A DNA stretch of 64,000 bases from NCBI GenBank assembly GCA_041661265.1, contig JBAZUT010000002.1, forward strand, positions 140,316 to 204,315. Direction: 5' to 3'. Source of the stretch: Minisyncoccota bacterium. Lineage in GTDB: Bacteria > Patescibacteriota > Minisyncoccia > JAHIHE01 > JAGLIN01. The notes beneath the pieces were generated by a model. It saw nothing but the letters and a program-made list of their open reading frames with translations. It had not been told where the DNA came from and made no database searches. The position numbers and the translations under genes were made by a program. Numbering within the stretch: the first letter of the stretch is position 1; every line of letters begins with the position of its first letter. Below, piece after piece: positions 1 through 64,000 of this stretch.

Positions 1-348
1 GTCCAAAAGGTCAATTGCTTTTCGTATCAGATCCCGCTTTTGATGCTCCAGACCCGCCTCAGCAAAGATCTCAGCTTCCTTAACCTGAAGACCGATCTGC
101 GCCTCAACATATTCATTCGGATCTTTTTCTTCATTGACGATATCGTACTCGGTCTTATTCCATTGCAAAAACTCCTGAGTAAAAACAATATCGTCGGGAC
201 CGTTTTCTTTGAGCAGCTCTTTCAGCCTTGAAATGCGTTCTTCCTGCTCTTCTTTTCTTTTCTCCTTCCTGATAGCCGCATCGATCTCGATCTGTCCGGT
301 TGTCAGGAATAATTCATCATCCTTGATATTTCCGATTTTTTCAAACAT
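1..348 (-). CDS. hypothetical protein; the gene's 3' portion runs off the window edge (position 1), so only the N-terminal ~116 aa are present (MFEKIGNIKDDELFLTTGQIEIDAAIRKEK...)
   Basis: Minus-strand ATG at 348..346 with an open frame to position 1. Absent from the ORF track because there is no in-window stop. Charged, coiled-coil-like composition. Confidence 0.35.
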   Translation of the reverse strand, partial: MFEKIGNIKDDELFLTTGQIEIDAAIRKEKRKEEQEERISRLKELLKENGPDDIVFTQEFLQWNKTEYDIVNEEKDPNEYVEAQIGLQVKEAEIFAEAGLEHQKRDLIRKAIDLLD

Positions 349-373
349 ATGGAATAATAAATAATTAGATCTG

Positions 374-871
374 CTATGTCCTGTCAAAATATGATTTCCG
401 GTCATAGTTTTCCTCGAGTTTTTCGATCTCTCTCTTTTCTTCAGGATCGATGCCTGAAGCGAATTTGATTATCATAGGCTTTATGGAAATTCCGCCTCTC
501 ACTGTAAAGTCGGCCCAGATCCTCATATATTTCGGACCTATTTTCTTCCAGATATCTCTGAATATCTTGTTGGCGACATCTTCGTGAAAATTTCCTTGAT
601 CCCTGAATGAGAAAAGATATAATTTCAATGACTTGCTTTCAAGACAAACTTTGTCCGGAACATAAACTATCTCGATCCTGGCAAAATCGGGCTGTCCTGT
701 GATCGGGCACAGAGTTGTAAATTCGTTGCACACGAATGGTACGAGATAATCGACATCACGATTTTTGTTTTCAAAAACAGCCAAGCGGATCGGGCCTTTG
801 TTTGCGATTTCTTTTCCGCAATTCTGCTTGTCTGAATAAAGCATTTTTTGTTTCTTCATGTCTTGAGACAT
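374..871 (-). CDS. queF: NADPH-dependent 7-cyano-7-deazaguanine reductase (preQ0 reductase)
   Basis: 165 aa, the typical QueF size. Carries the catalytic-Cys motif [10 protein letters not shown] and an E-S-K-S-L-K-L-Y-style QueF motif ([13 protein letters not shown]). Confidence 0.85.
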
Positions 872-901
872 TTATATGGTTATGTGCTTTTAAACTATCC
901 A

Positions 902-1975
902 TCACGAAGGATCGCTCTGCACGTCGCACCTCCCGACACATCCTGAGAAAGTAAGGTCATACGCTTTGAATTTTCCTTCCTTCGACCTGATCTTCAGAAC
1001 CCCCGAAACGGGAAAATCCGCTTTTATGATCTTATACGCCCTATATCCTGCAATATGGATATTTCCCAAGTCATCAACATCCTCGCCCCTGATCTCCTTC
1101 GGAAGCGGATCCCCTTCGAACATCACTTCCGCTCCCGCCTCTTTTCCAAAAGGCTCCATAACAAGATCTATCTCAGTGGCATTAAAATTCAGATATATCG
1201 ATGAACCGACCTTCTGGGTCTGAATACAGCCGGGCGCGGAAAAAAACTCTCCCTCAAGCGCCATCTCGTTTTGCGGAATTATCCTCGGACGTTTGTATAA
1301 AGCATCCTTGTCCGGAACATATCCGGAAGCATTCGCAGGAATCCCTTTTTTATAGCCAAAATGAATATCGGGCGTAGCGGAAAAACAAATATTATTCGTT
1401 CTTTCAGTGACCATCTCGGGAGATTTGACCTTTGTCTTTTTCATCTTGAGCAGCTCCTGGATAATTTTATCAAGCGTCGCATACCCGCCCTCCCCTATGT
1501 GGCAATAGACCACTTCGCCATTTTTGTTTATCAAGTAGTTCGTAGGCCAATACTTATTCTTGAATCTCTTCCAGTTCTTATATTCATTGTCCAGCGCGAT
1601 CGGCCAGTACATATCATTATCGATAAGTTTCCGCTTCACGCATTGGGGTCTTTTTTCAAACTCGAACTGTGGAGTGTGGATCCCGATCATCAGAAACTTC
1701 TGGTCTTTATATTTATTCCAAAGTTCTCTCATGCGCGGAAAAGACCTTGAGCAATTCACGCAGGTAAACGACCAGAAATTTACCAGAACGACGTAGCCCG
1801 AAAGATCTTTTTCGCTCAAAGGCTCGGAGTTAAACCATTTATTGCTCGTTATTTTTAGTTTCATAGATTTCGGTGAAATTTTGAAATATAAATGCTTCAG
1901 CCCTCCCCGGCTTTTCTCATAGATAAACGCTGATCCTTGCACAAATTGCCGTTCAAAAAAACAAAAAAACAGCAC
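902..1975 (-). CDS. thioredoxin-fold thiol-disulfide oxidoreductase (TlpA/redoxin-like) with a ~170-aa C-terminal extension
   Basis: CxxC motif embedded in FWSFTCVNCSRSFP, followed by a redoxin-like stretch (WPTNYLINKNGEVV). The start codon is uncertain; an internal Met (MKLKITSN) is possible. Confidence 0.6.
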   Translation of the reverse strand: MLFFCFFERQFVQGSAFIYEKSRGGLKHLYFKISPKSMKLKITSNKWFNSEPLSEKDLSGYVVLVNFWSFTCVNCSRSFPRMRELWNKYKDQKFLMIGIHTPQFEFEKRPQCVKRKLIDNDMYWPIALDNEYKNWKRFKNKYWPTNYLINKNGEVVYCHIGEGGYATLDKIIQELLKMKKTKVKSPEMVTERTNNICFSATPDIHFGYKKGIPANASGYVPDKDALYKRPRIIPQNEMALEGEFFSAPGCIQTQKVGSSIYLNFNATEIDLVMEPFGKEAGAEVMFEGDPLPKEIRGEDVDDLGNIHIAGYRAYKIIKADFPVSGVLKIRSKEGKFKAYDLTFSGCVGRCDVQSDPS

Positions 1976-2241
1976 AAGACCTATTGATATTTTTATCGAA
2001 TAATAATGTTCTTCTTGGTTAGCATAAATAGTTATTTAACCTCAAGAAAAAATTATCGTCTTTAACTCGCTGCTTGATCCGCTAATTCAAATGTAGCATA
2101 AGAATACCACCAAATAGCCAAATGTCAATAGTACCGGGATGCTCACGGATCTGATCCTAAATATATACGCGTCAATGAAACTTCTTGGATACTTGACATT
2201 TCCGTTTTTTTTCTTTAGCATCATCTTCAGGAGGGCTGAAT

Positions 2242-2697
2242 ATGCCTGATTATGTAATATTAGCTGTCATGGCTTTAGTGGTAATATATTGGCTATTGTC
2301 CGTATTTACCGCTATAAGAAGAAGACGGAAACAAACTCAAAACGACAACAGAAGGAAAGAAGAACTGAACAAGTTCTTCAAACTGGACATAATAGATCCA
2401 ACAGAAAGCAAGGGAGCCCTGAAAACCGTCGAGGTCGTCGTCACTTTGCCAAAAGGAGAAGAATGCGACATTGAAGCAACCGACGATTTGTACGAAAAAA
2501 GCAATTCCCGATATAGCAGTTTCGTGCCAAGCTTTAAATCTGCCGGAGAACAGAAAATCATTGAGGACGGCGCTACTGTCATAAAAGTATCTCAGAAATT
2601 TGAAGTAAAATCCGCCACCAGAACGAAAATATCCGTAAAAGTCGGAGACTGGTGCACAACACTTGCCGAAAAGACTGCATTTATCCCACCGCAATAA
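2242..2697 (+). CDS. hypothetical membrane-anchored protein
   Basis: N-terminal hydrophobic helix (ILAVMALVVIYWLLSVFTAI) followed by an RRRRK stretch. No recognisable domain. Its 3' end overlaps the convergent neighbour by 17 nt. Confidence 0.4.
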   Translation: MPDYVILAVMALVVIYWLLSVFTAIRRRRKQTQNDNRRKEELNKFFKLDIIDPTESKGALKTVEVVVTLPKGEECDIEATDDLYEKSNSRYSSFVPSFKSAGEQKIIEDGATVIKVSQKFEVKSATRTKISVKVGDWCTTLAEKTAFIPPQ

Positions 2698-3229
2698 GAG
2701 AAAAACGCTTTCTCTTTTTTATTTTGCGCAAAGAAGGATAGATAGCGATCAGCTGCCGCATTACCAGCTCATTGGGCCTGATCTGACCCCCTCTGAAATC
2801 AAACCATACCCGCACAAAATCAGATCTCCTGATCTTCCTTATCCTTCCAATCTCAGGATCCTGCAGATAAATAGATCTCTTATCCAATCCAACCGCCACC
2901 GAATAATGTCCGTCTGCCATTTCCGAACCCGAATTATCCGGCCTTCCTCCCGTAAACCAATTAACGATCACGGGAATGCCGCCATCAAGCCAGTTTTGAA
3001 TATCACGATAGTTGCTCCGGTTCTTTACCCTTACCCTGAAACCCAGCCCCTCCGCTGCTTTTTTGATCCCGGAGTCATCAACTCCGAGACGCTTATTCCA
3101 TCCGGAAAGTTCCGCAAGTTCCTTTTCTGTTTTTTCAACACCATAAAAACGCAAAACCATCTTCAGGCTTGCGGGACCGCAATAGCTCATATTTAATGTC
3201 TCTTGAAAAGGCTTTACTTTCAAAATCAT
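2681..3229 (-). CDS. papain-like cysteine peptidase domain protein (C39-like / BtrH_N-like)
   Basis: Motif Y-C-G-P-A-S-L-K-M-V-L-R-F-Y-G resembles the Cys-containing N-terminal motif of C39 peptidases. There is a downstream His (ADGHYSVAV). Confidence 0.5.
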   Translation of the reverse strand: MILKVKPFQETLNMSYCGPASLKMVLRFYGVEKTEKELAELSGWNKRLGVDDSGIKKAAEGLGFRVRVKNRSNYRDIQNWLDGGIPVIVNWFTGGRPDNSGSEMADGHYSVAVGLDKRSIYLQDPEIGRIRKIRRSDFVRVWFDFRGGQIRPNELVMRQLIAIYPSLRKIKKRKRFSLIAVG

Positions 3230-3255
3230 ACTTATCGCTTAGCCGCTAGACATGA

Positions 3256-3903
3256 CTATATCAATTTCTTTTCTTCAGAGTTCCTTATAACCTCCTCCAT
3301 ATTCTCATATTCATATTGCTTTCCCTGCACTTTTGTCGCTTCCTCGTCATATTCTTCCCAAGGAAACAGGTGTATATCGCTTGAAAGTCCGAGTTTTTTC
3401 GCCTCAAGCTTGTCCAGGGTTCTGGTTTCATTGGTAAGCTTCCCATAAAATATCTCATCGGCATAATTGTTCTTCTGATAGGAAAAATCCATATGATCTG
3501 CTGCATACAATATCTTCGAATCGGAAAATTTTTCCTTGAGATCCTTCGCTGCCGTCTGCGAAGCCTGTCCGAAGCAATGGTTATTCTCAACCAGAAGGAA
3601 AGTGGGTTTGTGATTGAAGCTGACATATTCCGGAAAACCGAGGATCTTCCTAAGCTGTACCTTTCCATCCTTGAAAAAATATTTGTACTGCATCGGAACG
3701 ATCCTAAGCATCTTCAACTTGAAAGCAAGAAAAGTTCCGGGAAAATTCCCTCCCCGAAGAAGAGGCACCACGGCATCTATCTTGGTCCCGCTTTCCCTTA
3801 CATATTTGTATACTTTCCCAAAAAGTGAATCCAGAGTCTGCCCATATTCACCCCAGGTTATCCTCGCAAAGTCCTCCCTCGTGTATTGCTCCGTATATGG
3901 CAT
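3256..3903 (-). CDS. phosphoribosyltransferase-like protein
   Basis: A hydrophobic beta-strand followed by an acidic/Gly-Thr loop (TFLLVENNHCFGQASQTAA) resembles the PRPP-binding motif of type I PRTases. The call is weak. Confidence 0.4.
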   Translation of the reverse strand: MPYTEQYTREDFARITWGEYGQTLDSLFGKVYKYVRESGTKIDAVVPLLRGGNFPGTFLAFKLKMLRIVPMQYKYFFKDGKVQLRKILGFPEYVSFNHKPTFLLVENNHCFGQASQTAAKDLKEKFSDSKILYAADHMDFSYQKNNYADEIFYGKLTNETRTLDKLEAKKLGLSSDIHLFPWEEYDEEATKVQGKQYEYENMEEVIRNSEEKKLI

Positions 3904-3912
3904 ATTTTTATT

Positions 3913-4332
3913 TTATTTATTATTTATAATATTTTCAACTATACGCTTCATATTTTCAGGCCTTAGGTCTGTCTTTTCCAGATCCTCCAGGGACAGCCAC
4001 TCCGGCACATGCGACCCTTCATAGAGACCATTGTCTGCATATTCCGGACCATTGCCGCATCCGACTTCCCCTCCCAAGACCCGGCATATATGGAACCGGT
4101 GTTCCTGATCGACCCCATCAAAAGCGACAATCTCGCTGCAGACATATTTTTCACTCGCAACCTCGACCCCCAATTCCTCCATGCATTCTCTTTTCAACGC
4201 CATAATCTCATCTTCGTCCTCCTCATCCACTCCGCCTCCCGGAAAAACCCAATAGTCATCATCCGCCTTGATCCTGTGTATCAGCAAAATCTTGCCGTTT
4301 TCAACTATGATCGCCCTGACTCTTTTTTTCAT
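3913..4332 (-). CDS. NUDIX hydrolase
   Basis: Nudix box GGGVDEEDEDEIMALKRECMEELGV (GX5EX7REUXEEXGU pattern). Confidence 0.75.
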   Translation of the reverse strand: MKKRVRAIIVENGKILLIHRIKADDDYWVFPGGGVDEEDEDEIMALKRECMEELGVEVASEKYVCSEIVAFDGVDQEHRFHICRVLGGEVGCGNGPEYADNGLYEGSHVPEWLSLEDLEKTDLRPENMKRIVENIINNK

Positions 4333-4856
4333 TGATCGAATATTATTTTCTTGTAATTATATTTTTTCAGATCCTCCTCCAGCTCGTTGTATTTCATTCC
4401 GGCAAGAAATCCTCCCGCGAATGGAAGTTCCTGCGTGACATCGGCAAGACAAAAATCCGGCATCTTGAAATTGTCTTTTTCCGTCATAGTTTTAAATTCA
4501 AAATCCGCCAGAACCAAACCCTTCAATTCATCCTGAAAAATACCGATCTCCGCCATATGATCTTCGGACGGATAAAAATATCGCAATTTCCTGATCTTTC
4601 TTCCTTTGGCCTTTTCCAATATTTCAAATTCCTCACTGGAAAGCTTGATCGTATGTTCGTACTGGCACGAAGAATCTCTGCCTTCAACGGGAGTTTTTTT
4701 CGTTATCTCATAACTTTCCCCTCTTTTCCTTATTCTGAGGATCGGATGTCCCTCTTTTCGCGGAATATAGAGATCGCGGATCTCAACATGCTCGCAGTCC
4801 ATCATATCCGAAGGTATTTTTTTGACCAGAAACGTTCTCTCAAGTTCTATTTCCAT
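4329..4856 (-). CDS. CYTH-domain (triphosphate tunnel metalloenzyme) protein
   Basis: The N-terminal EIELERTFLV matches the ExExK signature of CYTH domains. Size is ~175 aa. Confidence 0.55.
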   Translation of the reverse strand: MEIELERTFLVKKIPSDMMDCEHVEIRDLYIPRKEGHPILRIRKRGESYEITKKTPVEGRDSSCQYEHTIKLSSEEFEILEKAKGRKIRKLRYFYPSEDHMAEIGIFQDELKGLVLADFEFKTMTEKDNFKMPDFCLADVTQELPFAGGFLAGMKYNELEEDLKKYNYKKIIFDQ

Positions 4857-4947
4857 GCCATTATATCAGTTACTTTTATGTCATTTTAACATTTTTCTGA
4901 CAGCTTAGCAACAATAAAAAATAGCCTTTTTAAAAGGCTATCGGTTA

Positions 4948-6408
4948 TTATTCCATTTTGTTCAATGGCTTTATCGGATATCTTCCTCCGAAACATCCGC
5001 TGCAGATCCCGCAGTTATAGGTTCTTTTTACAACCTCATTGAGGCCTTGCAAGCTCAGATAGATAAGTTCGTCCGCCTCGATTATTTCCCTGATCTCTTC
5101 GATCGTTTTGTTGTAAGCTATGATCTGGCTTGTTTCCTGGTAGTCCATGCCGTTGGGACAGACATTCGTAATGGGAGGCGATGCGATGCACACTATCACT
5201 CTTTTTGCTCCTGCGCTTTTCAGCATTTGGACAATTATTTTCATTGTCGTGGATCTGACTATTGAGTCGTCAATGACTATAATGTCCTTCCCTACGACTT
5301 CGCCTTTCTTAAGGTGCAGTTTCTGCTCGACTATTCTCTTTCTTTCCTCGAAAGTCGGAGCCGTAAAAGACCTTGATTGAAGGATCTTGTAGCTGTGTGT
5401 CCTCTGGAATATCTCGTCGTACGGGATCTTAAGCTCTCTGGCAAGCCCTATGGCAGCGTGCTTTCCCGAATCGAGTATGGGTATCACGACTTCTCCTTTT
5501 ATATGGGGATTCTCAAGAGCGATCTGGCGGCCTGTTTCTTTCCTGAAATCTTCATGATAGCAGCCGTGATACAGCGTTCTTGGATTGGAAAAATATATTC
5601 CTTCAAATATGCAAAAGCATTCATCAGGTTCGGCATACTTCAGCCTTGTGAAATCTTTCTTACCCTTTCGGAATATGATCATTTCTCCGGGCGGAACGTC
5701 GAACAGGAATTTCGCCTGTGGAAATTGATCAAAAGCGATCGTCTCAGAACAAACCAGATATCCTTTATCGCATTTGGCCACGCTTAGCGGACGAACTCCG
5801 AATCTATCCCTTATGGCATATAGCTTTTCCTCAGTGAGAATGAGCAGAGAATATGCCGCTTCAACTTGCGTTAATGCGTATATTATCGCTTCATCTATCG
5901 TCTTTTTTCCGGAATTCGCGATAAGATGCACCAGAAGTTCCGTATCCGTGGTTGATTGGAAAACCGCGCCTTTTTCGAGAAGCATGTCCTCGATCTTTCT
6001 CACATTTACGAGCGTTCCGTTGTGCGCGATCGCAAAAGAACCGTATTTCGATTTCTCGATAATGAGCGGCTGCACATTGGCAACATCCAGATGATTTCCC
6101 TGAGTGGGATAGCGATTATGGCCTATGGCGATCCTTCCCGGCAAACCGTCATTGAACGCATCCTGTTTATATTTGCTGAACTGGGTGCTCACCGATCCTA
6201 TTCTTCTTTTTTGAAAAAAATTTCTTCCTCTTTTGCTGATTATGCCCACAGCGGATTCTCCTCTATGCTCCTGATGAAGGAGGCATTGAAAAACGCGATA
6301 TGACGCGCTTTCTATATTCACGGCAGCGGCTAATGCGCAATTTTCCGGAAATATCTTCCTGAGATCAAAATTCGTTTCACCTTTTAAGCTTCCTTTCAGA
6401 TATAACAT
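4948..6408 (-). CDS. purF: amidophosphoribosyltransferase (glutamine PRPP amidotransferase)
   Basis: Ntn-amidotransferase motifs (LLHQEHRGESAVGI) and a PRTase motif (IIVIDDSIVRSTTMK). C-terminal Cys cluster CGICSGCFGG as in [4Fe-4S] PurF. The catalytic Cys is preceded by ~23 residues, so a propeptide is likely. Confidence 0.85.
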   Translation of the reverse strand: MLYLKGSLKGETNFDLRKIFPENCALAAAVNIESASYRVFQCLLHQEHRGESAVGIISKRGRNFFQKRRIGSVSTQFSKYKQDAFNDGLPGRIAIGHNRYPTQGNHLDVANVQPLIIEKSKYGSFAIAHNGTLVNVRKIEDMLLEKGAVFQSTTDTELLVHLIANSGKKTIDEAIIYALTQVEAAYSLLILTEEKLYAIRDRFGVRPLSVAKCDKGYLVCSETIAFDQFPQAKFLFDVPPGEMIIFRKGKKDFTRLKYAEPDECFCIFEGIYFSNPRTLYHGCYHEDFRKETGRQIALENPHIKGEVVIPILDSGKHAAIGLARELKIPYDEIFQRTHSYKILQSRSFTAPTFEERKRIVEQKLHLKKGEVVGKDIIVIDDSIVRSTTMKIIVQMLKSAGAKRVIVCIASPPITNVCPNGMDYQETSQIIAYNKTIEEIREIIEADELIYLSLQGLNEVVKRTYNCGICSGCFGGRYPIKPLNKME

Positions 6409-6790
6409 GTTTTTTCTCCTTTTTTCGTCAACATTCGATTTTCAAATAGCACTTTCTCTTTATTCTAACAGATATGGCCACGCTTGCAAATGAAAAAAAA
6501 TGGATCGTTGTCCATTTTGATGGGTCATATTTTTGTTCCCTCCGGGATCACTTTTGCGCAAGTTAAACATAGGATATAGGATACGTTTTGCACCTTTTTT
6601 ACCTGAACATCGCGCTCCTTACAGCAGAATTCCGCAATGGGACACACCTCAAACATATCCTCGATCTCCTTCCTTAAATCTTCGTTTTCCATATTTTTGC
6701 TCACCTGATAAATAAATAGCATATTGATCGAGTTCTGACAATCCCCATGGCGGCAAATTCAGCACTGCGATCCGAAATCTTTTTCCGCAT

Positions 6791-6816
6791 AGAAAAAAAT
6801 GACTCTTAAAGTCATT
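6791..6816 (-). terminator. rho-independent terminator downstream of the 438-aa gene
   Basis: Perfect hairpin AATGACT-CTTAA-AGTCATT (6798..6816) followed on the minus strand by a U-run (plus-strand A-run 6792..6799). Confidence 0.5.
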
Positions 6817-6829
6817 AGTTTTTATTATT

Positions 6830-8146
6830 TTACCTTCTTTCCCAGATCGGAATTTCCAGCAGTCTTTCAATAATTTCATTTCCGAAATATGCCTTTGAAT
6901 GATCCCTGATCTTCTTGTTCTTCATTATATATTCGAAGAAGATTCTTCCCGTATCGATATAGGAACTGTCAGTGGATAATTTTACTTCGTTAAACTCCAC
7001 CAGCATCATCTGGTCATATGTGGGATTTTCTACATTCACGGTTCTTGCGGACATGAATCCGATCCTCAGCTTATCCCTCCTTAACATTCCGTATTCCTTC
7101 CGCATAAACTCGGATCCGAAAGACTCCGGCTCATAGATGTTGTCAAAATACCAATTCCAGACATCGTCGGGCACCTTCTTGAAATCCCGCCTTTGCCGGA
7201 AACTTACATAATTCATAAATCCTCGGAATGACAAATAGTGGGAAACGTGATTCCTTCTTGGAAATAGAACTTCATAGGTTCCCCTGTCATTAATTCCATC
7301 TCTGTAATACGGAGTGAGCTCGGTTTTATCGCTGAATCTGACGTATGCCACTTCCTCAAAGCTGAAAAATGCATGTTGCGGAAAGCCGATAGGCTTGGCG
7401 ATCGTGACAGCCAGGGTCGGAACGAATTTCCGCCAATCGTCCTTGGGATGCGCGCAATCGAAATACACTTCTTCGCGCGCTTCCCCTTTTGCAAAACGGT
7501 CCTGAGAACCGGTTTTTCGCGACATGAAGCCATATGGCAGAGGCAAGGACAATTTTTCAATTGTGCCTTCTATGATATGTTTCATCCGGTCGAATTGGAT
7601 GCGCTCTTCTGTGTAATGATGCCCATACAGGTTCTGCCTTTCTTCGCACGAGATTATATTCTCCGGAACAAGTCCGACTTCGATGCTTCGGGCCAGATGC
7701 GGAAATATATATATCGCGGAATAGAGAATTCCATTCAAAGCGTTGATCCGCTCATTCACTTCATCTCCGGTCAATTCGCCGCTTTTTTCCTTGAGCTCCG
7801 TAAAGAGTTTGTTTATTCGCTCATTCATTCCCTGAATGCCGTTCTCTTCGAACATCGAAAGATATGGCAGCATGAGAAGGAAGTGCTTGACCTTCACCTC
7901 AACATTCGAACCTATCTTTTTGTCCTGAAATTCCTGCAACTTCAAAAGAAGATACCTGGCATTGTGTTCGGCGCCGTCATAAACTATGCCAGTTCCCCTG
8001 CTTCCCGCAAGGACATGGCGCAATTCAAGCTGCACTTCACTGTGAGCCTTTTTTGCATCATCCTCCTGCCGGATAATGTTGTTCAACTCTTCCAAGAATT
8101 CACCTAGGGTGTTGTTAACGAACTTTTTTATTGCTTCATCTTCCAT
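6830..8146 (-). CDS. hypothetical protein (438 aa, soluble)
   Basis: Long ORF followed by a clean terminator. No motif I can assign. Confidence 0.5.
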   Translation of the reverse strand: MEDEAIKKFVNNTLGEFLEELNNIIRQEDDAKKAHSEVQLELRHVLAGSRGTGIVYDGAEHNARYLLLKLQEFQDKKIGSNVEVKVKHFLLMLPYLSMFEENGIQGMNERINKLFTELKEKSGELTGDEVNERINALNGILYSAIYIFPHLARSIEVGLVPENIISCEERQNLYGHHYTEERIQFDRMKHIIEGTIEKLSLPLPYGFMSRKTGSQDRFAKGEAREEVYFDCAHPKDDWRKFVPTLAVTIAKPIGFPQHAFFSFEEVAYVRFSDKTELTPYYRDGINDRGTYEVLFPRRNHVSHYLSFRGFMNYVSFRQRRDFKKVPDDVWNWYFDNIYEPESFGSEFMRKEYGMLRRDKLRIGFMSARTVNVENPTYDQMMLVEFNEVKLSTDSSYIDTGRIFFEYIMKNKKIRDHSKAYFGNEIIERLLEIPIWERR

Positions 8147-8301
8147 TATTTCGCCTCCATTTGAAATAAATTCATTATAGTTTCGCTAAATATGATTCTC
8201 TAGCGAACAGAACATGATAACATAAATCTATAAAATGTCAACGATCTTTTATACACTAAAAAAGACGCATTTTATACGTCTGATTTCAACCCGACGTTTC
8301 A

Positions 8302-9108
8302 CTATTTCCCGTCAGAAGCACCACCTATATGCTTGAAAATATGCTTGCCGTATTTTGGATGCGCATTCCTTTCTTTCGCCAGTTTTTCATACTCCGCCTT
8401 GATGCTTTCGATCGGCGGAACATCCAATCCTTTCAGCTTCAAAAATACGAGCGGATCGAACACGGCTTCCCTTCCGATCATCACGCCCCTGCAGTCTTTG
8501 AACTTTTCGACGTCTTCTTTCGTTTTTATGTCCCCGTTTGCGATTATATTCTTTCCTGTTTTCACGCATTCGGCGATGACCGTCCAATCGGCCTTATCGG
8601 CATAGGTTTCTTTTGCATGCCGTGCATGCATAACGAAATAATCCGCATCGACATTATTTATGAGATTCAGATATACTTTTCTGTCCTTTTCGAATTGGTT
8701 TAGCCCGGGTCTCATTTTTATGCTCGCCTCATAGCCGAAGCTTTTGATCATATCAATAAGCTTTTTCACTTTTGAGATCCTTTTTATCATCGCCGCTCCA
8801 TGACCGGAGCGCACTTCTTCCGGATCCGGACAGCCTAAGTTAAAATTGAATCCGCGGAATCCCTTTTCGGGCTTATACTCCGAAAGGAAACTGCGAAGAG
8901 AATCTTCTTTGTGGCCGATCAGCTGGATCGTGCAAGGAGTGTCGTCATAAAGCCTTATTCTTTCCCAAGCAAAGGGATCGCCTTTTGCCAGAGCCTCAAG
9001 GCTCGTCATTTCCGTGAAAGTCATATCCGCGCCATGGCAAATCGAACGGAAACATGAATCCGTCATATTCTCGATCGGCGCCAGCATATAATAGAATTTG
9101 TTTTCCAT
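8302..9108 (-). CDS. dus: tRNA-dihydrouridine synthase
   Basis: Dus-family motifs LAPIENMTDSCFR (LAPMxxxTD) and NFNLGCPDPEEVRSGHGAAM (NxGCP). Confidence 0.75.
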   Translation of the reverse strand: MENKFYYMLAPIENMTDSCFRSICHGADMTFTEMTSLEALAKGDPFAWERIRLYDDTPCTIQLIGHKEDSLRSFLSEYKPEKGFRGFNFNLGCPDPEEVRSGHGAAMIKRISKVKKLIDMIKSFGYEASIKMRPGLNQFEKDRKVYLNLINNVDADYFVMHARHAKETYADKADWTVIAECVKTGKNIIANGDIKTKEDVEKFKDCRGVMIGREAVFDPLVFLKLKGLDVPPIESIKAEYEKLAKERNAHPKYGKHIFKHIGGASDGK

Positions 9109-9224
9109 AAAGAATTGTTTATTTAATATTCATCCTAATCAGTATAAATTAGTAATCAATTTAATACAAGGCAAATGCATCCTCCGGGTCTCAGTCAAAA
9201 TATCCGATCAAAAAATAAATGGGT

Positions 9225-9518
9225 TTATGCCGCAGCATTCACCCATTCGGTTTGCAACTCTGCCGTTGCTTGTTTTAAGGCCTCCAGCAGAAGATATGTG
9301 ATCCTGCTCGAATCGTATTTTATCCCCGGCCAATGAAATGGCTGGCGATTCACTTCAACATTAATATCCCTTCCGTCTTCGAAATGAGACTGGAGATCCA
9401 ACTTGATCTTCTGCTTCATTTTATTGATAGCTTTTTCTTCCTCTTCGTTAAGTTCTTCCATGGCCTTGCCTCCATTTGAATATACTTTTTGTTTCGATAC
9501 TATTCCTGAACATAACAT
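9225..9518 (-). CDS. small hypothetical protein (probably begins at MEELNEEEEK)
   Basis: Short acidic ORF with no motif. Confidence 0.25.
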   Translation of the reverse strand: MLCSGIVSKQKVYSNGGKAMEELNEEEEKAINKMKQKIKLDLQSHFEDGRDINVEVNRQPFHWPGIKYDSSRITYLLLEALKQATAELQTEWVNAAA

Positions 9519-9631
9519 GAAAGTCTATCAGTTCCCTGAAAAAAGTCAAGCCTTCCCCCTGACAGCCTTCCCCCTGACAGAATTCTATATCGGACTATAT
9601 GAAAAAAGAATATGAAAAAGTCATATTCCTG

Positions 9632-10048
9632 TTATTTTGATGTAGTGTTTTTCTCTATGGAAACGTTTATACCTGCCGATTTCAACATCTGCATCTGAGT
9701 GCTGTTTGAAGGATCGAGGGGCTTTGATCTTGTTACAAACCCCATAAGTACGTCCCAGGCCTCCAGTTGCTCCTTTAGTCCGGGATATACAACCGTTACA
9801 TCGCCCGCGAAAGAGCCATCTCTGTTTCTTACAGCAAAGTTCTTGCCTCCGTCAACTGAGACCAAATTGTAATTCAGACCTTCAGTCCCGTTATAATTGG
9901 TCATTCCGCTTTTGAACACAATATGGCTTCTGTACCATTGCTGATCCTCTCGCATTCCCGAATCGAGATCCTGTTTCACCAGATATCCGGCAACAAATGT
10001 TATTGCCATAAGGATACATACTACCGCTATAGTTTTTTTGTCGAACAA
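9632..10048 (-). CDS. membrane-anchored hypothetical protein
   Basis: N-terminal TM helix (IAVVCILMAITFVAGYLV) and an extracytoplasmic domain with N-rich sites. Confidence 0.4.
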   Translation of the reverse strand: MFDKKTIAVVCILMAITFVAGYLVKQDLDSGMREDQQWYRSHIVFKSGMTNYNGTEGLNYNLVSVDGGKNFAVRNRDGSFAGDVTVVYPGLKEQLEAWDVLMGFVTRSKPLDPSNSTQMQMLKSAGINVSIEKNTTSK

Positions 10049-10139
10049 TTCAATAACCTCCTTGTCTTAATTTCCGACTTATCATTATAATATATTTTAT
10101 ACAAATGTCAAGAGCATGCCCTATCAGAACTTTACGCGC

Positions 10140-10796
10140 CTAACTAAAAATAAATCTTACCGGATCGGGAAATCTTCTGGCATTTTGTTCGATATCCTTT
10201 CCCGATCCATATCCATCAAGCTCGTCCCATAGATTCTTTTCCTCAATTTCACGATAATATTCTTCAGTGATCGCCTGAAGATGCAAATGCTCGAACCAAT
10301 TTCCATTGAAAGGAGGTTTGCCGATTTTGGCAAAAACGTCGCCTATCCCGAACTCATCTCCAACCTCACATTCCACTTTCCTGTCCAAATGCGCATATAT
10401 GAGATACAAAGACTCTGATCTATTCTTCAAAATAACTCTCGTCCCCCAGCCTCCCACTTCAGGATAATCATCGTCAATTTTGACCACTTCCGCATCAAAA
10501 GTCGCCGCGATCGGAGTTTCGGCTCGCGCGCTGATATCTATCCCTAAATGGACATAGATCTTTTTTTCATCAAGATAACTCCCCTTCCACAAAAAGCTCC
10601 TGTCTTCCATCCATCCGCCATAGGAAAGATCCAGATTATATTTCCCGTTGGTGTCATTGACCATTTCCCGGCACACATTCGGATCCAAAAACGAATCCTT
10701 TCCTTGATCAAACTTCTTGCCCGCGATCCACCTTCTCGCCTCAAGATCCAAATTCACATATCCGAATTTCTTGTTTTTTAGGGTTGGAAAAATCAT
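10140..10796 (-). CDS. M23-family (LytM-like) metallopeptidase domain protein
   Basis: HxxxD and HxH motifs of M23 peptidases (HLGIDISA ... WFEHLHLQ). No signal peptide is evident. Confidence 0.6.
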   Translation of the reverse strand: MIFPTLKNKKFGYVNLDLEARRWIAGKKFDQGKDSFLDPNVCREMVNDTNGKYNLDLSYGGWMEDRSFLWKGSYLDEKKIYVHLGIDISARAETPIAATFDAEVVKIDDDYPEVGGWGTRVILKNRSESLYLIYAHLDRKVECEVGDEFGIGDVFAKIGKPPFNGNWFEHLHLQAITEEYYREIEEKNLWDELDGYGSGKDIEQNARRFPDPVRFIFS

Positions 10797-11164
10797 ATAT
10801 AAGATTATTGAAAAAGATTACACAAAAACCAGCACGGCGAATGCCATGTTAAGGGTATGTCGACAAACTCACTAACGTCGCTTGTTAGCTTTTTGCCTGT
10901 TGCGCTTCGATGTGCTTGCCCTTGATCTCCTGGTGATGGTGGTGTGCTTCTTCATTCCTGTGCAAATTAAGATTATACCTAATTATACTCTTCTTGATCA
11001 ACTCGGTACAATACAATTTTAAAAGCACCGAACTTATGATTTTGAATGTTTTATTTGCCTGATCCAAACGCAGACCTCCGTCACTTGTCTTGACTTTTCT
11101 TAATATTAATTTATACTGCCTTGTTGAGTTTATCATAAACTCTACGCGAAAAGAAGTTGATAAA

Positions 11165-11623
11165 ATGAGATCAGTAAAAAGTGTATTTGAAGATTACGCA
11201 AAGATCGACGGATTTTTGAACGGAATTGTGAAAAGATTGGAAAAGAATAACCCGGATCTGGCGGACATGATCGCCAGTGAAATGGAACACGAAAAAGAAG
11301 AAAATGCAAAAGAAAGAATATTCGAAATGATGCTTCTTGCCAGCGAGGTCATGGGGTTAACGGATCCCGAAGATCCCGACTTCGTCATAATCCTGCCGAA
11401 TAAGAAGCTAAAAAAACACAAATCGACAATAACAGAGATACGTCCGGAATACTTCTCAGAACTGATGCCGCCCATCTACAAGCTGAATGATGACACAAAC
11501 AAAAAGGGAGCATCTAAAGGTTTGCCGGAAGTTCCTTTTCCCAACATCTGGAACAAGATATTGAAAATAGCAATAACCGCATCTGATTCAAGAAAACATA
11601 ATTTATCCCAAAATCGAAAATAA
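11165..11623 (+). CDS. hypothetical protein
   Basis: ORF 11090..11623 probably starts at the internal MRSVKSVFED. Charged, helical composition. Confidence 0.35.
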   Translation: MRSVKSVFEDYAKIDGFLNGIVKRLEKNNPDLADMIASEMEHEKEENAKERIFEMMLLASEVMGLTDPEDPDFVIILPNKKLKKHKSTITEIRPEYFSELMPPIYKLNDDTNKKGASKGLPEVPFPNIWNKILKIAITASDSRKHNLSQNRK

Positions 11624-11725
11624 TTATTCGAAAAAGCGCGACAACTATAAGGTCAGCGCTATTTTTTATATTCCAAGACGCAAAATAAAAAAGAGGTGGA
11701 ATACCTCTCGTATCTGTTATATTCT

Positions 11726-12016
11726 TTAGATATGTTTTGAAGGGCTAACATAAATTTTCATTTGATATTTACCCTTTTCTGTTTTAACGTGAACGATCTG
11801 ATCCACTTGCCAGAGATCAGAATATATCCACACGTCTTCATCTCCCCATACTAATGACGGCTTTGTTTCTTTTATGAAATCCAGCTCGACCACTTCGCTT
11901 TTTTGCAGACGCATCGGCAAATTGATAATATACGTTACCCCCCTTGATTCCATTGGTCTTTCACATGGATATATCAGGCATTTCATTTCATTCGAACCTC
12001 CGATTGTTTTAGTCAC
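11726..12016 (-). CDS. hypothetical protein (96 aa)
   Basis: ORF only. Confidence 0.3.
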   Translation of the reverse strand: MTKTIGGSNEMKCLIYPCERPMESRGVTYIINLPMRLQKSEVVELDFIKETKPSLVWGDEDVWIYSDLWQVDQIVHVKTEKGKYQMKIYVSPSKHI

Positions 12017-12249
12017 AAGGACTAAACTGGCTGCCGTTTAACTACGGACAATTTAATCATTGTGACGATAGAAAAGATGACTTTGTATCATATATTGATA
12101 TTTCCAAGCTGTCAAACACATGCCGAAACCCGGCCTTAATATATAAAGAAGTATCGTGTTTATCCTAAATAAAAAAAGGGTAAATGGTACCCTTAAACTT
12201 TGTATTTTGATTTATTGAGACTTTTTATGGAACATCATCCCGTCATATA

Positions 12250-12666
12250 TTACACGAGAGCTACTTCCTCTTTCAGAATGGCTTTCAATATCAGAACCAG
12301 ATCGTTCAAATTTTCTTCAAACTCCTTGTCAGTGATCCGGATCTTCAGTCCATTATATGTTCTATTGTTGCATCCGCCCGGATTGAATTCATTTGTCAGA
12401 TCATCCGGTTCGCCGATTTGCGCGTCCGAATCAACTATTGCAACAACTCTATTGCCGGAAAGCAAGATTACTTTCGGATAATTTCCCCTATCGAGAGAAA
12501 GTCCCGCTTCCTTTGCTGCGGCAGAAAACATACTATAATATACGTTCCTGCCTCCGTTCCTCAGTTTATGAGGTAATATAACTTTGTCCATTTGTATTCC
12601 TCCATAGCAATACCTCTGTTTGATATTATTCAATTTCTCGATCTCCCGGGAAATAGAATTTGCCAC
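12250..12666 (-). CDS. hypothetical protein (138 aa)
   Basis: ORF with no recognisable motif. Confidence 0.35.
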   Translation of the reverse strand: MANSISREIEKLNNIKQRYCYGGIQMDKVILPHKLRNGGRNVYYSMFSAAAKEAGLSLDRGNYPKVILLSGNRVVAIVDSDAQIGEPDDLTNEFNPGGCNNRTYNGLKIRITDKEFEENLNDLVLILKAILKEEVALV

Positions 12667-12828
12667 AAATATTTCATCGTGACCGGTCAGTATAGCAATT
12701 TTCGGTGAAATGTCAATTGTTAATTTTTTATTGACTTTTCCCGCCAGGATCCAAATTCAGAACTCAAATATGCAACGATATATTGGGCCATTGAAAAGAG
12801 CCCTTTCGAATAAAGGCCCTTTTACTAG

Positions 12829-12899
12829 TTCGGGAACAGGGATTCGAACCCCAATTAGTTGCTCCAGAGGCAACTGTCCTACCGTTAGACGATTCCCGA
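12829..12899 (-). tRNA. tRNA-Gln (anticodon CUG)
   Basis: Cloverleaf folded by hand. Acceptor UCGGGAA/UUCCCGA with the U1:A72 pair typical of tRNA-Gln. Anticodon loop CUCUGGA, T-loop UUCGAAU. CCA is not encoded. Confidence 0.8.
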
Positions 12900-13011
12900 A
12901 TAAACATAAAACATGAAACACATAGCTTGAAACATTGTAATACAGAACTTAAAAACTTTCAAGTCCCTGCAATATGTTTCGGGTTTTATGCTTCATGCTT
13001 CAAGATCTTCC

Positions 13012-13926
13012 TTATATCTTCAGATATCTCCTGATGGCGATCACGCTGCTTATCACGCCAATTCCCACGCCCATTGAAAGCAGCAATAATGTGATATTGT
13101 AAAGATTTCCGATAAAATAGTTATTAAGATCGAATCCCGGTATGAATTGCGCGATCTTTGGAGAAACATAGGAAACGGCCGGAAACATCAGCGCGATCGC
13201 AACCGCACAGCTTACGACACCAAAAACGATTCCCTCGATGATAAATGGCATCCTGATATACCAATTCCCCGCACCGACCAGCCTCATGATCTCGATCTCA
13301 GTCTTATGCGCATACATTGCAAGCCTTATAGTATTGAATGCGACCATAACGCCGATAAGCACGAAAAGAACGCTGAGCGCCAATATGCCTTCCTTGATGG
13401 CCGCAAGAATATTTGAAAAATTATTTATCGCAGTCTCATTCTCTTTGAAATTCACTTTTTCGATTATATCCTTGTAGTTCTCGTTTCCGACTACGAAATT
13501 ATCTATATCTTTATACTGATCGAGCTCGTTTGCCTTCACATTGAGAACCGCAAAAAGCGGATTATCCCCCAATTCCGTCAATGAATCATTGATATAACTG
13601 TCATCCTTATGCGCTTCTTTGAAATTCGTAAGTGCCTGATCCTTCGATATATATTCAACATTTTTTACATCACTCCGTCCCTGAAGATCCTTCTGAAGCT
13701 CCAGGATCTTTCCCTCATCCGCGTTGTCTTTGAATTGCACTGTGATATCGATCTTCTCCTTCAATGCCCCGAGAGCATGATCTCCGATCGCATCCACTGC
13801 AAGCATCACCGTCACCGTGAAAAGAGATATAACCAGAATTATGACCGTTGCGACATTAAGCCATATATTTCGGAGGAGGTCCTTGCTTGCGGAAACCAGA
13901 AGTCTTTTTATTTTATTTCGAAACAT
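13012..13926 (-). CDS. ftsX: cell-division permease-like protein FtsX
   Basis: N-terminal cytoplasmic segment, TM1, a large extracytoplasmic loop and three C-terminal TMs. Lies immediately downstream of ftsE. Confidence 0.8.
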   Translation of the reverse strand: MFRNKIKRLLVSASKDLLRNIWLNVATVIILVISLFTVTVMLAVDAIGDHALGALKEKIDITVQFKDNADEGKILELQKDLQGRSDVKNVEYISKDQALTNFKEAHKDDSYINDSLTELGDNPLFAVLNVKANELDQYKDIDNFVVGNENYKDIIEKVNFKENETAINNFSNILAAIKEGILALSVLFVLIGVMVAFNTIRLAMYAHKTEIEIMRLVGAGNWYIRMPFIIEGIVFGVVSCAVAIALMFPAVSYVSPKIAQFIPGFDLNNYFIGNLYNITLLLLSMGVGIGVISSVIAIRRYLKI

Positions 13927-13941
13927 CTATTTTGCTCTTAA

Positions 13942-14691
13942 TTAAATAATATATTTTCCCTTATCCAGCTGATCCTTGATTATCCTTCCCCTGTCAACCG
14001 TTATAACGCGCTTGTTGATCAGATTCACGATCTCTCTGTTGTGTGTTGCAAGAACGATCGTCGTTCCAAACTGGTTGATCTTCATCAGAAGCTGAACGAC
14101 ATCCCACGTGTTCACAAGATCCAAATTTCCCGTCGGCTCATCCGCAATTATTATGTCAGGCCTGTGCACCAGTGCTCGCGCTATTGCAGTCCTCTGTTTC
14201 TCTCCGCCCGAAAGTTCATTGACATAGCTGTTATATTTTTTCAGAAGTCCCACGATCTCCAGGACCTGCGACACGTCTTCCCTTATATCTTTGTCCGATC
14301 TTCCCGAAACTTCCATAGCGAAAGCCACATTCTCAAAAACGGTTTTCCTGTCCAAAAGCTTGAAGTCCTGAAAAACAACTCCGATGTGGCGCCTCAGGAT
14401 CGGCAGTCTTCCGCTTTTTATCTTGCTTATATCTTTCCCTCTTATAAGGACATTTCCCTTGCTTGGCTTTTCTTCAGCAAAAATCAACTTCAATAAAGTT
14501 GATTTTCCCGCGCCGCTTTGGCCTACTATTGAAACAAACTCGCCGCTCGAGATGGAAAAATTTATGTCCTCCAAGGCCGTAGCGTTCGTATTATAATACT
14601 TATAGACATCATCAAAAACTATCATCTTGTTTTCAAAATTTACATTTCTTAAATTACTTTGCTCTTGATTTGTAGACTTTTCTTCTTGCAT
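13942..14691 (-). CDS. ftsE: cell-division ATP-binding protein FtsE (ABC ATPase)
   Basis: Walker A GQSGAGKST, ABC signature LSGGEKQR and Walker B IIIADEPTGNLD. The true start may be the internal Met at 14625. Confidence 0.9.
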   Translation of the reverse strand: MQEEKSTNQEQSNLRNVNFENKMIVFDDVYKYYNTNATALEDINFSISSGEFVSIVGQSGAGKSTLLKLIFAEEKPSKGNVLIRGKDISKIKSGRLPILRRHIGVVFQDFKLLDRKTVFENVAFAMEVSGRSDKDIREDVSQVLEIVGLLKKYNSYVNELSGGEKQRTAIARALVHRPDIIIADEPTGNLDLVNTWDVVQLLMKINQFGTTIVLATHNREIVNLINKRVITVDRGRIIKDQLDKGKYII

Positions 14692-15118
14692 ATTCTGAAA
14701 CTTTACCTTTGTTCCATTGCTGAACCGGCCTCAAATAACCCACCACCCTCGAATAAACTTCGCATGGCTGTTCGATGAGACATTTTGGACACACGAAATG
14801 CTCTCCCGGAAGATACCCGTGATTCGGACACACACTGAAAGTCGGCGTAATGGAAAGATATGGAAGGGCATATTTCTCAAACACTTTTTTTATCAAAATC
14901 TTCGCCTCTTTTCCGCTTGGAAGCCTTTCCCCCAAAAAAGCATGAAGAACGGTTCCTCCCGTATATTTCGTCTGGAGCGGATCCTGCAGTTTCAGAGCCT
15001 CAAAAAGGTCATCTGTGTGGCCAACCGGAAGCTGTGTAGAGTTCGTATAGAAAGGATCCCTGGGAAGCTCCCTTGTTTCCTTTGTCTCTGTCTTCTCCAA
15101 TAACACGTTCTTTGCCAT
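14654..15118 (-). CDS. standalone C-terminal domain of anaerobic ribonucleoside-triphosphate reductase (NrdD-like glycyl-radical domain with Zn ribbon)
   Basis: LPVGHTDDLFEALKLQDPLQTKYTGGTV block, Cys/His cluster CPNHG...CPKC...C, an RVVGY glycyl-radical-type motif and a trailing NKGKxxE...RRK. The ORF is only 154 aa, whereas full NrdD is ~600-700 aa. Confidence 0.6.
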   Translation of the reverse strand: MAKNVLLEKTETKETRELPRDPFYTNSTQLPVGHTDDLFEALKLQDPLQTKYTGGTVLHAFLGERLPSGKEAKILIKKVFEKYALPYLSITPTFSVCPNHGYLPGEHFVCPKCLIEQPCEVYSRVVGYLRPVQQWNKGKVSEYARRKVYKSRAK

Positions 15119-15346
15119 ATATTTGAATTATTTTTTAACTTGTATGAGCATTATAGCACAGATTGAAATTTATATGAATAGCGTCTGCGTTTCTTCGTTT
15201 AAACATACAATTTATGCCATTAAATAATACGATACAAAGAATTATCAATTCCTACTCTTCAATCAATGATCAAAAAAAATTATCGATTGAATATTGTAAA
15301 ATTGAAAATTTATTGAAAATTGATAATTGTGAATTGGAAATTTTCA

Positions 15347-16457
15347 CTATTTCCTATCGCTCCTTTGGACCACTCCCTTAAGCCTCGCCTCGATGAACAT
15401 GTCGATATTGCCATTCAGAACTTCTTCCGCATTCGAAGTTTCCACTCCCGTTCTATGGTCTTTGACCATTTTATACGGATGAAGAACATAGGACCTGATC
15501 TGATTTCCCCATTCTGCAGAAGTGAACTCTCCGCGAAGCTTCTTTTTCTCCTCCTCCTCTTTTTCCTGCTGCAATTTATATAATTTTGATCTCAAGATCT
15601 GCATTGCCCTTTCTTTATTCTGCAGCTGGCTTCTTTCGTTCTGGCATTCCACAACTGTTTTGGTCGGAATATGCGTGATCCTGACAGCCGAATCGGTTTT
15701 ATTCACTTTCTGGCCTCCGGCTCCGCTTGACCTGAACGTATCGATCCGCAGATCTTCGTCTTTAATTTTTTCTTCATCCTCAGAAGCGATCTCGGGAAGA
15801 ACTTCAACAAGCGCGAACGATGTCTGCCGGAGATTGTCTGCATTGAACGGGGAAAGGCGCACAAGCCTGTGCACTCCCGCTTCGTTCTTCAAATGGCCAT
15901 ATGCATATGCGCCCGAAACCATGAACATTACGCTCTTGATCCCGGCTTCCTCCCCTCTGGACATATGTATGATCTCCGTTTTATATTTATGGTCTTCACT
16001 GTATCGGAGATACATCCGAAGCAGCATTTCCGACCAATCCTGCGCATCAACCCCTCCCGCACCGCTATGTATCGCCAAGATCGCGCTCGCTCCGTCATAT
16101 TTCCCGCTCATCAAAGCTTCGAATTCATGCTCCAAAAAAGTTTTTTCCAGCTTAAAAAGTTTTTCTTTCGTTTCTTTCAGCAGATCTTTGTCTTTTTTCT
16201 CATCAATGACGCTCAACATCTCATCGAGCTCGTTTATCCTGTTTTCCATACTTTCCCAAAAATCCACGATGTTTTTGTATTCATCGAGCTTTCGCATGAC
16301 CTCTTTCGCCTTTCTGGTGTCGAGCCAGAAACCTTTCTCGTTTATATCAGCGTCGAAACCCACGATCTCAGCTTTTTTCTTACGGATGTCAAAGACAGTC
16401 CTTCACAAGAAGGGTCCTTTTTTTTAGGTCTTTAATTTTTTCTATGGTTTCTTTCAT
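15347..16457 (-). CDS. prfB: peptide chain release factor 2, expressed through a +1 programmed ribosomal frameshift
   Basis: GGQ motif (SGAGGQKVNKTDSAVRITHIPT) and the RF2-specific SPF motif. A short ORF0 (MKETIEKIKDLKKRTLLVKDCL) ends at CUU UGA C; the +1 frame continues into the main ORF. Confidence 0.85.
16388..16400 (-). promoter_or_regulatory. RF2 +1 programmed frameshift site (AAGGAC UGU CUU UGA C)
   Basis: Slippery CUU followed by in-frame UGA and C, with an SD-like AAGGA a few nt upstream. This matches the autoregulatory prfB site of other bacteria. Confidence 0.8.
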
Positions 16458-16570
16458 GGTTATATATTAGCAGATAATTCCGGAAGTGACAAAACCGTTC
16501 CCGGCTTGAATTATGGCAATATATCTTGACAATTATTGATAACCCCCTATCATGACACTATCCCCAGGAG

Positions 16571-16873
16571 ATGAAAAAAATGGGAAATACAGACATACAA
16601 ACAGATTTGGGCAACATAAAAATAGAATTGGACAAAATAGGAGCGGACTATGAGATCGACATTTATGGCAATATACAAGCGACTCTTCCGAAAACTTCCA
16701 CAATAGCTTCAGTGCCTTTCAAGGATAAAAAAAACCGGCGCACCCCGCGGGAAGTCAGAGAAAGATATTATTTCCAGAATGGCGTTGCGATCCTATATCC
16801 ATCTCGAAATAATTATCTGATAGATAGCATATCGGGCTATAATATTATCATGACGCACATAAACCACAAATGA
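16571..16873 (+). CDS. hypothetical protein (100 aa)
   Basis: ORF followed by an intrinsic terminator. Confidence 0.4.
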   Translation: MKKMGNTDIQTDLGNIKIELDKIGADYEIDIYGNIQATLPKTSTIASVPFKDKKNRRTPREVRERYYFQNGVAILYPSRNNYLIDSISGYNIIMTHINHK

Positions 16874-16894
16874 TCCTTTCGGATCTTTTTTTCT
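16872..16894 (+). terminator. rho-independent terminator
   Basis: GATCC-TTTC-GGATC hairpin followed by TTTTTTT. Confidence 0.5.
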
Positions 16895-16952
16895 GCCTTG
16901 ATGACAATTTCCATAAAAAAAAGTGAATCCAGTTCACTTTGTTTGTTGATTA

Positions 16953-17513
16953 TTATTCTATTTTACTCTCTTTTTTATTCTCCTTTTTCACCTTTTTCTT
17001 TCCCGTAACTTTCAAAATATCTCCGGGAATACTGAACGCGCCTTCTTTGGCAATTTCCGCAAGTATTATTTGCATGGCCTCTGAAGGCTCGAAACCTGCA
17101 GCGACATATGCCTTCTTCATTGCGGCCATTCTTTCTGCCCGCGCTTTCATGTGCTTCTTGAAACTTTCAAAAGTGCCTTCATTTATCTGGGCTGATTTTT
17201 CGTAAGCGTATCCGATTGTCCCCGCTATGACATTACACAACTCATCAGATAGCGGCTTCAAGGCTCCGCCGTATGCCTGTGTGATCTTATTTATCACCAC
17301 AGCCAATTCAGGACTCACTGCCGCAACCTTTTCTGCGAGAGCCAAGGCGCACCCAACTGCAACCTTAGTATCTCCGCTGTCAAGCGACTCCTGTATTTTT
17401 TCTATTAATTCCCCGATCTCACTGATAGGGTCTTTCTGTTCTTCTTTCTGCTCTCCGACTTCCTTTTCGCTATCGATACCCTTTTTTGTTTTATTTTCTT
17501 CTGATTCAGACAT
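16953..17513 (-). CDS. hypothetical protein (186 aa, acidic N-terminus, Lys-rich C-terminus)
   Basis: ORF only. Confidence 0.4.
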   Translation of the reverse strand: MSESEENKTKKGIDSEKEVGEQKEEQKDPISEIGELIEKIQESLDSGDTKVAVGCALALAEKVAAVSPELAVVINKITQAYGGALKPLSDELCNVIAGTIGYAYEKSAQINEGTFESFKKHMKARAERMAAMKKAYVAAGFEPSEAMQIILAEIAKEGAFSIPGDILKVTGKKKVKKENKKESKIE

Positions 17514-17701
17514 TTCTTATACCTCGTCCTTCTTTTCGGACTTGTGAAGACTATCATAATTACTATATCTTGTCAATACCTAAGCGTAATACCCGATAAC
17601 TTGGAAACGTTTTCTGCCTGGATATATCCCCATGAACAAAAAAATCCTTAGTTTAAAGGAAATAACAGCTCCATTCCTGCTGATTTTGATTATCCAGACT
17701 A

Positions 17702-18097
17702 TTAGTGATCTTTGTCTCTCTCTTCACTCAGCTTCAGAAGATATTCCAGTTTCTTTATTTGTTTTTCCTTTCCCTCTATTAGACTTCTGGAAAAAGTGGA
17801 AAGGATATAAAGCTCCAAGCCCACCCCGGTGAATATATAGAATATGGTGAATATTTTAGACGAAGCGGACGTTGGATGCAGATCTCCATAGCCCACTGTC
17901 GCTAAAGTGGTAACACTGAAATAGAAAGAGTCGAGATAGCTCCATTTTTCCACATTCGAATAGAACAACATTCCGGTAATAAGAAGCAGAAGAAGCAGAA
18001 GAAGCAGAACATAAGACGCCATGAACCCGGGGGGAGGTTTGACTCCCGTAAGATGTTCGTGAGTGTTATGGAAAAAATCGACTGCTATCTTTTTCAT
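17702..18097 (-). CDS. two-TM potassium channel (KcsA/Kcv-like pore-only subunit)
   Basis: K+ selectivity filter TVGYGD between two hydrophobic helices. There is a poly-Leu run in TM1. Confidence 0.7.
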   Translation of the reverse strand: MKKIAVDFFHNTHEHLTGVKPPPGFMASYVLLLLLLLLLITGMLFYSNVEKWSYLDSFYFSVTTLATVGYGDLHPTSASSKIFTIFYIFTGVGLELYILSTFSRSLIEGKEKQIKKLEYLLKLSEERDKDH

Positions 18098-18181
18098 TTT
18101 GACTTATGTTAATTTCACGACAAGATATAAAAATAACGCGACACTCCTTTTTTTATGTTTTAAGTTTCATGCTTTATGGAT

Positions 18182-18288
18182 TGAGCCACCTGTCGGAGTC
18201 GAGCCTCCTCCCGAGGCGGACAGAGACGACCAAGGTTGCAGTTTATCCGCCCACTGGCGGAATACCGTTGCTTTTGCCAATCTATCTT
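18182..18288 (-). pseudogene. decayed tRNA-Thr-like copy (no acceptor 5' strand, broken T-stem)
   Basis: Shares a 21-nt 3' end (18182..18202 equals 18289..18309) and a D-loop/anticodon-stem segment (ATTGGCAAAAGCAACGGTAT) with the adjacent tRNA-Thr. It cannot form a cloverleaf. Contains the hairpin TCCGCC-AGTG-GGCGGA. Confidence 0.45.
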
Positions 18289-18290
18289 TG

Positions 18291-18363
18291 AGCCACCTGT
18301 CGGAGTCGAACCGACGACCTACGGTTTACGATACCGTTGCTCTGCCAATTGAGCTAAGGTGGC
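18291..18363 (-). tRNA. tRNA-Thr (anticodon CGU)
   Basis: Hand-folded cloverleaf: GCCACCU/AGGUGGC acceptor, GCUC/GAGC D-stem, anticodon loop AUCGUAA, T-loop UUCGACU. Confidence 0.85.
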
Positions 18364-18618
18364 AAGTCTTAAATGTGGAAAGTGAAATATGACAATTGGT
18401 AAATAGGACGAACAATATTATCAAAAAATCCCTATTTCCTCAACAAACTAATAATACCCTACTATATGTTTTGGTCAAGACCGGAATTCCTTGGAATAAT
18501 CTCTAAAAAAATGGAGATTTTCAAATTGATTTTCAAATTTCGGCCATTGACAAATTCATATTTTATGCTATCCTTATCTGCTATAACAACGTTATAGTTC
18601 AAACAGGAGGTTAACATC

Positions 18619-18870
18619 TTGCATAATAACAAATTACTGCCCTATTTCTGCATTGCCGGATTAGTGGCAGGAGCTGTGGCAGCAATATATTCAAAAAATA
18701 TCGTAGAAAATCTTGCGACATTCCTTACAATAGGTGCGTTCACGGCACAAATTTTTATCGGTATTGTCATACCCAGGTTCAGGAACATCATCTCGCACAT
18801 TTTCTGGAATTCGATAGGTATCGGATTTTGCGCTCTAGCAGGAGAATATATCGTCAAACTGATAACCTAG
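18619..18870 (+). CDS. small membrane protein (83 aa, 2-3 TM)
   Basis: A strong AGGAGG sits 7 nt upstream of the start. Hydrophobic throughout. Confidence 0.4.
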   Translation: MHNNKLLPYFCIAGLVAGAVAAIYSKNIVENLATFLTIGAFTAQIFIGIVIPRFRNIISHIFWNSIGIGFCALAGEYIVKLIT

Positions 18871-18928
18871 CGCTATGTACGGACATAGCACTTTTTTATT
18901 GTCTATTTTTATGTCGATCTTTCATCTT

Positions 18929-19399
18929 TTACTTTTCAATCGCTATAGACTTTTCATCCGTCCAATAATGTTTTCCGCCTATGATCGAATGCGCCCGAAA
19001 ATAGAGAGTTCCGGCTTTGCTTATAGATAAATTCGCGTCAAAAGTCTTCGGAATGGCTTCTTCCTTGCTCGCATATTGGTTAGTGAAATTCGGATATTTG
19101 GCCAGATATGCGGTCACGTTCCCATCCAGATCTCCCGCATGCGATGAATAGTCGTAATATATTGCCGTGTGCGAAATTGTACCGGAAGGCCCGCTGATCT
19201 CCCAAAGTATCCTTGCAACCTTAGAATCGCACAGTTTCAGGACCGTCTGGGCAGATTTGATGCTTATCGAATATTTGTCCTCCACTTCTTCTTTCAAAAG
19301 AGCTGCAAAACTTTTACTTTCCGGTTCTGTTTTCGCCAAATCTTTCTTGTTCTGAAAATAAACCGCCATTACGGCGGCGGAAATCACAACAACTGCCAT
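18929..19399 (-). CDS. hypothetical exported or membrane-anchored protein
   Basis: N-terminal hydrophobic segment MAVVVISAAVMAVYF. Confidence 0.4.
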   Translation of the reverse strand: MAVVVISAAVMAVYFQNKKDLAKTEPESKSFAALLKEEVEDKYSISIKSAQTVLKLCDSKVARILWEISGPSGTISHTAIYYDYSSHAGDLDGNVTAYLAKYPNFTNQYASKEEAIPKTFDANLSISKAGTLYFRAHSIIGGKHYWTDEKSIAIEK

Positions 19400-19683
19400 T
19401 ACGGCGATTTGCGATACTTTTTTCCTATCTATATGTTTATATTTATTTTTTTATTATTTATGCTTCTATGCCATAATTTTACCGCATTCTGAAAAAATAT
19501 GCCAATACTTACCCTGTCGGTTTTTTAGTCCCCGCTCCTAAGCATCCGAATCGGAATTTCCAGCTTTTCAAAAAGTTTTATTGCGGATCCCGTGCGAAGA
19601 TCTGTGGTTATGTTATTCATCCGTTCATCTGCATATTCGTAGCTTCTCCGGCTCTATTCATTTGATACAACATTCTGCTTTCA

Positions 19684-20427
19684 TTACATTCCCGGCTCCG
19701 TATGTGAAATATAGATCTTATTTTTAATCGGGCCTTTCTTCTTGTCGGCCAAAATGACATATTTTCCCGTCAGGACCTGAGGCCACAGCCTTAGCATCGT
19801 TTTTCTGATAAACGACGGGATCAATCTTCGCGGCAAGATACCTCCTGCCATAAAATTAAATTGAATACTTTTAGGATAGAAACCGCAGACACTAAGAAGC
19901 TCTTCAAGCTCATCATAAAGCAAAAATCTGATATGCCCATATGACCAAGAATGGACATTTTTATATTTCCTATGCGACCAATGAATGATCCCGCCGCCAA
20001 AAAGCATGTTCAGGCGGTTCCGAAGATCAAATTGGTTGGGATATGAGATAATAACCTTTCCATCCGCTTTCAATATGCGAAAAACCTCCTTCAACACCCC
20101 CTCTTCGTCGTATAGATGTTCAAGTGTGTCCAGCGCCAAAACCAGATCGAATGCTGAATCTTGAAAAGGAAGCTTTGCCTCGATGTCCGCCTCAATGGCG
20201 TTTATCCCCTTCTTTTTCGCATCCTCGATCCCATTTGGAAATATATCAACACCCCAAACTTCATGACCCTTTCGGACAAGCTCGGCGCTGAGCCTTCCAT
20301 CGCCGCATCCCAGATCCAATATCTTTAATCCTGGTACATCAAAATCGAATACCGACTCTATTTTTTTTAGAGTTGCCGGATAATCGAAGCAAATATTGTT
20401 TTTATGATATGTGGCGGTTTTATTCAT
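19684..20427 (-). CDS. class I SAM-dependent methyltransferase
   Basis: Motif I ILDLGCGDGRLS and the acidic post-beta2 residue (VWGVDI). Confidence 0.7.
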   Translation of the reverse strand: MNKTATYHKNNICFDYPATLKKIESVFDFDVPGLKILDLGCGDGRLSAELVRKGHEVWGVDIFPNGIEDAKKKGINAIEADIEAKLPFQDSAFDLVLALDTLEHLYDEEGVLKEVFRILKADGKVIISYPNQFDLRNRLNMLFGGGIIHWSHRKYKNVHSWSYGHIRFLLYDELEELLSVCGFYPKSIQFNFMAGGILPRRLIPSFIRKTMLRLWPQVLTGKYVILADKKKGPIKNKIYISHTEPGM

Positions 20428-20623
20428 ACGGGATTATGCGGATATTTTTGAAAACTAAGAGCCTGTCTGAGAAGTTTCTTTTGTGCTATAAAATTCAAAA
20501 TTTTGAGCGAAACTTATGAAAAATAAGGAGGTTTAACTTGTGTTAAGCTAACGAGTTTTGAATGATTTGCAGCCAAAATTGTGAGTTTTTGGCCAAATAT
20601 GAACTTCTCAGACAGGCTCTAAA

Positions 20624-21568
20624 TCAGGAAGCGGCCAGGAAACCGATCTGCGTAGCTAAGAATAACAAATATATCAAAATAAGAACCAATCCTTCTTTTC
20701 CGGTAAGAACGTTATCGGTTCTATAGAAATACAGAAATGCTCCGTAGATCAAAACTGAAAAAAATATCAGAGCAAAATAAGACATATTTACTTCCACCTG
20801 AAACGGTCTGAACAATGCGAACACTCCGATAATTACGATATTGGAGATTGCGGATCCGATGATATTGCTCATGGATAAATCGCTTAATTTGTTGTGATAG
20901 GAACGCAGGGCAACGATCAGCTCCGGAAGATTGGTTCCAAGGGAGAACATAATCAGTCCGACTATGAAGATCGAAACATGCCAGCCGTTCAATGCATAAA
21001 CGAATAAATTCATGATCACGTTCGATATCATGATCACCAAAAATATTCCTACAACGATCATCAGTATTTTTTTTAAAATCTCATTGCCTTCGCTCGTTAT
21101 GCATATTTCCAGATGATTATGTTTTTTTTGATCAATGTAGAATATATAAAGAAGGTAGATGTAAACCGTAATGAGGATAAAAGCGTCTATGGGACCTATT
21201 CTGCCATCAAGACCTAAGAAAAGCGGAATTATCATATAGACGAAAGCAAAAGCAAAATCCGTGATATTGCCATTTGTCTTGATCCTTCTGTTATAAAAAA
21301 TACTCAATCCGAGTATCAAGCCAAAAAGCACGATAGTACCTCCAAGCAGATTTCCCAACGAAACCTCCGGCACTCCATTCACTATCGCATTTATACCGAG
21401 AAAAAGTTCCGGCAGGGACGTTAGGAAACCCAAGATTATCCCCAAAAAGAATATCTGTATCCCAAGCTTCTCTCCTATAGCCCTTATGTTCGTAATAATA
21501 AGATCCGCCGCCTTTCCCAAAAAATAAAAAGAGGCTATTAGAGCAATAATTGCCAATGCATGATCCAT
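20624..21568 (-). CDS. CaCA-family cation/Ca2+ exchanger (YrbG-like)
   Basis: ~10 TM helices with two alpha-repeats carrying GNLLGGT and SNIIGSAISN motifs. Confidence 0.65.
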   Translation of the reverse strand: MDHALAIIALIASFYFLGKAADLIITNIRAIGEKLGIQIFFLGIILGFLTSLPELFLGINAIVNGVPEVSLGNLLGGTIVLFGLILGLSIFYNRRIKTNGNITDFAFAFVYMIIPLFLGLDGRIGPIDAFILITVYIYLLYIFYIDQKKHNHLEICITSEGNEILKKILMIVVGIFLVIMISNVIMNLFVYALNGWHVSIFIVGLIMFSLGTNLPELIVALRSYHNKLSDLSMSNIIGSAISNIVIIGVFALFRPFQVEVNMSYFALIFFSVLIYGAFLYFYRTDNVLTGKEGLVLILIYLLFLATQIGFLAAS

Positions 21569-21682
21569 ATTTATAGATTATGGTTAAATATACTAGGTAT
21601 CTGAGAATCTTCCCCGTCGTCTGAAAGCAATTCAGGACGTAATAATATTTTGAGAGGTTATCCGACTCCGAAGTAATAAATG

Positions 21683-21753
21683 AGCGAGTGAAGGGAATCG
21701 AACCCTCGACTCAACCTTGGGAAGGTCGCGTATTGCCATTATACTACACTCGC
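21683..21753 (-). tRNA. tRNA-Gly (anticodon CCC)
   Basis: Hand-folded: acceptor GCGAGUG/CACUCGC, D-stem GUAU/AUAC, anticodon loop UUCCCAA, T-loop UUCGAUU. Confidence 0.85.
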
Positions 21754-21881
21754 ATGTTTGCGGAGGCGGAGGAAGAACCTTTGTTTACCGATATACTATA
21801 CCCGCATATAATAATTTCTAATTTTCAATTTCTAATTTCTAATCAAAATTTAAAATTCAATGATCGGATATTCGTTGGAAA

Positions 21882-22289
21882 TTATTTTTCCTCATTTTCA
21901 AAGAAGTAGTTCCACCATTTCAGATAATTCGGATAATTGTCGTTGTTGATTATTTCTAGGCCGCCCTGTTCAATGTTTTCGCTTTGAACTCCCTGCTTTA
22001 TGATCGCCACGCTTTCTCCTTCTTTTTTTACGCCCAGCCGTTTTCTTGCCTCTATTTCCTTATATTCTTCCGTGTTATAATACTCCACAAGTTTTGAAAG
22101 TTCATAGTTGTTATTCTCCATCGCCGCAATTTCACCCTTGAGCGATCCGATCTCTTTTTCGATCTGATAATTGCGATAGAATTCTCCGCCCAAGGCCGGG
22201 CCGAAAACAAAAGCTACGCAAATCCCTGCAAGAAAAAAAAGCTTAAAAGACAACACCCTTCTTATAATGCTTTTTCTTTTTTTTATCAT
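21882..22289 (-). CDS. septum-formation initiator-like protein (FtsB/DivIC family)
   Basis: Short cytoplasmic N-terminus, one TM helix, then a coiled-coil segment (IEKEIGSLKGEIAAMENNNYELSKL). Size ~135 aa. Confidence 0.5.
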   Translation of the reverse strand: MIKKRKSIIRRVLSFKLFFLAGICVAFVFGPALGGEFYRNYQIEKEIGSLKGEIAAMENNNYELSKLVEYYNTEEYKEIEARKRLGVKKEGESVAIIKQGVQSENIEQGGLEIINNDNYPNYLKWWNYFFENEEK

Positions 22290-22475
22290 ATCTTCCTGTT
22301 AGTTCATAGCGATTTAACAGCGATCCGCCTTTTCAATTTCGATATAAAACATTATAGATCATCCGGTTATTAATGCAATCATGCGTTGGACAAAGAGAAA
22401 GCTCAATGCTATAATTCAGGCAACATTAGCCTGCTTTCTCATCCTTGGGAAATAATAATACATAAGTTATTTTAC

Positions 22476-22586
22476 ATGAACATGAAAATCAAGAAGAAAA
22501 AGATATTCGACGTGATAAAATTCATAACCATAAGCATAATATTCCTTAGCTTGATTCTGTCCCTCGTGTTCCCGTTATTCCTGTAA
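22476..22586 (+). CDS. small hydrophobic peptide (36 aa, MNMKIKKKKIFDVIKFITISIIFLSLILSLVFPLFL)
   Basis: A lone plus-strand ORF among minus-strand genes. A Lys-rich head is followed by a single TM. An intrinsic terminator follows directly. The listed ORF starts at a TTG at 22386; the ATG at 22476 is preferred. Confidence 0.3.
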   Translation: MNMKIKKKKIFDVIKFITISIIFLSLILSLVFPLFL

Positions 22587-22603
22587 ATTTCGCGATCCGC
22601 ACG

Positions 22604-22628
22604 CAGCCCGCACTCCGGGCTTTTTTTA
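22604..22628 (+). terminator. rho-independent terminator
   Basis: AGCCCG-CACT-CCGGGCT hairpin followed by TTTTTTT. Confidence 0.55.
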
Positions 22629-22688
22629 TTTGCCGCAAAAAACAACTTCTCCTTTTCTCAATATCTTCTTCGAGTTTTGATCTTTTTA

Positions 22689-24779
<2,091 letters not shown>

Positions 24780-24790
24780 TTATCTGCGAA

Positions 24791-27157
24791 TTAATTTCTT
24801 ATTTTTCCTCCGATCTTATCAAGCTCTTTCACGACTTTATCCTGCACCGCTTTCGCCTCTTCGTCTTTGAGCGTTCGGTCTTGCGCCTGATAGGTTATCC
24901 TGAAGGCAACGCTTTTCTTTCCTTTTTCAAGCCCTTTTCCGCGATAAACGTCAAAAGTCTCGACATTCCTTATCAATGCATTATCGGCTTTCATGATTAT
25001 TCTTCTTATATCATCCCATTTTATGCTTTCATCGAACACGATCGCAAGATCAAGCTGAACAGAAGGCAGCCGGTTTATTTGCTTATATCTTTTTTCATCT
25101 CTGCCCAGACCGACGACATCGACAACATATAGTTCAAAATATGCCGCTCGGCATCCCGCATCAAAAAAATTCAATGTCATCGGATTTATCTCGCCCAGTC
25201 TGCCGACAATTTTTCCATCAGCGGCTATTTCTGCGGACCTTCCCTTGTGCCAGAAAGATTCAGGCGATTGTATTTCCTTATAGATCGCTTTTTCGAATCC
25301 GAATTTCCGGAGAAGCACATCAACCTTTCCCTTGAGATCATAGAAAAGATCCGTCTTTGCATTCTTATCCGCCAATATCGCAGCAAGCACTTTTCGTTCC
25401 TCCGGAAGGTCCTGCCCCGTCATCAGATACTCTCTTCCAACCTCGAATATCCGGAAATTATCCCTATACTTCGAATTTAGGCCCGCATTCTTGATCAATC
25501 CGAAGGCCAATGTCGTTCTGAGAAATCTATGGTCATCGCTGAGCGGATTTTGAAGCTCATAGTGATCATCCTTTTTCAGTCCCATTCCGTTTATATCTCT
25601 CTCGCTCAGGAATGAATAATTATATGCCTCAGTGAATCCCAGCCCTTCCATTACAAGACGCATCCCTTTCTCAAGGATCATTTCCTTGTCCTGTTTCACT
25701 GATCTCATTTGGACATTCGATGGAACTTCCGGAATGTTCTCATATCCGTTGATCCTCGCGATCTCCTCGATGATATCATTAGCCCTTTCGACATCTATCC
25801 TGAATGTCGGAACCGTTACTTCCATATTCTCCCCATTCTGCAAAACCGCGAAACCCAATCCCTCCAGGATCTCTTTCGCTTTCTCTTGCGCAATAGATAT
25901 TCCGAGAAGCTTTTCCACTCTTCCATAATCAAACGATATTTTTTTATTCGAAACAGGCTTCAAATATGCATCAACGATAGGTTCGATCGCTTCTCCGCCG
26001 GCCAGTTCTTTCGTTAATGCAATTGCCATCCCGATCGCTTGGAGCGTCAGTTCCGGATCGATCTCGCGTTCAAATCTATACGAAGATTCACTGGAAAGCT
26101 TCAGCCGCTGAGATGTTTTTCGGATGTTCACGCCCAGAAAGTTAGCCGACTCGAAAATTATATTCTTCGTCCTGTCACTCACGGCAGTTTCGCTTCCGCC
26201 CATCACTCCCGCGATCGCGATCGGCTTTTGCTCATCCGCTATCACAAGATCATTTTCGCTCAGCTCATATTCCTTATCATCCAGTGCCAATATCTTCTCC
26301 CCTTTTTTAGCCTTGCGTACGATGATCTTTCCATTCAATTTGTCCGCATCAAAAGCATGCATGGGCTGGCCCAAGTAGAACATAACGTAATTTGTGATAT
26401 CGACAATGTTGTTTATGGATCTTACGCCGACGCTTTCAAGCCTTTTTTTCAGCCACTTCGGAGACGGCTTTATTTCTATCCCCTTCACAATCGCCGCCGA
26501 ATATCTCCTGCACAGATCTTCATCTATAATCTCAACCTTCAGTGATTCGCTTGAATTTGAAGTTTCTGTCCTTAACTTTTCATTTTTAATTTTTAACTTT
26601 GCATTTGTAAGAGCTCCCGCCTCTCTTGCCACGCCCATATGACTAAGAAGGTCATGCGCGCGATTCGGCAGTATTGCGATCTCAAAAATGGCATCATCAA
26701 GCCCCATTGCATCCTTCGCAGGCATTCCTATCTTTGAATCCTTATCGAGAACGATGATCTCGCTGTGCTTGTCGCTAAGTCCGAGTTCATCTTCCGCACA
26801 GACCATTCCGCACGAATAGATTCCCCGCACTTTTCTTTTTTCGATCTTCATACCGCATGGAAGCTCGGCGCCAAGCAGTGCGACGGGAACTTTTTGTCCG
26901 ACATCGATATTCGGCGCTCCGCAGACGATCTCAAGCGGCTCGCCTTCATTCACCTTCACCTTCACAAGATTAAGCTTATCCGCATCCGGATGTTTTTTCT
27001 TTTCAAGCACTTCTCCCACAACCACATTTTCAAGGCCCTTTCCCTGAACAGTCAGGCTTTCAACCTCAAAAGAATGCATCGTAAAAAGCTCCGCCAGTTT
27101 TTCAGGAGTTACGCTTATATCAACATATTCCTTTAGCCAATTGTATGAAATTTTCAT
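24791..27157 (-). CDS. pheT: phenylalanine--tRNA ligase beta subunit
   Basis: N-terminus MKISYNWLKEYVDI is typical of PheT. Start chosen at the internal Met; the listed ORF extends to 27193. Sits downstream of pheS. Confidence 0.9.
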   Translation of the reverse strand: MKISYNWLKEYVDISVTPEKLAELFTMHSFEVESLTVQGKGLENVVVGEVLEKKKHPDADKLNLVKVKVNEGEPLEIVCGAPNIDVGQKVPVALLGAELPCGMKIEKRKVRGIYSCGMVCAEDELGLSDKHSEIIVLDKDSKIGMPAKDAMGLDDAIFEIAILPNRAHDLLSHMGVAREAGALTNAKLKIKNEKLRTETSNSSESLKVEIIDEDLCRRYSAAIVKGIEIKPSPKWLKKRLESVGVRSINNIVDITNYVMFYLGQPMHAFDADKLNGKIIVRKAKKGEKILALDDKEYELSENDLVIADEQKPIAIAGVMGGSETAVSDRTKNIIFESANFLGVNIRKTSQRLKLSSESSYRFEREIDPELTLQAIGMAIALTKELAGGEAIEPIVDAYLKPVSNKKISFDYGRVEKLLGISIAQEKAKEILEGLGFAVLQNGENMEVTVPTFRIDVERANDIIEEIARINGYENIPEVPSNVQMRSVKQDKEMILEKGMRLVMEGLGFTEAYNYSFLSERDINGMGLKKDDHYELQNPLSDDHRFLRTTLAFGLIKNAGLNSKYRDNFRIFEVGREYLMTGQDLPEERKVLAAILADKNAKTDLFYDLKGKVDVLLRKFGFEKAIYKEIQSPESFWHKGRSAEIAADGKIVGRLGEINPMTLNFFDAGCRAAYFELYVVDVVGLGRDEKRYKQINRLPSVQLDLAIVFDESIKWDDIRRIIMKADNALIRNVETFDVYRGKGLEKGKKSVAFRITYQAQDRTLKDEEAKAVQDKVVKELDKIGGKIRN

Positions 27158-27331
27158 TTTGTTGTCGTTATTCCAATATTTTAATTTTGTCATCCTGAAT
27201 TTATTTCAGGATCTTTTTAAAATCTACCATAAAAACCAATCGATACAAAGTAAACGTATCAGACGATAGATTCTGAAACAAGTTCAGAATGACAATTCCT
27301 AGATTCAGAAACTAAAAAACTACAAGCTATC

Positions 27332-28357
27332 CTAAAATTGCTCTAGAAATCTCAGATCGCCTGAATGGAATAGTCTTATGTCGTCGATCCCGAATTTTAT
27401 CATCGCCATTCTCTCCAGTCCGAATCCGAAAGCAAAACCTTCATATTTATCTTCCGGAAACCCAACCGACGTAAATACCTTCTGATTCACTATCCCTGAT
27501 CCGCCAAGCTCGATCCATCCGGAATTTTTGCAAATTCTGCATCCTTTTTGTCCGCAATATGGACAGCTTACATCCGTCTCAAATCCAGGCTCGACAAAAG
27601 GGAAATAACTCGGTCGAAGTCTGACTTTCACATCAGTGCCGAAGAGACCTTTCATAAATTCATGAAGAACCGCTTTGAAACTGGAAACTGTGATCGATCC
27701 TGCTTCATCCACCATCAGGCACTCGATCTGATGGAAATTCGATTCATGCGTCGCATCTGAAGCCTCTTTCCTGAACACTCTTCCAGGAGAAACTATGCGA
27801 AATGGCGGTTTATTCTTTTCCATAAATCTTATCTGAACAGAAGATGTCTGCGTTCTTGGAACTGCACCGCTTTTCAGCCAGAATGTGTCCTGCATGTCGC
27901 GCGCCGGATGATCTTTAGGCATATTCAAAGCATCGAAATTATGGAACTCGTCTTCGATCTCCCTGTCTTCCACGACCAAAAATCCCATCGACTTGAATAT
28001 CTCCTCGATCGCATATCTCGTCTGAGTCAATGGATGGAGATGCCCTTCTTCCATCTTTGCGCCAGGATATGTGACATCGATCCTTTCTTTTTCTTCCATT
28101 TCCCCGAATTCCTTATTCTTTATTTCCGCCTCCCGCTGTTCGATTCCCGCTTCAATCACTTCTCTTATCTCATTCGCCTTTTCTCCGACGCTTTTCTTCT
28201 CCTCACCCGGAAGATCTTTCAGATTGCGGAGCACAGCAGTAAGCTCGCTCTTCCTTCCGAGATATTTCACCCTGAAAGCCTCAAGTTCGTCCGAGCTTGC
28301 GATCTTTTTCAGATCTTTCAAGGCATTTATTTTTATCTTCTCAAGTTTATTTTTCAT
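27332..28357 (-). CDS. pheS: phenylalanine--tRNA ligase alpha subunit
   Basis: Class II aaRS motifs (FRIVSPGRVFRKE..., HQIECLMVDE). 341 aa. Confidence 0.9.
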   Translation of the reverse strand: MKNKLEKIKINALKDLKKIASSDELEAFRVKYLGRKSELTAVLRNLKDLPGEEKKSVGEKANEIREVIEAGIEQREAEIKNKEFGEMEEKERIDVTYPGAKMEEGHLHPLTQTRYAIEEIFKSMGFLVVEDREIEDEFHNFDALNMPKDHPARDMQDTFWLKSGAVPRTQTSSVQIRFMEKNKPPFRIVSPGRVFRKEASDATHESNFHQIECLMVDEAGSITVSSFKAVLHEFMKGLFGTDVKVRLRPSYFPFVEPGFETDVSCPYCGQKGCRICKNSGWIELGGSGIVNQKVFTSVGFPEDKYEGFAFGFGLERMAMIKFGIDDIRLFHSGDLRFLEQF

Positions 28358-28420
28358 CGTATTGTATTAAATTGAATGACAACTTTTTTTCCAATAAGCT
28401 AAAAGCTACCGGCTAATAAG

Positions 28421-29182
28421 CTATACATCGCACGGTATATCTATAAATTCGGCCTTGATCTTGAATCTCTTTTCGATCAGCTTACCCAGATTCTGAATGC
28501 CTAATTTTTCCGTATTATAATGTCCGGCGTTTATAAAATTGAATCTTATCTCCTCTATCTTCCGGACAACCTCCTCCCTGATGTCTCCTCCAATAAAGAC
28601 ATCCGCTCCCCGATCAAATGCCTGCTTAAAGTCAACAGATGACCCGCCAGAAATAACAGCGATCTTCTTTACTCTATTCTTTCCATAAGGCAAAACTAAA
28701 CTTCCGGTTTGCAATCTGTCATTAACGATTTTCACAAATTCAGCAAGATCAACCGCCTCATCAAGTTCTCCGACAAAACCAACATCAAATGGCCTGCACT
28801 TTTTCATTCCAAATAATTTACACAGGCTGATATTATTTCCTATCACGGGATGAGCATCCAAAGGAAGATGATACCCTGCAAAATTTATATCATTATGTAA
28901 TATCTCTTTTATTCTTGCCTTATACAAACCCCCAAGCTGAAGAGGAGAAGGTATATCCCTCAGAAATATTCCATGATGGACAATGATCATTTCTGCCTTC
29001 TCTTTTATGGCTTCTCCAATAAGAGCCATGCTCATAGTGACTCCCGTAATAACCTTAGAAACATCTTCTTTTCCCTCTATCTGAAGACCATTATGACAAT
29101 AATCCTGAAAATCTTTAACCTTCAAATATTCATTCAAATATTCAATTATTTCGTCTCTTTTAACACTCATAACATTATACAA
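28421..29182 (-). CDS. Nif3-family dinuclear-metal-centre protein (YqfO/YbgI-like)
   Basis: The conserved His motifs of the NIF3 family (IVHHG ... NAGHYNTE). 253 aa. Confidence 0.7.
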   Translation of the reverse strand: MYNVMSVKRDEIIEYLNEYLKVKDFQDYCHNGLQIEGKEDVSKVITGVTMSMALIGEAIKEKAEMIIVHHGIFLRDIPSPLQLGGLYKARIKEILHNDINFAGYHLPLDAHPVIGNNISLCKLFGMKKCRPFDVGFVGELDEAVDLAEFVKIVNDRLQTGSLVLPYGKNRVKKIAVISGGSSVDFKQAFDRGADVFIGGDIREEVVRKIEEIRFNFINAGHYNTEKLGIQNLGKLIEKRFKIKAEFIDIPCDV

Positions 29183-30188
29183 CTTTATAAATTATCTCTT
29201 TATTGTTCTTTAATTCATTCAAATTCCTCGCGCCGACAAGCATCATCGCTGTCTTGAGTTCCAGTATAAAATTATCCAGATATTCGATGACTTTTTCCGG
29301 ACTGATGTTTGCGGCTTTGAGAAGCGGCCCTGCCAAACCGACCAGATCCGCGCCAAGCGCAAACGCCTTGCATGCCGTGATCCCGTCATATATGCCTCCG
29401 CTTGCTATTATAGGCATTTTTACGGCTTTCCTGCATTGAACAAGGCTCTCTGCGGTTGGGATCCCCCATTCCGAGAACCTGTTTGCGAGCCCGCTGTCGG
29501 CTTGTCTGAAACTCTCAACCCTCGTCCAGCTTGTTCCTCCCGCTCCCGCAACATCGATCGCCCGCACTCCGGTTCTTTCCAATATTTTTGCTGTCTTTCC
29601 GGATATCCCGAAACCGACCTCTTTAGTGATTACAGGCAAATCCATGAATTTGACGAAATTAGTCAGATTTTGCGTAGAATCAGCGAAATTACGCTCTCCT
29701 TCCGCCTGAACCAGCTCTTGCGCAAGATTCAAATGCACAAAAACCCCATCGGCATTTATGCTCTTTATGGCTGACCTAATTTTAGCAAAATTCTCATAAT
29801 TTTTCAAGTAATCCAGCCCTATGTTTCCCATGTATAGAATGCCCGGCGCAACGCTTCTGATCTCATATGTACAAGCCTGTTTTTTGTCTTTTATCATCGC
29901 TTTTTGCGATCCGCAGCTCATTGCAATATTCAACCTGTCAGCGGCAATGGCCAAGTTCGTATTTATCTTTCTTGCCCTCTCGCAACCTCCCGTAATCGAA
30001 GAAATGATGATCGGATGATCGATCTTCTTTCCCAAAAAATCGGACGAGATATCTATGTCTTCAAAATTAAAATCAGCTATTGCATTGTGCAAAAGCTCAT
30101 ATTTCTCGAATCCGCTTTTTTTACAAAACCCCGATCCCTCTTTCAAACAGATCTCAATATGATCTTCTTTTCTCTTAGTTATGCTCAT
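29175..30188 (-). CDS. fni: type 2 isopentenyl-diphosphate delta-isomerase (FMN-dependent)
   Basis: N-terminal KRKEDHI, a TIM-barrel Gly-rich FMN site (ASGGIYDG) and the ...GAGGTSW... motif. 337 aa. Confidence 0.8.
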   Translation of the reverse strand: MSITKRKEDHIEICLKEGSGFCKKSGFEKYELLHNAIADFNFEDIDISSDFLGKKIDHPIIISSITGGCERARKINTNLAIAADRLNIAMSCGSQKAMIKDKKQACTYEIRSVAPGILYMGNIGLDYLKNYENFAKIRSAIKSINADGVFVHLNLAQELVQAEGERNFADSTQNLTNFVKFMDLPVITKEVGFGISGKTAKILERTGVRAIDVAGAGGTSWTRVESFRQADSGLANRFSEWGIPTAESLVQCRKAVKMPIIASGGIYDGITACKAFALGADLVGLAGPLLKAANISPEKVIEYLDNFILELKTAMMLVGARNLNELKNNKEIIYKVV

Positions 30189-30191
30189 GCG

Positions 30192-30563
30192 TTAATTTCT
30201 GCTCATGAAATAAAACTCCAAAAGGCTTATGCCGAATATAAATAACGCCGCATTATATGTATTCAAAAGTTCGATGCTTTTCAAAAAAAGCATCCCAACG
30301 AACATAAAAGACAACAAGACTCCTTCCCTGAATGAGATTCCAACTTGAGAAAATTCCGCTTTATTCAACACGATCTTTCTTCTTGCCCAAAAACCCAGGA
30401 ACGAGAACAGACCAGAAAGAGCAAAGAATAGGCTCAGATAAAAAACAACTAGTCCGGGAAAACCGGTGTTATTCGGATCCACATTCAGAACGATCAGAGC
30501 CCATGCAACAAAGCAAATGATCGTGCTCAGAACGTTCAACGTTAAATATGTCCGCAGAGTCAT
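30192..30563 (-). CDS. hypothetical integral membrane protein (4 TM)
   Basis: Hydrophobic ORF of 123 aa. Confidence 0.4.
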   Translation of the reverse strand: MTLRTYLTLNVLSTIICFVAWALIVLNVDPNNTGFPGLVVFYLSLFFALSGLFSFLGFWARRKIVLNKAEFSQVGISFREGVLLSFMFVGMLFLKSIELLNTYNAALFIFGISLLEFYFMSRN

Positions 30564-30731
30564 TGAGTTGGATTATTCGCTTCTTATATCATAAATATTA
30601 GCTCATTTTGGCCAAAACCGCAATATATGTGAATATTAAAGCTCGACCCTTGCATATTTAATAAAACTACTTTATAATTTACTAGTAACAGCTTTTTACG
30701 TGCAAATCGGATGTTTGCCGGAAAATATTAT

Positions 30732-30804
30732 CGCGGGGTAGAGCAGCGGCAGCTCGCAAGGCCCATAACCTTGAGGACGCAGGTTCGAATCCTGCCCCCG
30801 CAAC
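30732..30804 (+). tRNA. initiator tRNA-fMet (anticodon CAU)
   Basis: Acceptor CGCGGGG...CCCCGCA-A with the C1:A72 mismatch that marks bacterial initiators. Anticodon loop CCCAUAA carries C at position 33, which is unusual. T-loop UUCGAAU. Confidence 0.8.
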
Positions 30805-30906
30805 AAATGCAATGTAAAATTTAAACGTCAAAAATGAAAAATTAAGGTGTTCGCCTTTGGCGAACTCCAAAATTTTGATCTTTGATATTTGCATTTTTAA
30901 GTATTT

Positions 30907-30980
30907 GCCAGGGTAGCTCAGTTGGCTAGAGCGTGGGACTCATAAGCCCGAGGTCGTGGGTTCGATCCCCACTCCTGGCA
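30907..30980 (+). tRNA. tRNA-Met or tRNA-Ile2 (anticodon CAU)
   Basis: Acceptor GCCAGGG/UCCUGGC, anticodon loop CUCAUAA, T-loop UUCGAUC. Elongator Met and lysidine-Ile cannot be told apart from sequence alone. Confidence 0.75.
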
Positions 30981-31185
30981 CAAAGGCATTAATTTCAAAT
31001 TTTAAATTTACAATTTTAATTGAATTTTTAATGACAAAATTTTTAATGTAAATTAGAAATTAATTAATTTAAAATTTAATGAAAATTGAAAATTAGAAAT
31101 TGAAAATTCAAGGTCTTGCTATAGTATATTGCTTTTATTAATATTTTGTGTTATAAGTTATTTGTTATAAGTTATACGTTTATAC

Positions 31186-31243
31186 GGGGGCGTAGCTCAG
31201 TTGGTTAGATCCGCCGGTTGGCGGACTGTCCCGCAGCAGGCCC
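31186..31243 (+). pseudogene. decayed tRNA-Asp copy: first 24 nt identical, D/anticodon junction replaced by a hairpin, T-arm and acceptor 3' strand missing
   Basis: GGGGGCGTAGCTCAGTTGGTTAGA is identical to the 5' end of the intact tRNA-Asp. It is followed by TCCGCCGGTTGGCGGA and then CTGTCCCGCAGCAGGCCC, a close relative of the tRNA's anticodon-loop and variable-loop segment CTGTCACGCAGTAGGTCA. Confidence 0.5.
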
Positions 31244-31274
31244 TTTGAGAAAGAGATATTTGAAATTTATATAC

Positions 31275-31348
31275 GGGGGCGTAGCTCAGTTGGTTAGAGC
31301 GACTGCCTGTCACGCAGTAGGTCACCGGTTCGAGCCCGGCCGTCCCCG
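31275..31348 (+). tRNA. tRNA-Asp (anticodon GUC)
   Basis: Hand-folded: acceptor GGGGGCG/CGUCCCC, discriminator G73, anticodon loop CUGUCAC, T-loop UUCGAGC. Confidence 0.85.
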
Positions 31349-31370
31349 CAAAAAATAGATATTTTGAATA

Positions 31371-31393
31371 AACATACCTTAGGGGTGTGTTTT
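31371..31393 (+). terminator. rho-independent terminator after tRNA-Asp
   Basis: AACAUACC-UUAGG-GGUGUGUU hairpin (one G.U pair) followed by UUUU. Confidence 0.5.
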
Positions 31394-31403
31394 ATGATGC
31401 TCG

Positions 31404-31640
31404 AACTCGAACGGGAAGGGGTCGGGAAACGGTAGTTTCCCGCTTGGGGTGACCGATCCGCCAACCGGCGGAGAGGACCAGAGGGCGGAAGCCCTATGAA
31501 TCGCAGTCCCGAGGATTCGGGACGAGCAGTGAGATGCCCGGCCGTCCCCGCCTTCGCCTCGCTGAAGCTCGGCTATGGCGCGGTAATACCCGCCAATCGC
31601 CGAGCAAAAGCGGGACTTTTTAGAACATTAGTTTCTACAA
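31404..31640 (+). ncRNA. candidate structured non-coding RNA (unclassified)
   Basis: A GC-rich island of stacked perfect hairpins (CGGGAAAC-GGUA-GUUUCCCG, UCCGCC-AACC-GGCGGA, GGGC-GGAA-GCCC, GUCCCGA-GGAU-UCGGGAC) lying between two intrinsic terminators. The overlapping 93-aa ORF is implausible as a coding sequence. The strand is assumed from the flanking terminators. Confidence 0.35.
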
Positions 31641-31643
31641 TAA

Positions 31644-31669
31644 AACATACCATCATGGTATGTTTTTTG
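31644..31669 (+). terminator. rho-independent terminator, a near-duplicate of the one at 31371
   Basis: AACAUACC-AUCAU-GGUAUGUU hairpin followed by UUUUUUG. The stem sequence is the same as in the terminator at 31371..31393. Confidence 0.55.
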
Positions 31670-31705
31670 TTTAAAGCTCAAAAAGAGAGTTCACACACAT
31701 CAAAA

Positions 31706-31732
31706 AACATCCCCGCACGGTGCGGGGATGTT
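31706..31732 (-). terminator. rho-independent terminator of the 2650-aa giant gene
   Basis: A 12-bp perfect hairpin (AACAUCCCCGCAC-GG-UGCGGGGAUGUU) begins 9 nt past the TAA stop at 31742..31744. On the minus strand it is followed by UUUUUUG. Confidence 0.7.
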
Positions 31733-31741
31733 CTGAACGTC

Positions 31742-34700
31742 TTATGGAGTTGTCTCGTCCCACTTGAGGGTACTTAGAACGGGTACTGTATTGGAATCAG
31801 TATATATAGGGGAGTTGTTCACAGCTCTTACTCTATAGAATGCAAATCCCGGAAGCGGATCATTATCCATGCATATCCTGTTATCGGAATCAACCGGGAA
31901 ATCCGCGACATTCAGGCATATGACTTCTGCCGAACTGAAATCCGAATTATCATCCCTGTAGACCGTATATACCGGCGGTCCGCCTTTTACAGAATACTCT
32001 GCCGCAGACCAATCCAACCTTACCCTATTCGGAAGATTTTCATAATCAAGCATAAAGTCTCCCGGAGGAGCGATCGGAACATAAACGGGAGATATGATAT
32101 TTGAACTCGTCGTGCCTGCCGCATTCACTGCCCTGATCTGATATTCATAGGTCGTATCCTCCTGGGCTGTCAGATCATTGAATGTAACAAAACCTGTTGG
32201 AGGAGGATCCTCATAATCGGTTCCCGAGACCATCGAATCCAAAGGCGTTGAATAGGCTGCCGTCGCTTTATTGATGAACAGGCCGAACAGGTCATCCATC
32301 TTTTCGCCCATGCCCACATAAGCAAACTCCGAATCACCCTGGAGCCTTCTGAATATCTCATATGAAGTTTCATTCTGCGTATCGCTCCATTTGATCTCAA
32401 CATTACCGCCCGCACTCAAGGTGTAGCTTGCGGAAACAAGAGAAAGGAATGGCGGATAAAAAGGCGGAATATTCAGACAATCGCAAGATGTTGTCTGCAA
32501 GCTGGGATCCGATTCCACCGAATTATCAACGCCCGAGCCCACAGCTTCCACTTTATATACATAATTCTCCACACTGTTTATATTGCCGTCAATATAGGTT
32601 CTGGCCAGATACGGCATATTCTCCCTGATCTTGCTGAAATTTGTTTCGCCTGCCGACACATTCTTTCTCAAAATATTATACGAGAAGGTCTTGCTTTCGT
32701 CATAGGGCGCCCAATTGATCTGCATACGCGATGAAGAACCCGCGCATATCGGCAACACGGTGTTATCGGTATTGCCCGGCAAAGCTCCGCCGCATACATA
32801 TCCGGAATCCCTGCTGATCACGGGTTTTGCGGGAACATCAAAGCACTCCATGGCAATGGCTGTCTTTTCTTCGGAAAATGCGACGCTGCTGCTTCCATGC
32901 GCCTCAATATAATAATCATAGCTGGCGCTGCTTTCAACATTCAGGTCGATATATGAAGTCAAAGTTGTCCCCGGACAATTAATACATGTATATGCCGCAA
33001 ACGGCTCGCTGGTGCGCTTTTTATATATGGTCCAATAGGATGTGTTCGGATCCGGCAGCCACGAAAGCGCTATCTGCGTTCCCGAAACATCACAACCCGG
33101 AGTCAGGATCAGATTCGCCTGAACCGGCGAACAATCCGGCGCAATAATGGAAACTTCATTCGACATAGCGCTCTCATTTCCGATCCCCATCGCCTTCACC
33201 GCATATTTATAGTTTTTATTCGATTCCAGAGGAAGAGAACTTAGTATATTCGGAGAATCAGACTGTCTTTCGGGACCATTGATCAATGTTCCGTCGGAAC
33301 CATTCCCGGAATTGTCATATGCCGCTACTCCCGCTTTTTCATCAAAATGCCAGACACCGGCCAGGCCAAGTTCGTTTTTATAGATAGCATTATATTGCTC
33401 CGCAATTTCTATTCCACTTAAACTTCTTCCGTAGATGCGGACCTCGTCGATCGATCCGTCAAAAAGCTCATGCCACTGCGGTGACCCGCCCTGGCGCGCG
33501 CCGATCGTTACCGGCGCATCGCTCAATATCGTATTGCTTAATGAATTTTCATCGATTGTAACACCAAGAGAGATCCCGTCTTCATATATCCTTACGCCAC
33601 TTGCCAGACTGGAACCGTCATAAGTGATCACGTAATGGTGCCAACCGCCATCATTCAGCATGCTTGGCGATGTAGTGCTCACCGTGATAGCGTTTGAAGA
33701 CCAAGTATTGACCATCATGAAAGATATGGTTCCAGCCCTCACCTGCGAGGTTGGAAAATAGTAATTCGTTATCAGATGCCATCCTCTATACGGACTGTAA
33801 TCCGACGCCTTTGTGATCACTTCCTGAATTCCGGTACTTGATGCATCCGGCTTAAGCCAAGCTGTGATCGAAAATGCTCGATCTCGCTCAAAATCAAAGT
33901 TTGATTCATTCGCGATTGCCGCATAATCATCCGATCCATCAAACTGCAGGCTCCTCGACCCGCCATCGGTTATTGGCGACCTGACGGAAAAATAGACGGA
34001 TTGCAGAGAATCTGAGACATTATTTCGATATAAATTATAAGAATAAGCATTAGCACTTGCCGTCCAGGACAGATCCGCATATGGCACGTTCAGATCGCAA
34101 TAAGTACTGCCGAGAGCCAGAGTAGAAACGTCAGGAACTCCGCAGAACAATGTCGTCACCGACCTCGAGCTCGAAAAGGATGTGAGGGCGGTGGGCCCTA
34201 TTGCTTTTATCCAATAGTAATATGTCCAAAGATCCTGAAGTCCCGCCGAACTGTCCGTCCATGCCCTGGAATTGAATTCAGCAAGATCGGAAGGAATGGT
34301 TTTGTCCAAAGCCTTAACTAGCAATGCCGAACCCATGTTATCGATCGTATTGCGATATATCTCATATTTTTGGGTGCCGGAAGGAAAATCATCCGACCAC
34401 GAGATCATATTATAGGGATCATTTGTACTGCAATTGGAGTAAATTGGGTCAATAACCGGCGTGAAAGGAACGCAATAATTGCCGATGCCGATCAAGGCAA
34501 CATTGGAACCTGCTCCCTCACCTGCGTCATTTTCCGCTTTGACGACATAGGAATAGGCAGTGTTGACCGCTATACCCATATCATCATAGGAATTTGTCGT
34601 TCTGCTCGTCAGATAGGATCCATCTCGATAAATGTTATAAGAAGTGGCGTTTGGAACATTGTCCCACCCGAGAGCCGCATAGGGGTTCGAGCCAGAACAT

Positions 34701-37700
34701 GCAAAAGATGCGTTCAGACTTGCTACCGGCGGCATTGCCTCACAGGAAAAGGTCTCTGTGGCTCCCGCAGAGAAAGAGAGTAAGCCCGTCGGACCGTTTG
34801 CCTTAATCCAATAGAGATATTCGGTTAACGGCAAGAGCGGCCCATTATCCGTCCATGTCAGAGTATTTTTGCCGACTGTCTGCAATAGCGCTGCCGAATC
34901 GATTGAAACGATCCGGACATTATCTATCCAAGCCCTATCGCTTCCGCCGATCGTACTGTCATCTTTGGCATAAACCCAGCGAAAACTGTGCGCTCCTGCC
35001 GAGATAGGCACGATCATTTCCGCGAAAGATGCCATGGACGTTCCGCTTATCCTGTTCCTGTATCCGGTAGCTCTTGTGCACCCATCATTGTCCAGGCAAA
35101 AAAGAAGAAAATCATAACTATCTTCAGAACTGACTTTCCAATGGAACCTTAATGCGGATGGGCTGGAGACCGTGATGTCATAATCAATAAAAGCGGATTG
35201 ACTGTTTCCAATTGCACCACTGGCGGCCGAAGCCGATCCATCGCTTGAGGCCGACGTATCCCTGAACCAATTCGCATCTCCTCCGGTCGTCCATCCGGGA
35301 GGCGTAAAAGTTACGCTTTCAAAATTAGAGATTGAGACGCTGCCGGTGCTTCTATAAATTTCAAAATTATTGGTATTATCGGGCGTTGCATCCGTCCATG
35401 AGACAGTATTCTTCGACTGATCGCTTTCGCAAACCGTTACGATCGGATCAATAGCCGGCACCGACGGCGTGCAATAGTGTCCAGCCGCGATCGAAATGAC
35501 ATTTGAATCCGCCCCTTGTCCGAAAGGGCTTCTGCCTCTGACGGTGTATCCATACGCAGTATTGACATCAATAGTATAATCATCGTGAGTAAGGGTTGTT
35601 ACATTTGTCAAAAATATCCCGTTCCTATATACGTCATAAGAAGTCGCATGTCCGATCGAAAGCCAAGACATATGCGCATACGGGTTCGAAGGGGGCGTTC
35701 CGGAACATTGGAATGAACCTATCAGAGTGTTTGTGGACTCGGGAGGTCCGCAAAAAAGATTCACAATATTCGTAGCATCGGAAAGGGTCGTATAATTCAT
35801 TGGGGCCGGCCCGATAGACTGGACCCAATAGTAATATGTCGCCTCATCTTCCAGCCGGGGACTTGAAGGATTGTCGATAATTGTTCTGGCACCAAAGGCA
35901 GCAGGTTGGGTCGCCTTGTCAATAGTTTTGATCAAAACAGTCCCGGCATCCACAAAATTATTTGTCGTTCCTCTGTATATCTTATATATTGCCGTGTTCG
36001 GATATGTTTCACCGGTCCAACTTATATTATTGGCGGGATTTCCACCCGAACAACCCGCGCCTAAACTGACTACCGGCTTTTGCGGAGTACAATATTTTCC
36101 AAGCGAGATCGATGCGATGCTTGAATCAGAACTCTCCCCTCCCGAATTCTTTGCTCTCACCGTATAGTCATAAAGCGTATTGACAGTGACCGTGGTGTCT
36201 TCATGCGTCAAAACTGTTTCATTCACCAAAAATAATCCATTGCGATAGATATCATATGAAGCCGCGCCGGGAACGGCATTCCAGCTTAGCGACACCCTGG
36301 GAGTCGAAGCAGGCGTACCGGTGCATGAAAAAGCGGCAGTTAATCCCGTAGGGGCAGACAAAACAGCGCAATAAACCGTTGTAACAACACGATTGGCAGA
36401 CTGGCTGCTTGCACTGCTCGGACTGATTGATTTGATATAATACGTGTAATTAGTTGAATCGCTGAGTCCCGCCCCGGCATTATCATCCGTCCATTTTCTT
36501 AGATCCGGATCTATGCTTTGGGCGGCAGTTCTGACCAAAACGCCATTCCGATAGATCTCATAAGTTGAAGTATCAATCGCATACGGCCATGAAATATCCA
36601 CTACCGCTTTGTTCGAACTGCATAGCGGAGACAAGACCAGATTTGATCTTTGAGGCGGACATTCCGGCGTTAAAAATGGAGATATCGTATTTGAACTGGC
36701 GCTGCCGCCGGAACTGAATGCATCCACCCTCCAGCTGTAATTTGTCTTTGAGAGAAGACCGCTTCCCCATGCCGGATCATCGCTGTCCGCTCCGGCAGCG
36801 CTTCCCAATGTCGCATTTCTGCCATAGTTCGAACTATCCGATGCGATCTGCCCGCCTCCTTCATCGAAATACCACAAACCGACCAGATCCGCTTCGTTGG
36901 CATAAACTCCATTCTTGTGCTCCGCCACTTCCGTTGAAGAAAGGGCGCGCCTATAGATCCTTACTTCTCCGACAGAACCATTGAAATAATACGGATTATA
37001 GCTTCTTCCGATCTCAAGGGCTTTTGTCGGATTGCTCAATGTATTGATCGTTCCATTGTATTCGCCTGCACTGGATCCATTCACCCACGCCTCAAGATGA
37101 TTGGTTTTTTTTATTCCCACAATATGCGTCCAGCCCCAGGTTTCATAAAGAGGAAGTGAAACCGCCTTATATCCGGAGCTATCTTTTACTCCGAATGAAT
37201 ATCTGTTACTGGGAGAATATGCCTCTGAAATAAAATATCCGGTCGAACCCCATCCGCCCTTATTGACTATCCCTCTGCCATAAGTGCCGCCATCGGCTTT
37301 TGCCCAAACTTCAACCGTAAAATCATTTGTGGTCATGTCCAGATCGGCGGAAGTGCCTGCATTCACGTAATCATCGGATCCGTCAAAATTCAGAATATTT
37401 CCGTGTCCGACATCGCCAAAGGGCGATATTACGCCATTGATCGTGGCAGGAGAAGACACAGAACGCAAAAGGTCATATGAAGTGGCATTGGCGCTGTTTG
37501 TCCAATCCAATTGCACTTTCGGATATGGGCCTTGGCAGCTTGCACTTGGAGGATCGGTCAGGATGAAGGGTCCGGGAGGCGAGCAATTGCTCGTCGTTAC
37601 CGGCTGATAGACGGAAGATGCCTCCTGGCCGGCATTGTAACCCGCCGCCACAACCTTATATTTATAAGTTGTTGTGATAAGCAAAGGATTCGGATCGATG

Positions 37701-39694
37701 ATCGAATATGTCCCTCCGACCGGAACAGTCGCAATTGGAAGTCCCAGATCCTCTCTGAAAACTTTAAAGTTTTGGGTGTTTGCATCATCCGAAATCCAGC
37801 TGATAGTTACTTTCGGGTTTCCGCCGGAACAAGAATCCAGCAGACTGACAACCGGTAAAGTTGGGAGACAGGAATCCGTTGTTATGGACTGCACAGCGGA
37901 ATATCCCCGCGCGACACCCGGATCGCCATTGGCAATGACCTGATAATAATAAGCGGTAGATGGATTCAGACTGTCGGTGTCATTCCAAGAATATGTGGTA
38001 TTGCCCACGGTGGCTTTCGTTGCCATACCGGCCTCAGACAACCCTCTTTTTATTTCATAGTTGATCGTGTTGCTTGTTGAAGACCATGAAAGACCAACCT
38101 TCGGATTGCCAAGCACGCACGATCCGGCAATAGAAAGAATGGGGGCATTTGGCGGAATACAATTCGATGCATTAATGGTCTCAGCCATGCTCGGAGCGGT
38201 CTGAGTCCCTTCCCTGCCGTTTGCAATGACGTAGTAGGTATATTCGGACCCCGCCTCGACTCCGGAATCGATATATGTCGTATTTGTCAGATTAAGAAGA
38301 GATGTGCCATTCCTATAAAGAGTATAATAGATCACGTTTTCCGAAGACGTCCAGCTGAGCCTTATCCTGGAATCCCCGCTGGCGCAGAAGACCTCGGGAC
38401 TGTTCAGGACCGGAGTGGGAGACGGTGGAACTATCGTGGCGCAATTAATGCTCTGGCTCACCGTATTGGAAGTGAAATTCGGATAACCGGTGACTCCGGC
38501 AACAACCTTATAATTCTGAGTACAGTTCGCCCCCGGACAATCGTCGGGGCTTAAATAGTCCACGAAAGAATTCGTACCGCTGCCGTACTGCCCCAAAAAA
38601 GATGTATCGTTTCTGAATAAATTATAAAAATCGGAATTCATTATCTTCGTCCAGCTGACATGCATCTCGGGATTTCCGGAGGCATCGCACATGCCGCTTG
38701 AACTGGCAAATGGCGAACAATAATAATTGGCTGTTTGTTTTGACAGTGAATTTTTTGCAACTTCCTCAAGATCCTTTATCCAGACCGCCTTGATGAAATA
38801 ATCCATGTTTCCGCTCTGCCAATAATTCAGAGGCATACTTCCCACAAGACTATCATCGTATGTCGTAGTGGCGGCATCAACGCTCATTAACAAAGAATAA
38901 TCCGGATCGCTTGGGGTTTTGCGGTATATTTCATATCTTGCCGCTCCCATCAGGCTGTTCCAGGATAAGCTTATTTTTTGCCCTCCCGGAGCACTGCTAT
39001 TGCAGCTTGTATTTGAACTCAATATTACAGGACAAGCCCTTGCCTCGATCGAAACGCTTGCCGAATTTTTTTTCGTTCCATCCTGCCAATTCGCCCGCAC
39101 GGAATATGAATATGAATTGGTTCCGATGATATTCGGACCGTCGTCATAAACATGGTCCGTTGTCTCGCCAATCTTCACGAACTCCGCTTCTTCGAGTGTG
39201 TCATTCTTCCTCAGGATCTCATATTTCAGGATATTCCCCGTTGCAGTGCTCCAGGTCAGACTATTGTGCGGACCATTGGCCTTGCACTCTGCATCCATCT
39301 CGGAAAAAACAGCTGCACAATAATTGGCTCCCGATGTCTTTTCGTTGGAAAAGATATCTCCGGATTTAACAGCTTTTATTTTGTAATGATAGCTTTTATC
39401 GCTTAAAGCGGAATTGTCAGTGTAGGACAAGGCTTCTGTATTTCCGATCTCCGAATAATTGATCTCGCTGGACAGTTTTCTCATAACATAGTACGTCGGA
39501 TTTCCGGGAATATCCGATGACCATGAAAGATCCACCACTCTTTTCGCATCAAGACAATCTTGGAGAGGTTCATTCTGGGTGATTGTCGAAGCAAAGGATG
39601 TCGGGACGAAAATAAAAAACAGCATAAAACCGATCAGACCTATAAACAAGATTCTTAACTTTGTGAAATCATATATCAAATGCATTTTTATCAT
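31742..39694 (-). CDS. giant secreted surface protein (2650 aa): N-terminal signal/TM, long array of FN3-like beta-sandwich repeats and two LamG (concanavalin-A-like) domains; C-terminal tail ...LKWDETTP
   Basis: N-terminal hydrophobic segment ILFIGLIGFMLFFIFVPTSFAS. Recurrent LSW...YxIYR... FN3-like units. Two LamG-like blocks (LNFDGSDDYVNAG...GEVRIYRRALSSTEV and LQFDGSDDYAAIA...IDEVRIYGRSLSGIEI). Confidence 0.85.
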   Translation of the reverse strand: MIKMHLIYDFTKLRILFIGLIGFMLFFIFVPTSFASTITQNEPLQDCLDAKRVVDLSWSSDIPGNPTYYVMRKLSSEINYSEIGNTEALSYTDNSALSDKSYHYKIKAVKSGDIFSNEKTSGANYCAAVFSEMDAECKANGPHNSLTWSTATGNILKYEILRKNDTLEEAEFVKIGETTDHVYDDGPNIIGTNSYSYSVRANWQDGTKKNSASVSIEARACPVILSSNTSCNSSAPGGQKISLSWNSLMGAARYEIYRKTPSDPDYSLLMSVDAATTTYDDSLVGSMPLNYWQSGNMDYFIKAVWIKDLEEVAKNSLSKQTANYYCSPFASSSGMCDASGNPEMHVSWTKIMNSDFYNLFRNDTSFLGQYGSGTNSFVDYLSPDDCPGANCTQNYKVVAGVTGYPNFTSNTVSQSINCATIVPPSPTPVLNSPEVFCASGDSRIRLSWTSSENVIYYTLYRNGTSLLNLTNTTYIDSGVEAGSEYTYYVIANGREGTQTAPSMAETINASNCIPPNAPILSIAGSCVLGNPKVGLSWSSTSNTINYEIKRGLSEAGMATKATVGNTTYSWNDTDSLNPSTAYYYQVIANGDPGVARGYSAVQSITTDSCLPTLPVVSLLDSCSGGNPKVTISWISDDANTQNFKVFREDLGLPIATVPVGGTYSIIDPNPLLITTTYKYKVVAAGYNAGQEASSVYQPVTTSNCSPPGPFILTDPPSASCQGPYPKVQLDWTNSANATSYDLLRSVSSPATINGVISPFGDVGHGNILNFDGSDDYVNAGTSADLDMTTNDFTVEVWAKADGGTYGRGIVNKGGWGSTGYFISEAYSPSNRYSFGVKDSSGYKAVSLPLYETWGWTHIVGIKKTNHLEAWVNGSSAGEYNGTINTLSNPTKALEIGRSYNPYYFNGSVGEVRIYRRALSSTEVAEHKNGVYANEADLVGLWYFDEGGGQIASDSSNYGRNATLGSAAGADSDDPAWGSGLLSKTNYSWRVDAFSSGGSASSNTISPFLTPECPPQRSNLVLSPLCSSNKAVVDISWPYAIDTSTYEIYRNGVLVRTAAQSIDPDLRKWTDDNAGAGLSDSTNYTYYIKSISPSSASSQSANRVVTTVYCAVLSAPTGLTAAFSCTGTPASTPRVSLSWNAVPGAASYDIYRNGLFLVNETVLTHEDTTVTVNTLYDYTVRAKNSGGESSDSSIASISLGKYCTPQKPVVSLGAGCSGGNPANNISWTGETYPNTAIYKIYRGTTNNFVDAGTVLIKTIDKATQPAAFGARTIIDNPSSPRLEDEATYYYWVQSIGPAPMNYTTLSDATNIVNLFCGPPESTNTLIGSFQCSGTPPSNPYAHMSWLSIGHATSYDVYRNGIFLTNVTTLTHDDYTIDVNTAYGYTVRGRSPFGQGADSNVISIAAGHYCTPSVPAIDPIVTVCESDQSKNTVSWTDATPDNTNNFEIYRSTGSVSISNFESVTFTPPGWTTGGDANWFRDTSASSDGSASAASGAIGNSQSAFIDYDITVSSPSALRFHWKVSSEDSYDFLLFCLDNDGCTRATGYRNRISGTSMASFAEMIVPISAGAHSFRWVYAKDDSTIGGSDRAWIDNVRIVSIDSAALLQTVGKNTLTWTDNGPLLPLTEYLYWIKANGPTGLLSFSAGATETFSCEAMPPVASLNASFACSGSNPYAALGWDNVPNATSYNIYRDGSYLTSRTTNSYDDMGIAVNTAYSYVVKAENDAGEGAGSNVALIGIGNYCVPFTPVIDPIYSNCSTNDPYNMISWSDDFPSGTQKYEIYRNTIDNMGSALLVKALDKTIPSDLAEFNSRAWTDSSAGLQDLWTYYYWIKAIGPTALTSFSSSRSVTTLFCGVPDVSTLALGSTYCDLNVPYADLSWTASANAYSYNLYRNNVSDSLQSVYFSVRSPITDGGSRSLQFDGSDDYAAIANESNFDFERDRAFSITAWLKPDASSTGIQEVITKASDYSPYRGWHLITNYYFPTSQVRAGTISFMMVNTWSSNAITVSTTSPSMLNDGGWHHYVITYDGSSLASGVRIYEDGISLGVTIDENSLSNTILSDAPVTIGARQGGSPQWHELFDGSIDEVRIYGRSLSGIEIAEQYNAIYKNELGLAGVWHFDEKAGVAAYDNSGNGSDGTLINGPERQSDSPNILSSLPLESNKNYKYAVKAMGIGNESAMSNEVSIIAPDCSPVQANLILTPGCDVSGTQIALSWLPDPNTSYWTIYKKRTSEPFAAYTCINCPGTTLTSYIDLNVESSASYDYYIEAHGSSSVAFSEEKTAIAMECFDVPAKPVISRDSGYVCGGALPGNTDNTVLPICAGSSSRMQINWAPYDESKTFSYNILRKNVSAGETNFSKIRENMPYLARTYIDGNINSVENYVYKVEAVGSGVDNSVESDPSLQTTSCDCLNIPPFYPPFLSLVSASYTLSAGGNVEIKWSDTQNETSYEIFRRLQGDSEFAYVGMGEKMDDLFGLFINKATAAYSTPLDSMVSGTDYEDPPPTGFVTFNDLTAQEDTTYEYQIRAVNAAGTTSSNIISPVYVPIAPPGDFMLDYENLPNRVRLDWSAAEYSVKGGPPVYTVYRDDNSDFSSAEVICLNVADFPVDSDNRICMDNDPLPGFAFYRVRAVNNSPIYTDSNTVPVLSTLKWDETTP

Positions 39695-39712
39695 ATGGTT
39701 CTTTCGAAAATA

Positions 39713-40213
39713 TTATAAAGAAGATTTTACTACTATTTTAGCTGCCAAAAAATCGTCCGCTTTGCTTATATCGGAACTGGAAATAGCCTCGATATAATCC
39801 CCCGGTTTCAAATCGCTAAGCCGTATATTTTTTTCTACGGGAGTGCGATTGACAAAAGTCAGACTGCTCACCTTGGTTTGAGGATTCACGATCGCCTTTC
39901 TTTCTTCCTCGCGGACCGTACGCACACCCTCTTCATCGACATTGTACATCTCGGCATTGAAAACAATCGTATTGCCGTCGATTTTCGTTATTTTACCGGA
40001 AAGATTATAGATAATTTTCGGAACGATAATCCTTTCCTGCTCCGGTATCGGCTTTATGTCCGATCTTTCAACTACCGGTTCCTCGGTTGTTCCGCCCTCT
40101 TTTTGACGCAATCCCAAACCTATTGCGACCGCCACAACCAAAACCATCAATACGATGATCAAAATGTTCTTCGGGACAATGGGCGGAGTTGCCGCATTTT
40201 CTGTTGAATCCAT
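39713..40213 (-). CDS. small single-pass membrane protein (166 aa)
   Basis: Short N-terminal tail, TM helix ILIIVLMVLVVAVAIGLGL and an extracytoplasmic charged domain. Confidence 0.5.
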   Translation of the reverse strand: MDSTENAATPPIVPKNILIIVLMVLVVAVAIGLGLRQKEGGTTEEPVVERSDIKPIPEQERIIVPKIIYNLSGKITKIDGNTIVFNAEMYNVDEEGVRTVREEERKAIVNPQTKVSSLTFVNRTPVEKNIRLSDLKPGDYIEAISSSDISKADDFLAAKIVVKSSL

Positions 40214-40254
40214 ATTTTTATATTATTTTATTTTTTTAACGGTCCGAAATTTTT

Positions 40255-40692
40255 TTATGGAGAATAACTCAGTTCGATCGCCCTGTTCACATTGCGATAG
40301 CTTCCTCTGACCTTTATCACGTTTCCTATCACAACGATCCTATAAGAGCCATCCCCGACGGTTACCACTTCATTGTTAGGCGGAGTGTCCGCATCAGTAC
40401 AATCATTATCATTTATGCATTTGGCAAGATAATCCATGCTCTGATATGCTCCATAAGTGGCGGTTAGGGGACTGCTGATCTGAAGCTTAAGTTCATAAAG
40501 AAATCTTTCGACGCCGGTGTCCGCCAGATAAAATGACTCAACGGAATTTTGCGCATCTATCAATGCCCTCCTTTCCCCCACTCCCCTGTTCATTGTATAT
40601 AGGCCTAAATAAAGCAAAAAAGCGCTAATGGAAACAGCCACGAACAAAGCCACTTGTCCCTTTCTATTCAAATTTATCTTTTTGGTTGGCAT
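40255..40692 (-). CDS. pilin-like or minor pseudopilin-like protein with a non-canonical N-terminus
   Basis: N-terminal region NRKGQVALFVAVSISAFLLYLGL has a Gly followed by a hydrophobic helix, with no Glu at +5. Lies inside the pilin gene array. Confidence 0.35.
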   Translation of the reverse strand: MPTKKINLNRKGQVALFVAVSISAFLLYLGLYTMNRGVGERRALIDAQNSVESFYLADTGVERFLYELKLQISSPLTATYGAYQSMDYLAKCINDNDCTDADTPPNNEVVTVGDGSYRIVVIGNVIKVRGSYRNVNRAIELSYSP

Positions 40693-40725
40693 TTTGTTTT
40701 TGAAAATCTTAGCTCTTTATGATCA

Positions 40726-41283
40726 TTAATAAACCCTAGGAACAACGGATGTCTGCAATTTAATCGTGACGCTGGGATCCCTCGAACTTTCCAGTTCAAG
40801 CAGAATGGTAATGATCGGCTGTTCCGCCGGAGATGCAACCAGATCGCCATTTGAATAAAAATGCAAATTGGTCACTTTTATATTCGGAGAGCTTATTGGG
40901 ACAAAACTCCCGTCATAACCCACCGAAACAGCGACAGCGCTCGCACCGCTCGCGCAAACCCCGGACGAATCCGCCTGGCAATAGACCGCACTCTTGCTTT
41001 CGTGATTGGTGAAATTTATCCTTGGCCCAGGATTCGGAGTTCCGCTGTCATCGTAATTCCTTATTCGCATATCATCGATCTTATTCGCCATCCTGATCTC
41101 CCGGCCCATTCTTTCCAAAAGAAAACTTGCTTCATTATTGACCAGATTCATCTCGCTTGCGCGCGCCTGAGACTTTATTCCGCTTATGAAAAGCCCCATC
41201 GTAAAAACTATGACAAGCGAAAACAGCCCGAGTGCCACCATGGTTTCAAGAAGCGTCATTCCTTTTTGGTCAAGTTCATGCAT
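40726..41283 (-). CDS. type IV pilin / pseudopilin-like protein (class III signal peptide)
   Basis: Prepilin-peptidase motif KG-MTLLETMVALGLFSLVIV (G at -1, E at +5). The start was moved to the internal Met to avoid overlap with the upstream pilin. Confidence 0.7.
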   Translation of the reverse strand: MHELDQKGMTLLETMVALGLFSLVIVFTMGLFISGIKSQARASEMNLVNNEASFLLERMGREIRMANKIDDMRIRNYDDSGTPNPGPRINFTNHESKSAVYCQADSSGVCASGASAVAVSVGYDGSFVPISSPNIKVTNLHFYSNGDLVASPAEQPIITILLELESSRDPSVTIKLQTSVVPRVY

Positions 41284-41293
41284 CTGGGTTAAT

Positions 41294-41845
41294 TTATCTG
41301 AGATCATTAAGATATGACGTCAATGAATACAGTTCTTTTCCGCCTCGTTCCACTTTTACCGTTGCCTTCATGACGCCTACAGCAGGATAGCTTATATTAA
41401 CATACCGCTGAAAACCCGAATTATGCCATTCGCCGGACGACGTAATTTCCGTATCATATTCACACTGAATATATCCATTGATTTCTTTGGTCAATACCTG
41501 CATGCTTTGCGCGGTTTTATCCTTCAACTCAAACCCGTCCGTTATCTTTGCATTCTTGCACTGCCCATAGTTACTGGAATTTATCACCACAATGACCTTG
41601 TCTCCCTCCAAGAGCGCATCTGTGAGCGGAAAGTTAGCGTCATCGTCCCTTATCTTTCTCATTATTTCCATCCCATCCTGTGCAAGATAAACAGCATTAA
41701 GCCTTGCTTCAATATCTATTTCGTCTCTCAGTGATGACGTAAGTATGTTCACGATTGGTATGACACTGATCATGATCACCGAAATGCTTACCGCGATCTC
41801 CAGCAATCCGAATCCTTTTTTGTTTTTTATTATTTTTCCGATCAT
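41294..41845 (-). CDS. type IV pilin / pseudopilin-like protein
   Basis: Prepilin motif KKGFGLLEIAVSISVIMISV. Confidence 0.7.
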   Translation of the reverse strand: MIGKIIKNKKGFGLLEIAVSISVIMISVIPIVNILTSSLRDEIDIEARLNAVYLAQDGMEIMRKIRDDDANFPLTDALLEGDKVIVVINSSNYGQCKNAKITDGFELKDKTAQSMQVLTKEINGYIQCEYDTEITSSGEWHNSGFQRYVNISYPAVGVMKATVKVERGGKELYSLTSYLNDLR

Positions 41846-41849
41846 TGAT

Positions 41850-42431
41850 TTATTTTATCTGGCCCTGAGAATTAACCGTAACGGTCCTGCAGAACGTCGG
41901 ACAGCCTTCGGGACTTCTCAATATTTTGACCTCCAGGGTTGCCCCGCTGCCCTGCAGTGTTCCATTAAATGTCATATTCACCTTCCCGTAAGGCGGCCCA
42001 AACAGAATATCCGCATTCGGAAGATCAGAGACACCGTTCAGAGTTTCGATCGTAACACTTGGAGAAAGAACTATTGTTTCGACGATCTGGTCTTCGCCGG
42101 AAACATAAGCCTTGTTCAATACTGATGGAGAATTAAGAAATATGATATAGCCGGCGCCATCCCTTTCGAAATGGATCCCGTATCCGCCGGATATGTCATA
42201 ATCCTCGAATTTCTTTATATTTATCGAATAATTTTGAACTCTTCTTATGTCATCCGAAATCTTTTGGATCGCGAACTGCATCTCCTTGGTTTTTTTCTGG
42301 GAATTATAGTTATTCATGACCACAACCGACATTATCGAAATTATGACGATAACAAGCATCATCTCCAGCAACGTAAAACCATTCGAATTCCTCAGGGTAA
42401 ACTCTTTTTTGTTTAATTTCGGATCTGACAT
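41850..42431 (-). CDS. type IV pilin / pseudopilin (GFTLLE class III signal)
   Basis: Canonical NGFTLLEMMLVIVIISIMSV N-terminus. Confidence 0.75.
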   Translation of the reverse strand: MSDPKLNKKEFTLRNSNGFTLLEMMLVIVIISIMSVVVMNNYNSQKKTKEMQFAIQKISDDIRRVQNYSINIKKFEDYDISGGYGIHFERDGAGYIIFLNSPSVLNKAYVSGEDQIVETIVLSPSVTIETLNGVSDLPNADILFGPPYGKVNMTFNGTLQGSGATLEVKILRSPEGCPTFCRTVTVNSQGQIK

Positions 42432-42441
42432 ATTTTTTGTT

Positions 42442-43650
42442 TCAACTTAATGTGCTGGTCATTCCATAGATCGGCTGCAAGATCGACAATATGAATATCA
42501 GCACGCCGATCCCAAGAACAAATATCAAAACCGGTTCGATAAGCGCCATTATGCCTTCGATCGCAAGATCGATTTCTTTCTCATAGAAAGAAGATATATC
42601 CTGAAGTATCTTGCCGAACTGCCCGGACTTTTCTCCGATCCTCATCATTTTCGAAACCACAACGGGGAAATTATCGCTTCTTTCAAAAACATAAGATACT
42701 GACCCGCCGATCTTAACCTCATCGATACTGCTGAAGATCAATTCCTTGTATACATTATTCCCCACGATATTTCCGGTGATCTTGAGCGCATCAGTTATGG
42801 GTATTCCGCTTGCGATAAGCATGGACAGATTTCCCGCAAATCTTGAAACATAGACTTTTTGCAATATGGTTTTTATTTTGGGAATTTTCAAGATCATGGC
42901 ATCAAATATTTTTTTTCCATTGGGCGTGGATATATAGCTCTTCAAAAGATAAGCAAAACTAATGGAAAGGACAATGATCACAACAAGATAGTCCTGGAAG
43001 AACTTCGACAAGCTGATCAGAGCCTTCGTTGTGAACGGAAGCTCCTGTCCGGCTTTGTCGAACACTGAAACCAATTGAGGCATTACAAACACCATTACGC
43101 CGACACCGACAACTCCGAATCCCGCGATCACAACAACGGGATATATCATTGCATTCTTTAGTTTTGCGTTCAAATAGCTTTGCTTGTCCATATATGTCGA
43201 AAGGTGCACGAATGTTTCCTGCAATTTTCCCGAAGCTTCGCCCGCCCTGACGATATTGATATAAAAATCCGAAAAAAGATTCGGAGACTCCGCAAGCGCC
43301 GATGAAAAAGGCATGCCGTCATCCACTTTGCTCGCTATGCTGTATATCTGCTCTTTGAAATATTCATTCTCCTCCTGCCCATAGAGTATTCTGAGCGCTT
43401 CGACGAGAGGTATGCCGGATTCAAGCATAACAGCCAGCTCTTTCGAGAACATGATTATTTTCTCTCTTTTGACCTTATGAAGGAACGAGAACATTTTCCC
43501 GAGCGAAAGGTATTCCCTGACAGGCTTTATCGAAACAATAACGAGCTTATGCCTCTGCAGGATCTCAATGGCTTTTTCCTGGGTGGTGGCCTCGATCTTC
43601 CCCTCCTGCTGGTTCCCGCTGATCGTGATCGCCTTGAATTGAAATTTCAT
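42442..43650 (-). CDS. pilC: type IV pilus / type II secretion platform protein (GspF/PilC family)
   Basis: Two T2SS-F repeats (GIPLVEALRIL ... SGIPITDALKITG) and three TM segments. 402 aa. Confidence 0.85.
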   Translation of the reverse strand: MKFQFKAITISGNQQEGKIEATTQEKAIEILQRHKLVIVSIKPVREYLSLGKMFSFLHKVKREKIIMFSKELAVMLESGIPLVEALRILYGQEENEYFKEQIYSIASKVDDGMPFSSALAESPNLFSDFYINIVRAGEASGKLQETFVHLSTYMDKQSYLNAKLKNAMIYPVVVIAGFGVVGVGVMVFVMPQLVSVFDKAGQELPFTTKALISLSKFFQDYLVVIIVLSISFAYLLKSYISTPNGKKIFDAMILKIPKIKTILQKVYVSRFAGNLSMLIASGIPITDALKITGNIVGNNVYKELIFSSIDEVKIGGSVSYVFERSDNFPVVVSKMMRIGEKSGQFGKILQDISSFYEKEIDLAIEGIMALIEPVLIFVLGIGVLIFILSILQPIYGMTSTLS

Positions 43651-43705
43651 ATTTATATGATTATTCCGCTTTAAGCGCTATATACTATATTATAATAAAT
43701 TTACG

Positions 43706-44953
43706 TCAATTGTTCAACTTTTTCACCGCTGCATCCCTGATCTTATTGAAATTTTTCGCCACAATATATGCTATGACAATGAATATAACAAAAATCGCAG
43801 CTATCATGCCCGCCAATTTACTCTCCTTTTCGCCAATGATCTTTCTCTCGATCTTCACGGCAAGCTTCCCCTCATACGCATCGATTATTTTATCATCAGC
43901 TTTAATAACAGCTCTTACGTTCAGCGAGTTATCGTCCACAGGAACGCTCGAAACGACCTCAACCTCGAAATTGCCGCTTCTTATCTCGATCGGCCGGCTT
44001 TGCGTTTCCAGCGTTTGAAAAGTTCTGTCTTTCAGTTCGATGGTCAGCTGCGCATTCCTCGTCTCCCCCGCAGGAACAGACCCTTCGATTCCGATAATCA
44101 GTTTATTTTCCTTTCCGGGATAATACAATCCGTCCTTCGTTTCTATGTTCGATATCTTCGCATCCTTGTTTATAATCTTCCAGCTGAAACTTTCTATGCT
44201 GGATATGTTTTCTCCTTGATAAAGAAACTCCATTTCGGCGGCATAAACACCTTGCTGGCCGAGCTTCGGCATATCAACCCTGAACTTATCGTTCTTCCTG
44301 GAAAGCAATTCAACCTCGCTTCCAAAAAATTGATCCGACTCCGTCTTGGAAGGATCAATCCTCCACAAAGTTATTCTTGGAACCAAAACTACGCTGATAT
44401 CATTGGGATTATAAACATCCGCTTCGATCTCGGGAACATCTTCCGGATAATATTCTGGGATCTCTTTTACATCCAGCGCCTCTCCGTCCTTCAGGATATA
44501 GCTATTAGTCACGTTTACAAAAAAATTGTTCCCTTCTATTGATATCTCTTTTTCCTCCCAATTCAAAGCGAATCCGTCTTCCGAATATAACTGGATCTTC
44601 AGGACATATTCTCCAGTCCTGATATTGACCGGCAATCCGTATTCGATCTCTTGAATTATGTTTTTTTCCGGCTGGACCTGCTCCTTGACTTGAAACGTAA
44701 CCCGATCAAAAATCTTTCCGTCTTGGATCAAGGTAATTTCATAGCTCAGATCGGAACCTCCTTCAGAATTGTTCTGGATCAAAAAATTCCCCCTGACGAT
44801 ATCGCTATTTTTATATTCCGCTGACTCAAGTTTCAGTTCATTGATCGTGATATCGTTTCCGGCAGTTGCATATGCGAAAAAAAACGGTACAAAAAAACAG
44901 ATTACGGAAAGAACCGATGGTATTATTTTTATTTTGTGGAATTCGATATTCAT
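43706..44953 (-). CDS. hypothetical surface protein with N-terminal signal peptide and C-terminal TM anchor
   Basis: The internal start MNIEFHKIKIIPSVLSVICFFVPFFFAYATAG gives a signal peptide. The C-terminal helix MIAAIFVIFIVIAYIVA is followed by basic residues. The listed ORF extends to 45094. Confidence 0.55.
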   Translation of the reverse strand: MNIEFHKIKIIPSVLSVICFFVPFFFAYATAGNDITINELKLESAEYKNSDIVRGNFLIQNNSEGGSDLSYEITLIQDGKIFDRVTFQVKEQVQPEKNIIQEIEYGLPVNIRTGEYVLKIQLYSEDGFALNWEEKEISIEGNNFFVNVTNSYILKDGEALDVKEIPEYYPEDVPEIEADVYNPNDISVVLVPRITLWRIDPSKTESDQFFGSEVELLSRKNDKFRVDMPKLGQQGVYAAEMEFLYQGENISSIESFSWKIINKDAKISNIETKDGLYYPGKENKLIIGIEGSVPAGETRNAQLTIELKDRTFQTLETQSRPIEIRSGNFEVEVVSSVPVDDNSLNVRAVIKADDKIIDAYEGKLAVKIERKIIGEKESKLAGMIAAIFVIFIVIAYIVAKNFNKIRDAAVKKLNN

Positions 44954-45024
44954 AACGTTAGGCCGCATGGCGTTCTCGAAAGCGTACGGCGTTCTTTCAA
45001 AACTAAATTTGAGCGGCAAAGCTT

Positions 45025-47622
45025 TTAATCTTCCGGACAAACAGCTGCGACTGTGCTCAAGGCTCCGGCGTTGCTTACTGTGAGTCTGTGGCAAGCTCCA
45101 TCCGGAGATCTCATTATTAACCCCTTGCCCAATGTGCTGATCGAAACATCCCCGTCTGCCGTTATCAGCATTCTGTCACCATTGACGCCGCCGCTATCTG
45201 TAGTAATAAATCTATACTTATCGCTCGAAGGCCCGGCTACTGCAGGGCTCATGTTAAAGACAACATCGCCACCCGATCCGGGCCAAATTGGATAATCCGC
45301 GGACGTTCTGGCGATCAGAAATTCTCCGGCATCAGTACTGAATCTGATCCTAGTCTTCGCGCCCGAATTATTAGTGTTTTTGATCATGATGCTGCTGTCA
45401 TCCGCTCCGGTTAAATTTGATTCAATTTGCAGCCTGTCAGTTGGGCTTGATGTACCTATGCCCACCTTGCCATTCTCGTGAACTTTGAATATCGAATTAG
45501 TCGCCTGATCCTCTATATTCAAGTAAGCGAAACCCATGGCCGCATCTCTTTTTATATGTAGACCTTCCGTCGCGACAGCGCTTGACATCTTGACATCCAA
45601 AGTCGCATTCGGACGCACACCACTTGTGAAAGATCCTGCTCCGATCCTGCGATACTCGGAATCGATCGTCATTGCCAAAGGTCCGTCCGTAGATCCACCG
45701 ATGCTTTGATTGCCGAAAATCATGAGATTGTTTTTTCCTGCCACATCAATGTGTCTGAAAGCAAAAACGGAATCCACCCCCCCTCCCACGATCACATCAG
45801 CACTGGGCATAGAGAGTCCGGCATAATTCGGCGGTGTTTCAGCGCCTTCCGTCGTTCCGCTGATTTTCAAACTTCCATTGACTTCAAGAGTTGATTTGGG
45901 ATCCATTGTCCCGATGCCGACATTGCCGTTATTTTTTATGGTCATCCGCTCAACAGGCGCATCTGTTCCGTCAAGTGTGGTTGAAAACATCAATCTGCCC
46001 GGCACATCATTGTTCCCGGTCGCGCCATCAATCTGAGCTTGTATTGATGCGCTTGCCCGGCCGCCGGAATTTGGCCATTCGTCGCCGTCATATGCCTTGA
46101 ATCGAATACCTCCAATATAATCTCCATTTTGAACTGTAGCCGGAATTCCCGGGCCCGCTCCTTCTCTTGCCCGATAAATATCATAATCCGGTCCGGACGT
46201 TCCAACTGCACTGTTTATTTCATAATGCGCAACATCTCCTCCGCCGATCGTGAGCTTTTCTTTTGGAGCCGAAGCTGGAAATAAAGTCCCTATACCCACG
46301 CTCCCCGAATTGCTGTTATACATGTCCGTTCCGCTAAGAGTCCACTGTCCGCCTGCACCGCCGCTAATGCAATCCGTCCAAGTCCCATTTTGGTAGCACT
46401 GAAATTTATTAGACGTTGAGTCATAATACATCGTCCCGTTTGAAGGTGCAGCGGGCACAGCGGATGGTCTCATTTTTATAGCACCATTCACATCGAGTTT
46501 CTGGCTCGGATCAGGCGCGCCGATTCCGACATTGCCGAAGTCGGGGTTAAGGATCAAATTAAGACCCGGCCCGCTCAGGGCGCCGCTATTATCAAACTGT
46601 CCAGACTGAATACTGCCGAATGAATCATCGTTCTTTGCTCCCAATGTTAATCCGTATCCGAAAGATCCTACGCCATTGGCTTTATTATTATAGAATGCAG
46701 CCGTGTGCATAGTCGGACCCGTGGCATTTCCATGAACAGAAAGCATCCTGTCGGTTGTGTTTTGCGCAGCACCACCATCTGAAACTTCGAGCTTGGATCC
46801 TGGAGCTAGCGTCCCAATTCCGACTCTGGCGTTTCTTGTGTCTATGACCATGGTATTTGGTGTGCCTACATTCTCCTTGTGATTTCCGAAAATAAACATG
46901 CTGCTGGGCTTGGTAGCGATATCTTCTTGCCTGAATTTGAATATTCCATCAGTCCCGCCTCCGAGAAGCATATCCATATTGGGAATATATATGCCTCCTA
47001 TGCCTTCATAATCGCTTAAGAAACTGACCGAGCCGCTCGTAGTCAATGCACCTGTGGTCTTTATGCCATTAGGATGTATGATATATTTAAAATTTCCATT
47101 CCAATTCGCTTTCTGGTCTATCCTAACTTGAGTAACAGGAGGAACACCTATCAAAGATGTCACCGTACGAACATCATCATAGGGAGTCGCTCCGCCGAAG
47201 TGGAAAATCAATTGACTGACACCCGGGACCATGTTGTTGAAATTGTCGCCTGATATCGTCACGGTGTCCGTATATCCGCCAGTGCTGATTGTTGCCGCTC
47301 CGCCATCCACAGCCGCATCACCGATCACGTCCAGTTTTGAGTCCGGTGTCAGCGTTCCGATCCCCACATTGCCGGCAGCAACGGAAAGCCCGTTCGGCCA
47401 GCCTGCCGTGTTCAAGATGAGCCCTCCTCCCTTGGTCTGTCCGGCATTGCCTACATTAAGCGGAGCATCGCATCCGGGATATCCAGCCGGACAATCGGGA
47501 GGATCGGCGGGAGCGGGAGACCAGGCGATGACCGTATAGCCAAACGCCATAATGCATATGGCAACGCTAAGAAGAACGGAAGCTATTCTTGTTTTTTCAA
47601 AATTTTTTTTCACGATTGGCAT
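45025..47622 (-). CDS. Gly-rich fibre-like surface protein (865 aa) with reiterated N-V-G-I-G-T-x-x-P-x-S-K-L-x-V motifs
   Basis: N-terminal TM/signal. Contains PLNVGNAGQTKGGGLILN...GNVGIGTLTPDSKLDV, then further repeats of (G)NVGIGT..P.SKLEV, and ends in a Cys pair. Paralogous to the 464-aa protein at 52099..53493. Confidence 0.75.
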   Translation of the reverse strand: MPIVKKNFEKTRIASVLLSVAICIMAFGYTVIAWSPAPADPPDCPAGYPGCDAPLNVGNAGQTKGGGLILNTAGWPNGLSVAAGNVGIGTLTPDSKLDVIGDAAVDGGAATISTGGYTDTVTISGDNFNNMVPGVSQLIFHFGGATPYDDVRTVTSLIGVPPVTQVRIDQKANWNGNFKYIIHPNGIKTTGALTTSGSVSFLSDYEGIGGIYIPNMDMLLGGGTDGIFKFRQEDIATKPSSMFIFGNHKENVGTPNTMVIDTRNARVGIGTLAPGSKLEVSDGGAAQNTTDRMLSVHGNATGPTMHTAAFYNNKANGVGSFGYGLTLGAKNDDSFGSIQSGQFDNSGALSGPGLNLILNPDFGNVGIGAPDPSQKLDVNGAIKMRPSAVPAAPSNGTMYYDSTSNKFQCYQNGTWTDCISGGAGGQWTLSGTDMYNSNSGSVGIGTLFPASAPKEKLTIGGGDVAHYEINSAVGTSGPDYDIYRAREGAGPGIPATVQNGDYIGGIRFKAYDGDEWPNSGGRASASIQAQIDGATGNNDVPGRLMFSTTLDGTDAPVERMTIKNNGNVGIGTMDPKSTLEVNGSLKISGTTEGAETPPNYAGLSMPSADVIVGGGVDSVFAFRHIDVAGKNNLMIFGNQSIGGSTDGPLAMTIDSEYRRIGAGSFTSGVRPNATLDVKMSSAVATEGLHIKRDAAMGFAYLNIEDQATNSIFKVHENGKVGIGTSSPTDRLQIESNLTGADDSSIMIKNTNNSGAKTRIRFSTDAGEFLIARTSADYPIWPGSGGDVVFNMSPAVAGPSSDKYRFITTDSGGVNGDRMLITADGDVSISTLGKGLIMRSPDGACHRLTVSNAGALSTVAAVCPED

Positions 47623-47650
47623 AGTGTTTATTTAAAATTATTATAATGGA

Positions 47651-47968
47651 CTATCTATTGGTTCCATAGGAATCAAGTATTTCCTTCGGGATCACTACTT
47701 CATTTTTGGGGTCCGGTGCGACCGCGCCATCAGGACCATATGCCTCCAGCACTTCTTTAGACGGAACGATCTCCGGTTTCTTTTTTAATGATTCATCGTC
47801 AGATGGTCCATAGCTGTCATACACATCCCGCATAGTTCTTTTAGGCTGATCCGGCTGTTCGGGCGTCTCGGGTTTTACGTTCAGCAAAACATAGCATACA
47901 GCAACAATGAACACCAGAAAAACGGCAAACACCGCATAGATCAATTTTTTATCGTATTTAACCTGCAT
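47651..47968 (-). CDS. small single-pass membrane protein (105 aa), paralogue of the gene at 53519..53860
   Basis: TM helix LIYAVFAVFLVFIVAVCYVLL and a Pro/Glu/Lys-rich ectodomain. Shares the motif VIPKEILDSYG / EIPKELIDSVT with its paralogue. Confidence 0.6.
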   Translation of the reverse strand: MQVKYDKKLIYAVFAVFLVFIVAVCYVLLNVKPETPEQPDQPKRTMRDVYDSYGPSDDESLKKKPEIVPSKEVLEAYGPDGAVAPDPKNEVVIPKEILDSYGTNR

Positions 47969-47987
47969 TTTTTTATATTTATAATGA

Positions 47988-50900
47988 CTAAGGGGCCGCC
48001 TCGTTCCATTTTGGCTTATTACTCATGATATTTACGTCTTTTTGCTTGTCCCTGTCATGCGCCCAGCACTCTATCCCGCCGGAGTCTCTCACTCTAAGAT
48101 CAACTCGATAAACATTCGGCGTCGGATATGAGTATGTTTCCGTGTATCCGGGAGGAGGAGTTATCGCCTCGGCATCGGGCGTCACAGGGTTCGTTGCATA
48201 ATCAAAGAACCACTGATATCTGTCGATCGTATATGGCGGATCATCCGACCAGGACAATGAGGGATCAAAAACTATAGGCATGAACAGGAGTATGTTGCCG
48301 GCAGGAGCATATGTGAATTCCGCCCTGGGATATTGATGATCGGGAGAAGGATTCGGACTTCCAAGTTCATCCACACTGTCGGGAAACGGATCTCCGATCA
48401 TAAAATCTCCTTCGTTTATATTATTGTCGCTGTCGTAAACCCTAAGTTTCCAAATATATGTGAATCCTCCGTAATCTATAAAATTCGCGCCGCACAATGC
48501 CACTGAATTTATTTCGGTTCCCAAAAGATTGGTGGCATTATCATTCTTCTTGCCGGGTTTGCATTCAGCGACAAAATTTCCGATGCTATCGTATTTCGTA
48601 AGTTCGATCTCATAGGCCGACTGCATTCCATAGCCGTCTTCGGCATCGTTATACTCCCACCTCAGCGACACCGCTCCGGGCAGATCTTTCTTGCAATAAT
48701 CAATGCCCATCTGGCCGAATATCCATAAAGCCGGTTTATTGTCGCCTATCCTGATCTTTACGCCATCAAAGCTTATCCAGCCTCCGACAAGTCCCGACCA
48801 ACCCCATCCCGAAAGATCGCTTCCCGCCAGCACAACTTTATAGTTTGAAGTGCCGCAGCTGGCATCATTGATGCAATTCAAGGAGATCCATCCGTCCCAC
48901 CCTCCTCTTTCCTCGGGCGGACGAAGTGGTCCTGTACAATTATTTGCAAAAACGCTGCAAGCTCTGGCCCAGCCTTTAAATTCATTTCCGTCCAAGCGTG
49001 CCTGACAATTGCCCCCGTTTGGACATTCGGTCAGAATGAATGGCGGAGTAACAACATCTTTGATATCCGGCCAGTTGAAACTGACCCAGCCGAAATTCTC
49101 TCCCCAGGCATAACCCGAAAGATCATTAGTGCTTGTGCTAATTCTCGCTCCATAAGGGAAAGCGGTTCCCAAAGAAGGACAATTCGCCGGAGCGGCGCCT
49201 CCGTCCTCCAAAGCTCCTTCAAAAGTTCCATCGCCGTCAGTATCGCAATCCTTGCTGCTGAAACTTATCCATCCGATCGTATCACTCCAGCCAAACCCAT
49301 AAAGATTCGAATATTCTGCCGCCGGAATTACTGTCAATTTAAAAGTTTTCTCTTTGTTGGCAAGTCCCGCACTTTGGCCGGTTATTTTTATGATATAATC
49401 GCCTGTCGGAGTGCTCGGATCGATATCTATATCAAACGTGCGGGTGCAGTCCGGCTGGCAAACATTGCCTACCGACCAGCTTATGCCGATCAGAGGCTCG
49501 GAAGGGCTTATACTATAGGAAAGAAGGACGTCTTGCGCCGGCGCCTGGACCAAATTAATAACGGCACCCCTTGTTGCTGACGCTCCCGTCGTCAGAACCA
49601 TGTCCGACATATCCGATATTTCATAGTTGAAAAATGTTCCTATAGTGATCATGCCTGAATAGTCGCTTACTCCGTCGGAAGCCACGCCATAAACATAGTA
49701 ATTTCCGGGAACAATGCCAGCCGTATTCCAGTTACATATTGCCCCTGCGCTCTCCGGAACAGATCCACAGAGTGCGATTGCGCCCACGTAACCATTTGCA
49801 TTATTCATATCGTTATCATAATACAAAGCTGCGGTAGCTATATCATCCGGATCAATTAAAGAATAATTGATCCCAAAAACATCTCCCTGTGCCACTGAAT
49901 CGCCGTTTGGCGATGTTATATTGAGAATGGAGGGAATGTCAGCTGAAATTTCTTCCGCTCCGATACAGACTCCCGGTTCAGGCGAGGCATATTTGCTTCT
50001 GAGATAGTATCTGCTAATTTCACCTGCGGAAAGCGCACGGTCATAGAGGCGAACTTCATCCATCTCGCCATCAAACACCTCCCCCGGGTGCTCAGAGCCG
50101 AACACAGCACTATTTCCTATATAATATTGGGTCGTTCCGGAAGATGAATTATTGAAAAAGAATTTGCTGGCTGCGTTTCCCGCGTCATAATTAACAACAG
50201 CCTGCTTTACGCCATCAAGATAGAACTCATTTCCTGAGCCGGAAACGACATATGCAACAAGATGCCAATTGGTCGGATTAGATACCTGGACATAACCGTC
50301 AAATTCCGCATTACAATCGCCATTAGCGCTTCCCCAAACCTCAAAATAAGTCGTGCCAGCAACAGTAGTCATGGCTATTTCAAACGGATACGTGCAATTT
50401 CCCGAATCCGCTGTAAATATCGAGTCAAAACCAGATGCTCCGGCATTGGCCTTGACCCACGCCATAAAAGTTCCGGAGGTCAGTCCATCAAAGACGTTGT
50501 CTGGCGAAATGGATACATAATCATTTGTTCCGTCAAAGCTGAGTGAATTTCCGGCAGAAAACTGCAGATTACGGCTGTCCCATTGACCTCCATCCGAGGA
50601 AGTCCGGATAGGATTGTCGGGTGCACCGCCCATTGTTCCGCCGTTTCCACTACCCGAACTGTCCGAAACTGTCGCACCTGCCGCTTCATCCATATGCCAA
50701 AGTCCCACAAGTCCGGACTCCGCGTAGTCTTTTGTGAAAGTGTTGTCATAACTGCCGACGCTTGATGCAGCCGCATTTCCATAGTACATATATATCGTAT
50801 CGGTTGCAAAAGCAGGTACGTTTGGAACCTTTACCCAAAAATCGGCTGTTGAAGAATCAGTTTTGCTTTCAAGCCAGTAATAGATCGGGGTCGATCCATC

Positions 50901-51482
50901 CGAAGATGTAAATCTGATATCGTCAAAATCCGATTGCATATCTGCATCATATGCAATTGTCACTTTTATCTGATGATCAACAAGATTCGATCCTGAATTC
51001 TCGGAAATGATTATCGGTTTCCTCTTTGTCCAATTAGAATCAAGCCATGATCCTCCTCCGGTCTTAAGACAACCCAGGCCAACCGGAATAGCACTTGCCT
51101 CATCAGACTGTGGACCTTCGCCAATCAAATTAACGGCTGACACTTTGTAAAAATATGCAGTGCCATTGGCAAGACCAGAGTCAGTGCAGATTGTTGTATT
51201 TCCAAGACTTGAACAGCCTCCCAAAGCAAGCAATGAATATGAACCATTAGTCGGGCTGCTACGATAAACTCTGTAATTTGTGATCGCAGAACCGCCATTG
51301 TCCGGCGCGGTCCAAGATAAAGATATTTGAGTATTGCCGGAAGTAGCATTCAAACCGGCTACTTGAGCGGGAGCAGATGCGGCACCTGCATAATAGACAT
51401 ATTCAAAACACAATAAAACAGCAGCAACAATAATTATTGCCGGAATATATTTTTTATTTTTTAATGCCAAACCTACTGGCAT
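47988..51482 (-). CDS. giant secreted surface protein (1164 aa): FN3 domain, LamG domain, C-terminal GW-rich repeats; C-terminal tail ...SNKPKWNEAAP
   Basis: Signal/TM IPAIIIVAAVLLCF. The FN3 block (ISLSWTAPDNGGSAITNYRVYRSSPTNGSYSLL...YFYKVSAVNLIGEGPQSDEASAIPV) is ~75% identical to an FN3 in the 2848-aa ORF. LamG block LSFDGTNDYVSIS...MDEVRLYDRALSAGEI. The C-terminal GWISF/GWVSF repeat region is homologous to the C-terminus of the 2848-aa ORF. Confidence 0.85.
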   Translation of the reverse strand: MPVGLALKNKKYIPAIIIVAAVLLCFEYVYYAGAASAPAQVAGLNATSGNTQISLSWTAPDNGGSAITNYRVYRSSPTNGSYSLLALGGCSSLGNTTICTDSGLANGTAYFYKVSAVNLIGEGPQSDEASAIPVGLGCLKTGGGSWLDSNWTKRKPIIISENSGSNLVDHQIKVTIAYDADMQSDFDDIRFTSSDGSTPIYYWLESKTDSSTADFWVKVPNVPAFATDTIYMYYGNAAASSVGSYDNTFTKDYAESGLVGLWHMDEAAGATVSDSSGSGNGGTMGGAPDNPIRTSSDGGQWDSRNLQFSAGNSLSFDGTNDYVSISPDNVFDGLTSGTFMAWVKANAGASGFDSIFTADSGNCTYPFEIAMTTVAGTTYFEVWGSANGDCNAEFDGYVQVSNPTNWHLVAYVVSGSGNEFYLDGVKQAVVNYDAGNAASKFFFNNSSSGTTQYYIGNSAVFGSEHPGEVFDGEMDEVRLYDRALSAGEISRYYLRSKYASPEPGVCIGAEEISADIPSILNITSPNGDSVAQGDVFGINYSLIDPDDIATAALYYDNDMNNANGYVGAIALCGSVPESAGAICNWNTAGIVPGNYYVYGVASDGVSDYSGMITIGTFFNYEISDMSDMVLTTGASATRGAVINLVQAPAQDVLLSYSISPSEPLIGISWSVGNVCQPDCTRTFDIDIDPSTPTGDYIIKITGQSAGLANKEKTFKLTVIPAAEYSNLYGFGWSDTIGWISFSSKDCDTDGDGTFEGALEDGGAAPANCPSLGTAFPYGARISTSTNDLSGYAWGENFGWVSFNWPDIKDVVTPPFILTECPNGGNCQARLDGNEFKGWARACSVFANNCTGPLRPPEERGGWDGWISLNCINDASCGTSNYKVVLAGSDLSGWGWSGLVGGWISFDGVKIRIGDNKPALWIFGQMGIDYCKKDLPGAVSLRWEYNDAEDGYGMQSAYEIELTKYDSIGNFVAECKPGKKNDNATNLLGTEINSVALCGANFIDYGGFTYIWKLRVYDSDNNINEGDFMIGDPFPDSVDELGSPNPSPDHQYPRAEFTYAPAGNILLFMPIVFDPSLSWSDDPPYTIDRYQWFFDYATNPVTPDAEAITPPPGYTETYSYPTPNVYRVDLRVRDSGGIECWAHDRDKQKDVNIMSNKPKWNEAAP

Positions 51483-51564
51483 GGATAATTTTATTTTTGT
51501 TTATTGTTCTTTCCAAATCCTATTTACGAAAGACAGATATTCCCACACCCCATGCCGGACAAAT

Positions 51565-51858
51565 TTATTTTGTCGCGCCATCAGCCGGGGCCGGATCCTG
51601 CTTCAGACAGCTGACACTTATCAGCTGGACCTGCTCTTTGTCATTGTAAATGGAGAATGGATCGCATTTTTCGTTTTTAGCCTGGGAGATCGCCGCATTT
51701 ATCATGTCGGTCTTGCCCTGCTGGTATCCCGATTGCAACGCAGCGCTCAACTGCTCTTTTTTGAAATCATCCCAAATATCTATAGCGACATATACAACAG
51801 AAAAAAGAATCCAAAAACTGACTGCGACCAAACTGACGGCTTTTTTGTCTATCTTCAT
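51565..51858 (-). CDS. small single-pass membrane protein (97 aa)
   Basis: TM helix AVSLVAVSFWILFSVVYVAI. Confidence 0.45.
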   Translation of the reverse strand: MKIDKKAVSLVAVSFWILFSVVYVAIDIWDDFKKEQLSAALQSGYQQGKTDMINAAISQAKNEKCDPFSIYNDKEQVQLISVSCLKQDPAPADGATK

Positions 51859-52098
51859 TGCTTTATTTATTTATTTAGCTAATCTTTGCATACTGCATCA
51901 ATTACAACACTTATAGTATAACACATTTCACGCATTATTACACAACAAAATATCGTATCAAAAAATTATCTATTTATCATGTTTCAATGCCCTCAATTTC
52001 CTTTTGCTTATTTCTGTCATTTCCCGCTATTCCTGAATTGCCTTTGTAGGATATGGGATGATTTCGTCTGTTTTCATTTCCAACATTTCATCCTCTCT

Positions 52099-53493
52099 TT
52101 AATTTATAGCATTGCATGTACAAGATCCCGTTGCATCCGGCTGAGTCGAGCAGTACCCTATTGTCTTATCGGCTCTCCAGCAAAGAGCTTTGTTCGCTTG
52201 TGCGGCGCCGCTTCCGATGCTTACATTTCCCCTGACATCCAATTTTGCATTCGGACTATTCGTTCCAATCCCGACATTAACGTTTCCGCCACCCGTATAC
52301 CTGTTAACTACTCCCCATCCGAGGGTATTATTCCAATCTGCTTCATTTTGCGCACTGACTCCCAAATAACTTCCGGTTCCTCCGCCAAATCTCCAATTTA
52401 TATCCCCGACATCAGAGTCGATAAAGTTTATTTCCGGACTTCCATCTTGGACAAGAACTTCATCGCCCACAACGTCAAGTTTAGCTGCTGGCGTCGCCGT
52501 CCCGATGCCGACATTGCCATCACTCTTTATTGTCATTCTTTCTACAGGAGCAATCGTGCCATCCGGAGTCGTACTGAACACGAGTTTCACGGGAAGACTG
52601 GTCGCAGAAACTGTCCCGCTATCCATCACCGCTCCGAATCTTCCAAGCCTGCTAACATACCCATTTCCGTTATATGCTCCGAAGCCTATCCATCCCAGCT
52701 CGGTAGGATTTGGAAGGGTGTTGTTGACGATAGTCGGATTTTCGGGTGTTCCTCTGGATCTGAAAATATCAAAGTCGAATTTATCGCTATACCCATCAGA
52801 TGAACTGGTTGCATTCATATCCATATTCTTCCCAGACATGGCAATAAGGCTGTCATCGGAGCCAGTTATATATGGCGTTTTTGTTCCAAAATCTCCCAAC
52901 ATCAGATTTCCCTTGCTGGAAACTGCAAATCTGTTCGCTCCCGCGCTGTTTGAAAAATTTACGATTGATGATTCATATGTGAAAGCCGTACCAGCCGGAA
53001 GAGCCGGACTGAATACTTCAGACTCAATTGACGTATCGCTTACGATCCTTTTGATTATTTTCGTCTGGCCTGCTGCTGTTATTCTTGATCCCACTCCGAT
53101 CTCATCTAAAAATTTCGTACCAACACCGGTTATGACGCCAGCCCCGGAAATCGTACCCGTGCCAACCTTGCCGGCTGCACCCCTTATGCTCAACGTTGAG
53201 GCTGGTGTTGTCGTTCCGATCCCGACATTGCCTTCATCGACCCTGACATTTCCCTTATTGACTATCAGGCCGTTCGGAGCGCCATTAACATTCAGGGTAA
53301 GACCGCCCAATTTAACCTGTCCGGTCGCCCCGATATTCAGTGGCAGATCAACATTATTCCCCGGCGCGGGCGCCGTCGGCTCCGTCCAATTCGCAGCCAG
53401 AACCACATAGCTCAAGGAAACACTGAACACCAAAGCGCTGGCCAGAAATGCAGCCGTCTTTGCATTTTTAGAAAACATTTTTGTCTTTATCAT
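52099..53493 (-). CDS. Gly-rich fibre-like surface protein (464 aa), paralogue of the 865-aa protein
   Basis: Contains WTEPTAPAPGNNVDLPLNIGATGQVKLGGLTLNVNGAPNGLIVNKGNVRVDEGNVGIGTTTPASTLSIRG, then further DGNVGIGTATPAAKLDV and NVNVGIGTNSPNAKLDV repeats, and a Cys-rich C-terminus. Confidence 0.75.
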   Translation of the reverse strand: MIKTKMFSKNAKTAAFLASALVFSVSLSYVVLAANWTEPTAPAPGNNVDLPLNIGATGQVKLGGLTLNVNGAPNGLIVNKGNVRVDEGNVGIGTTTPASTLSIRGAAGKVGTGTISGAGVITGVGTKFLDEIGVGSRITAAGQTKIIKRIVSDTSIESEVFSPALPAGTAFTYESSIVNFSNSAGANRFAVSSKGNLMLGDFGTKTPYITGSDDSLIAMSGKNMDMNATSSSDGYSDKFDFDIFRSRGTPENPTIVNNTLPNPTELGWIGFGAYNGNGYVSRLGRFGAVMDSGTVSATSLPVKLVFSTTPDGTIAPVERMTIKSDGNVGIGTATPAAKLDVVGDEVLVQDGSPEINFIDSDVGDINWRFGGGTGSYLGVSAQNEADWNNTLGWGVVNRYTGGGNVNVGIGTNSPNAKLDVRGNVSIGSGAAQANKALCWRADKTIGYCSTQPDATGSCTCNAIN

Positions 53494-53518
53494 TTTTATA
53501 AAATTAATATTATATAAA

Positions 53519-53860
53519 TTATTTCTGAGCAGATGTTGTAGAATCTATTAACTCTTGTATTTTTCTCTCCCTTTCTTTGGAACTTAATTCCGTTTCATTC
53601 GGATCCGGAACCTTCTCCGGAGCAGTCACTGAGTCGATCAGCTCCTTCGGAATCTCCTTTTTGATTCCATCGTCCGGCGCATTCACAGTTTTCATCATTT
53701 CCTCTAGCGGATCTGCCTCCTTCTCCGGAACTGCTTTCGGAATTCTTCCTATGTATCCGCCAACATACAGTATAATGAGCACCAGAGCAACAACGAAAAA
53801 TACTATTGCGTTAAGCAGATATTCGTTGTCTTTCCTTTTCGGCAGCTTCCTCGGTTTCAT
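53519..53860 (-). CDS. small single-pass membrane protein (~113 aa from MKPRKLPKRK)
   Basis: The listed ORF (to 53965) overlaps the 3' end of the giant gene. The internal start at 53860 lies 23 nt past the giant's stop. TM helix LLNAIVFFVVALVLIILYVGGYI. Confidence 0.55.
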   Translation of the reverse strand: MKPRKLPKRKDNEYLLNAIVFFVVALVLIILYVGGYIGRIPKAVPEKEADPLEEMMKTVNAPDDGIKKEIPKELIDSVTAPEKVPDPNETELSSKERERKIQELIDSTTSAQK

Positions 53861-53883
53861 GTTTTTTTTTAATATATTAATTT

Positions 53884-56800
53884 CTATGGCGCAGCTTCGT
53901 TCCATTTCGGCCTCTCGCTCATGACATCTATGGGCTGCAGAGTGAATCTTTCGCTCGCATAGCAACTATATACCTGAGCGGAAGAATCGGTTACTTTCAG
54001 GTCCACCGCAAAGGTTCCCTGATCTGCGTAATTGTGGACTACATTATAACCCAAAGCCGGTCCGGGGTCGGAGAAGGTGTCAATGTCATTCGGCGTCCCA
54101 TCTCCAAAGATCCATTCCATTTCTTTTATATAATATCCGGCCGCAACCGAAGTCGGCTCCGCAAGCGGATTTCCGGAAACATCATTAAAAGGATCGAGTG
54201 TCACGTCCATGAATTGCAGGATGTCCGTATCCGGAGAGTATGAAAAATTAGCGACAGGATAAGAATGGTCCGGGGTCGCAATAGGACTATTCGGATCCGA
54301 ACTGTTATAAGGGAACTTCACCCCCGGAGTCACTGCGCTTGCATTATCCTCACTGTCATAAACAGTAACATTCCATGAATATGTAAAATTTCCATAATCT
54401 ATAAACCCGGGACAGAAGCCGTTGATATCATTACCCGTCAAAGTGTTTATGAAATCAAATTGTTTTCCCGTCGAACACACGGCCAGGTCGCTCCTCTCAA
54501 CGTCAACCCGATATGCACTCTGAGACGTTCCTGCCGCGTCATCTTCCACGTCAGTGAAGACCCACGAGATCCTTTCCGCCCACGGATCCTGCCTGCAAGG
54601 ATCGATCGAGGTCGCGTTTGCATTCGTAACGGACGGGTTAAACGTTCCGACGCTGACGCAATAATCAGCTCCGTTGCAAAAACTGATCCAGCCTGTCACG
54701 TCGCCTCCCCACGCCCAGCCGTTGAAATTTCCGCCACTCAGGATAACTTTGTAATTGCCCGAATTAACCGGAATCGTCAGATTATCAATGCCGCCGCAAG
54801 CCACGTCAAGAAACTCATTATTATCCGTATCGCAATCATCGGCCAATATGATGCCATCGCCTCCGCAGCTTACATCAAGTCTCCCGTTATTATCCGTATC
54901 GCAATTATTTATATTTCCTTTCAAATTGATCCACCCGTCCCAGTCACCGGTTTCCCAAGGATTTTTAAGCGCGCCCGAACAGTCTGCACTAAACACCGAA
55001 CAAGCCCTCGCCCAGCCGATAAAATCACCTGCGCCATCAAGACTTGCCTGGCAGGCTCCCGACGGACAGCCGGAAATATCGCCAAAATCAGGATCTCCCG
55101 AAACTCCATAACCGAAAGTTATCCACCCGATATTCTCACTCCATGCATAACCCGACAGAATTCCGCCTGAGTCCAGATTTACTCCATAAGATTTGACTGC
55201 GCCATTGGTCTGGCAGCCTGGAGGCGCGGGAGTTGAACCGACAGGAACCCCTTCGCTGTTTCCTTCATATATCCCATCCTTGTCAACATCGCAATTCTTG
55301 CTGTTGAAGCTTATCCAGCCTGCAGTCGAGCTCCACGCAAAACCCATAACATTTGAATTTTGAGCTTCGCACCCGGGCTTTGAAGGATCCGTCGTAATAT
55401 TCGGTCCGTCCGTTACCGCGCTCGAAAGAACATCCGTCTCATCCCAAACAGTGAGATCCCAATACAAAGTTTTTCCATATGCAGCCGCTCCAAAATCCGC
55501 ATCATAGGTTGTGCTCGATGATAATACAATTCCCGTATTCAAAATATTATTCGTCTTTCCTGCATCATCATACACCCTGATCCGGTATGATTTTTGCGCA
55601 AATTGCGGAGTCGTATTGGATTGATATGTCCAGGAAAGATCATATCTGTTGTCGCTTGTGCAATTATTTATCGGACCCGCAACACTAAGACCGGACACCG
55701 TTGGCGGGACACATTGAAAAACGGTTCCCTGCTGACCATTGTCGCCCCCATTGATTCCCGTACCGCCATTAACATTAAAGCTGCCTCCGTAAGTATTAGA
55801 ATTAGAACAATTCACAATCCTTCCGCCACCGCCGCCGCCATTGCCATTTATATTTCCTCCATTGCCGCCATTTGAAGTGATAAGACCGGAAGCCAAACCG
55901 GTTAGATTATTTGAAATCAAGAAAATCGATCCTCCGGCGCCTCCCCCTCTCGGGCCAACCGCACTTAAACCGGAAGCGTCAATTATTCCGCTGTTGGTAA
56001 GACTATTTGTGATCATTATTTTGATCATTCCGCCGCCAGTGCCACTGGCAGGAGCTCCGGCACCCGCGAAAGCCGAGCCGCCATCGCCTCCGATTCCGCC
56101 ATATCCGCCTCCTCTATTGTTCTGGAAACTACCCGTTTGTCCTCCCGAACCCAGATCATTCGGATTAGTGAGAGATCCATACGTATTGCCTCCGGTGTTT
56201 CCCGAACCGGGTCCTTCGTCGGCAGAATAACCCTTTCCAATCGCATCAATTTTGCCTCCGGCAATTATAGTAAGATTATTAAGATTCAAATCGATATAAT
56301 TAACCTTGGCATTTGTGTTCGCAATATGACTCAGCGTTCCAGCGATGGTTAAATTCCTTAAATTTGGAAAATTCGTCGTAGTTGGCGAGAAAGTATTCAC
56401 GGTAAAGTTGCCGTTAAGCGTCATATCCGTGAAACCCAGGCTTATTGCATTGAGATTCCCGGTATTGGTTCCAATACCGTTTATGTTTATCACATCCGCG
56501 CCATTAACCGTAAACAGACTGTTATTATCCAGCACGCCGACAGATGTAAGATTCGTGACGCCATTTGCGGTAAAAGTTCCATTATTGGTTATACCCCAGA
56601 AAGACCATGCCCCCGTATTTAAAGCTGTGATATTTACACCCGGATTGATCTTGAAATGCCCTCCATTTGTGATCGTGAGATAATCAATGTTCATATTGGC
56701 ACCGACAGGAGTCATTTCCCCGGCCACACCGTTATTTATCAGACTTAAATATCCGTTTGGATTTGCACCATCGTCTTTGTCTTTTGAATAAATAGTTCCC

Positions 56801-59800
56801 GCACCTCCATATACAGCCGAACCGGATGGCGCCCCGCCATAGGCTATCGCCGATCCTAAATAAGATTTTGCATTGTAGCGATATGAGATCCTTCCGCCGC
56901 CGCCGCCGCCATTATTATTTGTATTGCCGCCATTCCCGCCGCTTGCGATCATTGAGCCCGTAGCTGCTCCTCCAAAATTATTCGTATCGACATATATTGT
57001 TCCGCCCGATCCTCCCGCCCTCGTTCCCGTAGCATTGCTTCCCGAGACATTGATCGTACCATTAAGCATGAGAGTGTTCCCGATCGTCAATTTAACCAAT
57101 CCGCCGCCCGTGCCGCCGCCCGCCGGCGCTCCGGCTCCGGCCCAAGCCGAACCTCCATCGCCTCCGATACCTCCGAATCCGCCTCCCCTATTATTCTGGA
57201 AACTTCCTGATTTACCGCCGGAACCCAAGTCATTCGGATCGGTAATCGATCCATATGCATTGCCTCCGGTGTTTCCTGAACCCGCACCCTGATCTGCCGC
57301 GTAACCTTTGCCAGCCGCATCGATCTTTCCTCCTGCATTAACTGTCAGATTATCAAGAGTCAGATCAATATAATTGACGGGAGTATTATTATTTGCAAGA
57401 TGACCCAAAGTTCCGTTCACGGTCATATTTACAAGTGAAGCAAAACTAGTTGTTGTCGGCGAGAAAGTATTGACGATAAGCGTACCGTCAATTGTAAGAT
57501 TGGGAACATTATTAGCTATTAAATTCCCATTATTAGTGACAGTTGCGGTATTGTTTATCGTTAAGTTGTTTATATTCCGAACATCGAAATAGCTGTTATT
57601 ATTAAGAACGCCGGTTACAGTCAGACTCGCCACACCCAATGCCGAGAAATTCCCGTTATTGGTTATGCTCGAGAAAGACCATACGCCGGTGTTGTAAGCG
57701 TCCAAATTAACGCCGGAATTTATGCTGAGATGGGCGCCATTCGCAACCGTTAGAATATCAATCAGCATGCTGTTCTCGAGTGGCGTGATCTCTCCGGAAA
57801 ATCCATTATTATCGAGAGTCAGATAACCGTTCGGGTTCAGGGCGTCTGATTTATTCTTTGAATACACCGTGCCGGCTCCGCCATATGTAGCCGCGCCTGT
57901 TCGCGCTCCGCCAAAAGCAACGGCAGTTCCTGTATATGTTTTTGAATTAAAGTAGTATGCGATCCTTCCGCCTCCGCCTCCGCCATTGTCATTGGATGCG
58001 CCCGCTGACCCGCCATTTGCGATCATCGAACCCGTTGCGGCGCCTGCCAGATTGTTCACATCGACATATATCGATCCGCCCGATCCACCGGCTCTTGTTC
58101 CGGTAGAATTAACTGCCGAAGCATTTATCGAGCCATCCAAGGTCAGAATGTTGCTGATAGTCAATTTTACCGAACCGCCGCCGGCCCCACCGGTCGCAGG
58201 CGCTCCGCAGCATCCCCCGGTACCCGCCCCTCCTTTTCCGCCATAGCCCGCGCCTCTTCTTCCGGCAAATGCCCCTGATTCTCCGCCGGAACCCATTTCA
58301 TTGGGATTAGTGATAGATCCATAAGTATTACCCCCTAAATTCCCCGAACCGGCGCCCTGGTCTGCAGCATATCCCCTGCCGACTGCGTTTAGTACGCCCG
58401 TAGCGGCAATATTTCCGCTGGTCGCAATTATTTCAACCTTGCCATAATTCGTTCCGTCATAAGCTTTGACATAAACCGTCCTGCCGGCGGGTATGCTGAA
58501 ATTATTGATATTGCAATGCGTTCCCGCTATGTCTATTATTCCGGCAGTCGCATTCAAATCCCAAGCATCTCCGTCCGTCGGAGTCCAATTTGCCCCACCA
58601 TGATCGATCCCGGCGCATGGAGCGACGGGAACAGCGCTCGCCTCATCCGATTGAGGACCTTCGCCTATGATATTCGAAGCTGAAACTTTATAGTAATAAG
58701 TAGTGCCATTAACCAGTCCCGTATCCGTGCATGTGAGCACATTTCCAAGGCTTGAACAGCCACCTGCTATTAATAAAGAATAAGAACCATTAGTGGGACT
58801 ACTTCGATACACTTTGTAATTGGTAATAGGTGAACCGCCATCAGCCGGAGCGGTCCAAGACAAAACTACCTGAGCATTCCCAGCTGCAGCCGCTAAGCCA
58901 GTTACTTTATCGGGAGATGATATAACGCAACGGATAGAATTCGCGTCTACTTTAGACCAACTATCGGGGTCTCCTCCTTTTGGAACACCAGAATAAAGAT
59001 ATCTTAGAAATGCATCGCTTGCATTAATCTGAGTCGACGACCAAAGATGCGTATCAGCACCAATATCCCAAAAATTATTAAAAGAATAGCTACCACTCCA
59101 AAGCGCCTCGAATCCCGCTTGACCGCCCTGGTCAAGTTCTGCTTCAGCATCTGAATATCCATAGAAACCTATCACATAATTTCTTAAGATATCGAACTCT
59201 GATTGCTGAGGAATATGCCATCCGGCGGGACAGAGCCCCTGAACAGGCTGAGTTATGAATGCGGAACAGTCGCCTGTCCTGCACGAATTAGGCACCCGTA
59301 AAGCTTCCGTCCACTGATATAAACCGCCATACATATTGCAATTATTATTTCCGGTTGCGATCTGTCCGGCATTTCCATCTGTCATATAGCCATAGCAATA
59401 TTTTTCAACAATTCCATTATCGGTCTGATCTTGATAGGTTACGTTATCATCCAGCTTTCGGCTGATCATCTTTCCCAAAGTAAGGTTTTCTTTTGTCCAG
59501 CATTGATTTCCTATCTTAACGGTGTTATAGATATTGCCTTCGACATCCGCAGCTGAAGGAAACGGCGGACAAGCATTGGTAAGGGCAGCAAGGATCGTCG
59601 TCGGAGCCGATAACATTGAAGCACCGTTTACGGTTCCATCATTGGGAATGACTTCAACCGTGATCACATTTCCGGCGACATAATTCGCGGAAGTTAAAGT
59701 TGAAGCCGTTGCTCCGGCAATATCCACACCTCCCTTTTTCCATTGATAAGCATAGGTTATCGGGTCCCCATCGGCGTCCGTGGCGGAAACAAGCGCCGCC

Positions 59801-62340
59801 AAATTCGGCGTGCTGGCATATGCAGGACTCGGGGTTATGGTTACCAAAGTCATGACAGGAGATGCGTTCGACGAACCTGAACATGCTGCTAAAGGATTGG
59901 ATTCATTGCAATCCTCTCCCACAAAATCGCGAGTGCCATTGTTTATTCCAAGCTGATTCCAGCACGATCCCCCTGTTGACTTGCATGAACAATTTGAAAG
60001 CGTCGCACCGGTCACTCTCAGGGTCCCGCCCGCACCGGTTGCGCTGGTTCCCGGAAGATCAAAAAATCCCGATCCCATCCAGTCTATGAGACCTCCGTTC
60101 TTCGCCTCAAGAACAGTTGAAGAGCAGTTGGGAGCATAATAAGTGTCAAGTCCGGTCATATCGATCGTCCCGCCATTTTGTCCGCAAACTCCGAAATTTT
60201 CGCACGAATTGGCATGTATCCCGCCCTTGAAATAACCCGAACCAGTTATACTGACATTTCCCGCTTTTCTTGAGCTTGATGTTGAGATCAGACTGCCGGA
60301 ACCCTCAACGCCGATGCTTCCGCTGCCGGTCAGATTCACAACGCCTCCGTTCACGCCGGCAATATTCGTGTTCCCGGTTTTGATCAACGACGATCCGCTT
60401 AATACTGTGTCATTTGAAAAAGTTATATTGACATTGCCGCCTGTTTTTGCCGGCCCGCCTGCCGCATTGCTCCCCTCGGTATAGATCTTCAAATTCGATC
60501 CTCCCGGAAAAATCGAGGCCCCACCCGCCCCGGTAACATCCAAATTTCCGCCGTTTCCAGTCAAAGTGTCCGGAACACTGAGGTCAACAATAAGCCCTCC
60601 GTTCGGATAGAAGATATCTCCGCCGGTCATATTGATATTTCTGGCGTTCGTGCTTGATGTTGCTTTTCCGTCTATCAGAACTTCAGTGTTCGCTCCGACA
60701 AACTTGTTTCTGAAATCGATATCCGTTCCCGTCAGGTCAAGATCGCTCGACAGGATTATTCTCAGAGGATTTGGCGTGTTCGCATTGACATCAATACTGA
60801 CGCCTGTATGCGAACCTCCAAGATAGCATGGATTTTGGGTTATCGTGCAATTTCCAGAAACTGGACAGCACTGAGACGCCGTGACCATAAATGAATATTT
60901 TCCCACTGCGGGACTCAAGCTGATATTTCCGGCTCCATCAGTCGCTTCCGATTGATATTCGATCACATCGCCCGGAGTAAGCGGACCGTTTATCGCAAGT
61001 TGATGCAAACCTCCCGTAGCCCAGGTGCTCACAGGCTGAAGGACTCCGTTTATCCAATATCTTATCTTGTGATCAACGATTATGCCTGAATCATCCGAGG
61101 CTGTTGAATAGATCGTCACTTTTTCAGTGGGTTGATCGATATCCGCATAATTGACAACTCCCCCATCAGCAACCTGAACACCCAAAGAATCCGGCCTCCA
61201 TGCAGCTGTCGTCAAAGTTGGATTTATCGTGTCGGGAATCCCGCTGATTATACTGAATTTGCTCGTGCCTTCAGAAGAAACATAAGAATATCCGCTTCTG
61301 AAAGAAAGACCGTAAGGCATATCTAGATTGGCAGAATCCTGTAAGAAATCCGCTATTACTGGATTATTAGCGTTAGAAATATTAACTAACGTTAAAGTAT
61401 CGGAATCATAAGCGGAAACATATGCCATGAAACCGAAAACCTTAACCCCTTTCGCACCATTCAGTCGATTATTGTCTTTAACAGAACCGACTATTACAGG
61501 ATTCGCAGGATCAGAAATGTTCACAATGGTCAATCTGTCTCCTTCAGGTGTCACAGGTCCCGTCCCACGTGATGTCACATAAGCGTAAGGACTGGCAATA
61601 TCAACTCCATATGCTGTATTCAGCTGCTCATCATCCCTCACGGATCCCACATAACTCATTGCAAGGGGATTGGAAATATCTATAATAGTCAATCGATTAC
61701 CTTCGGTCGGACAAGCACCATTTCCTCCTCTCGCCGTAACATATGCAAGACTGCCGACAATTTTCAAATCCCACGCTCCGCATAATTCATTATTTCTCTG
61801 AATTGATGATGCAACGGAAGGGTTTGCCGGATTTGAAATGTTCACTGCCGTTAATCGATTTTGATATCTCGCAGTTACATACGCATAATTTCCCGAAACA
61901 AAAACGCCCGTTGGAGTATCAAGATTTACTCCATCGGCTACAAAACCCGCAATAAATGGCACTGCAGGATTTGTAATATCTACAACACTTAATGTGTCGG
62001 CTGCGCGCGATACAACATATGCGTAATTTCCATATACATAAACACTGTATGCCTCGTTAAGCGTTACCCCATCACAGACCGATCCGACATAACTGGGAGC
62101 TGTCACAGTTGTAATGTCGAGAATTGTAAGACAATCAACAGAAGGTGCGGTCACATAAGCATAATTACCGGAAATTGTCGAATTCCATGCGCCGCTCATA
62201 TTCGGATGAGTGTATGAACCGACTATTCCGAGCGCTGCATCCGCCTTGCCGGCAGATAAACTTGAAATTAAAAATAAAACCAAAAAACACAAAAGGCTCG
62301 TGATCGTTTTTCTCACTTTTGAAATGTTTTTTAATTTCAT
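53884..62340 (-). CDS. giant secreted surface protein (~2818 aa): signal peptide, LVIVD-repeat beta-propeller, Fibrobacter-succinogenes-type paralogous domain, FN3, 3 x ~355-aa Gly/Asn-rich tandem repeats, GW-rich C-terminal region; C-terminal tail ...SERPKWNEAAP
   Basis: Start taken at the internal MKLKNISKVRKTITSLLCFLVLFLISSLSAGKADA; the listed ORF runs to 62430. LVIVD repeats (GNYAYVTA...LTIIDISNPANP). FISUMP-like block (GNQCWTKENL...GGLYQWTEAL...GLCPAGWHIPQQSEFDIL). An FN3 shared with the 1164-aa ORF. Three GKGYAADQGAGSGNTGGN... repeat units. Confidence 0.85.
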   Translation of the reverse strand: MKLKNISKVRKTITSLLCFLVLFLISSLSAGKADAALGIVGSYTHPNMSGAWNSTISGNYAYVTAPSVDCLTILDITTVTAPSYVGSVCDGVTLNEAYSVYVYGNYAYVVSRAADTLSVVDITNPAVPFIAGFVADGVNLDTPTGVFVSGNYAYVTARYQNRLTAVNISNPANPSVASSIQRNNELCGAWDLKIVGSLAYVTARGGNGACPTEGNRLTIIDISNPLAMSYVGSVRDDEQLNTAYGVDIASPYAYVTSRGTGPVTPEGDRLTIVNISDPANPVIVGSVKDNNRLNGAKGVKVFGFMAYVSAYDSDTLTLVNISNANNPVIADFLQDSANLDMPYGLSFRSGYSYVSSEGTSKFSIISGIPDTINPTLTTAAWRPDSLGVQVADGGVVNYADIDQPTEKVTIYSTASDDSGIIVDHKIRYWINGVLQPVSTWATGGLHQLAINGPLTPGDVIEYQSEATDGAGNISLSPAVGKYSFMVTASQCCPVSGNCTITQNPCYLGGSHTGVSIDVNANTPNPLRIILSSDLDLTGTDIDFRNKFVGANTEVLIDGKATSSTNARNINMTGGDIFYPNGGLIVDLSVPDTLTGNGGNLDVTGAGGASIFPGGSNLKIYTEGSNAAGGPAKTGGNVNITFSNDTVLSGSSLIKTGNTNIAGVNGGVVNLTGSGSIGVEGSGSLISTSSSRKAGNVSITGSGYFKGGIHANSCENFGVCGQNGGTIDMTGLDTYYAPNCSSTVLEAKNGGLIDWMGSGFFDLPGTSATGAGGTLRVTGATLSNCSCKSTGGSCWNQLGINNGTRDFVGEDCNESNPLAACSGSSNASPVMTLVTITPSPAYASTPNLAALVSATDADGDPITYAYQWKKGGVDIAGATASTLTSANYVAGNVITVEVIPNDGTVNGASMLSAPTTILAALTNACPPFPSAADVEGNIYNTVKIGNQCWTKENLTLGKMISRKLDDNVTYQDQTDNGIVEKYCYGYMTDGNAGQIATGNNNCNMYGGLYQWTEALRVPNSCRTGDCSAFITQPVQGLCPAGWHIPQQSEFDILRNYVIGFYGYSDAEAELDQGGQAGFEALWSGSYSFNNFWDIGADTHLWSSTQINASDAFLRYLYSGVPKGGDPDSWSKVDANSIRCVISSPDKVTGLAAAAGNAQVVLSWTAPADGGSPITNYKVYRSSPTNGSYSLLIAGGCSSLGNVLTCTDTGLVNGTTYYYKVSASNIIGEGPQSDEASAVPVAPCAGIDHGGANWTPTDGDAWDLNATAGIIDIAGTHCNINNFSIPAGRTVYVKAYDGTNYGKVEIIATSGNIAATGVLNAVGRGYAADQGAGSGNLGGNTYGSITNPNEMGSGGESGAFAGRRGAGYGGKGGAGTGGCCGAPATGGAGGGSVKLTISNILTLDGSINASAVNSTGTRAGGSGGSIYVDVNNLAGAATGSMIANGGSAGASNDNGGGGGGRIAYYFNSKTYTGTAVAFGGARTGAATYGGAGTVYSKNKSDALNPNGYLTLDNNGFSGEITPLENSMLIDILTVANGAHLSINSGVNLDAYNTGVWSFSSITNNGNFSALGVASLTVTGVLNNNSYFDVRNINNLTINNTATVTNNGNLIANNVPNLTIDGTLIVNTFSPTTTSFASLVNMTVNGTLGHLANNNTPVNYIDLTLDNLTVNAGGKIDAAGKGYAADQGAGSGNTGGNAYGSITDPNDLGSGGKSGSFQNNRGGGFGGIGGDGGSAWAGAGAPAGGGTGGGLVKLTIGNTLMLNGTINVSGSNATGTRAGGSGGTIYVDTNNFGGAATGSMIASGGNGGNTNNNGGGGGGRISYRYNAKSYLGSAIAYGGAPSGSAVYGGAGTIYSKDKDDGANPNGYLSLINNGVAGEMTPVGANMNIDYLTITNGGHFKINPGVNITALNTGAWSFWGITNNGTFTANGVTNLTSVGVLDNNSLFTVNGADVININGIGTNTGNLNAISLGFTDMTLNGNFTVNTFSPTTTNFPNLRNLTIAGTLSHIANTNAKVNYIDLNLNNLTIIAGGKIDAIGKGYSADEGPGSGNTGGNTYGSLTNPNDLGSGGQTGSFQNNRGGGYGGIGGDGGSAFAGAGAPASGTGGGMIKIMITNSLTNSGIIDASGLSAVGPRGGGAGGSIFLISNNLTGLASGLITSNGGNGGNINGNGGGGGGRIVNCSNSNTYGGSFNVNGGTGINGGDNGQQGTVFQCVPPTVSGLSVAGPINNCTSDNRYDLSWTYQSNTTPQFAQKSYRIRVYDDAGKTNNILNTGIVLSSSTTYDADFGAAAYGKTLYWDLTVWDETDVLSSAVTDGPNITTDPSKPGCEAQNSNVMGFAWSSTAGWISFNSKNCDVDKDGIYEGNSEGVPVGSTPAPPGCQTNGAVKSYGVNLDSGGILSGYAWSENIGWITFGYGVSGDPDFGDISGCPSGACQASLDGAGDFIGWARACSVFSADCSGALKNPWETGDWDGWINLKGNINNCDTDNNGRLDVSCGGDGIILADDCDTDNNEFLDVACGGIDNLTIPVNSGNYKVILSGGNFNGWAWGGDVTGWISFCNGADYCVSVGTFNPSVTNANATSIDPCRQDPWAERISWVFTDVEDDAAGTSQSAYRVDVERSDLAVCSTGKQFDFINTLTGNDINGFCPGFIDYGNFTYSWNVTVYDSEDNASAVTPGVKFPYNSSDPNSPIATPDHSYPVANFSYSPDTDILQFMDVTLDPFNDVSGNPLAEPTSVAAGYYIKEMEWIFGDGTPNDIDTFSDPGPALGYNVVHNYADQGTFAVDLKVTDSSAQVYSCYASERFTLQPIDVMSERPKWNEAAP
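55700..58400 (-). repeat. intragenic tandem repeat, 3 copies of ~1065 bp (~355 aa), inside the 2818-aa giant gene
   Basis: Nucleotide-level similarity between 56040..56300, 57090..57340 and 58150..58400. The protein units each begin G(K/R)GY(A/S)ADQGAGSGN and contain GGGFGGIGGDGGSA and GGGGGGRI(S/A/V) blocks. Boundaries are approximate. Confidence 0.7.
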
Positions 62341-62363
62341 TTTTGTTTTAAACTTCTGAATTA

Positions 62364-62936
62364 TTAGTAAGACTCTTTTATCTGAACCCCTCCCTCGCCG
62401 ATCGCCGTGATATCCGTAACCTCTCCGCATTTATTGATCATTAATTTATATGCATCATTATCTTTTTGGAATGGGACCATTTTATCCTGTCCATCGATCT
62501 TCAAAGTGAATCCTGCTATATCGCATTTTTCACCTGTCAGAACCCGAACCTTGATCTCCCCAAGATCGTCTTTACATTCTCCTTTTGCGATCACAGCAAG
62601 TCTTCCGCCGCATTCCGTGACGTCGGCGTTCGCCTTTTCCCTGTCGGACTTTTCGCGATATTTCTTTTCGATAACATCATTGAGATCGGCTGTTTCAATC
62701 CCATAATTTCCTCCGCAGTCGTATATCTTGCAGCTTTTCGATTCCCGCTCATTGCATAGGTAATTGAGATCGCAACTCTTATCAGCGCAATTATCTTTCA
62801 ATATGCTGCATTTTGCGAAATCAATGCCCTTTTCACCGGCTTCTCGCTTGGACAATACGACAGCCAGGATCGCTCCCAATATAAAAATCGACGAAATAAA
62901 AACAAACAGGGCAATATCTATATTTTTATTTTTCAT
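62364..62936 (-). CDS. Cys-rich single-pass membrane protein (190 aa)
   Basis: TM helix IALFVFISSIFILGAILAVVL and an ectodomain with ~14 Cys (CSILKDNCADKSCDLNYLCNE...). Confidence 0.5.
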   Translation of the reverse strand: MKNKNIDIALFVFISSIFILGAILAVVLSKREAGEKGIDFAKCSILKDNCADKSCDLNYLCNERESKSCKIYDCGGNYGIETADLNDVIEKKYREKSDREKANADVTECGGRLAVIAKGECKDDLGEIKVRVLTGEKCDIAGFTLKIDGQDKMVPFQKDNDAYKLMINKCGEVTDITAIGEGGVQIKESY

Positions 62937-62958
62937 TTTTATCTCTTTCTATATTGAA

Positions 62959-63291
62959 TTAGAACGTTTTGTCAAACGGATTATCCCTGCTATTCGGAGT
63001 GCTTTTCTTGATCAGATTATCCAGCTTGTCGTTATATTTATATTCCCCGAATTGTTTATTTCCGACAAGGCTCTTTATCCCTTCACCGGACATCATTCTC
63101 TCATATCTCTCATAAGGATTAAGGCTTATAGCGGCATAATCGCCTATATCGCTTTCTCCGACAACCAGCGAAAACGAGTAATAGATTGCGACCGCAAAAA
63201 ACATGATAAACATAAAGACAGAGAATATGGTATCTTTTCTTCCCTTTACTCCATTTAAAAAATTTTCACTGTTTAACGTTTTAAAATTCAT
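62959..63291 (-). CDS. small single-pass membrane protein (110 aa); could be a PilN/PilO-class pilus assembly component
   Basis: TM helix IFSVFMFIMFFAVAIYYSFSLVV. Lies next to the PilO-like gene. Confidence 0.4.
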   Translation of the reverse strand: MNFKTLNSENFLNGVKGRKDTIFSVFMFIMFFAVAIYYSFSLVVGESDIGDYAAISLNPYERYERMMSGEGIKSLVGNKQFGEYKYNDKLDNLIKKSTPNSRDNPFDKTF

Positions 63292-63302
63292 TTCCGAATA
63301 AA

Positions 63303-63929
63303 TTAATAATAATATGAACTCATTACAATACTCGCGCTAACGGTCTTATTCGTATTTTCAGCGACAATCGCGTCCGCCTCTTTTTGCGCAGTTTTATCGC
63401 TCACGGAAATGCTCAAATTGCTTATTCTGAGCATAGGTACATTGCGCTCGATTGAATGGATAAACATCAGGACATCGCCATAGTCTCCACTGGCTTGGAA
63501 TCCATAATTGACCACTTTCGCCTCTCCGCCGCTAAGACTGATCGCGCCCGCATCTGCTTTTGACGCGATCCCCAAACCGCTCAGCTCAACCTTCATAACT
63601 CTCGCCAATATGTCCAAATTGGACAGGTGAAATTCTATCTTATCATCCACAGGAATGAACGTCTTGATCTTTTCAACGTCGCTTTCGCTTACATCTCTCA
63701 CCTTTCTCTCAAAAGATCGCATTTTGGCAAGAGTCTGATTTTTTTTATCAAGATTGGCGCTTCTCAATCCGTCCTCCAGTTCTGCTATCTTCATATTTTT
63801 ATACGCAGGAACAATAAATGAGAAGAAAAGGACCATCCCGAAAATGAATGACGCGATTGAAAACATCATTTTTCCCGACAAAATTCCTTTTGTGCTGCTA
63901 ACAGTCAATATATCAGGTCCTATGTTCAT
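63303..63929 (-). CDS. PilO-like type IV pilus assembly protein (TM + coiled coil + C-terminal domain)
   Basis: N-terminal TM MMFSIASFIFGMVLFFSFIV, then a helical segment (KIAELEDGLRSANLDKKNQTLAKMRSFERKV), then a ~100-aa C-terminal domain. This architecture is typical of PilN/PilO. Confidence 0.45.
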   Translation of the reverse strand: MNIGPDILTVSSTKGILSGKMMFSIASFIFGMVLFFSFIVPAYKNMKIAELEDGLRSANLDKKNQTLAKMRSFERKVRDVSESDVEKIKTFIPVDDKIEFHLSNLDILARVMKVELSGLGIASKADAGAISLSGGEAKVVNYGFQASGDYGDVLMFIHSIERNVPMLRISNLSISVSDKTAQKEADAIVAENTNKTVSASIVMSSYYY

Positions 63930-64000
63930 TTTGTTCTATTGATAATTTTATATGACATTTCTCGATCACGGCTTTTATTTTTGATCATCTTCACCGTTTA
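63926..64000 (-). CDS. 3' end of an upstream minus-strand gene (only the last ~24 codons are in the window)
   Basis: The open frame ends in a TGA that overlaps the ATG of the PilO-like gene (ATGA overlap). Confidence 0.3.

Follow-up and report, generated by a model that had tools for sequence, protein, structure and literature searches.

The 154-residue protein encoded from ATG to stop at positions 14654..15118 (minus strand) of the window, the whole 64,000-nucleotide stretch of DNA that was analysed, is most likely the C-terminal subunit of a class III ribonucleotide reductase (RNR) whose nrdD has been divided between two genes within a Paceibacterota clade (Patescibacteria/CPR). The probability of this reading is put at roughly 85 per cent. 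The protein appears to complete a two-polypeptide RNR because relatives carry a complementary truncated NrdD and because the short protein itself contains barrel strands, the Cys/His cluster and Gly127. An earlier note had offered three readings of the gene: a remnant, one half of a split nrdD with its other part elsewhere, or an autonomous spare part of the GrcA/YfiD kind. The second is upheld by truncated NrdDs of 577–581 residues with nrdG in the same clade, and by finding both parts in one assembly and on one scaffold; the remnant is rejected, and the spare part as worded there is not supported.

Profile and structure-based alignments place the protein at the very end of NrdD. Residues 17–149 match Pfam PF13597 (NRDD; E = 6.2e-45, 154 bits against a cut-off of 26.2) and cover only profile positions 432–562 of 562, and NCBIfam PRK08270 is matched over profile positions 554–682 of 684 (E = 1.9e-57). 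The PRK08270 equivalog score of 195 against a cut-off of 548 indicates that this is not a whole NrdD, a shortfall expected of a fragment. The protein aligns with residues 518–646 of the 651 of Thermotoga maritima NrdD (4coi) and with residues 609–735, in chain numbering, of P. copri NrdD (8p23). Its motifs are DPFYTNS at residue 21, GGTV at 54, CPNH at 97, CPKC at 110 and RVVGY at 124, so that the C-terminal-only match claimed at first sight holds, as do the NrdD motifs, Cys/His site and RVxGY loop quoted with it. The core is indeed missing, although it amounts to some 570 residues (the ATP-cone and eight barrel strands) and not ~450; the protein does contain the glycyl-radical/Zn domain as described, but the last two barrel strands are present as well.

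Two parts can be told apart in this C-piece. Residues 1–20 (15059..15118, minus strand; MAKNVLLEKTETKETRELPR) form a charged N-terminal leader without counterpart in fused NrdDs, where a short linker of varying length stands in its place. In the alignment of 13 copies the orthologous leaders are rich in lysine, and model confidence in this stretch is low (mean pLDDT 43 and then 60 for the first two ten-residue blocks). Residues 21–151 (14666..15058, minus strand) make up the NrdD-homologous body, delimited by alignment to P. copri NrdD and by an AlphaFold model (pLDDT 83.9), and a structure search with the C-piece model returned NrdD structures only. The body runs helix, strand, helix, strand and then glycyl radical domain, with the last two barrel strands of NrdD (strands 9–10) at about ORF residues 58–61 and 88–97. 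In the numbering of PMC11226230 the alignment begins at about residue 605 of P. copri NrdD, of which the core spans 123–671 and the glycyl radical domain 676–739 (PMC11226230); about 75 residues of barrel, comprising two helices and two strands, precede the radical domain in the ORF. Only the last two of the ten barrel strands are thus present, and the finger loop and remaining sites are absent.

The residues that NrdD chemistry would draw on in this region are conserved. The cluster C97, H100, C110 and C113, with C119 close by (14762..14830, minus strand), corresponds to the structural Zn site of NrdD, and metal binding is predicted. In 77 homologues C97 and C110 never vary and H100 and C113 hardly ever do, and the cluster is fully invariant across 12 short and phage copies. 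The glycyl-radical loop RVVGY (14735..14749, minus strand) contains the predicted radical site Gly127 (codon 14738–14740), which aligns with G715 of 8p23_A, or Gly711 in the numbering of PMC11226230, and in the AlphaFold model occupies a beta-hairpin tip. R124, G127 and Y128 are invariant in the 77 sequences.

As a stand-alone gene the short form is found in 10 species representatives at 145–156 residues, with one further copy ending at a contig edge, and wherever flanks are present the gene order is prfB-C-ftsE-ftsX. A gene identical to that of the window occurs in samples ERZ27249449 and SRR18595301. Every other complete match among the best 80 loci of the genome scan, all of at least 59% identity, is the end of an nrdD of ~700 residues.

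The complementary part is encoded elsewhere in related genomes. With the N-terminal core of the closest fused relative as query, the best matches were dozens of proteins of 577–581 residues, 74–79% identical, that consist of an ATP-cone and an NRDD domain and are labelled Pacebacteria or Parcubacteria. These N-pieces stand in the order ftsA-ftsZ-N-nrdG at every locus examined, nrdG adjoins them in all related loci examined, and no leftover C-piece was found near an N-piece. The boundaries abut: N-pieces end in ...YPDIITA(AI) and a stop, 2–4 residues past the homologous region, and C-pieces resume with (D/E)P(F/Y)YTNS. Between them the two pieces cover fused NrdD without gap or overlap, each as a separately translatable conserved ORF, and the catalytic residues are invariant in both. 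In assembly GCA_023132875.1 the N-piece lies on JAGLXN010000007.1 and the C-piece on JAGLXN010000003.1; on scaffold_1 of ERZ23498665 (831,018 bp) the N-piece occupies 332,391–334,127 and the C-piece 798,915–799,385 on the opposite strand, ~465 kb apart. From these relatives we infer that the large piece would be present in the genome of the window as well.

A sister lineage carries an adjacent form of the split, in which an N-piece of 608 residues is followed after 110 nt by a C-piece of 145 residues and then by nrdG. Such spacers range from 110 to 160 nt, and the 608-residue N-piece was found on 7 contigs from JGI, NCBI and Logan assemblies. The break itself probably sits in a surface loop, a placement drawn from alignment to solved structures and from the variable length of the linker because the full-length AlphaFold model (P0270; pLDDT 62, pTM 0.41) is of low confidence and served for secondary structure only. 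Three adjacent NRDD fragments in an unrelated lineage (L006) were considered as a case of the same split and rejected, being one gene with a frameshift and an in-frame stop.

There is reason to think that the two genes, each transcribed and translated separately, would yield a single reductase. The large piece (~578 residues), whose gene adjoins the activase gene nrdG and lies beside ftsZ, holds eight strands of the barrel together with the ATP-cone, the triphosphate-binding motifs HxHD and NLEATPxEG and the Cys finger loop SMCCRL. The small piece, encoded between prfB and ftsE and hundreds of kb away, has the final pair of barrel strands along with the Cys/His cluster and the loop of the glycyl radical. 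Non-covalent association of the two polypeptides would close the ten-stranded barrel, and NrdG would install a radical at Gly127 in the small piece, from where it would move to the large piece's finger-loop cysteine for NTP reduction. Both the physical assembly of the pieces and their enzyme activity are predictions from sequence.

Fused NrdD/NrdG systems (T4, Escherichia coli, T. maritima and P. copri; 1H7A, 4COI, 8P23) belong to the same family, PF13597/PRK08270, and share with the split pieces the radical Gly loop, the Cys/His Zn cluster, the Cys finger loop, the HxHD and ATPxE motifs, the ATP-cone and a neighbouring nrdG. Unlike them, the split form has its chain broken between the helix after the third-last barrel strand and the second-last strand, and because the break precedes the last two strands the active-site barrel would consist of two polypeptides. 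No split class III RNR is described in the literature examined, whereas split class II and phage class Ia enzymes are. The name 'NrdDa' in the literature was considered as that of a split subunit and rejected, as it denotes a phylogenetic subclass.

The closest precedent in a cellular organism is class II NrdJa/NrdJb of Pseudomonas aeruginosa, likewise a two-polypeptide RNR (Crona et al. 2015, PMC4520616). There NrdJa is the catalytic barrel and NrdJb, the small piece, is a C-terminal functional module whose domains mediate dithiol exchange; both are required, and the pair was termed a unique split RNR in a free-living organism (PMC4520616). Class and chemistry differ from those of the present case, where the break passes through the barrel and the small piece bears the radical cofactor. 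In Aeromonas phage Aeh1 the large subunit of a class Ia enzyme is likewise fragmented into two ORFs, NrdA-a and NrdA-b, which reassemble without splicing and remain adjacent; insertion of a homing endonuclease gene, mobE, made the break (PMC3045599; PMC3653736). In the window's clade the junction is free of mobile elements and the two pieces are unlinked. A phage nrdJ-a/nrdJ-b pair is also described as two consecutive ORFs, whereas the genes of the window's clade are dispersed; adjacency of the kind seen in known split RNRs is absent from this clade (~465 kb) but present in the sister lineage.

The C-piece might instead be an accessory of the GrcA/YfiD type, acquiring a glycyl radical and standing in for the radical domain that an otherwise complete NrdD has lost to cleavage by oxygen, a reading that we regard as very unlikely. 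GrcA/YfiD is an autonomous glycyl-radical spare part for pyruvate formate-lyase (PFL) (PMC8683613; reviewed in PMC13450708), and phage T4 Y06I is a GrcA homologue according to a reference cited in that review. The likeness is considerable: the C-piece too is a small, separate, autonomous protein with a whole glycyl radical domain, a disordered N-terminal tail and perhaps a promoter of its own, it occurs, apparently alone, on three phage-like contigs, JBINOC010002883.1, IMGVR_UViG_3300033145_000694 and IMGVR_UViG_3300035208_000971, much as Y06I does in T4, and it is duplicated in tandem in two species. But GrcA is of the PFL family, consists of the radical domain only and supplements an intact parent, whereas the C-piece is of the NrdD family and supplies, together with two barrel strands, a part that the parent gene lacks. 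Since the NrdD in the same assembly or on the same scaffold stops exactly at the junction, no intact enzyme is there to be repaired, and the two strands would in any case persist in an intact or oxygen-cleaved NrdD. The ORF gave no Pfam match to PFL-type Gly_radical (PF01228) at E ≤ 1, and the structure search with its model brought up neither GrcA nor PFL. Among the best 80 genome loci the same assemblies contribute no second locus, and a second, divergent full-length nrdD may exist in these genomes outside those 80 loci of at least 59% identity. The truncated partner in the same genome and the two barrel strands thus decide against the spare part in its original wording.

The position of the gene lends some colour to a function unrelated to the N-piece, for instance as radical carrier of another enzyme or as a Zn-ribbon regulator tied to ftsE/ftsX. 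The surroundings between prfB and ftsE-ftsX are conserved clade-wide and the C-piece gene is unlinked from nrdG. Upstream is prfB (release factor 2; 15347..16457, main ORF 15347..16363, minus strand; Pfam PCRF and RF-1), with a +1 frameshift site CTTTGAC at 16394–16388 and syntenic in all short-form loci where the upstream flank is present; downstream are ftsE (13942..14691, minus strand; Pfam ABC_tran) and ftsX (13012..13926, minus strand; Pfam FtsX). Orthologues of ftsE align from residues 5–25 of the window ORF, mostly 16–25, and its true start is probably Met23 (14625), which would make the 38-nt overlap with the C-piece an artefact of ORF calling. The neighbours named in the earlier note, prfB and ftsE, are thus as stated there, and the absence of nrdG and of the rest of nrdD beside them was confirmed: in tblastn searches of the 64-kb window, full-length NrdD matched at 15061–14669 only, with no NrdD core, and an NrdG probe found no nrdG. 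That such a function would be the right one is nonetheless very unlikely, given that the N/C boundaries are exactly complementary, that the conserved residues are those of NrdD chemistry, including the substrate-side YTNS and GGT, and that in the adjacent-gene split the C-piece lies between the N-piece and nrdG. The corollary of this idea, an N-piece that is inactive or works differently, is countered by purifying selection on the N-piece and nrdG (pN/pS 0.093 and 0.24), which acts on the C-piece too (0.116).

Between prfB and the C-piece lies a spacer of 228 nt (15119..15346, minus strand), without trace of an NrdD core and without any intron or other RNA family in Rfam. It holds a promoter-like site, TTCATA-17-TATAAT with an upstream TG (15150..15178, minus strand), that scores 10/12 in a consensus scan and lies 32 nt before the ATG. 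This is possibly the C-piece gene's own promoter; the evidence is weak because the scan yielded four such sites in the region, where chance alone would give 2.8. Two other loci (L008 and L019) carry TGTATAAT at a comparable distance from the ATG. No NrdR box with ≤4 mismatches, which would have hinted at co-regulation, was found upstream of either the C-piece or the N-piece genes. The AT-rich leader without Shine-Dalgarno sequence before the C-piece ATG was considered as a special feature and rejected, since such leaders are normal in the window, where just 6/37 genes have a Shine-Dalgarno-like sequence.

Joining of the pieces after expression, through split-intein protein trans-splicing or RNA trans-splicing, would give a single-chain enzyme. 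Inteins, introns and homing endonucleases often target RNR genes, several interrupted phage nrdDs were found in this analysis, and 'fractured genes' with split inteins are mentioned in PMC2677866. Intein halves of the sort that mark such breaks are absent here; with an N-piece tail of 2–4 residues and a C-piece leader of ~20 charged residues there is no room for them, and the leader does not end in His-Asn with a Cys, Ser or Thr behind it. Start and stop codons are present in both pieces, and an Rfam search of the window for group I/II introns was negative, which leaves this explanation with scarcely any likelihood.

Decay after a rearrangement that destroyed nrdD, as might be imagined of a C-terminal part with neither nrdD core nor nrdG nearby and as the disrupted gene of L006 illustrates, is refuted by the selection analysis: across 13 intact copies synonymous sites are saturated while pN is just 0.10–0.20, dN/dS in unsaturated pairs is ~0.05, constraint is stronger than on ftsE and prfB of the same taxa (pN/pS 0.144 and 0.154), neither the radical loop nor the Cys/His cluster varies, and sequence-database clusters hold 126 and 55 members. 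The check for conservation in related genomes with dN/dS below 1, which the earlier note had proposed, thus came out in favour of a functional gene.

The two-polypeptide reading also bears on oxygen damage, as the C-piece may be an obligate yet replaceable subunit, a weaker form of spare part. Apart from the C-pieces, 29 viral contigs encode proteins of 43–123 residues with little beyond the NrdD radical loop, and these are better candidates for spare parts than the C-piece. It is conceivable, though on balance unlikely, that the C-piece is an exchangeable cartridge and that phage C-pieces and viral mini-proteins serve as spare parts. A C-piece cleaved at Gly127 would then be swapped for a fresh one while the 578-residue core was kept, and its supply would be independently controlled through its own locus, promoter and occasional tandem duplicate. 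Phages of these bacteria would need to carry only the C-piece to sustain dNTP synthesis, and the viral proteins of 43–123 residues would be the equivalent device for hosts with fused NrdD. No glycyl radical enzyme beyond PFL would have had a spare-part system before these; a 2026 review gives spare-part proteins as known for formate lyases only and as undetermined for other family members (PMC13450708). The phage C-pieces and mini loop proteins make the question directly testable.

Metabolic reconstructions of these genomes may misjudge RNR status, because NCBI labels the short gene 'hypothetical protein' in most records and the 578-residue piece is annotated as a plain ribonucleoside triphosphate reductase, in a record silent on the missing radical domain. 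Descriptions of glycyl radical enzymes present them as single polypeptides whose radical glycine is buried in their own barrel. In the present case the radical domain comes, with two strands of the barrel, as the product of a separate and unlinked gene that a clade of Patescibacteria conserves, and the oxygen-sensitive radical part of an RNR would be made as a protein of its own in ultra-small bacteria. The arrangement would offer a natural system for studying how an activase recognizes the radical domain, how that domain docks into the barrel and how a damaged module may be exchanged.

The 154-aa ORF on the minus strand of the window (ATG at 15118, stop at 14654) carries every motif quoted for it in the earlier note and matches profiles only at the C-terminal end of NrdD, the class III (anaerobic, glycyl-radical) ribonucleotide reductase. 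Pfam NRDD matches it (E = 6.2e-45) over profile positions 432–562 of 562 and NCBIfam PRK08270 (E = 1.9e-57) over positions 554–682 of 684, the latter with a score far under the whole-protein cut-off, and it aligns with residues 518–646 of 651 in the solved Thermotoga maritima (T. maritima) NrdD and chain residues 609–735 in that of P. copri. Gly127 is the predicted site of the radical, and C97, H100, C110, and C113, plus C119, form the Cys/His cluster. The gene is flanked on the same strand by prfB upstream and by ftsE and ftsX downstream; a full-length NrdD probe and an NrdG probe find no further NrdD sequence and no nrdG (the gene for the radical-SAM activase) within the 64-kb window, not even in the 228 nt that separate prfB from the ORF, so that, as had been claimed, neither nrdG nor the rest of nrdD is adjacent.

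Several other features of the window deserve mention. As is known for RF2 genes, prfB contains the classic programmed +1 frameshift: on the minus strand at 16388–16457, a short ORF runs from 16457 to CTT TGA C at 16394–16388, followed by the main frame. The minus strand also holds two giant ORFs, one at 31742–39694 (2650 aa) and one at 53884–62430 (2848 aa). The GC content is 43.8 per cent, and a Shine–Dalgarno-like sequence precedes only 6 of 37 longer genes, AT-rich leaders right before the ATG being the norm. The only Rfam matches are six tRNA genes, three on the minus strand (12829–12899, 18291–18363, and 21683–21753) and three clustered on the plus strand at 30.7–31.3 kb (30732–30803, 30907–30980, and 31275–31348); no intron is reported by Rfam.

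The suggestion that the short gene is a remnant can be rejected. Dozens of stand-alone homologs of 130–160 aa, at 65–95 per cent identity and in some cases on long contigs, came up in a protein search, and clustering at 90 per cent identity puts 126 sequences in one main cluster and 55 in the other. In most NCBI records the protein is labeled ‘hypothetical’. When a single genome of each species was scanned, the best 80 loci fell cleanly into two kinds: the ten best (75–88 per cent identity) are stand-alone ORFs of 145–156 aa, all in Paceibacterota/Patescibacteria metagenome-assembled genomes, an eleventh stand-alone copy runs off a contig end, a 145-aa copy at locus L026 likewise stands alone but beside its own N-terminal piece, and the remaining complete matches all form the end of an nrdD of ∼700 aa. 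Wherever flanks are present, all of the stand-alone loci of the window's type keep the order prfB, short gene, ftsE, ftsX. None of the 13 copies compared contains a frameshift or stop, and against the window copy they show pN of only 0.10–0.20 at saturated synonymous sites (pS 0.67–0.95), with dN/dS ∼0.05 across 29 unsaturated pairs, so that the ORF is indeed conserved in relatives with dN/dS below 1. Compared over one set of seven taxa, the short gene has a lower pN/pS (0.116) than either ftsE (0.144) or prfB (0.154). Two species representatives carry tandem duplicates (L015:9944–11277, identical at 516/520 nt, with a repeat unit that takes in partial ftsE; L016:9977–11027, identical at 505/505 nt, its copies holding two NCBI protein accessions), which may reflect either a genuine rise in gene dosage or an artefact of assembly.

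The option that the gene is one half of a split nrdD, with the other part elsewhere, is the one borne out in relatives. With residues 1–587 of L020, the closest fused relative (718 aa), as query, the best matches were dozens of proteins of 577–581 aa (ATP-cone plus NRDD; 74–79 per cent identical) on contigs of up to 831 kb labeled Pacebacteria or Parcubacteria. Every such locus examined reads ftsA–ftsZ–nrdD(N)–nrdG, with nrdG encoding a 240-aa radical-SAM protein. These N-terminal pieces end in ...EATPGEGTSYRLAKKDxxKYPDIITA(AI) and a stop codon, the short proteins pick up at (D/E)P(F/Y)YTNS(S/T)QLPV past a charged leader of ∼20 residues, and relative to fused sequences nothing is absent and nothing doubled. 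Assembly GCA_023132875.1 holds both pieces, the N-terminal protein P0306 on JAGLXN010000007.1 and the short gene L018 on JAGLXN010000003.1. On the 831,018-bp scaffold_1 of ERZ23498665 the N-terminal piece (332,391–334,127, nrdG immediately after) and the short gene (798,915–799,385, opposite strand, between prfB and ftsE) lie ∼465 kb apart, and their co-occurrence on one scaffold is therefore independent of binning. In the dispersed-split genomes examined, no leftover C-terminal sequence was found beside the N-terminal piece. Purifying selection acts on the N-terminal piece (pN/pS 0.093) and on nrdG (0.24); in the N-terminal pieces, the HxHD motif, the cysteines of the SMCCRL finger loop, and the NLEATPxEG loop are invariant. 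The NrdD core and nrdG that the earlier note proposed to look for elsewhere were found in related genomes and not in the window.

Related Patescibacteria show three nrdD architectures: one fused gene, two adjacent pieces, or two dispersed pieces, the last being the window's type. In the adjacent type, from another Patescibacteria lineage, the break falls at the same junction (L026:8058–11209; L202:4001–7191; L203) and the order is ftsA–ftsZ–N (608 aa)–110 nt–C (145 aa)–nrdG; the N-terminal pieces, found on seven contigs from JGI, NCBI, and Logan assemblies, are ∼600–608 aa with an acidic tail, and the spacers are 110–160 nt. A neighbor-joining tree of N-terminal cores (578 columns, 300 bootstraps) gives 100 per cent support to the dispersed-split clade, 100 per cent to that clade plus the fused L020 and P0270, and 0 per cent to all split forms without the fused genes, so that either two separate breaks occurred at this one junction or a lineage went back to the fused form. 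The junction, a variable-length linker in fused proteins, is a permissive site whichever origin holds. An intein there was rejected, as room for intein halves is absent. In the fused forms nearest to the dispersed-split clade, L020 (8240–10396) and P0270, the junction linker is unusually long (...DIITAQHYNSDSDKFYDPYYTNSS...) and, given the tree, could be the scar of two re-fused pieces. The same ftsA–ftsZ neighborhood surrounds a broken full-length nrdD at L006:8436–10537 (GCA_017880035.1, 528-kb contig), between ftsZ and nrdG and called as three fragments because it contains a frameshift and an in-frame stop, whether through decay into a pseudogene or through an assembly error; it is distinct from the clean split.

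The most appealing suggestion had been an autonomous spare-part glycyl-radical protein, as GrcA/YfiD is for pyruvate formate-lyase (PFL). In the P. copri NrdD cryo-EM structure the core barrel spans residues 123–671, the triphosphate-binding loop (577–581) follows the third-last strand, and residues 676–739, with Gly711, form the glycyl radical domain (PMC11226230). Deposited chain numbering is offset by +4, so homology to the ORF begins at about residue 605 in the paper's numbering, past the helix after the third-last strand. AlphaFold models the window protein alone confidently (pLDDT 83.9, pTM 0.70), with a disordered tail (1–20), helix 38–52, strand 58–61, helix 69–82, strands 88–97, a small ribbon at the Cys/His cluster, a hairpin (120–131) that bears Gly127 at the tip, and a last helix. 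The top 17 hits of a structure search with this model are NrdD structures only, and no GrcA or PFL entry is among the 50 matches listed. Taken together, domain limits and model show that the ORF comprises the entire radical domain preceded by barrel strands 9–10 and their helices. A core without these parts cannot close its barrel, which argues for an obligate complementing subunit rather than an add-on to a complete enzyme, and against a GrcA-like role; in relatives with the split, the large NrdD piece stops at the junction.

Most likely, and as the reading with the best support, the two genes encode a two-polypeptide class III ribonucleotide reductase: their boundaries are complementary, they occur together in one assembly and on a single scaffold, they and nrdG are under purifying selection, the catalytic residues do not vary, and a sister architecture has the genes adjacent. 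In such an enzyme the N-terminal piece would contribute the thiyl cysteine and eight barrel strands, and would see to substrate binding and allosteric regulation; the C-terminal piece would close the barrel and bear the glycyl radical installed by NrdG. We infer that the pieces physically assemble into an active enzyme, and that the window's own genome encodes the N-terminal piece. Split ribonucleotide reductases as such are already known: class II NrdJa/NrdJb was called a unique split enzyme of a free-living organism (PMC4520616), and NrdA of phage Aeh1 is fragmented by a homing endonuclease (PMC3045599). These differ in class, and searches of the open-access literature found no description of a split class III enzyme, nor any report of NrdD in Patescibacteria.

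Spare-part proteins are known for formate lyases only, according to a 2026 review (PMC13450708). An alignment-based viral scan found 29 IMG/VR contigs (L153–L181) whose sole NrdD-like sequence is an ORF of 43–123 aa (e.g. L155:9965–10114; L153:9809–10135; L175:9725–10114), consisting of a short leader and the NrdD radical loop (...CEVYSRVVGYLRPVQxWNxGK...). Three of the 29 have an N-terminal CxxC...CxxC ribbon and are thus complete radical domains. These mini-proteins pass the Pfam NRDD threshold, but with a match confined to the final 32 positions of the profile. They are intact (pN/pS 0.15–0.44) and neighbor ordinary phage genes, with no NrdD core or nrdG in the flanks examined; no PHROG family is dedicated to them, and GenBank phages carry no such protein as a gene of its own. 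As candidates for spare-part proteins of class III enzymes, they suit the GrcA-like idea much better than the window ORF.

Cultured phages have nrdD interrupted by introns or inteins (PMC3653736), and large in-frame insertions occur in many phage nrdDs here (L097:7262–10456; L098; L101–L105; L118–L121; L150; L151; L182; L185; L193–L198; L201). Those of L097 and L098 lie at the catalytic SMC/CRL site, end in ...HNC, and are intein-like; several others lie just ahead of the radical loop, and L193 has a loop-only match immediately upstream of an nrdD.

The full C-terminal piece (141–153 aa) also stands alone on three phage or phage-like contigs: L007:10001–10441, with portal and SU10-type capsid genes; L096:6912–7337, with tape measure and baseplate hub genes; and L116:9959–10420, with DnaB-like helicase, exonuclease, and HNH endonuclease genes. 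No N-terminal core or nrdG was found in the flanks examined of all three, and the L096 and L116 contigs are absent from three viral N-core scans (the broadest, with general motifs, recovered 327 relatives); the viral N-core matches examined are all directly followed by their own C-terminal part. The L116 piece is 95 per cent identical in its core to host locus L019 and nests within the split-host clade, that of L096 groups with this clade (61 per cent support), and that of L007 is nearest to the window's own protein (77 per cent). The phage pieces derive from the split-host clade. Together, these findings suggest that phages provide hosts whose NrdD is split with just the subunit that carries the radical.

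Follow-up and report, generated by a model that had tools for sequence, protein, structure and literature searches.

A GC-rich hairpin island at the 3′ end of a tRNA-Asp gene: a possible insertion scar among three small inserts with a common palindrome

The DNA analysed here is a 64-kb stretch (the window) whose gene content includes pheS, pheT, a NIF3 gene, an FMN-dependent dehydrogenase gene, gyrB, type IV pilus-like genes and genes for giant Laminin_G_3 proteins. The stretch is part of a bacterial chromosome. A 123-aa protein encoded at 30192–30563 is identical to an NCBI entry of a 'Candidatus Paceibacterota bacterium' metagenome-assembled genome, which places the organism in the Candidate Phyla Radiation (CPR). 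The organism is also contained in a sample filed as ENA ERZ27249449 (SRR18595301, SRR6484324); in the metagenome, MEGAHIT contigs break around 31242–31382. A tRNA cluster in this window is ordered tRNA-Met, tRNA-Met, tRNA-Asp, and a GC-rich segment is located at its 3′ end, facing the end (position 31742) of a convergent gene for a protein of 2650 aa. On the + strand the locus consists, in order, of a promoter-like block, an 89-nt 5′ unit, tRNA-Asp, a 202-nt insert, a long GC-rich hairpin and a strong terminator. The candidate promoter of the tRNA-Asp unit (31129–31157, + strand), read directly from the sequence, is composed of TTGCTT, a 17-nt spacer and TGT-TATAAG, an extended −10; a consensus scan does not return it because the −10 ends in G. 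In L014, the closest relative that covers the region (a neighbouring protein is 82% identical), this block is about 90% conserved and the adjoining intergenic DNA cannot be aligned. From its sequence, the block is likely to be the promoter of the tRNA-Asp unit. The 5′ unit that follows (31181–31269, + strand) begins with a copy of TATAC plus positions 1–24 of tRNA-Asp (31181–31209), which forms a 29-nt direct repeat, 100% identical, of 31270–31298. The palindrome TCCGCC-GGTT-GGCGGA (31210–31225), an anticodon-loop-like CTGTCCCGCAGCAGG and an AT-rich spacer complete the unit.

The tRNA-Asp gene itself (GTC anticodon; 31275–31349, + strand) is intact, as judged by ARAGORN and by a score of 63.9 bits against the Rfam tRNA model. 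Its last 16 nt (31334–31349) constitute the first copy of a direct repeat and resemble an attL core. The second copy, GCCCGGCCGTCCCCGC, is exact and would correspond to an attR core (31536–31551, + strand). The 202-nt insert bounded by these 16-nt repeats of the tRNA 3′ end comprises a trailer, a weak terminator and a core block on the + strand, 31404–31535, that we call X. The trailer and first terminator (31350–31403) are homologous to those of L014. Block X contains a 5′ motif, CGGGAAGGGGTC (31412–31423; as a degenerate pattern, TCGAAY-GGRAA-GRGGYCGRGAAA), followed by hairpin 1, with 8 bp formed by CGGGAAAC/GTTTCCCG (31423–31442), the palindrome TCCGCC-AACC-GGCGGA (31457–31472), hairpin 3, GGGC-GGAA-GCCC (31483–31494), and hairpin 4, a 7-bp stem of GTCCCGA/TCGGGAC (31506–31523).

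Downstream of the second repeat copy, a long GC-rich stem-loop followed by TTTTT extends over 31552–31621 on the + strand. It is specific to the window and absent from L014. Its outer stem is CTCGCT/AGCGGG and its inner stem GCTCGGC/GCCGAGC (31567–31573 and 31599–31605). By direct reading and folding, 31557–31616 with the TTTTT is terminator-like, and direct reading also shows in the outer stem a U·G pair that works on the + strand only. The strong intrinsic terminator, AAAACATACCAT-C-ATGGTATGTTTT plus a T-tail (31642–31672, + strand), has 11 pairs and a loop of 3 nt and is the predicted end of the tRNA-Asp transcription unit. The convergent gene has a terminator of its own on the minus strand (31706–31732), a perfect 13-nt inverted repeat, AACATCCCCGCAC/GTGCGGGGATGTT, followed by T6. 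This terminator lies outside the insert and marks its boundary.

A sequence-only reading of this DNA had proposed 31404–31640 as a candidate structured RNA, rich in GC and hairpins and enclosed by two matching terminators. Its description of the segment holds in most respects. GC content is 60–67% (64–67% in 100-nt windows) compared with 9–30% in the intergenic DNA upstream, and this is the sole non-coding GC island of such size in the 64 kb. All the hairpins that it named are present where it had placed them. In the segment, three hairpins are perfect, have a tetraloop and pair over 6 bp or more; when loops of 3–6 nt are counted at this stem length, the number of perfect hairpins is five, against 0.26 expected, and none of 2000 dinucleotide shuffles has as many. 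The matching of the terminators is only partly borne out. The two are 78% identical over 27 nt and are paralogues, and the second (hairpin 31642–31666 plus T-tail) passes a terminator scan, whereas the first (AAACATACC/GGTGTGTTT, 31370–31392, with one G·U pair) is weaker and diverged and fails it. The stretch as a whole folds with z = −5.0 on the + strand and −7.25 on the minus strand. This signal comes mostly from the terminator and the long 3′ hairpin, and the core, 31406–31556, folds modestly better than shuffled sequence (z = −1.77). The 93-aa open reading frame that crosses the segment had been considered implausible as a gene; it has no Pfam match and is not annotated on the ENA contig of the same strain. 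Six-frame pieces of 31350–31745 gave zero Pfam matches at E ≤ 10, so a decayed protein gene was rejected.

Three features of the locus had been overlooked: the 16-nt copy of the tRNA end at 31536–31551, the 29-nt copy at 31181–31209, and the fact that the TCCGCC hairpin within X is the exact reverse complement of the palindrome at 31210–31225. The repeats at 31334–31349 and 31536–31551 are identical at 16/16 positions, 202 nt apart, and this sequence has two matches in the window against 0.00 expected. Because 31536–31551 copies the last 16 nt of the tRNA, the tRNA-Asp gene is followed by a 202-nt insert bounded by direct repeats.

A sister insert of 107 nt is found after tRNA-Thr, on the minus strand (18181–18287). 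It consists of a 17-nt spacer followed by the tRNA-Thr-like blocks GCAACGGTAT, TAAAC and GGTCGTC in their original order, split by the palindrome TCCGCC-AGTG-GGCGGA (18246–18261) and by a second GC-rich stretch. A 22-nt copy of the tRNA-Thr 3′ end (18181–18202) closes the insert. Its fold z-score is −0.37, and on this value we rejected it as a structured RNA. Perfect GC-rich palindromes of the form 6-N4-6 occur three times in the 64 kb; all three are TCCGCC-N4-GGCGGA, one in each insert. The GC-rich segment is thus part of one of three small inserts in the window with a common 16-bp palindrome. The arms of the palindrome are unchanged in 6/7 lineages with the 5′ unit; in one metagenome contig (L009) an arm is one base shorter, and in one syntenic contig (L001) one arm has decayed. 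Since only the central 4 nt vary, the palindrome may be a sequence-specific site. A dispersed repeat of the GC-cluster or REP type was discarded for the palindrome, which occurs three times in 64 kb and always within partial tRNA copies. There is no second copy of X in the window.

Among relatives, the truncated 5′ tRNA-Asp unit is present in L001, a contig of a metagenome-assembled genome with conserved synteny, in four metagenome contigs (L008–L011) and in L256. It occurs as two tandem copies in L008 and in L011 and is degenerate in L001. Five of these contigs reach past tRNA-Asp (L001 and L008–L011), L256 stopping before the gene. All five belong to more distant relatives and lack X: an AT-rich terminator directly follows tRNA-Asp, and then come genes that differ from one relative to the next. 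Their flanks are too diverged to be aligned across the 3′ insert, and the closest relative carries the insert. A BLAST search of the segment against the collected loci gave matches in L006, L007 and L013 only. X is restricted to one lineage.

L014 lacks the 5′ unit and provides an empty site for the 89 nt. On its 3′ side, tRNA-Asp is followed by a weak terminator, a homologue of X of about 130 nt, a 17-nt copy of the tRNA 3′ end, TCCGGCCGTCCCCGCGAA, and a terminator. The hairpin at 31552–31621 has no counterpart there, and the repeat leads straight into the terminator. In a further relative, L013 (SRR22388173; neighbouring protein 81% identical), the first part of X, 88% identical over 33 nt, lies 57 nt beyond tRNA-Met, and tRNA-Asp is missing from the interval; the contig then ends. 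This arrangement is suggestive of mobility, cut off as it is by the contig end. For the tRNA-Thr insert, L257 (neighbouring protein 89% identical) offers an exact empty site: TCCATAAAGCA directly follows tRNA-Thr there, and in the window it follows the second repeat copy. L258 and L259 are also without the tRNA-Thr insert.

Position 60 of tRNA-Asp, in the T-loop, is C in the two lineages that bear X and T in L001, L008, L010 and L011. In L014 the base before the downstream repeat is T, as in the older allele. The pattern is consistent with displacement of an earlier 3′ end by incoming DNA. Within the contigs examined, no further direct repeat was found downstream in the relatives.

Genes of mobile elements were sought in the window and at the corresponding loci of relatives. 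No integrase or transposase was found among the open reading frames scanned across the 64-kb window, and no element gene or remnant lies between the tRNA-Asp 3′ repeats. In L010, a gene for a 549-aa large serine recombinase converges on tRNA-Asp, with an overlap at the 3′ end of the tRNA. In L015, a gene for an 80-aa GIY-YIG nuclease is located between direct repeats of the leader and 5′ end of tRNA-Met. L011 carries a PemK/MazF toxin gene downstream of tRNA-Asp. Searches of phage, plasmid and IMG/VR collections returned no copy of X. The phage BLAST gave tRNA matches only and the plasmid BLAST zero, and a phage or plasmid origin was set aside. Neither the X 5′ motif nor the tRNA-palindrome junctions, used as patterns against IMG/VR, gave anything relevant, and two broader patterns gave chance matches in GC-rich phages only.

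Taken together, these data favour, with a probability of about one half, the reading of the GC-rich segment as a gene-less insertion scar at the 3′ end of tRNA-Asp, a scar that may have been co-opted as a structured trailer and terminator region of the tRNA-Asp operon. In this reading, an element with a tRNA 3′ end of its own would have recombined into the tRNA-Asp gene. The outcome would be an intact tRNA (31275–31349) followed by about 186 nt of element DNA (trailer, weak terminator and X), then the final 16 nt of the tRNA again, as a displaced copy (31536–31551), and lastly the older flank with its terminator. The remaining DNA would be about as large as an attachment site together with its arms, and the palindromes would be former protein-binding sites of the element. 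Alternatively, the insert may by now be transcribed as part of the tRNA-Asp operon, forming its 3′ trailer, and the hairpins may have been kept for this reason; there they could aid the stability of the 3′ end and termination ahead of the convergent 2650-aa gene. What the data show is the arrangement of the repeats, the confinement to one lineage, the tRNA-Thr insert with its empty site, and the recombinase or nuclease genes at tRNA ends of relatives; the course of recombination, the role of the palindromes and any present-day RNA role are inferred.

Several lines of evidence argue for insertion: the 16-nt repeat, the absence of X in five relatives, the tRNA-Thr analogue with its empty site, the mirror-image 89-nt 5′ unit, the common palindromes and the gene-bearing counterparts in relatives. 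Moreover, the paralogy of the terminators is what one would predict for an element that arrived with a tRNA end, trailer and terminator of its own. Integrations at tRNA genes, degraded ones included, typically leave partial tRNAs behind (bioRxiv 10.1101/2020.12.28.424599). As an alternative to an RNA, the sequence-only reading had itself suggested a decayed element that left an att scar and of which the segment is the folded end. Given the repeats, the absence in five relatives and the tRNA-Thr sister insert, that alternative is the better fit.

Other observations weigh against insertion. There is no element gene in the insert or in the 64-kb window, and no copy of X in the phage, plasmid or IMG/VR collections. 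Nor did the relatives yield an empty site for the 3′ insert of tRNA-Asp: the closest one carries the insert, and the flanks of the more distant ones do not align. Inserts of 107–202 bp are too small to move as double-stranded circles, so near-complete internal deletion would have had to occur three times, or some other mechanism was at work. The hairpin positions, 5′ motif and repeat copy are conserved in L014, which is unexpected for a dead scar. Finally, the occurrence of X after tRNA-Met in L013, without tRNA-Asp, is left unexplained by the model.

The conservation seen in L014 bears on a second explanation, which we regard as possible although rather unlikely: that X is an undescribed structured small RNA of a narrow Paceibacterota lineage. 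Such an RNA would arise by read-through from tRNA-Asp or from a weak promoter of its own and would be ended by the strong terminator. Its putative fold would have a closing helix formed by CGGGAAGGGGUC, from the 5′ motif, and GGCCGUCCCCG, from the copy of the tRNA 3′ end, around four tetraloop hairpins. As a stable RNA derived from the trailer, it might mimic the acceptor end of tRNA-Asp or pair with it. The window and L014 have the same order of hairpins at matching positions with differing sequence. In a structure-guided alignment of these two full homologues (RNAalifold; closing helix plus four hairpins), 16 of the 27 comparable pairs are identical, four have one-sided and seven double-sided changes, and none is broken. 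Hairpin 1, which is anchored by flanking homology, shows one compensatory change from G-C to A-U and one change from G-C to G-U. In the 5′ strand of the closing helix, G·U has become A-U and U·G has become C-G, so that pairing with the unchanged repeat is kept. The G·U pairs in L014 and in the long 3′ hairpin work on the + strand only. Conservation is also uneven: the X 5′ motif is 75–88% identical and the 3′ block with the repeat copy 100%, against neighbouring intergenic DNA that is essentially saturated between the window and L014. A sigma-70-like site at 31369–31398 would place a start near 31404.

However, the comparison comprises only two full sequences and one 32-nt fragment, and hairpins 2–4 were aligned to fit the structure. 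In the anchored part (hairpin 1 and the closing helix) there are just one compensatory and three one-sided changes. With two sequences and an alignment fitted to the structure, the covariation is suggestive and does not amount to proof. The cores fold marginally better than shuffles (z = −1.77 in the window, −1.76 in L014), and the closing helix is not the minimum-energy pairing in the window. L014 has no promoter-like site upstream of X, no Rfam family matches X, and most relatives are without it. The perfect palindromes of the window could equally well reflect RNA helices, sites that act at the DNA level or a recent origin. For the structured-RNA proposal of the sequence-only reading the evidence is divided: L014 gives hints of structure constrained on the + strand, no Rfam class matches, and the core fold is marginal.

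A third possibility extends the insertion scar to a family, and we consider it unlikely as a general account. The three inserts, together with the widespread 5′ units in other Paceibacterota, would be miniature gene-less modules that target tRNA ends and duplicate 16–29 nt of the tRNA. The invariant palindrome would be recognised by a recombinase or nuclease that acts in trans, and some copies, such as X, may have been domesticated as structured leader or trailer RNAs of tRNA operons. Because of their size, the modules may move as single-stranded or hairpin DNA.

It is quite unlikely that X is instead a remodelled tandem duplicate of tRNA-Asp, whose body was replaced by GC-rich hairpin insertions and whose 3′ end was retained, with the tRNA-Thr partial copy as a younger stage of the same process. 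In the tRNA-Thr insert the tRNA blocks do stand in their original order with hairpins inserted between them. X starts with GGGGTCG, one base from GGGGGCG of the 5′ acceptor strand, and ends with the 3′ strand of the acceptor; the trailer and terminator are duplicated too. On the other hand, X upstream of the repeat compared with positions 1–59 of tRNA-Asp gave z = −1.2 for the window and −0.35 for L014; the local alignment was no better than with shuffled sequence, and X was rejected as a recognisable copy of the tRNA. ARAGORN and the Rfam tRNA model return nothing in 31350–31700. The hairpins of X include neither a 7-nt loop nor a T-arm, all their loops being of 4 nt. Moreover, the 17-nt spacer of the tRNA-Thr insert is unlike both the tRNA and the flank of the empty site, and a simple tandem duplication makes no such spacer.

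Membership of a known class (a reduced RNase P RNA, SRP RNA, tmRNA, 6S RNA, ribozyme or split-tRNA half) is effectively excluded, although X is GC-rich, structured, next to tRNA genes and has one GGAA tetraloop: at gathering score Rfam 15 finds six tRNAs only in the window and no family in the segment, the search that the sequence-only reading had called for; the best sub-threshold match in the segment (E ≤ 10), to RT-11 on the minus strand, has 24.4 bits against a cut-off of 143.5; ARAGORN finds no tmRNA; and by direct reading the universal RNase P and SRP motifs are absent. A 16-nt complementarity between 31210–31225 and 31457–31472 is superficially like that of archaeal split-tRNA genes. 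As a split-tRNA or processing stem it was rejected, as the complementarity ends at the self-complementary 16-mer and the parts occur independently in relatives; L014 has X alone and six relatives have the 5′ fragment alone, so the 5′ fragment and X are not halves of one gene.

The insertion scar can be compared with several known systems. Attachment-site scars of genomic islands, prophages and Prochlorococcus tycheposons (bioRxiv 10.1101/2020.12.28.424599) likewise have an intact tRNA on one side and a repeat of its 3′ end on the other. As in those systems, presence varies among relatives, the genes at the tRNA 3′ flank differ, and in one relative a recombinase adjoins tRNA-Asp. Unlike such scars, the inserts in the window are 89–202 bp long and gene-less, lie on both sides of tRNAs and have a 16-bp palindrome in common; their hairpin positions are conserved in the nearest relative, and no autonomous partner was found. 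Integrative elements in general favour certain positions in a tRNA gene. Two non-autonomous kinds of element, cis-mobilizable derivatives of integrative elements with att sites at their ends and MITE-like miniature elements, are similar to the inserts in being gene-less, in having site-specific insertion repeats and in having a short inverted-repeat motif in several copies. The inserts differ in that three lie in 64 kb, each at a different tRNA end and below the size of a circle, and their mobility is putative.

The free-standing GIY-YIG homing-endonuclease insertion of L015, which has the leader and 5′ end of the tRNA repeated directly on its two sides and contains a perfect 9-bp palindrome, is a gene-bearing counterpart of the 5′ insert; unlike it, the inserts of the window have no open reading frame and no detectable remnant. 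REP/BIME elements and the GC clusters of yeast mitochondria are GC-rich palindromic repeats in AT-rich genomes. The palindromes of the window are likewise short, perfect and GC-rich in AT-rich non-coding DNA; unlike REP elements and GC clusters they are not dispersed and occur inside partial tRNA copies only. Small RNAs are also processed from the trailers of tRNA operons, as is 3′ETS-leuZ of E. coli. Like such trailers, the segment is structured, lies on the strand of the tRNAs and comes after the last of them and before the terminator of the operon. The two have no homology, and the likeness is one of position only, if the segment is transcribed.

The general phenomenon is known, and what is new is its miniature, palindrome-bearing and two-sided form in CPR genomes. 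If the segment is a scar only, this is ordinary biology and a warning for annotation: in CPR genomes, a search for partial tRNA repeats should precede the call of a non-coding RNA at a GC-rich hairpin island beside a tRNA gene. If an active family of modules exists, it would illustrate how mobile DNA is maintained in genomes as small as those of Paceibacterota and would define a new type of element that targets tRNA ends. In that case the conserved truncated tRNA-Asp copy, which many lineages have between the promoter and the true tRNA, would be a candidate regulatory leader.

Many Paceibacterota contigs carry a truncated copy of tRNA-Asp between a promoter-like block and the genuine tRNA-Asp gene. 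In this copy, which is devoid of the T-arm, tRNA positions 1-24 are followed by the palindrome TCCGCC-N4-GGCGGA and by what is left of the anticodon loop and 3' stem. Single copies are located at 31181-31269 of the window and in the related contigs L009 (581-667), L010 (1824-1903), L256 (1-49) and L001 (743-823), and two copies each are present in L008 (10017-10185) and L011 (1-170). The first 22-24 nt and the arms of the palindrome are invariant in most of the contigs that carry the copy. The 4-nt centre of the palindrome is variable (GGTT, GGCT, GACT or AGCT), one arm is 1 base shorter in L009, and the palindrome is decayed in L001. The truncated copy is possibly a regulatory leader or a recombination site.

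Another 5' partial tRNA copy of this clade is found in the related contig L015 (1-95, minus strand), where an elongator tRNA-Met copy truncated to positions 1-31 is located directly upstream of a full tRNA-Met. The copy ends in a cap whose sequence folds back and pairs with it (GCGTGGG...CCCCGC). The same contig carries, directly upstream of the initiator tRNA-Met, a gene for an 80-aa GIY-YIG nuclease (259-620, minus strand; PF01541, E = 1e-18). The gene is flanked by direct repeats made of the leader and the first 12 nt of the initiator tRNA-Met, and a perfect 9-bp palindrome (GATATGGCC/GGCCATATC) is present upstream of the ORF.

The palindrome TCCGCC-N4-GGCGGA also breaks up the tRNA-Thr blocks, kept in their original order, within a 107-nt insert 3' of tRNA-Thr (window 18181-18287, minus strand). 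Repeats of 22 nt of the tRNA 3' end mark both boundaries of this insert, and the exact empty site, at which the flank directly follows the tRNA, is observed in L257 (83-170), where the neighbouring protein is 89% identical. RNA folding of the insert gave no significant structure (z = -0.37).

In L010, a 549-aa large serine recombinase with Resolvase, Recombinase and Zn_ribbon_recom domains is encoded beside tRNA-Asp (127-1776). Its ORF is convergent with the tRNA gene and ends inside the tRNA 3' end. The recombinase gene, at whose start the contig stops, probably marks the edge of an integrated element. In L013 (1-90, minus strand), from a relative at 81% identity, the 5' motif of X, the GC-rich hairpin block that follows tRNA-Asp in the window, is found after an elongator tRNA-Met and a 57-nt spacer similar to the tRNA-Asp trailer of the window; the contig end limits this match to the first 32 nt of X. 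No tRNA-Asp lies between the tRNA-Met and the motif. Two explanations are possible: loss of tRNA-Asp from this locus, or location of the X module at another tRNA.

The spacers upstream of tRNA-Asp (31083-31129) and tRNA-Gly (21790-21850, minus strand) in the window have in common an AT-rich repeat (GAAATTGAAAATTAGAAATT) with TATAGTATAT after it, and a similar run precedes the tRNA-Asp unit of L010. The repeat may be an upstream promoter element common to tRNA genes.

MEGAHIT contigs of the same strain (ENA ERZ27249449; L003, L006 and L007) break at window positions 31242-31382 and 29350-29490 with 141-nt overlaps, which means that the assembly graph has branch points at tRNA-Asp and within the FMN-dehydrogenase gene. 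This branching could reflect strain variants that differ in the flanks of tRNA-Asp, or merely SNPs. Over 12 kb, the sole difference between the window and L003 is a 9-nt indel within a K+ channel gene (17981-17989), corresponding to one tandem-repeat unit, CTGCTTCTT.

Beyond the insert that follows tRNA-Asp, a gene run occupies the minus strand (31742-62430). When the last 400 aa of its 2650-aa protein (31745-32944) were used as a search query, no match at E<=1e-10 was returned, not even the protein itself, and the result is uninformative; since the full-length protein is on record, the missing self-match is probably due to the word-index step limit for this sequence. The genes in this run include those for very large proteins of secreted type (2650, 1164 and 2848 aa; Laminin_G_3, fn3 and DUF2341 domains), a T2SSF gene, and genes for several small proteins, with an N-terminal methylation (pilin-like) motif in one or more of these small proteins. 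The run probably represents a type IV pilus or adhesin locus in the episymbiont.

What the first reader, a model, noticed from the sequence alone, without database searches (positions are those of the whole stretch)
31742..64000. 32-kb co-directional supercluster coupling a type IV pilus-like apparatus to three giant multidomain surface proteins
Every ORF from 64000 down to 31742 is on the minus strand, with short or overlapping junctions. In order, the cluster encodes a PilO-like protein, two small TM proteins, a ~2818-aa giant, a small TM protein and a Gly-rich fibre. Next come a small TM protein, a 1164-aa giant, a small TM protein, a Gly-rich fibre and a signal-plus-anchor protein. It ends with PilC, three GFTLLE pilins, a pilin-like ORF, a small TM protein and a 2650-aa giant, closed by a strong terminator. 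No pilus ATPase (PilB/PilT) or prepilin peptidase is in the window. The arrangement suggests the giant FN3/LamG/LVIVD proteins and the fibres are pilus-associated cargo or adhesins. This would fit a cell-attachment (epibiont-style) apparatus. I do not know this exact architecture as a described system.
Basis: partly seen in the sequence, partly recalled or inferred. Interest (0 to 1): 0.85.

Follow-up and report, generated by a model that had tools for sequence, protein, structure and literature searches.

The report
Pilus operon with tagged giant adhesins
An ultrasmall Paceibacterota (CPR) bacterium encodes three giant surface proteins and two phage-tail-fibre-like proteins inside a type IV pilus gene cluster, and the giants share a conserved eight-residue C-terminal tag that probably docks them onto the pilus tip, suggesting how such bacteria grip other cells.

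Summary
From 63929 down to 31742 there are 18 minus-strand genes with short junctions, ending in a strong terminator. PilC, PilO, three pilins with Glu+5 and a PilX-like fourth protein without it are confirmed, as are the LVIVD/FISUMP/FN3/LamG giants. Co-directionality is not special, because the whole window is minus-strand. A PilN-like gene and a prepilin peptidase lie 0-9 kb beyond the window end.

New findings:
- Giants 1 and 2 share a ~440-aa C-terminal module that is widespread in Patescibacteria, mostly as a stand-alone protein.
- That module and the unrelated LamG giant 3 all end in P/L-K-W-N/D-E-x-x-P. W, E and P are invariant in 48 aligned homologues.
- In 79 species-representative loci, the module gene is flanked by a tail-fibre-like gene in 54% and by pilus genes in 33%. 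With the strict tag the pilus figure is 59%. The module gene often sits directly upstream of a three-pilin + PilX-like cassette.

Best reading (confidence ~0.45): these are non-homologous analogues of PilY1/PilC/MshQ tip adhesins, docked by C-terminal β-strand addition to the PilX-like minor pilin. The docking itself could not be modelled here. I rate this a new variant of a known kind, interest ~0.6.

The parts
63975..64000 (-). 3' end of a PilN-like gene (193 aa, begins MSSINLLPENF), cut by the window edge
   Evidence: Contig extension L001 is identical to the window apart from 1 mismatch in 10.7 kb. Homologues in L006 carry weak Pfam PilN hits. A profile against PDB found nothing.
63303..63929 (-). 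PilO-like bitopic membrane protein (208 aa)
   Evidence: Profile A3 hits PilO 3jc8 at E = 2e-16 and 2rjz at E = 3e-5. One N-terminal TM segment.
62959..63291 (-). 110-aa bitopic membrane protein that follows PilO wherever the family is found
   Evidence: Family order PilN-PilO-110 is seen in L004 and twice in L006/L007. No Pfam or NCBIfam hit.
62364..62936 (-). 190-aa bitopic, Cys-rich (5.3% Cys) protein preceding giant 1
   Evidence: A homologue (213 aa) precedes a 2453-aa VWA/LamG/PA14 giant in L006/L007. TM segment at residues 10-28.
53884..62340 (-). Giant 1 (2818 aa as called; the ORF runs to 62430). Contains a Sec signal, LVIVD repeats, FISUMP, fn3 and a C-terminal module.
   Evidence: Pfam and NCBIfam hits. 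No C-terminal TM segment.
53887..55362 (-). Conserved C-terminal module of giant 1: four G[FW]AWSENIGWISFN repeats, an Ig domain, a PKD domain and the tag
   Evidence: 37% identical to the giant 2 module. Included in alignment A1.
53887..53910 (-). C-terminal tag PKWNEAAP of giant 1
   Evidence: W, E and P invariant.
53519..53905 (-). Small bitopic protein of the 'tm148' family, which precedes fibre genes
   Evidence: The family occurs in 18 loci, typically immediately upstream of the fibre gene.
52099..53493 (-). Tail-fibre-like Gly-rich protein (464 aa)
   Evidence: PHROG tail fibre hit at E = 1e-18. 1620 homologues. Conserved mature N-terminus W-T-E-P..PP.GN..PLN.G.
51934..51961 (-). Promoter-like site (TTGATA-16-TG-AATAAT) in the 240-nt gap
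   Evidence: This is a consensus match only.
51565..51858 (-). 97-aa bitopic protein preceding giant 2
   Evidence: Homologues in L087 and L093.
47988..51482 (-). Giant 2 (1164 aa): Sec signal, fn3, DUF2341, LamG_3 and the C-terminal module (47991-49319), ending in PKWNEAAP
   Evidence: AF2 model of the module has pLDDT 82.7 with the last ~11 residues unstructured.
47651..47968 (-). 105-aa bitopic protein of the tm148 family
45025..47622 (-). Tail-fibre-like Gly-rich protein (865 aa), paralogue of the 464-aa fibre
   Evidence: PHROG hit at E = 2.5e-30. The orthologous position in L087 holds a 1278-aa fibre.
43706..44968 (-). ~420-aa protein with a signal peptide and a C-terminal TM anchor; found only in close relatives
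   Evidence: No family hit.
43689..43717 (-). Promoter-like site (TTGAAC-17-TATAAT) upstream of pilC
   Evidence: This is a consensus match only.
42442..43650 (-). PilC platform protein (402 aa)
   Evidence: T2SSF at E = 1e-57. Scores 348 bits against GspF, 285 against PilC and 160 against ComGB.
41850..42431 (-). Pilin 1 (193 aa; G|FTLLE), GspH/ComGD-like N-terminus
41294..41845 (-). Pilin 2 (183 aa; G|FGLLE), PilV-like N-terminus
40726..41307 (-). Pilin 3 (193 aa; G|MTLLE), PilV/ComGF-like N-terminus
40255..40692 (-). PilX/PilK-like fourth minor pilin (145 aa; G|QVALF, no Glu+5), ending in the conserved strand R-A-I-E-L-S-Y
   Evidence: PilX_N hit in 5 of 12 family members. Most conserved of the four pilin-like proteins between relatives, at 81% and 71% identity. 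The AF2 model is low-confidence.
39713..40213 (-). 166-aa bitopic protein preceding giant 3
   Evidence: The family occurs in 8 loci. It precedes non-module giants in L005 and L076 (L026: adjacent).
31742..39694 (-). Giant 3 (2650 aa): Sec signal, many Ig/FN3-like domains, two LamG_3 domains; ends LKWDETTP (tag at 31745-31768)
   Evidence: Orthologues are 71-73% identical, and the L093 orthologue ends SSLRWDETVP.
31703..31733 (-). Intrinsic terminator: 14-bp GC-rich stem followed by U6
   Evidence: -26.4 kcal/mol, z = -5.6.

Best explanation
This is a type IVa-like pilus locus of a Ca. Paceibacterota bacterium in which the adhesins are built into the pilus operon.

**Proposed mechanism.**
1. 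The three giants, and the stand-alone ~440-aa module proteins of relatives, are exported by Sec. They have no membrane anchor of their own.
2. They are held by their invariant extreme C-terminal peptide (P/L-x-W-x-E-x-x-P).
3. I propose that this peptide is donated as a β-strand to the small PilX/PilK-like minor pilin (145 aa, no Glu+5). That pilin, with the three Glu+5 pilins, forms the priming complex at the pilus tip on the PilC/PilN/PilO platform.
4. The giants would then be alternative, interchangeable tip adhesins. Their lectin-like (LamG), LVIVD, FISUMP, FN3 and PKD domains would bind another cell's surface.
5. The tail-fibre-like proteins have a conserved N-terminus and a hypervariable distal part. 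They are proposed to be receptor-binding fibres held by the module's N-terminal G[FW]AWSENIGWISFN repeat domain.

**Shown here.** Gene identities, the tag and its specificity, and the conserved synteny.

**Inferred.** Docking of the tag to the PilX-like pilin, tip location, the fibre-module contact, and the role in attachment.
For: **Pilus machinery.**
- PilC, PilO, a PilN-like gene, three Glu+5 pilins and a PilX_N-family fourth protein lacking Glu+5 are all present.
- A prepilin peptidase lies about 8 kb upstream.

**The tag.**
- W, E and P are invariant in 48 aligned homologues.
- The tag ends 70 of the 120 best homologues.
- In 86 loci it occurs on 26 of 84 module proteins and on 2 of 13 other giants. 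It occurs on 0 of 736 other ORFs of at least 150 aa, 0 of 61 fibres and 0 of 65 pilins.
- It sits on two unrelated protein backgrounds: the module proteins and the LamG giant 3 type.
- The AF2 model leaves the last ~11 residues as a free tail.
- None of the giants has a C-terminal TM segment.

**Synteny.**
- The module gene lies directly upstream of pilin-pilin-pilin-PilX-like in L008, L010, L012, L017, L027, L031, L034, L068, L080 and L086. Giant 3 lies directly after that cassette in the window, L093 and L094.
- Module proteins with the strict tag are T4P-linked in 13 of 22 loci, against 13 of 58 for the others (Fisher p = 0.003).
- The PilX-like protein is the best-conserved pilin between relatives (81% identity, against 56-66% for the others).

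**Precedent (PMC13533445).**
- The last ~10 residues of PilC/PilY1 complete the β-sheet of the PilK-family minor pilin, which lacks Glu+5.
- The non-PilY1 protein MshQ, encoded just downstream of mshDOP, is predicted to do the same.

**No sorting enzyme.** No sortase- or exosortase-like family is among the recurrent neighbours.
Against: - No direct test of docking was possible.
- The module has no PilY1 propeller.
- Two thirds of module loci show no pilus gene within 10 kb, and fibre linkage is stronger than pilus linkage.
- Three tagged proteins share one PilX-like gene in the window.
- No major pilin, PilB, PilT or PilM lies within the window plus 10 kb upstream.
- 13 of 120 homologues carry a 22-27-aa amphipathic tail after the motif, which the strand-addition model does not predict.
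- Giant 1 follows PilN-PilO-110-190 rather than the minor pilins.
Confidence: 0.45

Rival explanations
1. The tag is a cell-envelope retention or sorting signal unrelated to the pilus. The giants, module proteins and fibres form a cell-surface coat anchored to the wall, to an S-layer or to one of the small bitopic proteins. They are co-transcribed with pilus genes only because both serve attachment.
For: - About two thirds of module loci have no pilus gene within 10 kb, and fibre linkage (54%) exceeds pilus linkage (33%).
- Each adhesin or fibre gene is preceded by a small bitopic membrane protein that could act as an anchor.
- 13 of 120 homologues have the motif followed by an amphipathic hydrophobic tail, reminiscent of tripartite sorting signals.
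- Giant 1 is adjacent to PilN/PilO-like membrane proteins, not to pilins.
Against: - Most members end exactly at the motif, with no TM helix or basic cluster (70 of 120).
- No sortase, exosortase, rhombosortase or other peptidase family recurs nearby.
- Strict-tag proteins are enriched five-fold next to pilus genes (p = 0.003).
- The module gene is repeatedly inserted between pilC/pilins and the minor-pilin cassette.
Confidence: 0.25
2. The locus encodes a T2SS-like pseudopilus, not an adhesive pilus. PilC plus four pseudopilin-like proteins would form a short piston that pushes the Sec-exported giants and fibres through the peptidoglycan or surface layer. The tag would be the recognition signal for the pseudopilus tip.
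For: - The best NCBIfam match of PilC is GspF, at 348 bits.
- The pilins match GspH, GspI, GspJ and ComG-type N-termini.
- No major pilin is present in this locus.
- Giant genes sit next to T2SS-like genes in Omnitrophota (bioRxiv 10.1101/2023.11.21.568195).
Against: - GspF is below its cut-off of 424 bits. No GspE, GspL, GspM, GspC or GspD is present.
- PilN/PilO-like genes are a T4aP feature.
- Related loci carry small pilins after pilC (possibly major pilins) and one or two T2SSE ATPases in the same operons.
- CPR pili have been seen and shown to work in Saccharibacteria (PMC11623550).
Confidence: 0.12
3. The adjacency has no functional coupling. Surface-protein genes simply accumulate next to pilus genes in small, co-directional CPR genomes.
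For: The whole window is co-directional. Housekeeping genes (NusA, RNase Y, trigger factor, ClpP) also recur in the same loci.
Against: - The same internal order recurs across distant lineages: Paceibacteria, Nealsonbacteria, Kuenenbacteria, Spechtbacterales and others.
- All 236 labelled neighbours (pilus, fibre and small-membrane-protein families) are on the same strand as the module gene.
- The tag correlates with pilus linkage.
- Junctions are 4-56 nt.
Confidence: 0.1

Closest known systems
PilY1/PilC tip adhesins with the FimU-PilVWX (PilHIJK) minor pilins of Pseudomonas, Neisseria, Acinetobacter and Myxococcus (PMC13533445; PMC7541494)
   Same: - A large Sec-exported adhesin is encoded beside a syntenic set of minor pilins, the last of which lacks Glu+5.
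- The extreme C-terminal ~10 residues are the functional anchor.
- Several alternative adhesins can serve one machine (PilC1 and PilC2 in Neisseria).
   Different: - There is no PilY1/PilC β-propeller. Instead there is a repeat domain plus Ig and PKD domains, or LamG/FN3 arrays.
- The tag sequence is different and near-invariant.
- The cell envelope is monoderm-like and there is no PilQ.
- Tail-fibre-like partner genes are present, and a small bitopic protein precedes each adhesin gene.
- Docking is not demonstrated.
MshQ of the Vibrio cholerae MSHA pilus (mshDOPQ)
   Same: It is a large non-PilY1 protein encoded immediately downstream of the PilIJK homologues. Its C-terminus is predicted to add a β-strand to the PilK homologue. 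Giant 3 occupies the equivalent position.
   Different: No sequence homology was tested or detected. Giant 3 is about twice as long, and a 166-aa membrane protein gene intervenes.
Saccharibacteria (TM7x) T4P-1/T4P-2 with lectin-like PilX1/PilX2 (PMC11623550)
   Same: These are Patescibacteria type IV pili used for host binding. The adhesive lectin or β-propeller modules are associated with the minor-pilin set and lack a PilD-type signal.
   Different: In TM7x the accessory domains are fused to the PilX-like protein itself. Here the PilX-like protein is minimal (145 aa), and the adhesive domains sit on separate Sec-exported proteins carrying a C-terminal tag.
Modular pilins PilB/PilC of Streptococcus sanguinis (PMC8179133)
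   Same: This is a monoderm T4P that displays vWA or lectin (ConA-like) modules for adhesion.
   Different: In S. sanguinis the modules are grafted in cis onto true pilins with class III signal peptides.
Giant genes next to T2SS-like genes in Omnitrophota (bioRxiv 10.1101/2023.11.21.568195)
   Same: Ultrasmall, host-dependent bacteria carry very large adhesion-domain proteins encoded near type IV filament genes.
   Different: The phylum and the proteins differ (many TM regions, SecA-like domains, over 30,000 aa). No shared C-terminal tag or module has been reported.
Phage tail fibres (PHROG 9942 and 18345; Peptidase_S74-type fibres)
   Same: The G-N-V-G-I-G-T..P..K-L-x-V repeat fibres have a conserved N-terminal part and a variable distal part.
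   Different: No other phage genes are nearby. The module family is absent from IMG/VR. The fibres here have a signal peptide, and the window copies have no S74 chaperone domain.

Membership tests
Type IVa pilus machinery | Polytopic platform protein with two T2SSF domains (PilC) | tested here: met
   PF00482 at E = 1e-57 with two stretches. Scores 285 bits against PilC and 348 bits against GspF, both below the equivalog cut-offs.
Type IVa pilus machinery | PilN/PilO alignment proteins | tested here: met
   The PilO profile hits 3jc8 at E = 2e-16. PilN rests only on the INLLP N-terminus, weak Pfam hits in homologues and gene position; its profile found no PDB match.
Type IVa pilus machinery | Pilins with a class III signal (G-1, Glu+5) and a prepilin peptidase | tested here: met
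   Three pilins match N_methyl and have Glu+5. An A24 peptidase lies about 8 kb upstream on the same contig.
Type IVa pilus machinery | Extension ATPase PilB (plus PilT, PilM) and a major pilin | tested here: not met
   None is present in the window or in the 10 kb upstream. T2SSE ATPases do occur in 16 related module loci.
PilY1/PilC tip adhesin family | C-terminal PilY1/PilC β-propeller domain | tested here: not met
PilY1/PilC tip adhesin family | Gene adjacent to the minor-pilin (HIJK) cassette; Sec rather than class III signal | tested here: met
   Giant 3 follows the cassette, and module genes precede it in 10 related loci. N-termini are Sec-type with no G-x-x-x-x-E motif.
PilY1/PilC tip adhesin family | Extreme C-terminal peptide adds a β-strand to the PilK-family pilin | not testable with these tools
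   A conserved, unstructured C-terminal peptide exists.
PilX/PilK-family minor pilin (for the 145-aa protein) | Pilin-like N-terminal helix lacking Glu+5; PilX_N domain; last gene of the minor-pilin set | tested here: met
   It reads G|QVALF. PilX_N matches 5 of 12 family members, best E = 1.4e-5, although the window copy itself is below threshold. The gene position is conserved. The structural test was inconclusive.
Competence (ComG) pseudopilus | ComGA-ComGB-ComGC-GG operon with ComGB-type platform and no PilN/O | tested here: not met
   ComGB scores 160 bits against a cut-off of 240, which is lower than the GspF and PilC scores. PilN/PilO-like genes are present. No ATPase gene is adjacent.
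Type II secretion system | GspD, E, F, L, M and C plus GspG-K | tested here: not met
   There are only GspF-like (348 bits, below the 424 cut-off) and pseudopilin-like N-terminal hits. A GspM hit at E = 0.013 falls on the PilO-like protein.
Sortase/exosortase-type C-terminal sorting signals | Motif plus TM helix plus basic cluster, with a cognate sorting enzyme encoded nearby | tested here: not met
   70 of 120 homologues end at the motif, and 13 of 120 have an amphipathic tail without a basic cluster. No sorting-enzyme family is among the recurrent neighbours.
Phage tail fibre (for the two Gly-rich proteins) | Sequence similarity to tail-fibre families; phage context | tested here: inconclusive
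   PHROG tail-fibre hits at E = 1e-18 and 2.5e-30. There is no phage context in the window, and the partner module is absent from viral contigs.
   GH85_C, RGI_lyase and CbhB hits cover β-sandwich accessory modules only. CbhB scores 97 bits against a cut-off of 1950.

The most novel reading that the evidence does not exclude
Patescibacteria may use a portable 'tag-and-dock' system. Under this reading, an invariant C-terminal peptide (P-x-W-x-E-x-x-P), shared by non-homologous giant adhesins and by a ~440-aa adaptor module, mounts interchangeable adhesins on the type IV pilus tip. Through the adaptor's repeat domain, hypervariable phage-tail-fibre-like receptor-binding proteins would be mounted as well. 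The pilus would then act as a retractable probe carrying phage-style host-recognition fibres that set the host range of episymbionts.
Probability: 0.3. Interest if true: 0.8.

Novelty: new variant of a known kind. Interest (0 to 1): 0.62.

Why it matters
Patescibacteria make up a large share of bacterial diversity and mostly live attached to other cells. Outside a few cultured Saccharibacteria, how they recognise and hold a host is unknown.

If the tagged giants and the tail-fibre-like proteins ride on the pilus tip, three things follow:
1. Host specificity could be read from genomes, through the variable fibre and adhesin domains.
2. The recently described β-strand-addition rule for PilY1/PilC would extend to an unrelated protein family in a monoderm-like lineage.
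3. It would yield a simple sequence marker, the C-terminal W-x-E-x-x-P, for finding pilus-tip cargo in metagenomes.

If the tag is instead a new envelope-retention signal, that would itself be a new sorting system in CPR bacteria.

Tried and rejected
1. **Fusion model.** A fusion of the PilX-like protein, a linker and the C-terminal tag was built with paired rows from 8 loci (A2).
3. **Full-library HMM search with the module profile.** The counts (82,112 hits) are swamped by generic multi-PKD proteins and cannot be used as a family size.
4. **PilN-like profile against PDB.** Nothing was found.
5. **PilC-anchored metagenome scan.** Only 6 loci were returned. They were useful for one close relative (L087) and for showing canonical pilB-pilT-pilC-pilA in others, but too few for statistics.
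6. **Viral contigs.** There are no relatives of the module, so a phage origin of the module is rejected.
7. **Com system, T2SS, and GH or S-layer identity.** All rejected; see the membership tests.
8. **Sorting enzyme.** Unbiased clustering of 1163 neighbour ORFs found none. It did recover PilB/T-type ATPases, prepilin peptidase, a kinase/regulator pair and housekeeping genes.
9. **TafC hit on giants 2 and 3.** This is a LamG-domain match to a haloarchaeal Tat-fimbria subunit and is far below cut-off. It is not pursued.
10. **Terminator scan.** The scan tool missed the terminator after giant 3. It was confirmed by reading the sequence and by folding.
11. **Literature.** Seven searches of the ten allowed found T4P and large adhesins in Parcubacteria and Saccharibacteria. 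None described this module, the tag or the fibre linkage.

Full report
**1. What is in the sequence**

The ORF map shows 18 consecutive minus-strand genes from 63929 to 31742. Junctions run from -22 to +56 nt. The exceptions are a 240-nt gap (fibre-464 to the 97-aa gene) and an 82-nt gap.

Every product has an N-terminal hydrophobic segment. PilC has three such segments and the ~420-aa protein has an extra C-terminal one. None of the giants has a C-terminal anchor.

The cluster ends 9 nt after the giant-3 stop in a 14-bp GC-rich hairpin plus U6, at -26.4 kcal/mol with z = -5.6. This faces a convergent plus-strand tRNA-Met/Met/Asp group.

Essentially all protein-coding genes in the 64-kb window are minus-strand, with a monotonic GC skew. 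Co-directionality therefore carries no weight. The tight spacing does. Consensus promoter-like sites upstream of pilC and in the 240-nt gap hint at up to three transcription units; this is weak evidence.

**2. Identities**

- PilC is certain (T2SSF, E = 1e-57).
- The 208-aa protein is PilO. A profile of its homologues hits M. xanthus PilO at E = 2e-16.
- The window end cuts a PilN-like gene (MSSINLLP...).
- The same contig, recovered by exact protein look-up, carries a prepilin peptidase about 8 kb upstream. It shows no PilB, PilT or PilM within 10 kb.
- Three pilins have G-1 and Glu+5, with GspH/ComGD-, PilV- and PilV/ComGF-like N-termini.
- The fourth protein (145 aa) reads G|QVALF, so it lacks Glu+5. 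Its family matches PilX_N in 5 of 12 members. The set therefore has the canonical H-I-J-K order of minor pilins. This classification rests on order and N-termini, not on solved folds.
- The giants carry LVIVD, FISUMP, fn3 and PKD (giant 1); fn3, DUF2341 and LamG_3 (giant 2); and two LamG_3 plus many Ig/FN3-like domains (giant 3). None has a catalytic or S-layer domain.
- The two Gly-rich proteins are paralogues and resemble phage tail fibres (PHROG 9942, E = 1e-18 and 2.5e-30).
- An exact database match names the organism as Candidatus Paceibacterota, on a 249,682-bp contig.

**3. A conserved module and a conserved tag**

Giants 1 and 2 share their last ~440-500 residues at 37% identity. This module has 1367 word-indexed homologues. 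Most are 400-500-aa stand-alone Patescibacteria proteins annotated only as 'PKD domain-containing' or hypothetical.

Giant 3 lacks the module but ends LKWDETTP. Its orthologue ends SSLRWDETVP, and a 2094-aa LamG giant in L005 ends LKWKEVIPR.

Across 86 loci the strict tag occurs on 26 of 84 module proteins and 2 of 13 other giants. It occurs on none of 736 other ORFs of at least 150 aa, 61 fibres or 65 pilins. Among the 120 best homologues, 70 end in the strict tag, 13 add a 22-27-aa amphipathic tail, and 15 end in a shorter aromatic-x-Glu-hydrophobic form.

**4. Synteny elsewhere**

A scan of one genome per GTDB species returned at least 507 module loci. The best 80 come almost entirely from Patescibacteria MAGs; three records are labelled Elusimicrobiota, Pirellulales and Gammaproteobacteria. 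I annotated them with HMMs iterated from the window's proteins.

Of the 79 loci with a module gene:
- 43 have a tail-fibre-like gene.
- 26 have T4P genes (PilC, pilins, PilN/O, PilX-like, T2SSE, A24).
- 51 have one or the other.

Among the 48 loci of at least 12 kb, the counts are 33, 18 and 38. All 236 labelled neighbours (pilus, fibre and small-membrane-protein families) are on the same strand as the module gene.

The recurring order is PilN-PilO-(110 aa)-PilC-pilin(s)-small TM protein-fibre-module-pilin-pilin-pilin-PilX-like. The module gene lies directly upstream of the minor-pilin cassette in ten loci.

Strict-tag modules are T4P-linked in 13 of 22 loci, against 13 of 58 for the rest (odds ratio 5, p = 0.003).

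Three close relatives (L087, L093, L094) keep the window's order. Identities to the window are 83-90% for PilC, 71-81% for the PilX-like protein, 71-73% for giant 3, and 51-66% for the other pilins. The fibre is only locally similar, and differs in length (865 aa against 1278 aa).

Unbiased clustering of 1163 neighbour ORFs added PilB/T-type ATPases (16 loci), prepilin peptidase (10 loci) and a kinase/regulator pair. It found no sortase-like enzyme. The module is absent from IMG/VR.

**5. Mechanism**

The giants are Sec-exported and have no anchor, so the tag is the only conserved candidate for holding them.

Ellison et al. (PNAS 2026, PMC13533445) showed that the last ~10 residues of PilC/PilY1 complete the β-sheet of the PilK-family minor pilin, the one lacking Glu+5. 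This licenses pilus assembly and holds the adhesin at the tip. They also predict that MshQ, a non-PilY1 protein encoded just after mshDOP, does the same.

Four observations fit this scheme: the gene positions here, the Glu+5-less PilX-like protein, its higher conservation, and the free invariant C-terminal peptide.

I therefore propose that the giants and module proteins are non-homologous analogues of PilY1/MshQ. I also propose that the module's repeat domain may hold the tail-fibre-like proteins. The fibres have a strongly conserved mature N-terminus (W-[TS]-E-P..PP.GN..P-[LI]-N.G..Q.K.G.L) and a variable remainder.

Docking, tip location and the fibre contact are all inferences.

**6. Rivals**

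- An envelope-retention signal independent of the pilus remains quite possible (0.25). Most module loci lack pilus genes nearby, some homologues have an amphipathic tail after the motif, and small bitopic proteins precede every adhesin gene.
- A T2SS-like export piston is less likely (0.12).
- Mere adjacency is less likely still (0.10).

**7. Comparison and novelty**

T4P as a core feature of Parcubacteria and 'unique large adhesin-like proteins' were both noted in 2015 (PMC4508563). CPR-enriched pilus families were described in 2019 (PMC6744442). Saccharibacteria pili with lectin-like PilX1/PilX2 have been studied genetically (PMC11623550; PMC10633639).

The searches found no paper describing this module, the shared C-terminal tag, or its linkage to tail-fibre-like genes and minor-pilin cassettes.

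The locus fails the defining PilY1 propeller test, so it is not a PilY1 family member. It may nevertheless work like one. I rate it a new variant of a known kind, with interest 0.62.

Noticed in passing
window 30732-31349 (+) and 31642-31666: Two tRNA-Met genes and a tRNA-Asp gene on the plus strand converge on giant 3. An AT-rich 11-bp palindrome plus T-run probably terminates them. The 70-aa ORF at 30682-30894 (-) overlaps a tRNA and is spurious.
   Followed up: partly
window 1-64000: Almost all coding is on the minus strand, with a monotonically falling cumulative GC skew. The giants have GC 0.47-0.49, against 0.39-0.44 for their neighbours.
   Followed up: no
L001 2119-2412; L006 14116-14475: Genes for 23S_rRNA_IVP (PF05635) proteins sit next to pilD in L001. 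In L006 one is inserted between pilC and the pilins.
   Followed up: no
L001 4786-6537: A 583-aa secreted protein has a Cys-rich region, an FN3-like domain and a C-terminal T4SS_pilin (PF18895) membrane domain. It lies between ligA and gatC, upstream of the cluster.
   Followed up: no
window 45025-47622 versus L087 2923-6759 and L093 1-939: The tail-fibre-like protein is hypervariable between close relatives. It is 865 aa here against 1278 aa in L087, and only ~26% locally identical to the L093 copy. PilC is 83-90% and giant 3 is 71-73% identical in the same comparison.
   Followed up: partly
L006/L007 (16734-21272 in L006) and window 53884-64000: A second PilN'-PilO'-111 aa-213 aa cassette directly precedes a 2453-aa VWA/LamG/PA14 giant. 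This mirrors PilN-PilO-110-190-giant 1 in the window. It is unexplained why PilN/PilO-like genes pair with giants.
   Followed up: partly
L056 14951-16639: A 562-aa PilX-like ORF ends ...VEHWEESY. It may be a cis fusion of a PilX-like pilin, an extension and a tag-like C-terminus. It is a single case and the start codon is uncertain.
   Followed up: no
L039 6343-7708 and 7-8 other module/T4P loci: A HisKA/HATPase_c kinase and a response regulator recur next to pilus and module genes.
   Followed up: no
P0027, P0028, P0034, P0043, P0047, P0069, P0084, P0089, P0094, P0110, P0116, P0117: These module homologues carry a 22-27-aa amphipathic, Phe-rich tail after W-x-E-[IV]-x-P (for example PPTSFLEKFLASFFQILKLFV). 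Its role is unknown.
   Followed up: partly
window 6830-8146 (-): A 438-aa ORF among housekeeping genes has no Pfam match.
   Followed up: no

What the first reader, a model, noticed from the sequence alone, without database searches (positions are those of the whole stretch)
31742..62340. Shared extreme C-terminal tail K-W-(N/D)-E-(A/T)-(A/T)-P on all three giant proteins
The ~2818-aa ORF ends ...IDVMSERPKWNEAAP. The 1164-aa ORF ends ...VNIMSNKPKWNEAAP. The 2650-aa ORF ends ...STLKWDETTP. A conserved short C-terminal peptide on otherwise divergent giant secreted proteins looks like a sorting or anchoring signal, in the manner of LPXTG, PEP-CTERM or T9SS CTDs. This one matches no signal I know. 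Each giant is also flanked by a small single-pass membrane protein that could be the cognate receptor or anchor.
Basis: seen in the sequence. Interest (0 to 1): 0.7.

Follow-up and report, generated by a model that had tools for sequence, protein, structure and literature searches.

The report
Pilus-docking tail on giant adhesins
Three giant secreted proteins in a type IV pilus operon of an uncultivated ultrasmall (Patescibacteria) bacterium end in the same short peptide, a motif widespread in that group, and it most likely plugs each giant onto the tip of the pilus rather than acting as a cell-wall sorting signal.

Summary
All three giants end in K-W-(N/D)-E-(A/T)-(A/T)-P followed directly by the stop codon. 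The codons differ and the C-terminal domains are divergent or unrelated.

The tail is one form of a wider Patescibacteria motif, P-x-[WFY]-x-E-[IVTF]-(x-P). In an unbiased metagenome scan, 63 of 71 in-ORF occurrences lay within three codons of the stop. The 33 complete carriers examined have hydrophobic, signal-like N-termini.

It is not a sortase, PEP-CTERM or T9SS-type signal. No hydrophobic anchor follows the motif and no Pfam or NCBIfam model matches.

The carriers sit in type IV pilus loci, next to a set of four minor pilins. The fourth pilin is short and lacks Glu5, as PilK/GspK does. A separate Patescibacteria family of GspK/ComZ-like minor pilins (about 490 aa) carries the same W-x-E-Φ at its own C-terminus in 120 of 120 members. 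AlphaFold2 predicts that stretch as a terminal β-strand.

This parallels the 2026 finding that the last ~10 residues of PilC/PilY1 tip adhesins complete the PilK β-sheet in trans. My best explanation (confidence about 0.5) is a trans-donated tip-docking strand that mounts interchangeable giant adhesins on the pilus. No complex was modelled or tested.

The parts
53884..62340 (-). Giant A. 2818 aa from the called start (2848 aa from the upstream ATG at 62430). Signal-like hydrophobic N-terminus, then LVIVD repeats, a Fib_succ_major domain, FN3, long Gly-rich beta-helix-like repeats, GWISF repeats, an Ig (Rha78A_N-like) domain, PKD, and the tail.
53887..53910 (-). Tail of giant A, P-K-W-N-E-A-A-P. 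The stop codon lies at 53884..53886.
47988..51482 (-). Giant B, 1164 aa. Signal-like hydrophobic N-terminus, then FN3, DUF2341, LamG, GWISF repeats, Ig, PKD, and the tail.
   Evidence: AF2 model
47991..48014 (-). Tail of giant B, P-K-W-N-E-A-A-P, with codons differing from giant A at 5 synonymous sites. In the AlphaFold2 model it is coil with pLDDT about 57-73.
31742..39694 (-). Giant C, 2650 aa. Signal-like hydrophobic N-terminus, many FN3/Ig-like domains and two LamG domains. It has no GWISF and no PKD domain. It is the last gene of the operon and lies directly after the four minor pilins plus one small membrane protein.
31745..31768 (-). Tail of giant C, L-K-W-D-E-T-T-P.
40255..40692 (-). 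Minor pilin-like protein, 145 aa, lacking Glu5 (..RKG|QVALF..). It is the PilK/PilX/GspK-position subunit and the proposed acceptor of the tail strand.
40726..42431 (-). Three minor (pseudo)pilins with the N-methylation motif and Glu5: 41850..42431, 41294..41845 and 40726..41307.
42442..43650 (-). PilC/GspF-type platform protein (T2SSF domains).
39713..40213 (-). Single-pass membrane protein of 166 aa, between the Glu5-less pilin and giant C. Function unknown.
47651..47968 (-).
53519..53905 (-). Small single-pass membrane protein, 128 aa, same repeat type, downstream of giant A.
45025..47622 (-). 'AWT' protein, 865 aa. Signal anchor, then W-S-P-A-P..P-L-N, then GNVGIGT repeats. This family is the neighbour most tightly linked to GWISF-domain proteins, and its presence tracks GWISF rather than the tail.
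52099..53493 (-). Second 'AWT' protein, 464 aa.
31702..31730 (-). GC hairpin (CATCCCCGCAC..GTGCGGGGATG) followed by a T-run, right after giant C's stop. It is read by eye as the likely operon terminator; the automated terminator scan did not list it.
   Evidence: read by eye; not listed

Best explanation
The K-W-(N/D)-E-x-x-P tail is the local form of a Patescibacteria-wide C-terminal peptide, P-x-[WFY]-x-E-[IVTF]-(x-P). I propose that it works as a trans-donated β-strand that docks large Sec-exported adhesins onto the type IV pilus tip complex.

Proposed steps:
1. Each giant is exported by Sec. Shown: the N-termini are hydrophobic and signal-like. No signal-peptide predictor was run.
2. Its flexible extreme C-terminus inserts as an extra strand into the small β-sheet of the Glu5-less minor pilin (145 aa, 40255..40692) while that pilin is still membrane-anchored. 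Inferred.
3. The adhesin-pilin pair is joined by the other three minor pilins to form the priming complex. The growing pilus then pushes that complex out, leaving the adhesin at the tip. Inferred by analogy with PilC/PilY1-PilK.

Because all three giants carry the same tail variant, they would be alternative, interchangeable tip adhesins competing for one acceptor.
For: 1. Generality and position. 88 of 120 homologues of the C-terminal module carry P-x-W-x-E-[IVTA]-x-P in the last 45 aa. In 75 of them at most 3 residues follow the motif. W, E and P of the tail are among only 26 invariant columns in a 34-sequence alignment with 29% mean identity.

2. Unbiased scan. A metagenome DNA scan for P-[LF]-P-x-W-K-E-[IVM]-x-P, with no stop codon required, gave 71 hits inside ORFs of at least 100 aa. 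63 were 0-3 codons from the stop and 6 were followed by a 13-27 aa extension, 4 of which look like the amphipathic-helix form. Among likely chance hits only 9 of 41 were that close to a stop.

3. Carriers. All 33 complete carriers have hydrophobic, signal-like N-termini. 16 of them lack the GWISF domain.

4. Independence from the preceding domain. The motif follows PKD domains, FN3-like domains (giant C; L035), '..PCP.LP.W.E' ends, and other Ig-like domains as the truncated form P-x-[FY]-x-E-[FI] at the very C-terminus. 123 of 128 unrelated PKD-rich giants lack it.

5. Synteny. Carriers lie beside an ordered set of pseudopilin genes in 15, 14, 12 and 5 loci at gene distances 1, 2, 3 and 4. The fourth lacks Glu5. 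PilM/N/O-like genes and the prepilin peptidase are also nearby. In the window the order is PilC, three N-methyl pilins, the Glu5-less pilin, a 166-aa protein, then giant C. This matches pilVWX-pilY1 and mshDOP-mshQ (PMC13533445).

6. Pilin linkage tracks the tail. A Glu5 pilin lies within 5 genes for 12 of 57 GWISF carriers and 6 of 27 non-GWISF carriers, against 4 of 37 tail-less GWISF proteins. AWT linkage tracks GWISF instead, at 17/57, 0/27 and 5/37 for the same three groups.

8. Published mechanism. The last ~10 residues of PilC/PilY1, and in models MshQ, complete the PilK sheet in trans. GspK, ComGG and CpaL supply the same strand in cis (PMC13533445; PMC13190605).

9. Complementarity. 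All 10 loci with the short Glu5-less pilin have full-tail carriers. The 2 loci with the cis-type pilin have only degenerate GWISF ends. No locus has both.

10. Within-locus concordance between non-homologous ends. Giant C shares the W[ND]E[AT][AT]P variant of its locus mates, a variant seen in 6 of 95 carriers. The two L035 carriers share an unusual W-K-E-[AT]-[KR] end.

11. In the AlphaFold2 model of giant B's C-terminus alone, the tail is coil with pLDDT 57-73, as expected for a peptide that folds on a partner.
Against: No adhesin-pilin complex was modelled or tested, so the acceptor is inferred.

The giants have no PilY1 β-propeller. The tail has no sequence similarity to E. coli GspK's terminal strand..IYRRTLQLY.

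Prolines flank the motif, leaving only about 5-6 residues to form a strand.

I could not see which sheet the cis strand pairs with in the AlphaFold2 model, because only secondary structure and pLDDT are returned.

The profile match between the short Glu5-less pilins and the cis family covers only the N-terminal helix (hhalign probability 51%).

Many loci are too short to show pilins, so the adjacency counts are small. GWISF genes also occur near cis-type operons (L041, L069).

The 17-29 aa amphipathic extension found in about 12% of carriers is not explained by the model. Three or more adhesins per single acceptor remains unproven.
Confidence: 0.5

Rival explanations
1. The tail is a cleaved sorting or ligation signal of a new kind. 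An unknown protease or transpeptidase recognises P-x-W-x-E and cuts after the invariant Glu or the next residue. The protein is then released or covalently attached to the wall, the S-layer or the pilus, and whatever follows the motif is a leaving group.
For: The motif always sits at the end, but the distance from the invariant Glu to the C-terminus varies: 1 residue (..FEEF..YGEF), 3-6 residues (..WKEIxPF), or about 20-33 residues. Variable length is typical of leaving groups.

About 12% of carriers keep a C-terminal amphipathic helix that could hold a precursor at the membrane.

The carriers examined have signal-like N-termini.
Against: Most carriers have no membrane-retention segment at all, and the extension is amphipathic rather than a transmembrane helix plus basic cluster.

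No sortase, exosortase, rhombosortase or other protease family recurs among neighbours within 4 genes of 92 carrier loci.

No NCBIfam or Pfam signal model is hit.

The same motif ends a minor pilin-like protein, where AlphaFold2 predicts it as a structural strand.
Confidence: 0.12
2. The tail is a non-covalent docking peptide for a receptor that is not the pilus. Candidates are the flanking small Pro/Glu-rich membrane proteins, the AWT fibre-like proteins, the S-layer, or peptidoglycan.
For: The motif is Pro-flanked, aromatic and acidic, and it is predicted to be flexible, as short linear motifs usually are.

Small single-pass membrane proteins are modestly enriched next to carriers: 37% at gene distance 1 against 25% at distance 7 or more.

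AWT proteins are the neighbour most tightly linked to GWISF carriers.
Against: The repeat-bearing small membrane family appears in only about 5 of 93 carrier loci (6 proteins, two of them in the window) and at variable distance.

AWT adjacency follows the GWISF domain and is 0 of 27 for tail-bearing proteins that lack GWISF. Giant C has no adjacent AWT gene.

This reading does not explain why Glu5-less minor pilins carry the motif in cis.
Confidence: 0.2
3. The tail is only a structural end-cap of the C-terminal Ig/PKD stalk module, inherited with that module, with no interaction in trans.
For: Every non-GWISF carrier inspected from the metagenome scan (13 sequences printed) shares the same Ig (Rha78A_N-like) + PKD + tail module. 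A large part of the motif's spread could therefore be module inheritance.
Against: The tail also follows non-PKD ends (giant C; L035 and L027 '..PCP.LP.W.E'; the FEEF-type ends) and a pilin-like family.

It is coil with low to moderate confidence in the model of the module.

It is far more conserved than the domain before it.

PKD-rich proteins in general lack it.
Confidence: 0.1

Closest known systems
C-terminal β-strand (Cβ) of the PilC/PilY1 type IV pilus tip adhesins, which adds in trans to the PilK/PilX minor pilin (Ellison et al. 2026, PMC13533445; also modelled for Myxococcus PilY1-PilX, PMC13190605)
   Same: Both are large Sec-exported non-pilin adhesins (PilC/PilY1 relatives reach up to 3500 aa) encoded beside a four-gene minor pilin set whose apical member lacks Glu5. 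In both, the function resides in the last ~10 residues. Several paralogous adhesins can share one machine.
   Different: The window's giants have no PilY1 β-propeller domain. The host is a Patescibacteria bacterium. The tail is a sequence-defined, Pro-flanked motif (W-x-E-Φ). Three giants sit in one operon. The interaction here is inferred, not shown.
MshQ of the Vibrio cholerae MSHA pilus, a non-PilY1 large protein downstream of mshDOP that is modelled to donate a C-terminal strand to MshP (PMC13533445)
   Same: A large protein that is not a PilY1 homologue lies immediately downstream of the PilIJK-type minor pilins. Giant C has exactly this position.
   Different: There is no sequence relationship. 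The MshQ case is itself only modelled.
Terminal strand supplied in cis by GspK / ComGG / CpaL / ComZ-type apical minor pilins (PDB 3CI0, 5VTM, 6QVI)
   Different: That family is not encoded in the window, where the Glu5-less pilin is short (145 aa). E. coli GspK's terminal strand has no W-x-E.
Tripartite C-terminal sorting signals: LPXTG/sortase, PEP-CTERM/exosortase, PGF-CTERM/archaeosortase, GlyGly-CTERM/rhombosortase
   Same: Both are short conserved motifs at the C-terminus of secreted surface proteins with otherwise unrelated sequences.
   Different: Here no transmembrane helix or basic cluster follows the motif, and 0-3 residues follow it in most carriers. No cognate enzyme gene is linked, and no model is hit.
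T9SS C-terminal domains (type A and type B CTDs)
   Same: Both are C-terminal tags shared by diverse giant secreted proteins.
   Different: A T9SS CTD is a folded domain of about 80-100 aa. Here the conserved tag is about 8-10 residues, and the giants hit no CTD model.

Membership tests
PilC/PilY1 family tip adhesins | C-terminal PilY1/PilC β-propeller domain (Pfam PF05567) | tested here: not met
   A Pfam scan of all three giants at E<=0.01 lists LamG, FN3, PKD, LVIVD, DUF2341, Fib_succ_major and Ig_Rha78A_N, but no PilY1 domain.
PilC/PilY1 family tip adhesins | Encoded with the core minor pilins (FimU/PilV/W/X = PilH/I/J/K), the last of which lacks Glu5 | tested here: met
   The window has three N_methyl pilins plus a Glu5-less 145-aa pilin directly upstream of giant C. 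The same ordered set lies next to carriers in other loci.
PilC/PilY1 family tip adhesins | The extreme C-terminal ~10 residues add a β-strand to the PilK-type pilin | not testable with these tools
   No multimer prediction is available. Indirect support only: the same motif forms a predicted terminal strand in cis in a GspK-like family.
PilC/PilY1 family tip adhesins | Sec-type (not prepilin) signal peptide | tested here: inconclusive
   The N-termini have a basic stretch, a hydrophobic stretch and Ala-rich ends (..TSFASTITQ..SAGKADAALG..YYAGAASAPAQ) and no G|FTLxE motif. No signal-peptide predictor was run.
Sortase / LPXTG-type cell-wall sorting signal | Motif followed by a hydrophobic transmembrane segment and a positively charged tail | tested here: not met
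   The stop codon follows the motif directly in the window. Across carriers, 75 of 88 have at most 3 residues after it. The rare extensions are amphipathic, with 2-7 charged residues.
Sortase / LPXTG-type cell-wall sorting signal | Linked or co-occurring sortase gene | tested here: not met
   No sortase-like family appears among the recurrent neighbours within 4 genes of 92 carrier loci. Genome-wide co-occurrence was not tested.
PEP-CTERM / PGF-CTERM / GlyGly-CTERM (exosortase, archaeosortase, rhombosortase) signals | Match to the curated NCBIfam/TIGRFAM signal models and tripartite architecture | tested here: not met
   An NCBIfam scan of the three giants returns no C-terminal signal family, and there is no transmembrane helix.
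T9SS C-terminal domain | Folded CTD of about 80-100 aa (PF18962 / TIGR04183) | tested here: not met
   The three giants do not hit these models. The unit conserved across domain contexts is only about 8-10 residues.
GspK/PilK-type apical minor pilin (the proposed acceptor, 40255..40692) | Prepilin-like N-terminus without Glu5, encoded last in the minor pilin set | tested here: met
   The sequence reads ..NRKG|QVALFVAV.., and the gene is fourth after three Glu5 pilins. The family alignment is A4.
GspK/PilK-type apical minor pilin (the proposed acceptor, 40255..40692) | GspK-like fold of the head domain with an open sheet edge | not tested
hhalign against the cis family aligns only the N-terminal 66 columns (probability 51%).

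The most novel reading that the evidence does not exclude
The motif could be a new class of C-terminal processing or ligation signal that works without a membrane anchor. An unidentified enzyme would cut next to the invariant Glu and covalently join diverse giant adhesins, and the apical minor pilin itself, to the pilus or envelope. The 1-30 residues after the Glu would be the leaving group.
Probability: 0.1. Interest if true: 0.85.

Novelty: new variant of a known kind. Interest (0 to 1): 0.62.

Why it matters
Patescibacteria (CPR) are abundant, mostly uncultivated epibionts. How they recognise and attach to hosts is largely unknown, and type IV pili are among the few structures shown to matter for host binding (PMC11623550).

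If the W-x-E-Φ tail is the tip-docking strand, a simple C-terminal motif would let one list the pilus-tip adhesins of any CPR genome or metagenome. It would also explain why unrelated giant proteins cluster in pilus operons.

It would extend the newly described β-strand-addition mechanism to a deep bacterial lineage, and to adhesins that lack the PilY1 propeller. Finally, it would give a short, portable tag for experiments on adhesin swapping.

Tried and rejected
1. DNA or RNA repeat explanation. Rejected, because the two identical tails differ at 5 synonymous sites.

2. Tail-only profile search of the protein database. Not feasible. A DNA pattern scan of metagenomes replaced it.

3. Homologues of giant C's last 400 aa. 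Only three weak FN3 hits, which were uninformative.

4. Foldseek of giant B's C-terminal model against the PDB. Only generic tandem Ig/FN3 matches, with no insight into the GWISF domain.

5. Representative-library search with the module profile. PKD-repeat giants from everywhere swamped it (80,203 hits). It was useful only as a control showing that such proteins lack the tail.

6. PDB sequence search with the cis-family profile. No hits.

7. hhalign of the short Glu5-less pilins against the cis family. Only the N-terminal helix aligned, with probability 51%.

8. Sequence comparison with a known cis strand. E. coli K-12 GspK ends IYRRTLQLY, with no W-x-E. PilC/PilY1 tail sequences could not be obtained with these tools.

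9. The flanking Pro/Glu-rich small membrane proteins as receptor. The linkage is weak.

10. AWT proteins as receptor. Their adjacency follows the GWISF domain, not the tail.

11. Literature searches for a described CPR C-terminal signal. Nothing found.
Full report
**Observation.** Each is followed directly by a stop codon (DNA). The two PKWNEAAP tails differ at five synonymous codon positions and at no non-synonymous position, so this is protein-level conservation and not a DNA repeat. The 1164-aa and 2848-aa proteins share about 440 C-terminal residues at 37% identity, made of GWISF repeats, an Ig-like domain and a PKD domain. The last 400 residues of the 2650-aa protein are unrelated to either. 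From the window's amino-acid composition, the seven-residue pattern at a fixed position has probability 3e-9. No other ORF in the window ends with it.

**The tail is one form of a wider motif.** Homologues of the C-terminal module are abundant in Parcubacteria, Paceibacteria and other Patescibacteria. Of the 120 best, 88 carry P-x-[W>F,Y]-x-E-[I,V,T,A]-x-P in the last 45 residues. At most 3 residues follow the motif in 75 of these, and a 17-29-residue extension follows in 12. That extension is amphipathic and is not a transmembrane helix. Relatives that share only the GWISF part and have other last domains mostly end in a truncated form, P-x-[FY]-x-E-[FI] at the very C-terminus (FEEF, YGEF, FNEF, FREI). 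In a 34-sequence alignment with 29% mean identity, W, E and P of the tail are among only 26 invariant columns.

**Unbiased test of position.** I scanned JGI/ENA metagenome contigs for DNA encoding P-[LF]-P-x-W-K-E-[IVM]-x-P without requiring a stop codon. Of 71 matches inside ORFs of at least 100 aa, 63 lay 0-3 codons from the stop and 6 carried a 13-27-residue extension, 4 of which look like the amphipathic-helix form. Only 9 of 41 matches in short ORFs, which are likely chance hits, lay that close to a stop. All 33 complete carriers begin with a hydrophobic, signal-like N-terminus, and 16 have no GWISF repeats. The non-GWISF carriers I inspected share the Ig (Rha78A_N-like) + PKD + tail module, so part of the spread is module inheritance. 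The tail also follows FN3-like ends (giant C; L035 635 aa), '..PCP.LP.W.E' ends (L027, L036) and other Ig-like domains. By contrast, 123 of 128 PKD-rich giants from the general library lack it. It is therefore an autonomous terminal peptide and not a feature of PKD domains.

**What it is not.** Pfam and NCBIfam scans of the three giants hit no sorting-signal or CTD model. No transmembrane helix or basic cluster follows the motif. No sortase-like or other protease family recurs among genes within four positions of 92 carrier loci. In an AlphaFold2 model of giant B's last 443 residues, the tail is coil with pLDDT about 57-73, which suggests a flexible peptide.

**Genomic context.** The window region 31.7-64 kb is one minus-strand type IV pilus operon. 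Its order is: PilO-like gene; small membrane proteins; giant A; a 128-aa membrane protein; an AWT protein; a 97-aa membrane protein; giant B; a 105-aa membrane protein; an AWT protein; a 420-aa protein; PilC (T2SSF); three pilins with the N-methylation motif; a 145-aa pilin-like protein lacking Glu5 (..KG|QVALF..); a 166-aa membrane protein; giant C; then a hairpin with a T-run that I read as the terminator.

Across 80 genome loci and 120 metagenome loci, clustering of neighbours shows carriers next to:
- an ordered run of pseudopilin families in 15, 14, 12 and 5 loci at gene distances 1, 2, 3 and 4, the fourth lacking Glu5;
- PilM/N/O-like genes and the prepilin peptidase;
- the 'AWT' family, in 30 of 92 loci.

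AWT adjacency follows the GWISF domain: 17/57 for GWISF with tail, 5/37 for GWISF without tail, and 0/27 for non-GWISF with tail. Pilin adjacency follows the tail: 12/57 and 6/27, against 4/37.

**Link to known biology.** Ellison et al. 2026 (PMC13533445) showed that the last ~10-12 residues of the PilC/PilY1 tip adhesins add a β-strand in trans to the Glu5-less PilK/PilX minor pilin. They found that this is necessary and partly sufficient for pilus initiation and for keeping the adhesin at the tip. MshQ is modelled to do the same. GspK, ComGG, CpaL and the Thermus competence pilin supply that strand in cis, often after a large insert. Myxobacterial models agree (PMC13190605).

The Patescibacteria data reproduce this arrangement with one shared sequence motif. 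W-x-E-Φ occurs in cis on GspK/ComZ-like pilins, and in trans on large signal-bearing adhesins that sit beside a short Glu5-less pilin. The pattern is complementary. All 10 loci with the short pilin have full-tail carriers about four genes away. The 2 loci with the cis-type pilin have only degenerate GWISF ends. No locus has both. Non-homologous proteins in one locus share unusual tail variants: W[ND]E[AT][AT]P in the window, seen in 6 of 95 carriers, and W-K-E-[AT]-[KR] at the C-terminus in L035. That is expected if they must fit one acceptor.

**Best explanation and limits.** The tail most likely mounts the three giants as alternative adhesins on the pilus tip by β-strand addition to the 145-aa Glu5-less pilin (confidence about 0.5). 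What is shown: the motif, its positional bias, the signal-like N-termini of its carriers, the synteny, the cis counterpart, and that counterpart's GspK-like fold with a predicted terminal strand. What is inferred: the acceptor, the strand geometry, and tip localisation.

Points against:
- the giants have no PilY1 propeller;
- the tail has no sequence similarity to E. coli GspK's terminal strand;
- prolines limit the strand to about 5-6 residues;
- the pairing partner of the cis strand could not be inspected;
- the adjacency counts are small;
- the amphipathic extension found in about 12% of carriers is unexplained.

Rival explanations are a cleaved or ligated signal of a new kind (0.12), docking to a non-pilus receptor (0.2), and a purely structural cap (0.1).

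**Novelty.** I found no description of this motif in Pfam, NCBIfam or the searchable literature. The Saccharibacteria pilus study notes large PilX-type pilins without canonical signals, but no terminal motif. I rate the finding a new variant of a known kind: the PilC/PilY1 Cβ principle, in a deep lineage, on non-PilY1 giants, with a sequence-defined tag.

Noticed in passing
window 45025..47622 and 52099..53493 (minus strand); relatives in 30 of 92 carrier loci: The 'AWT' protein family has a signal anchor ending ..A-W-[TS]-x-P-x-x-x-P-P-x-x-N-x-x-x-P-[LI]-N, followed by many GNVGIGT-like repeats. It has no Pfam match apart from a weak AC_1 hit. It is the neighbour most tightly linked to GWISF-domain proteins: 6.6% of genes at distance 1-2 and none at distance 10 or more. 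Its role is unknown.
   Followed up: partly
window 47651..47968 and 53519..53905; also L006, L009, L013, L060: Small single-pass membrane proteins whose extracellular part is made of repeats of E-E-[IV]-L-x-S-L-T-A-P (in the window: KEILDSYG, KELIDSVTAP). They recur near pilus and adhesin genes in several Patescibacteria.
   Followed up: partly
window 51565..51858 (minus strand); L022 upstream gene: A 97-aa membrane protein with the conserved stretch ..FSVVY[VI]A.D.WDDFK.. lies just upstream of GWISF genes in two unrelated loci.
   Followed up: no
window 31400..31660: A GC-rich intergenic stretch of about 260 nt lies between tRNA-Asp and the operon end. It folds much better than shuffled controls (MFE -110.9 kcal/mol, z = -4.0). 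It has no Rfam match at gathering score, only a weak RT-11 hit (24 bits against a cutoff of 143). It may be an undescribed structured RNA.
   Followed up: partly
window 30732..31349 (plus strand): A cluster of tRNA-Met, tRNA-Met and tRNA-Asp converges on the end of the pilus operon.
   Followed up: yes
window 48900..49320 and 54900..55370 (minus-strand coding); alignment A1: The 'GWISF' repeat region ([GF]-[FY]-A-W-S-E-N-I-G-W-I-S-F-N, three to five copies with invariant Trp residues) has no Pfam model. The profile that includes it hits tens of thousands of cluster representatives, though PKD repeats inflate that count. Foldseek gave no informative match for it.
   Followed up: partly
P0027, P0028, P0034, P0043, P0047, P0069, P0084, P0089, P0094, P0116, P0117; L009, L012, L018, L022: About 12% of carriers extend the motif by a 17-29-residue amphipathic helix (for example ..WKEIPP-TSMISKFLANVGSVLKNYLKFLM). 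It might lie on the membrane or pack against the pilin helices. Neither the docking model nor the sorting model explains it.
   Followed up: partly
window 56000..59500 (giant A, roughly residues 1290-2250): Three long near-repeats rich in Gly/Asn (..GKGYAADQGAGSGN.GGN.YGS..GGGGGGRI..) suggest a beta-helix-like passenger region inside giant A.
   Followed up: no
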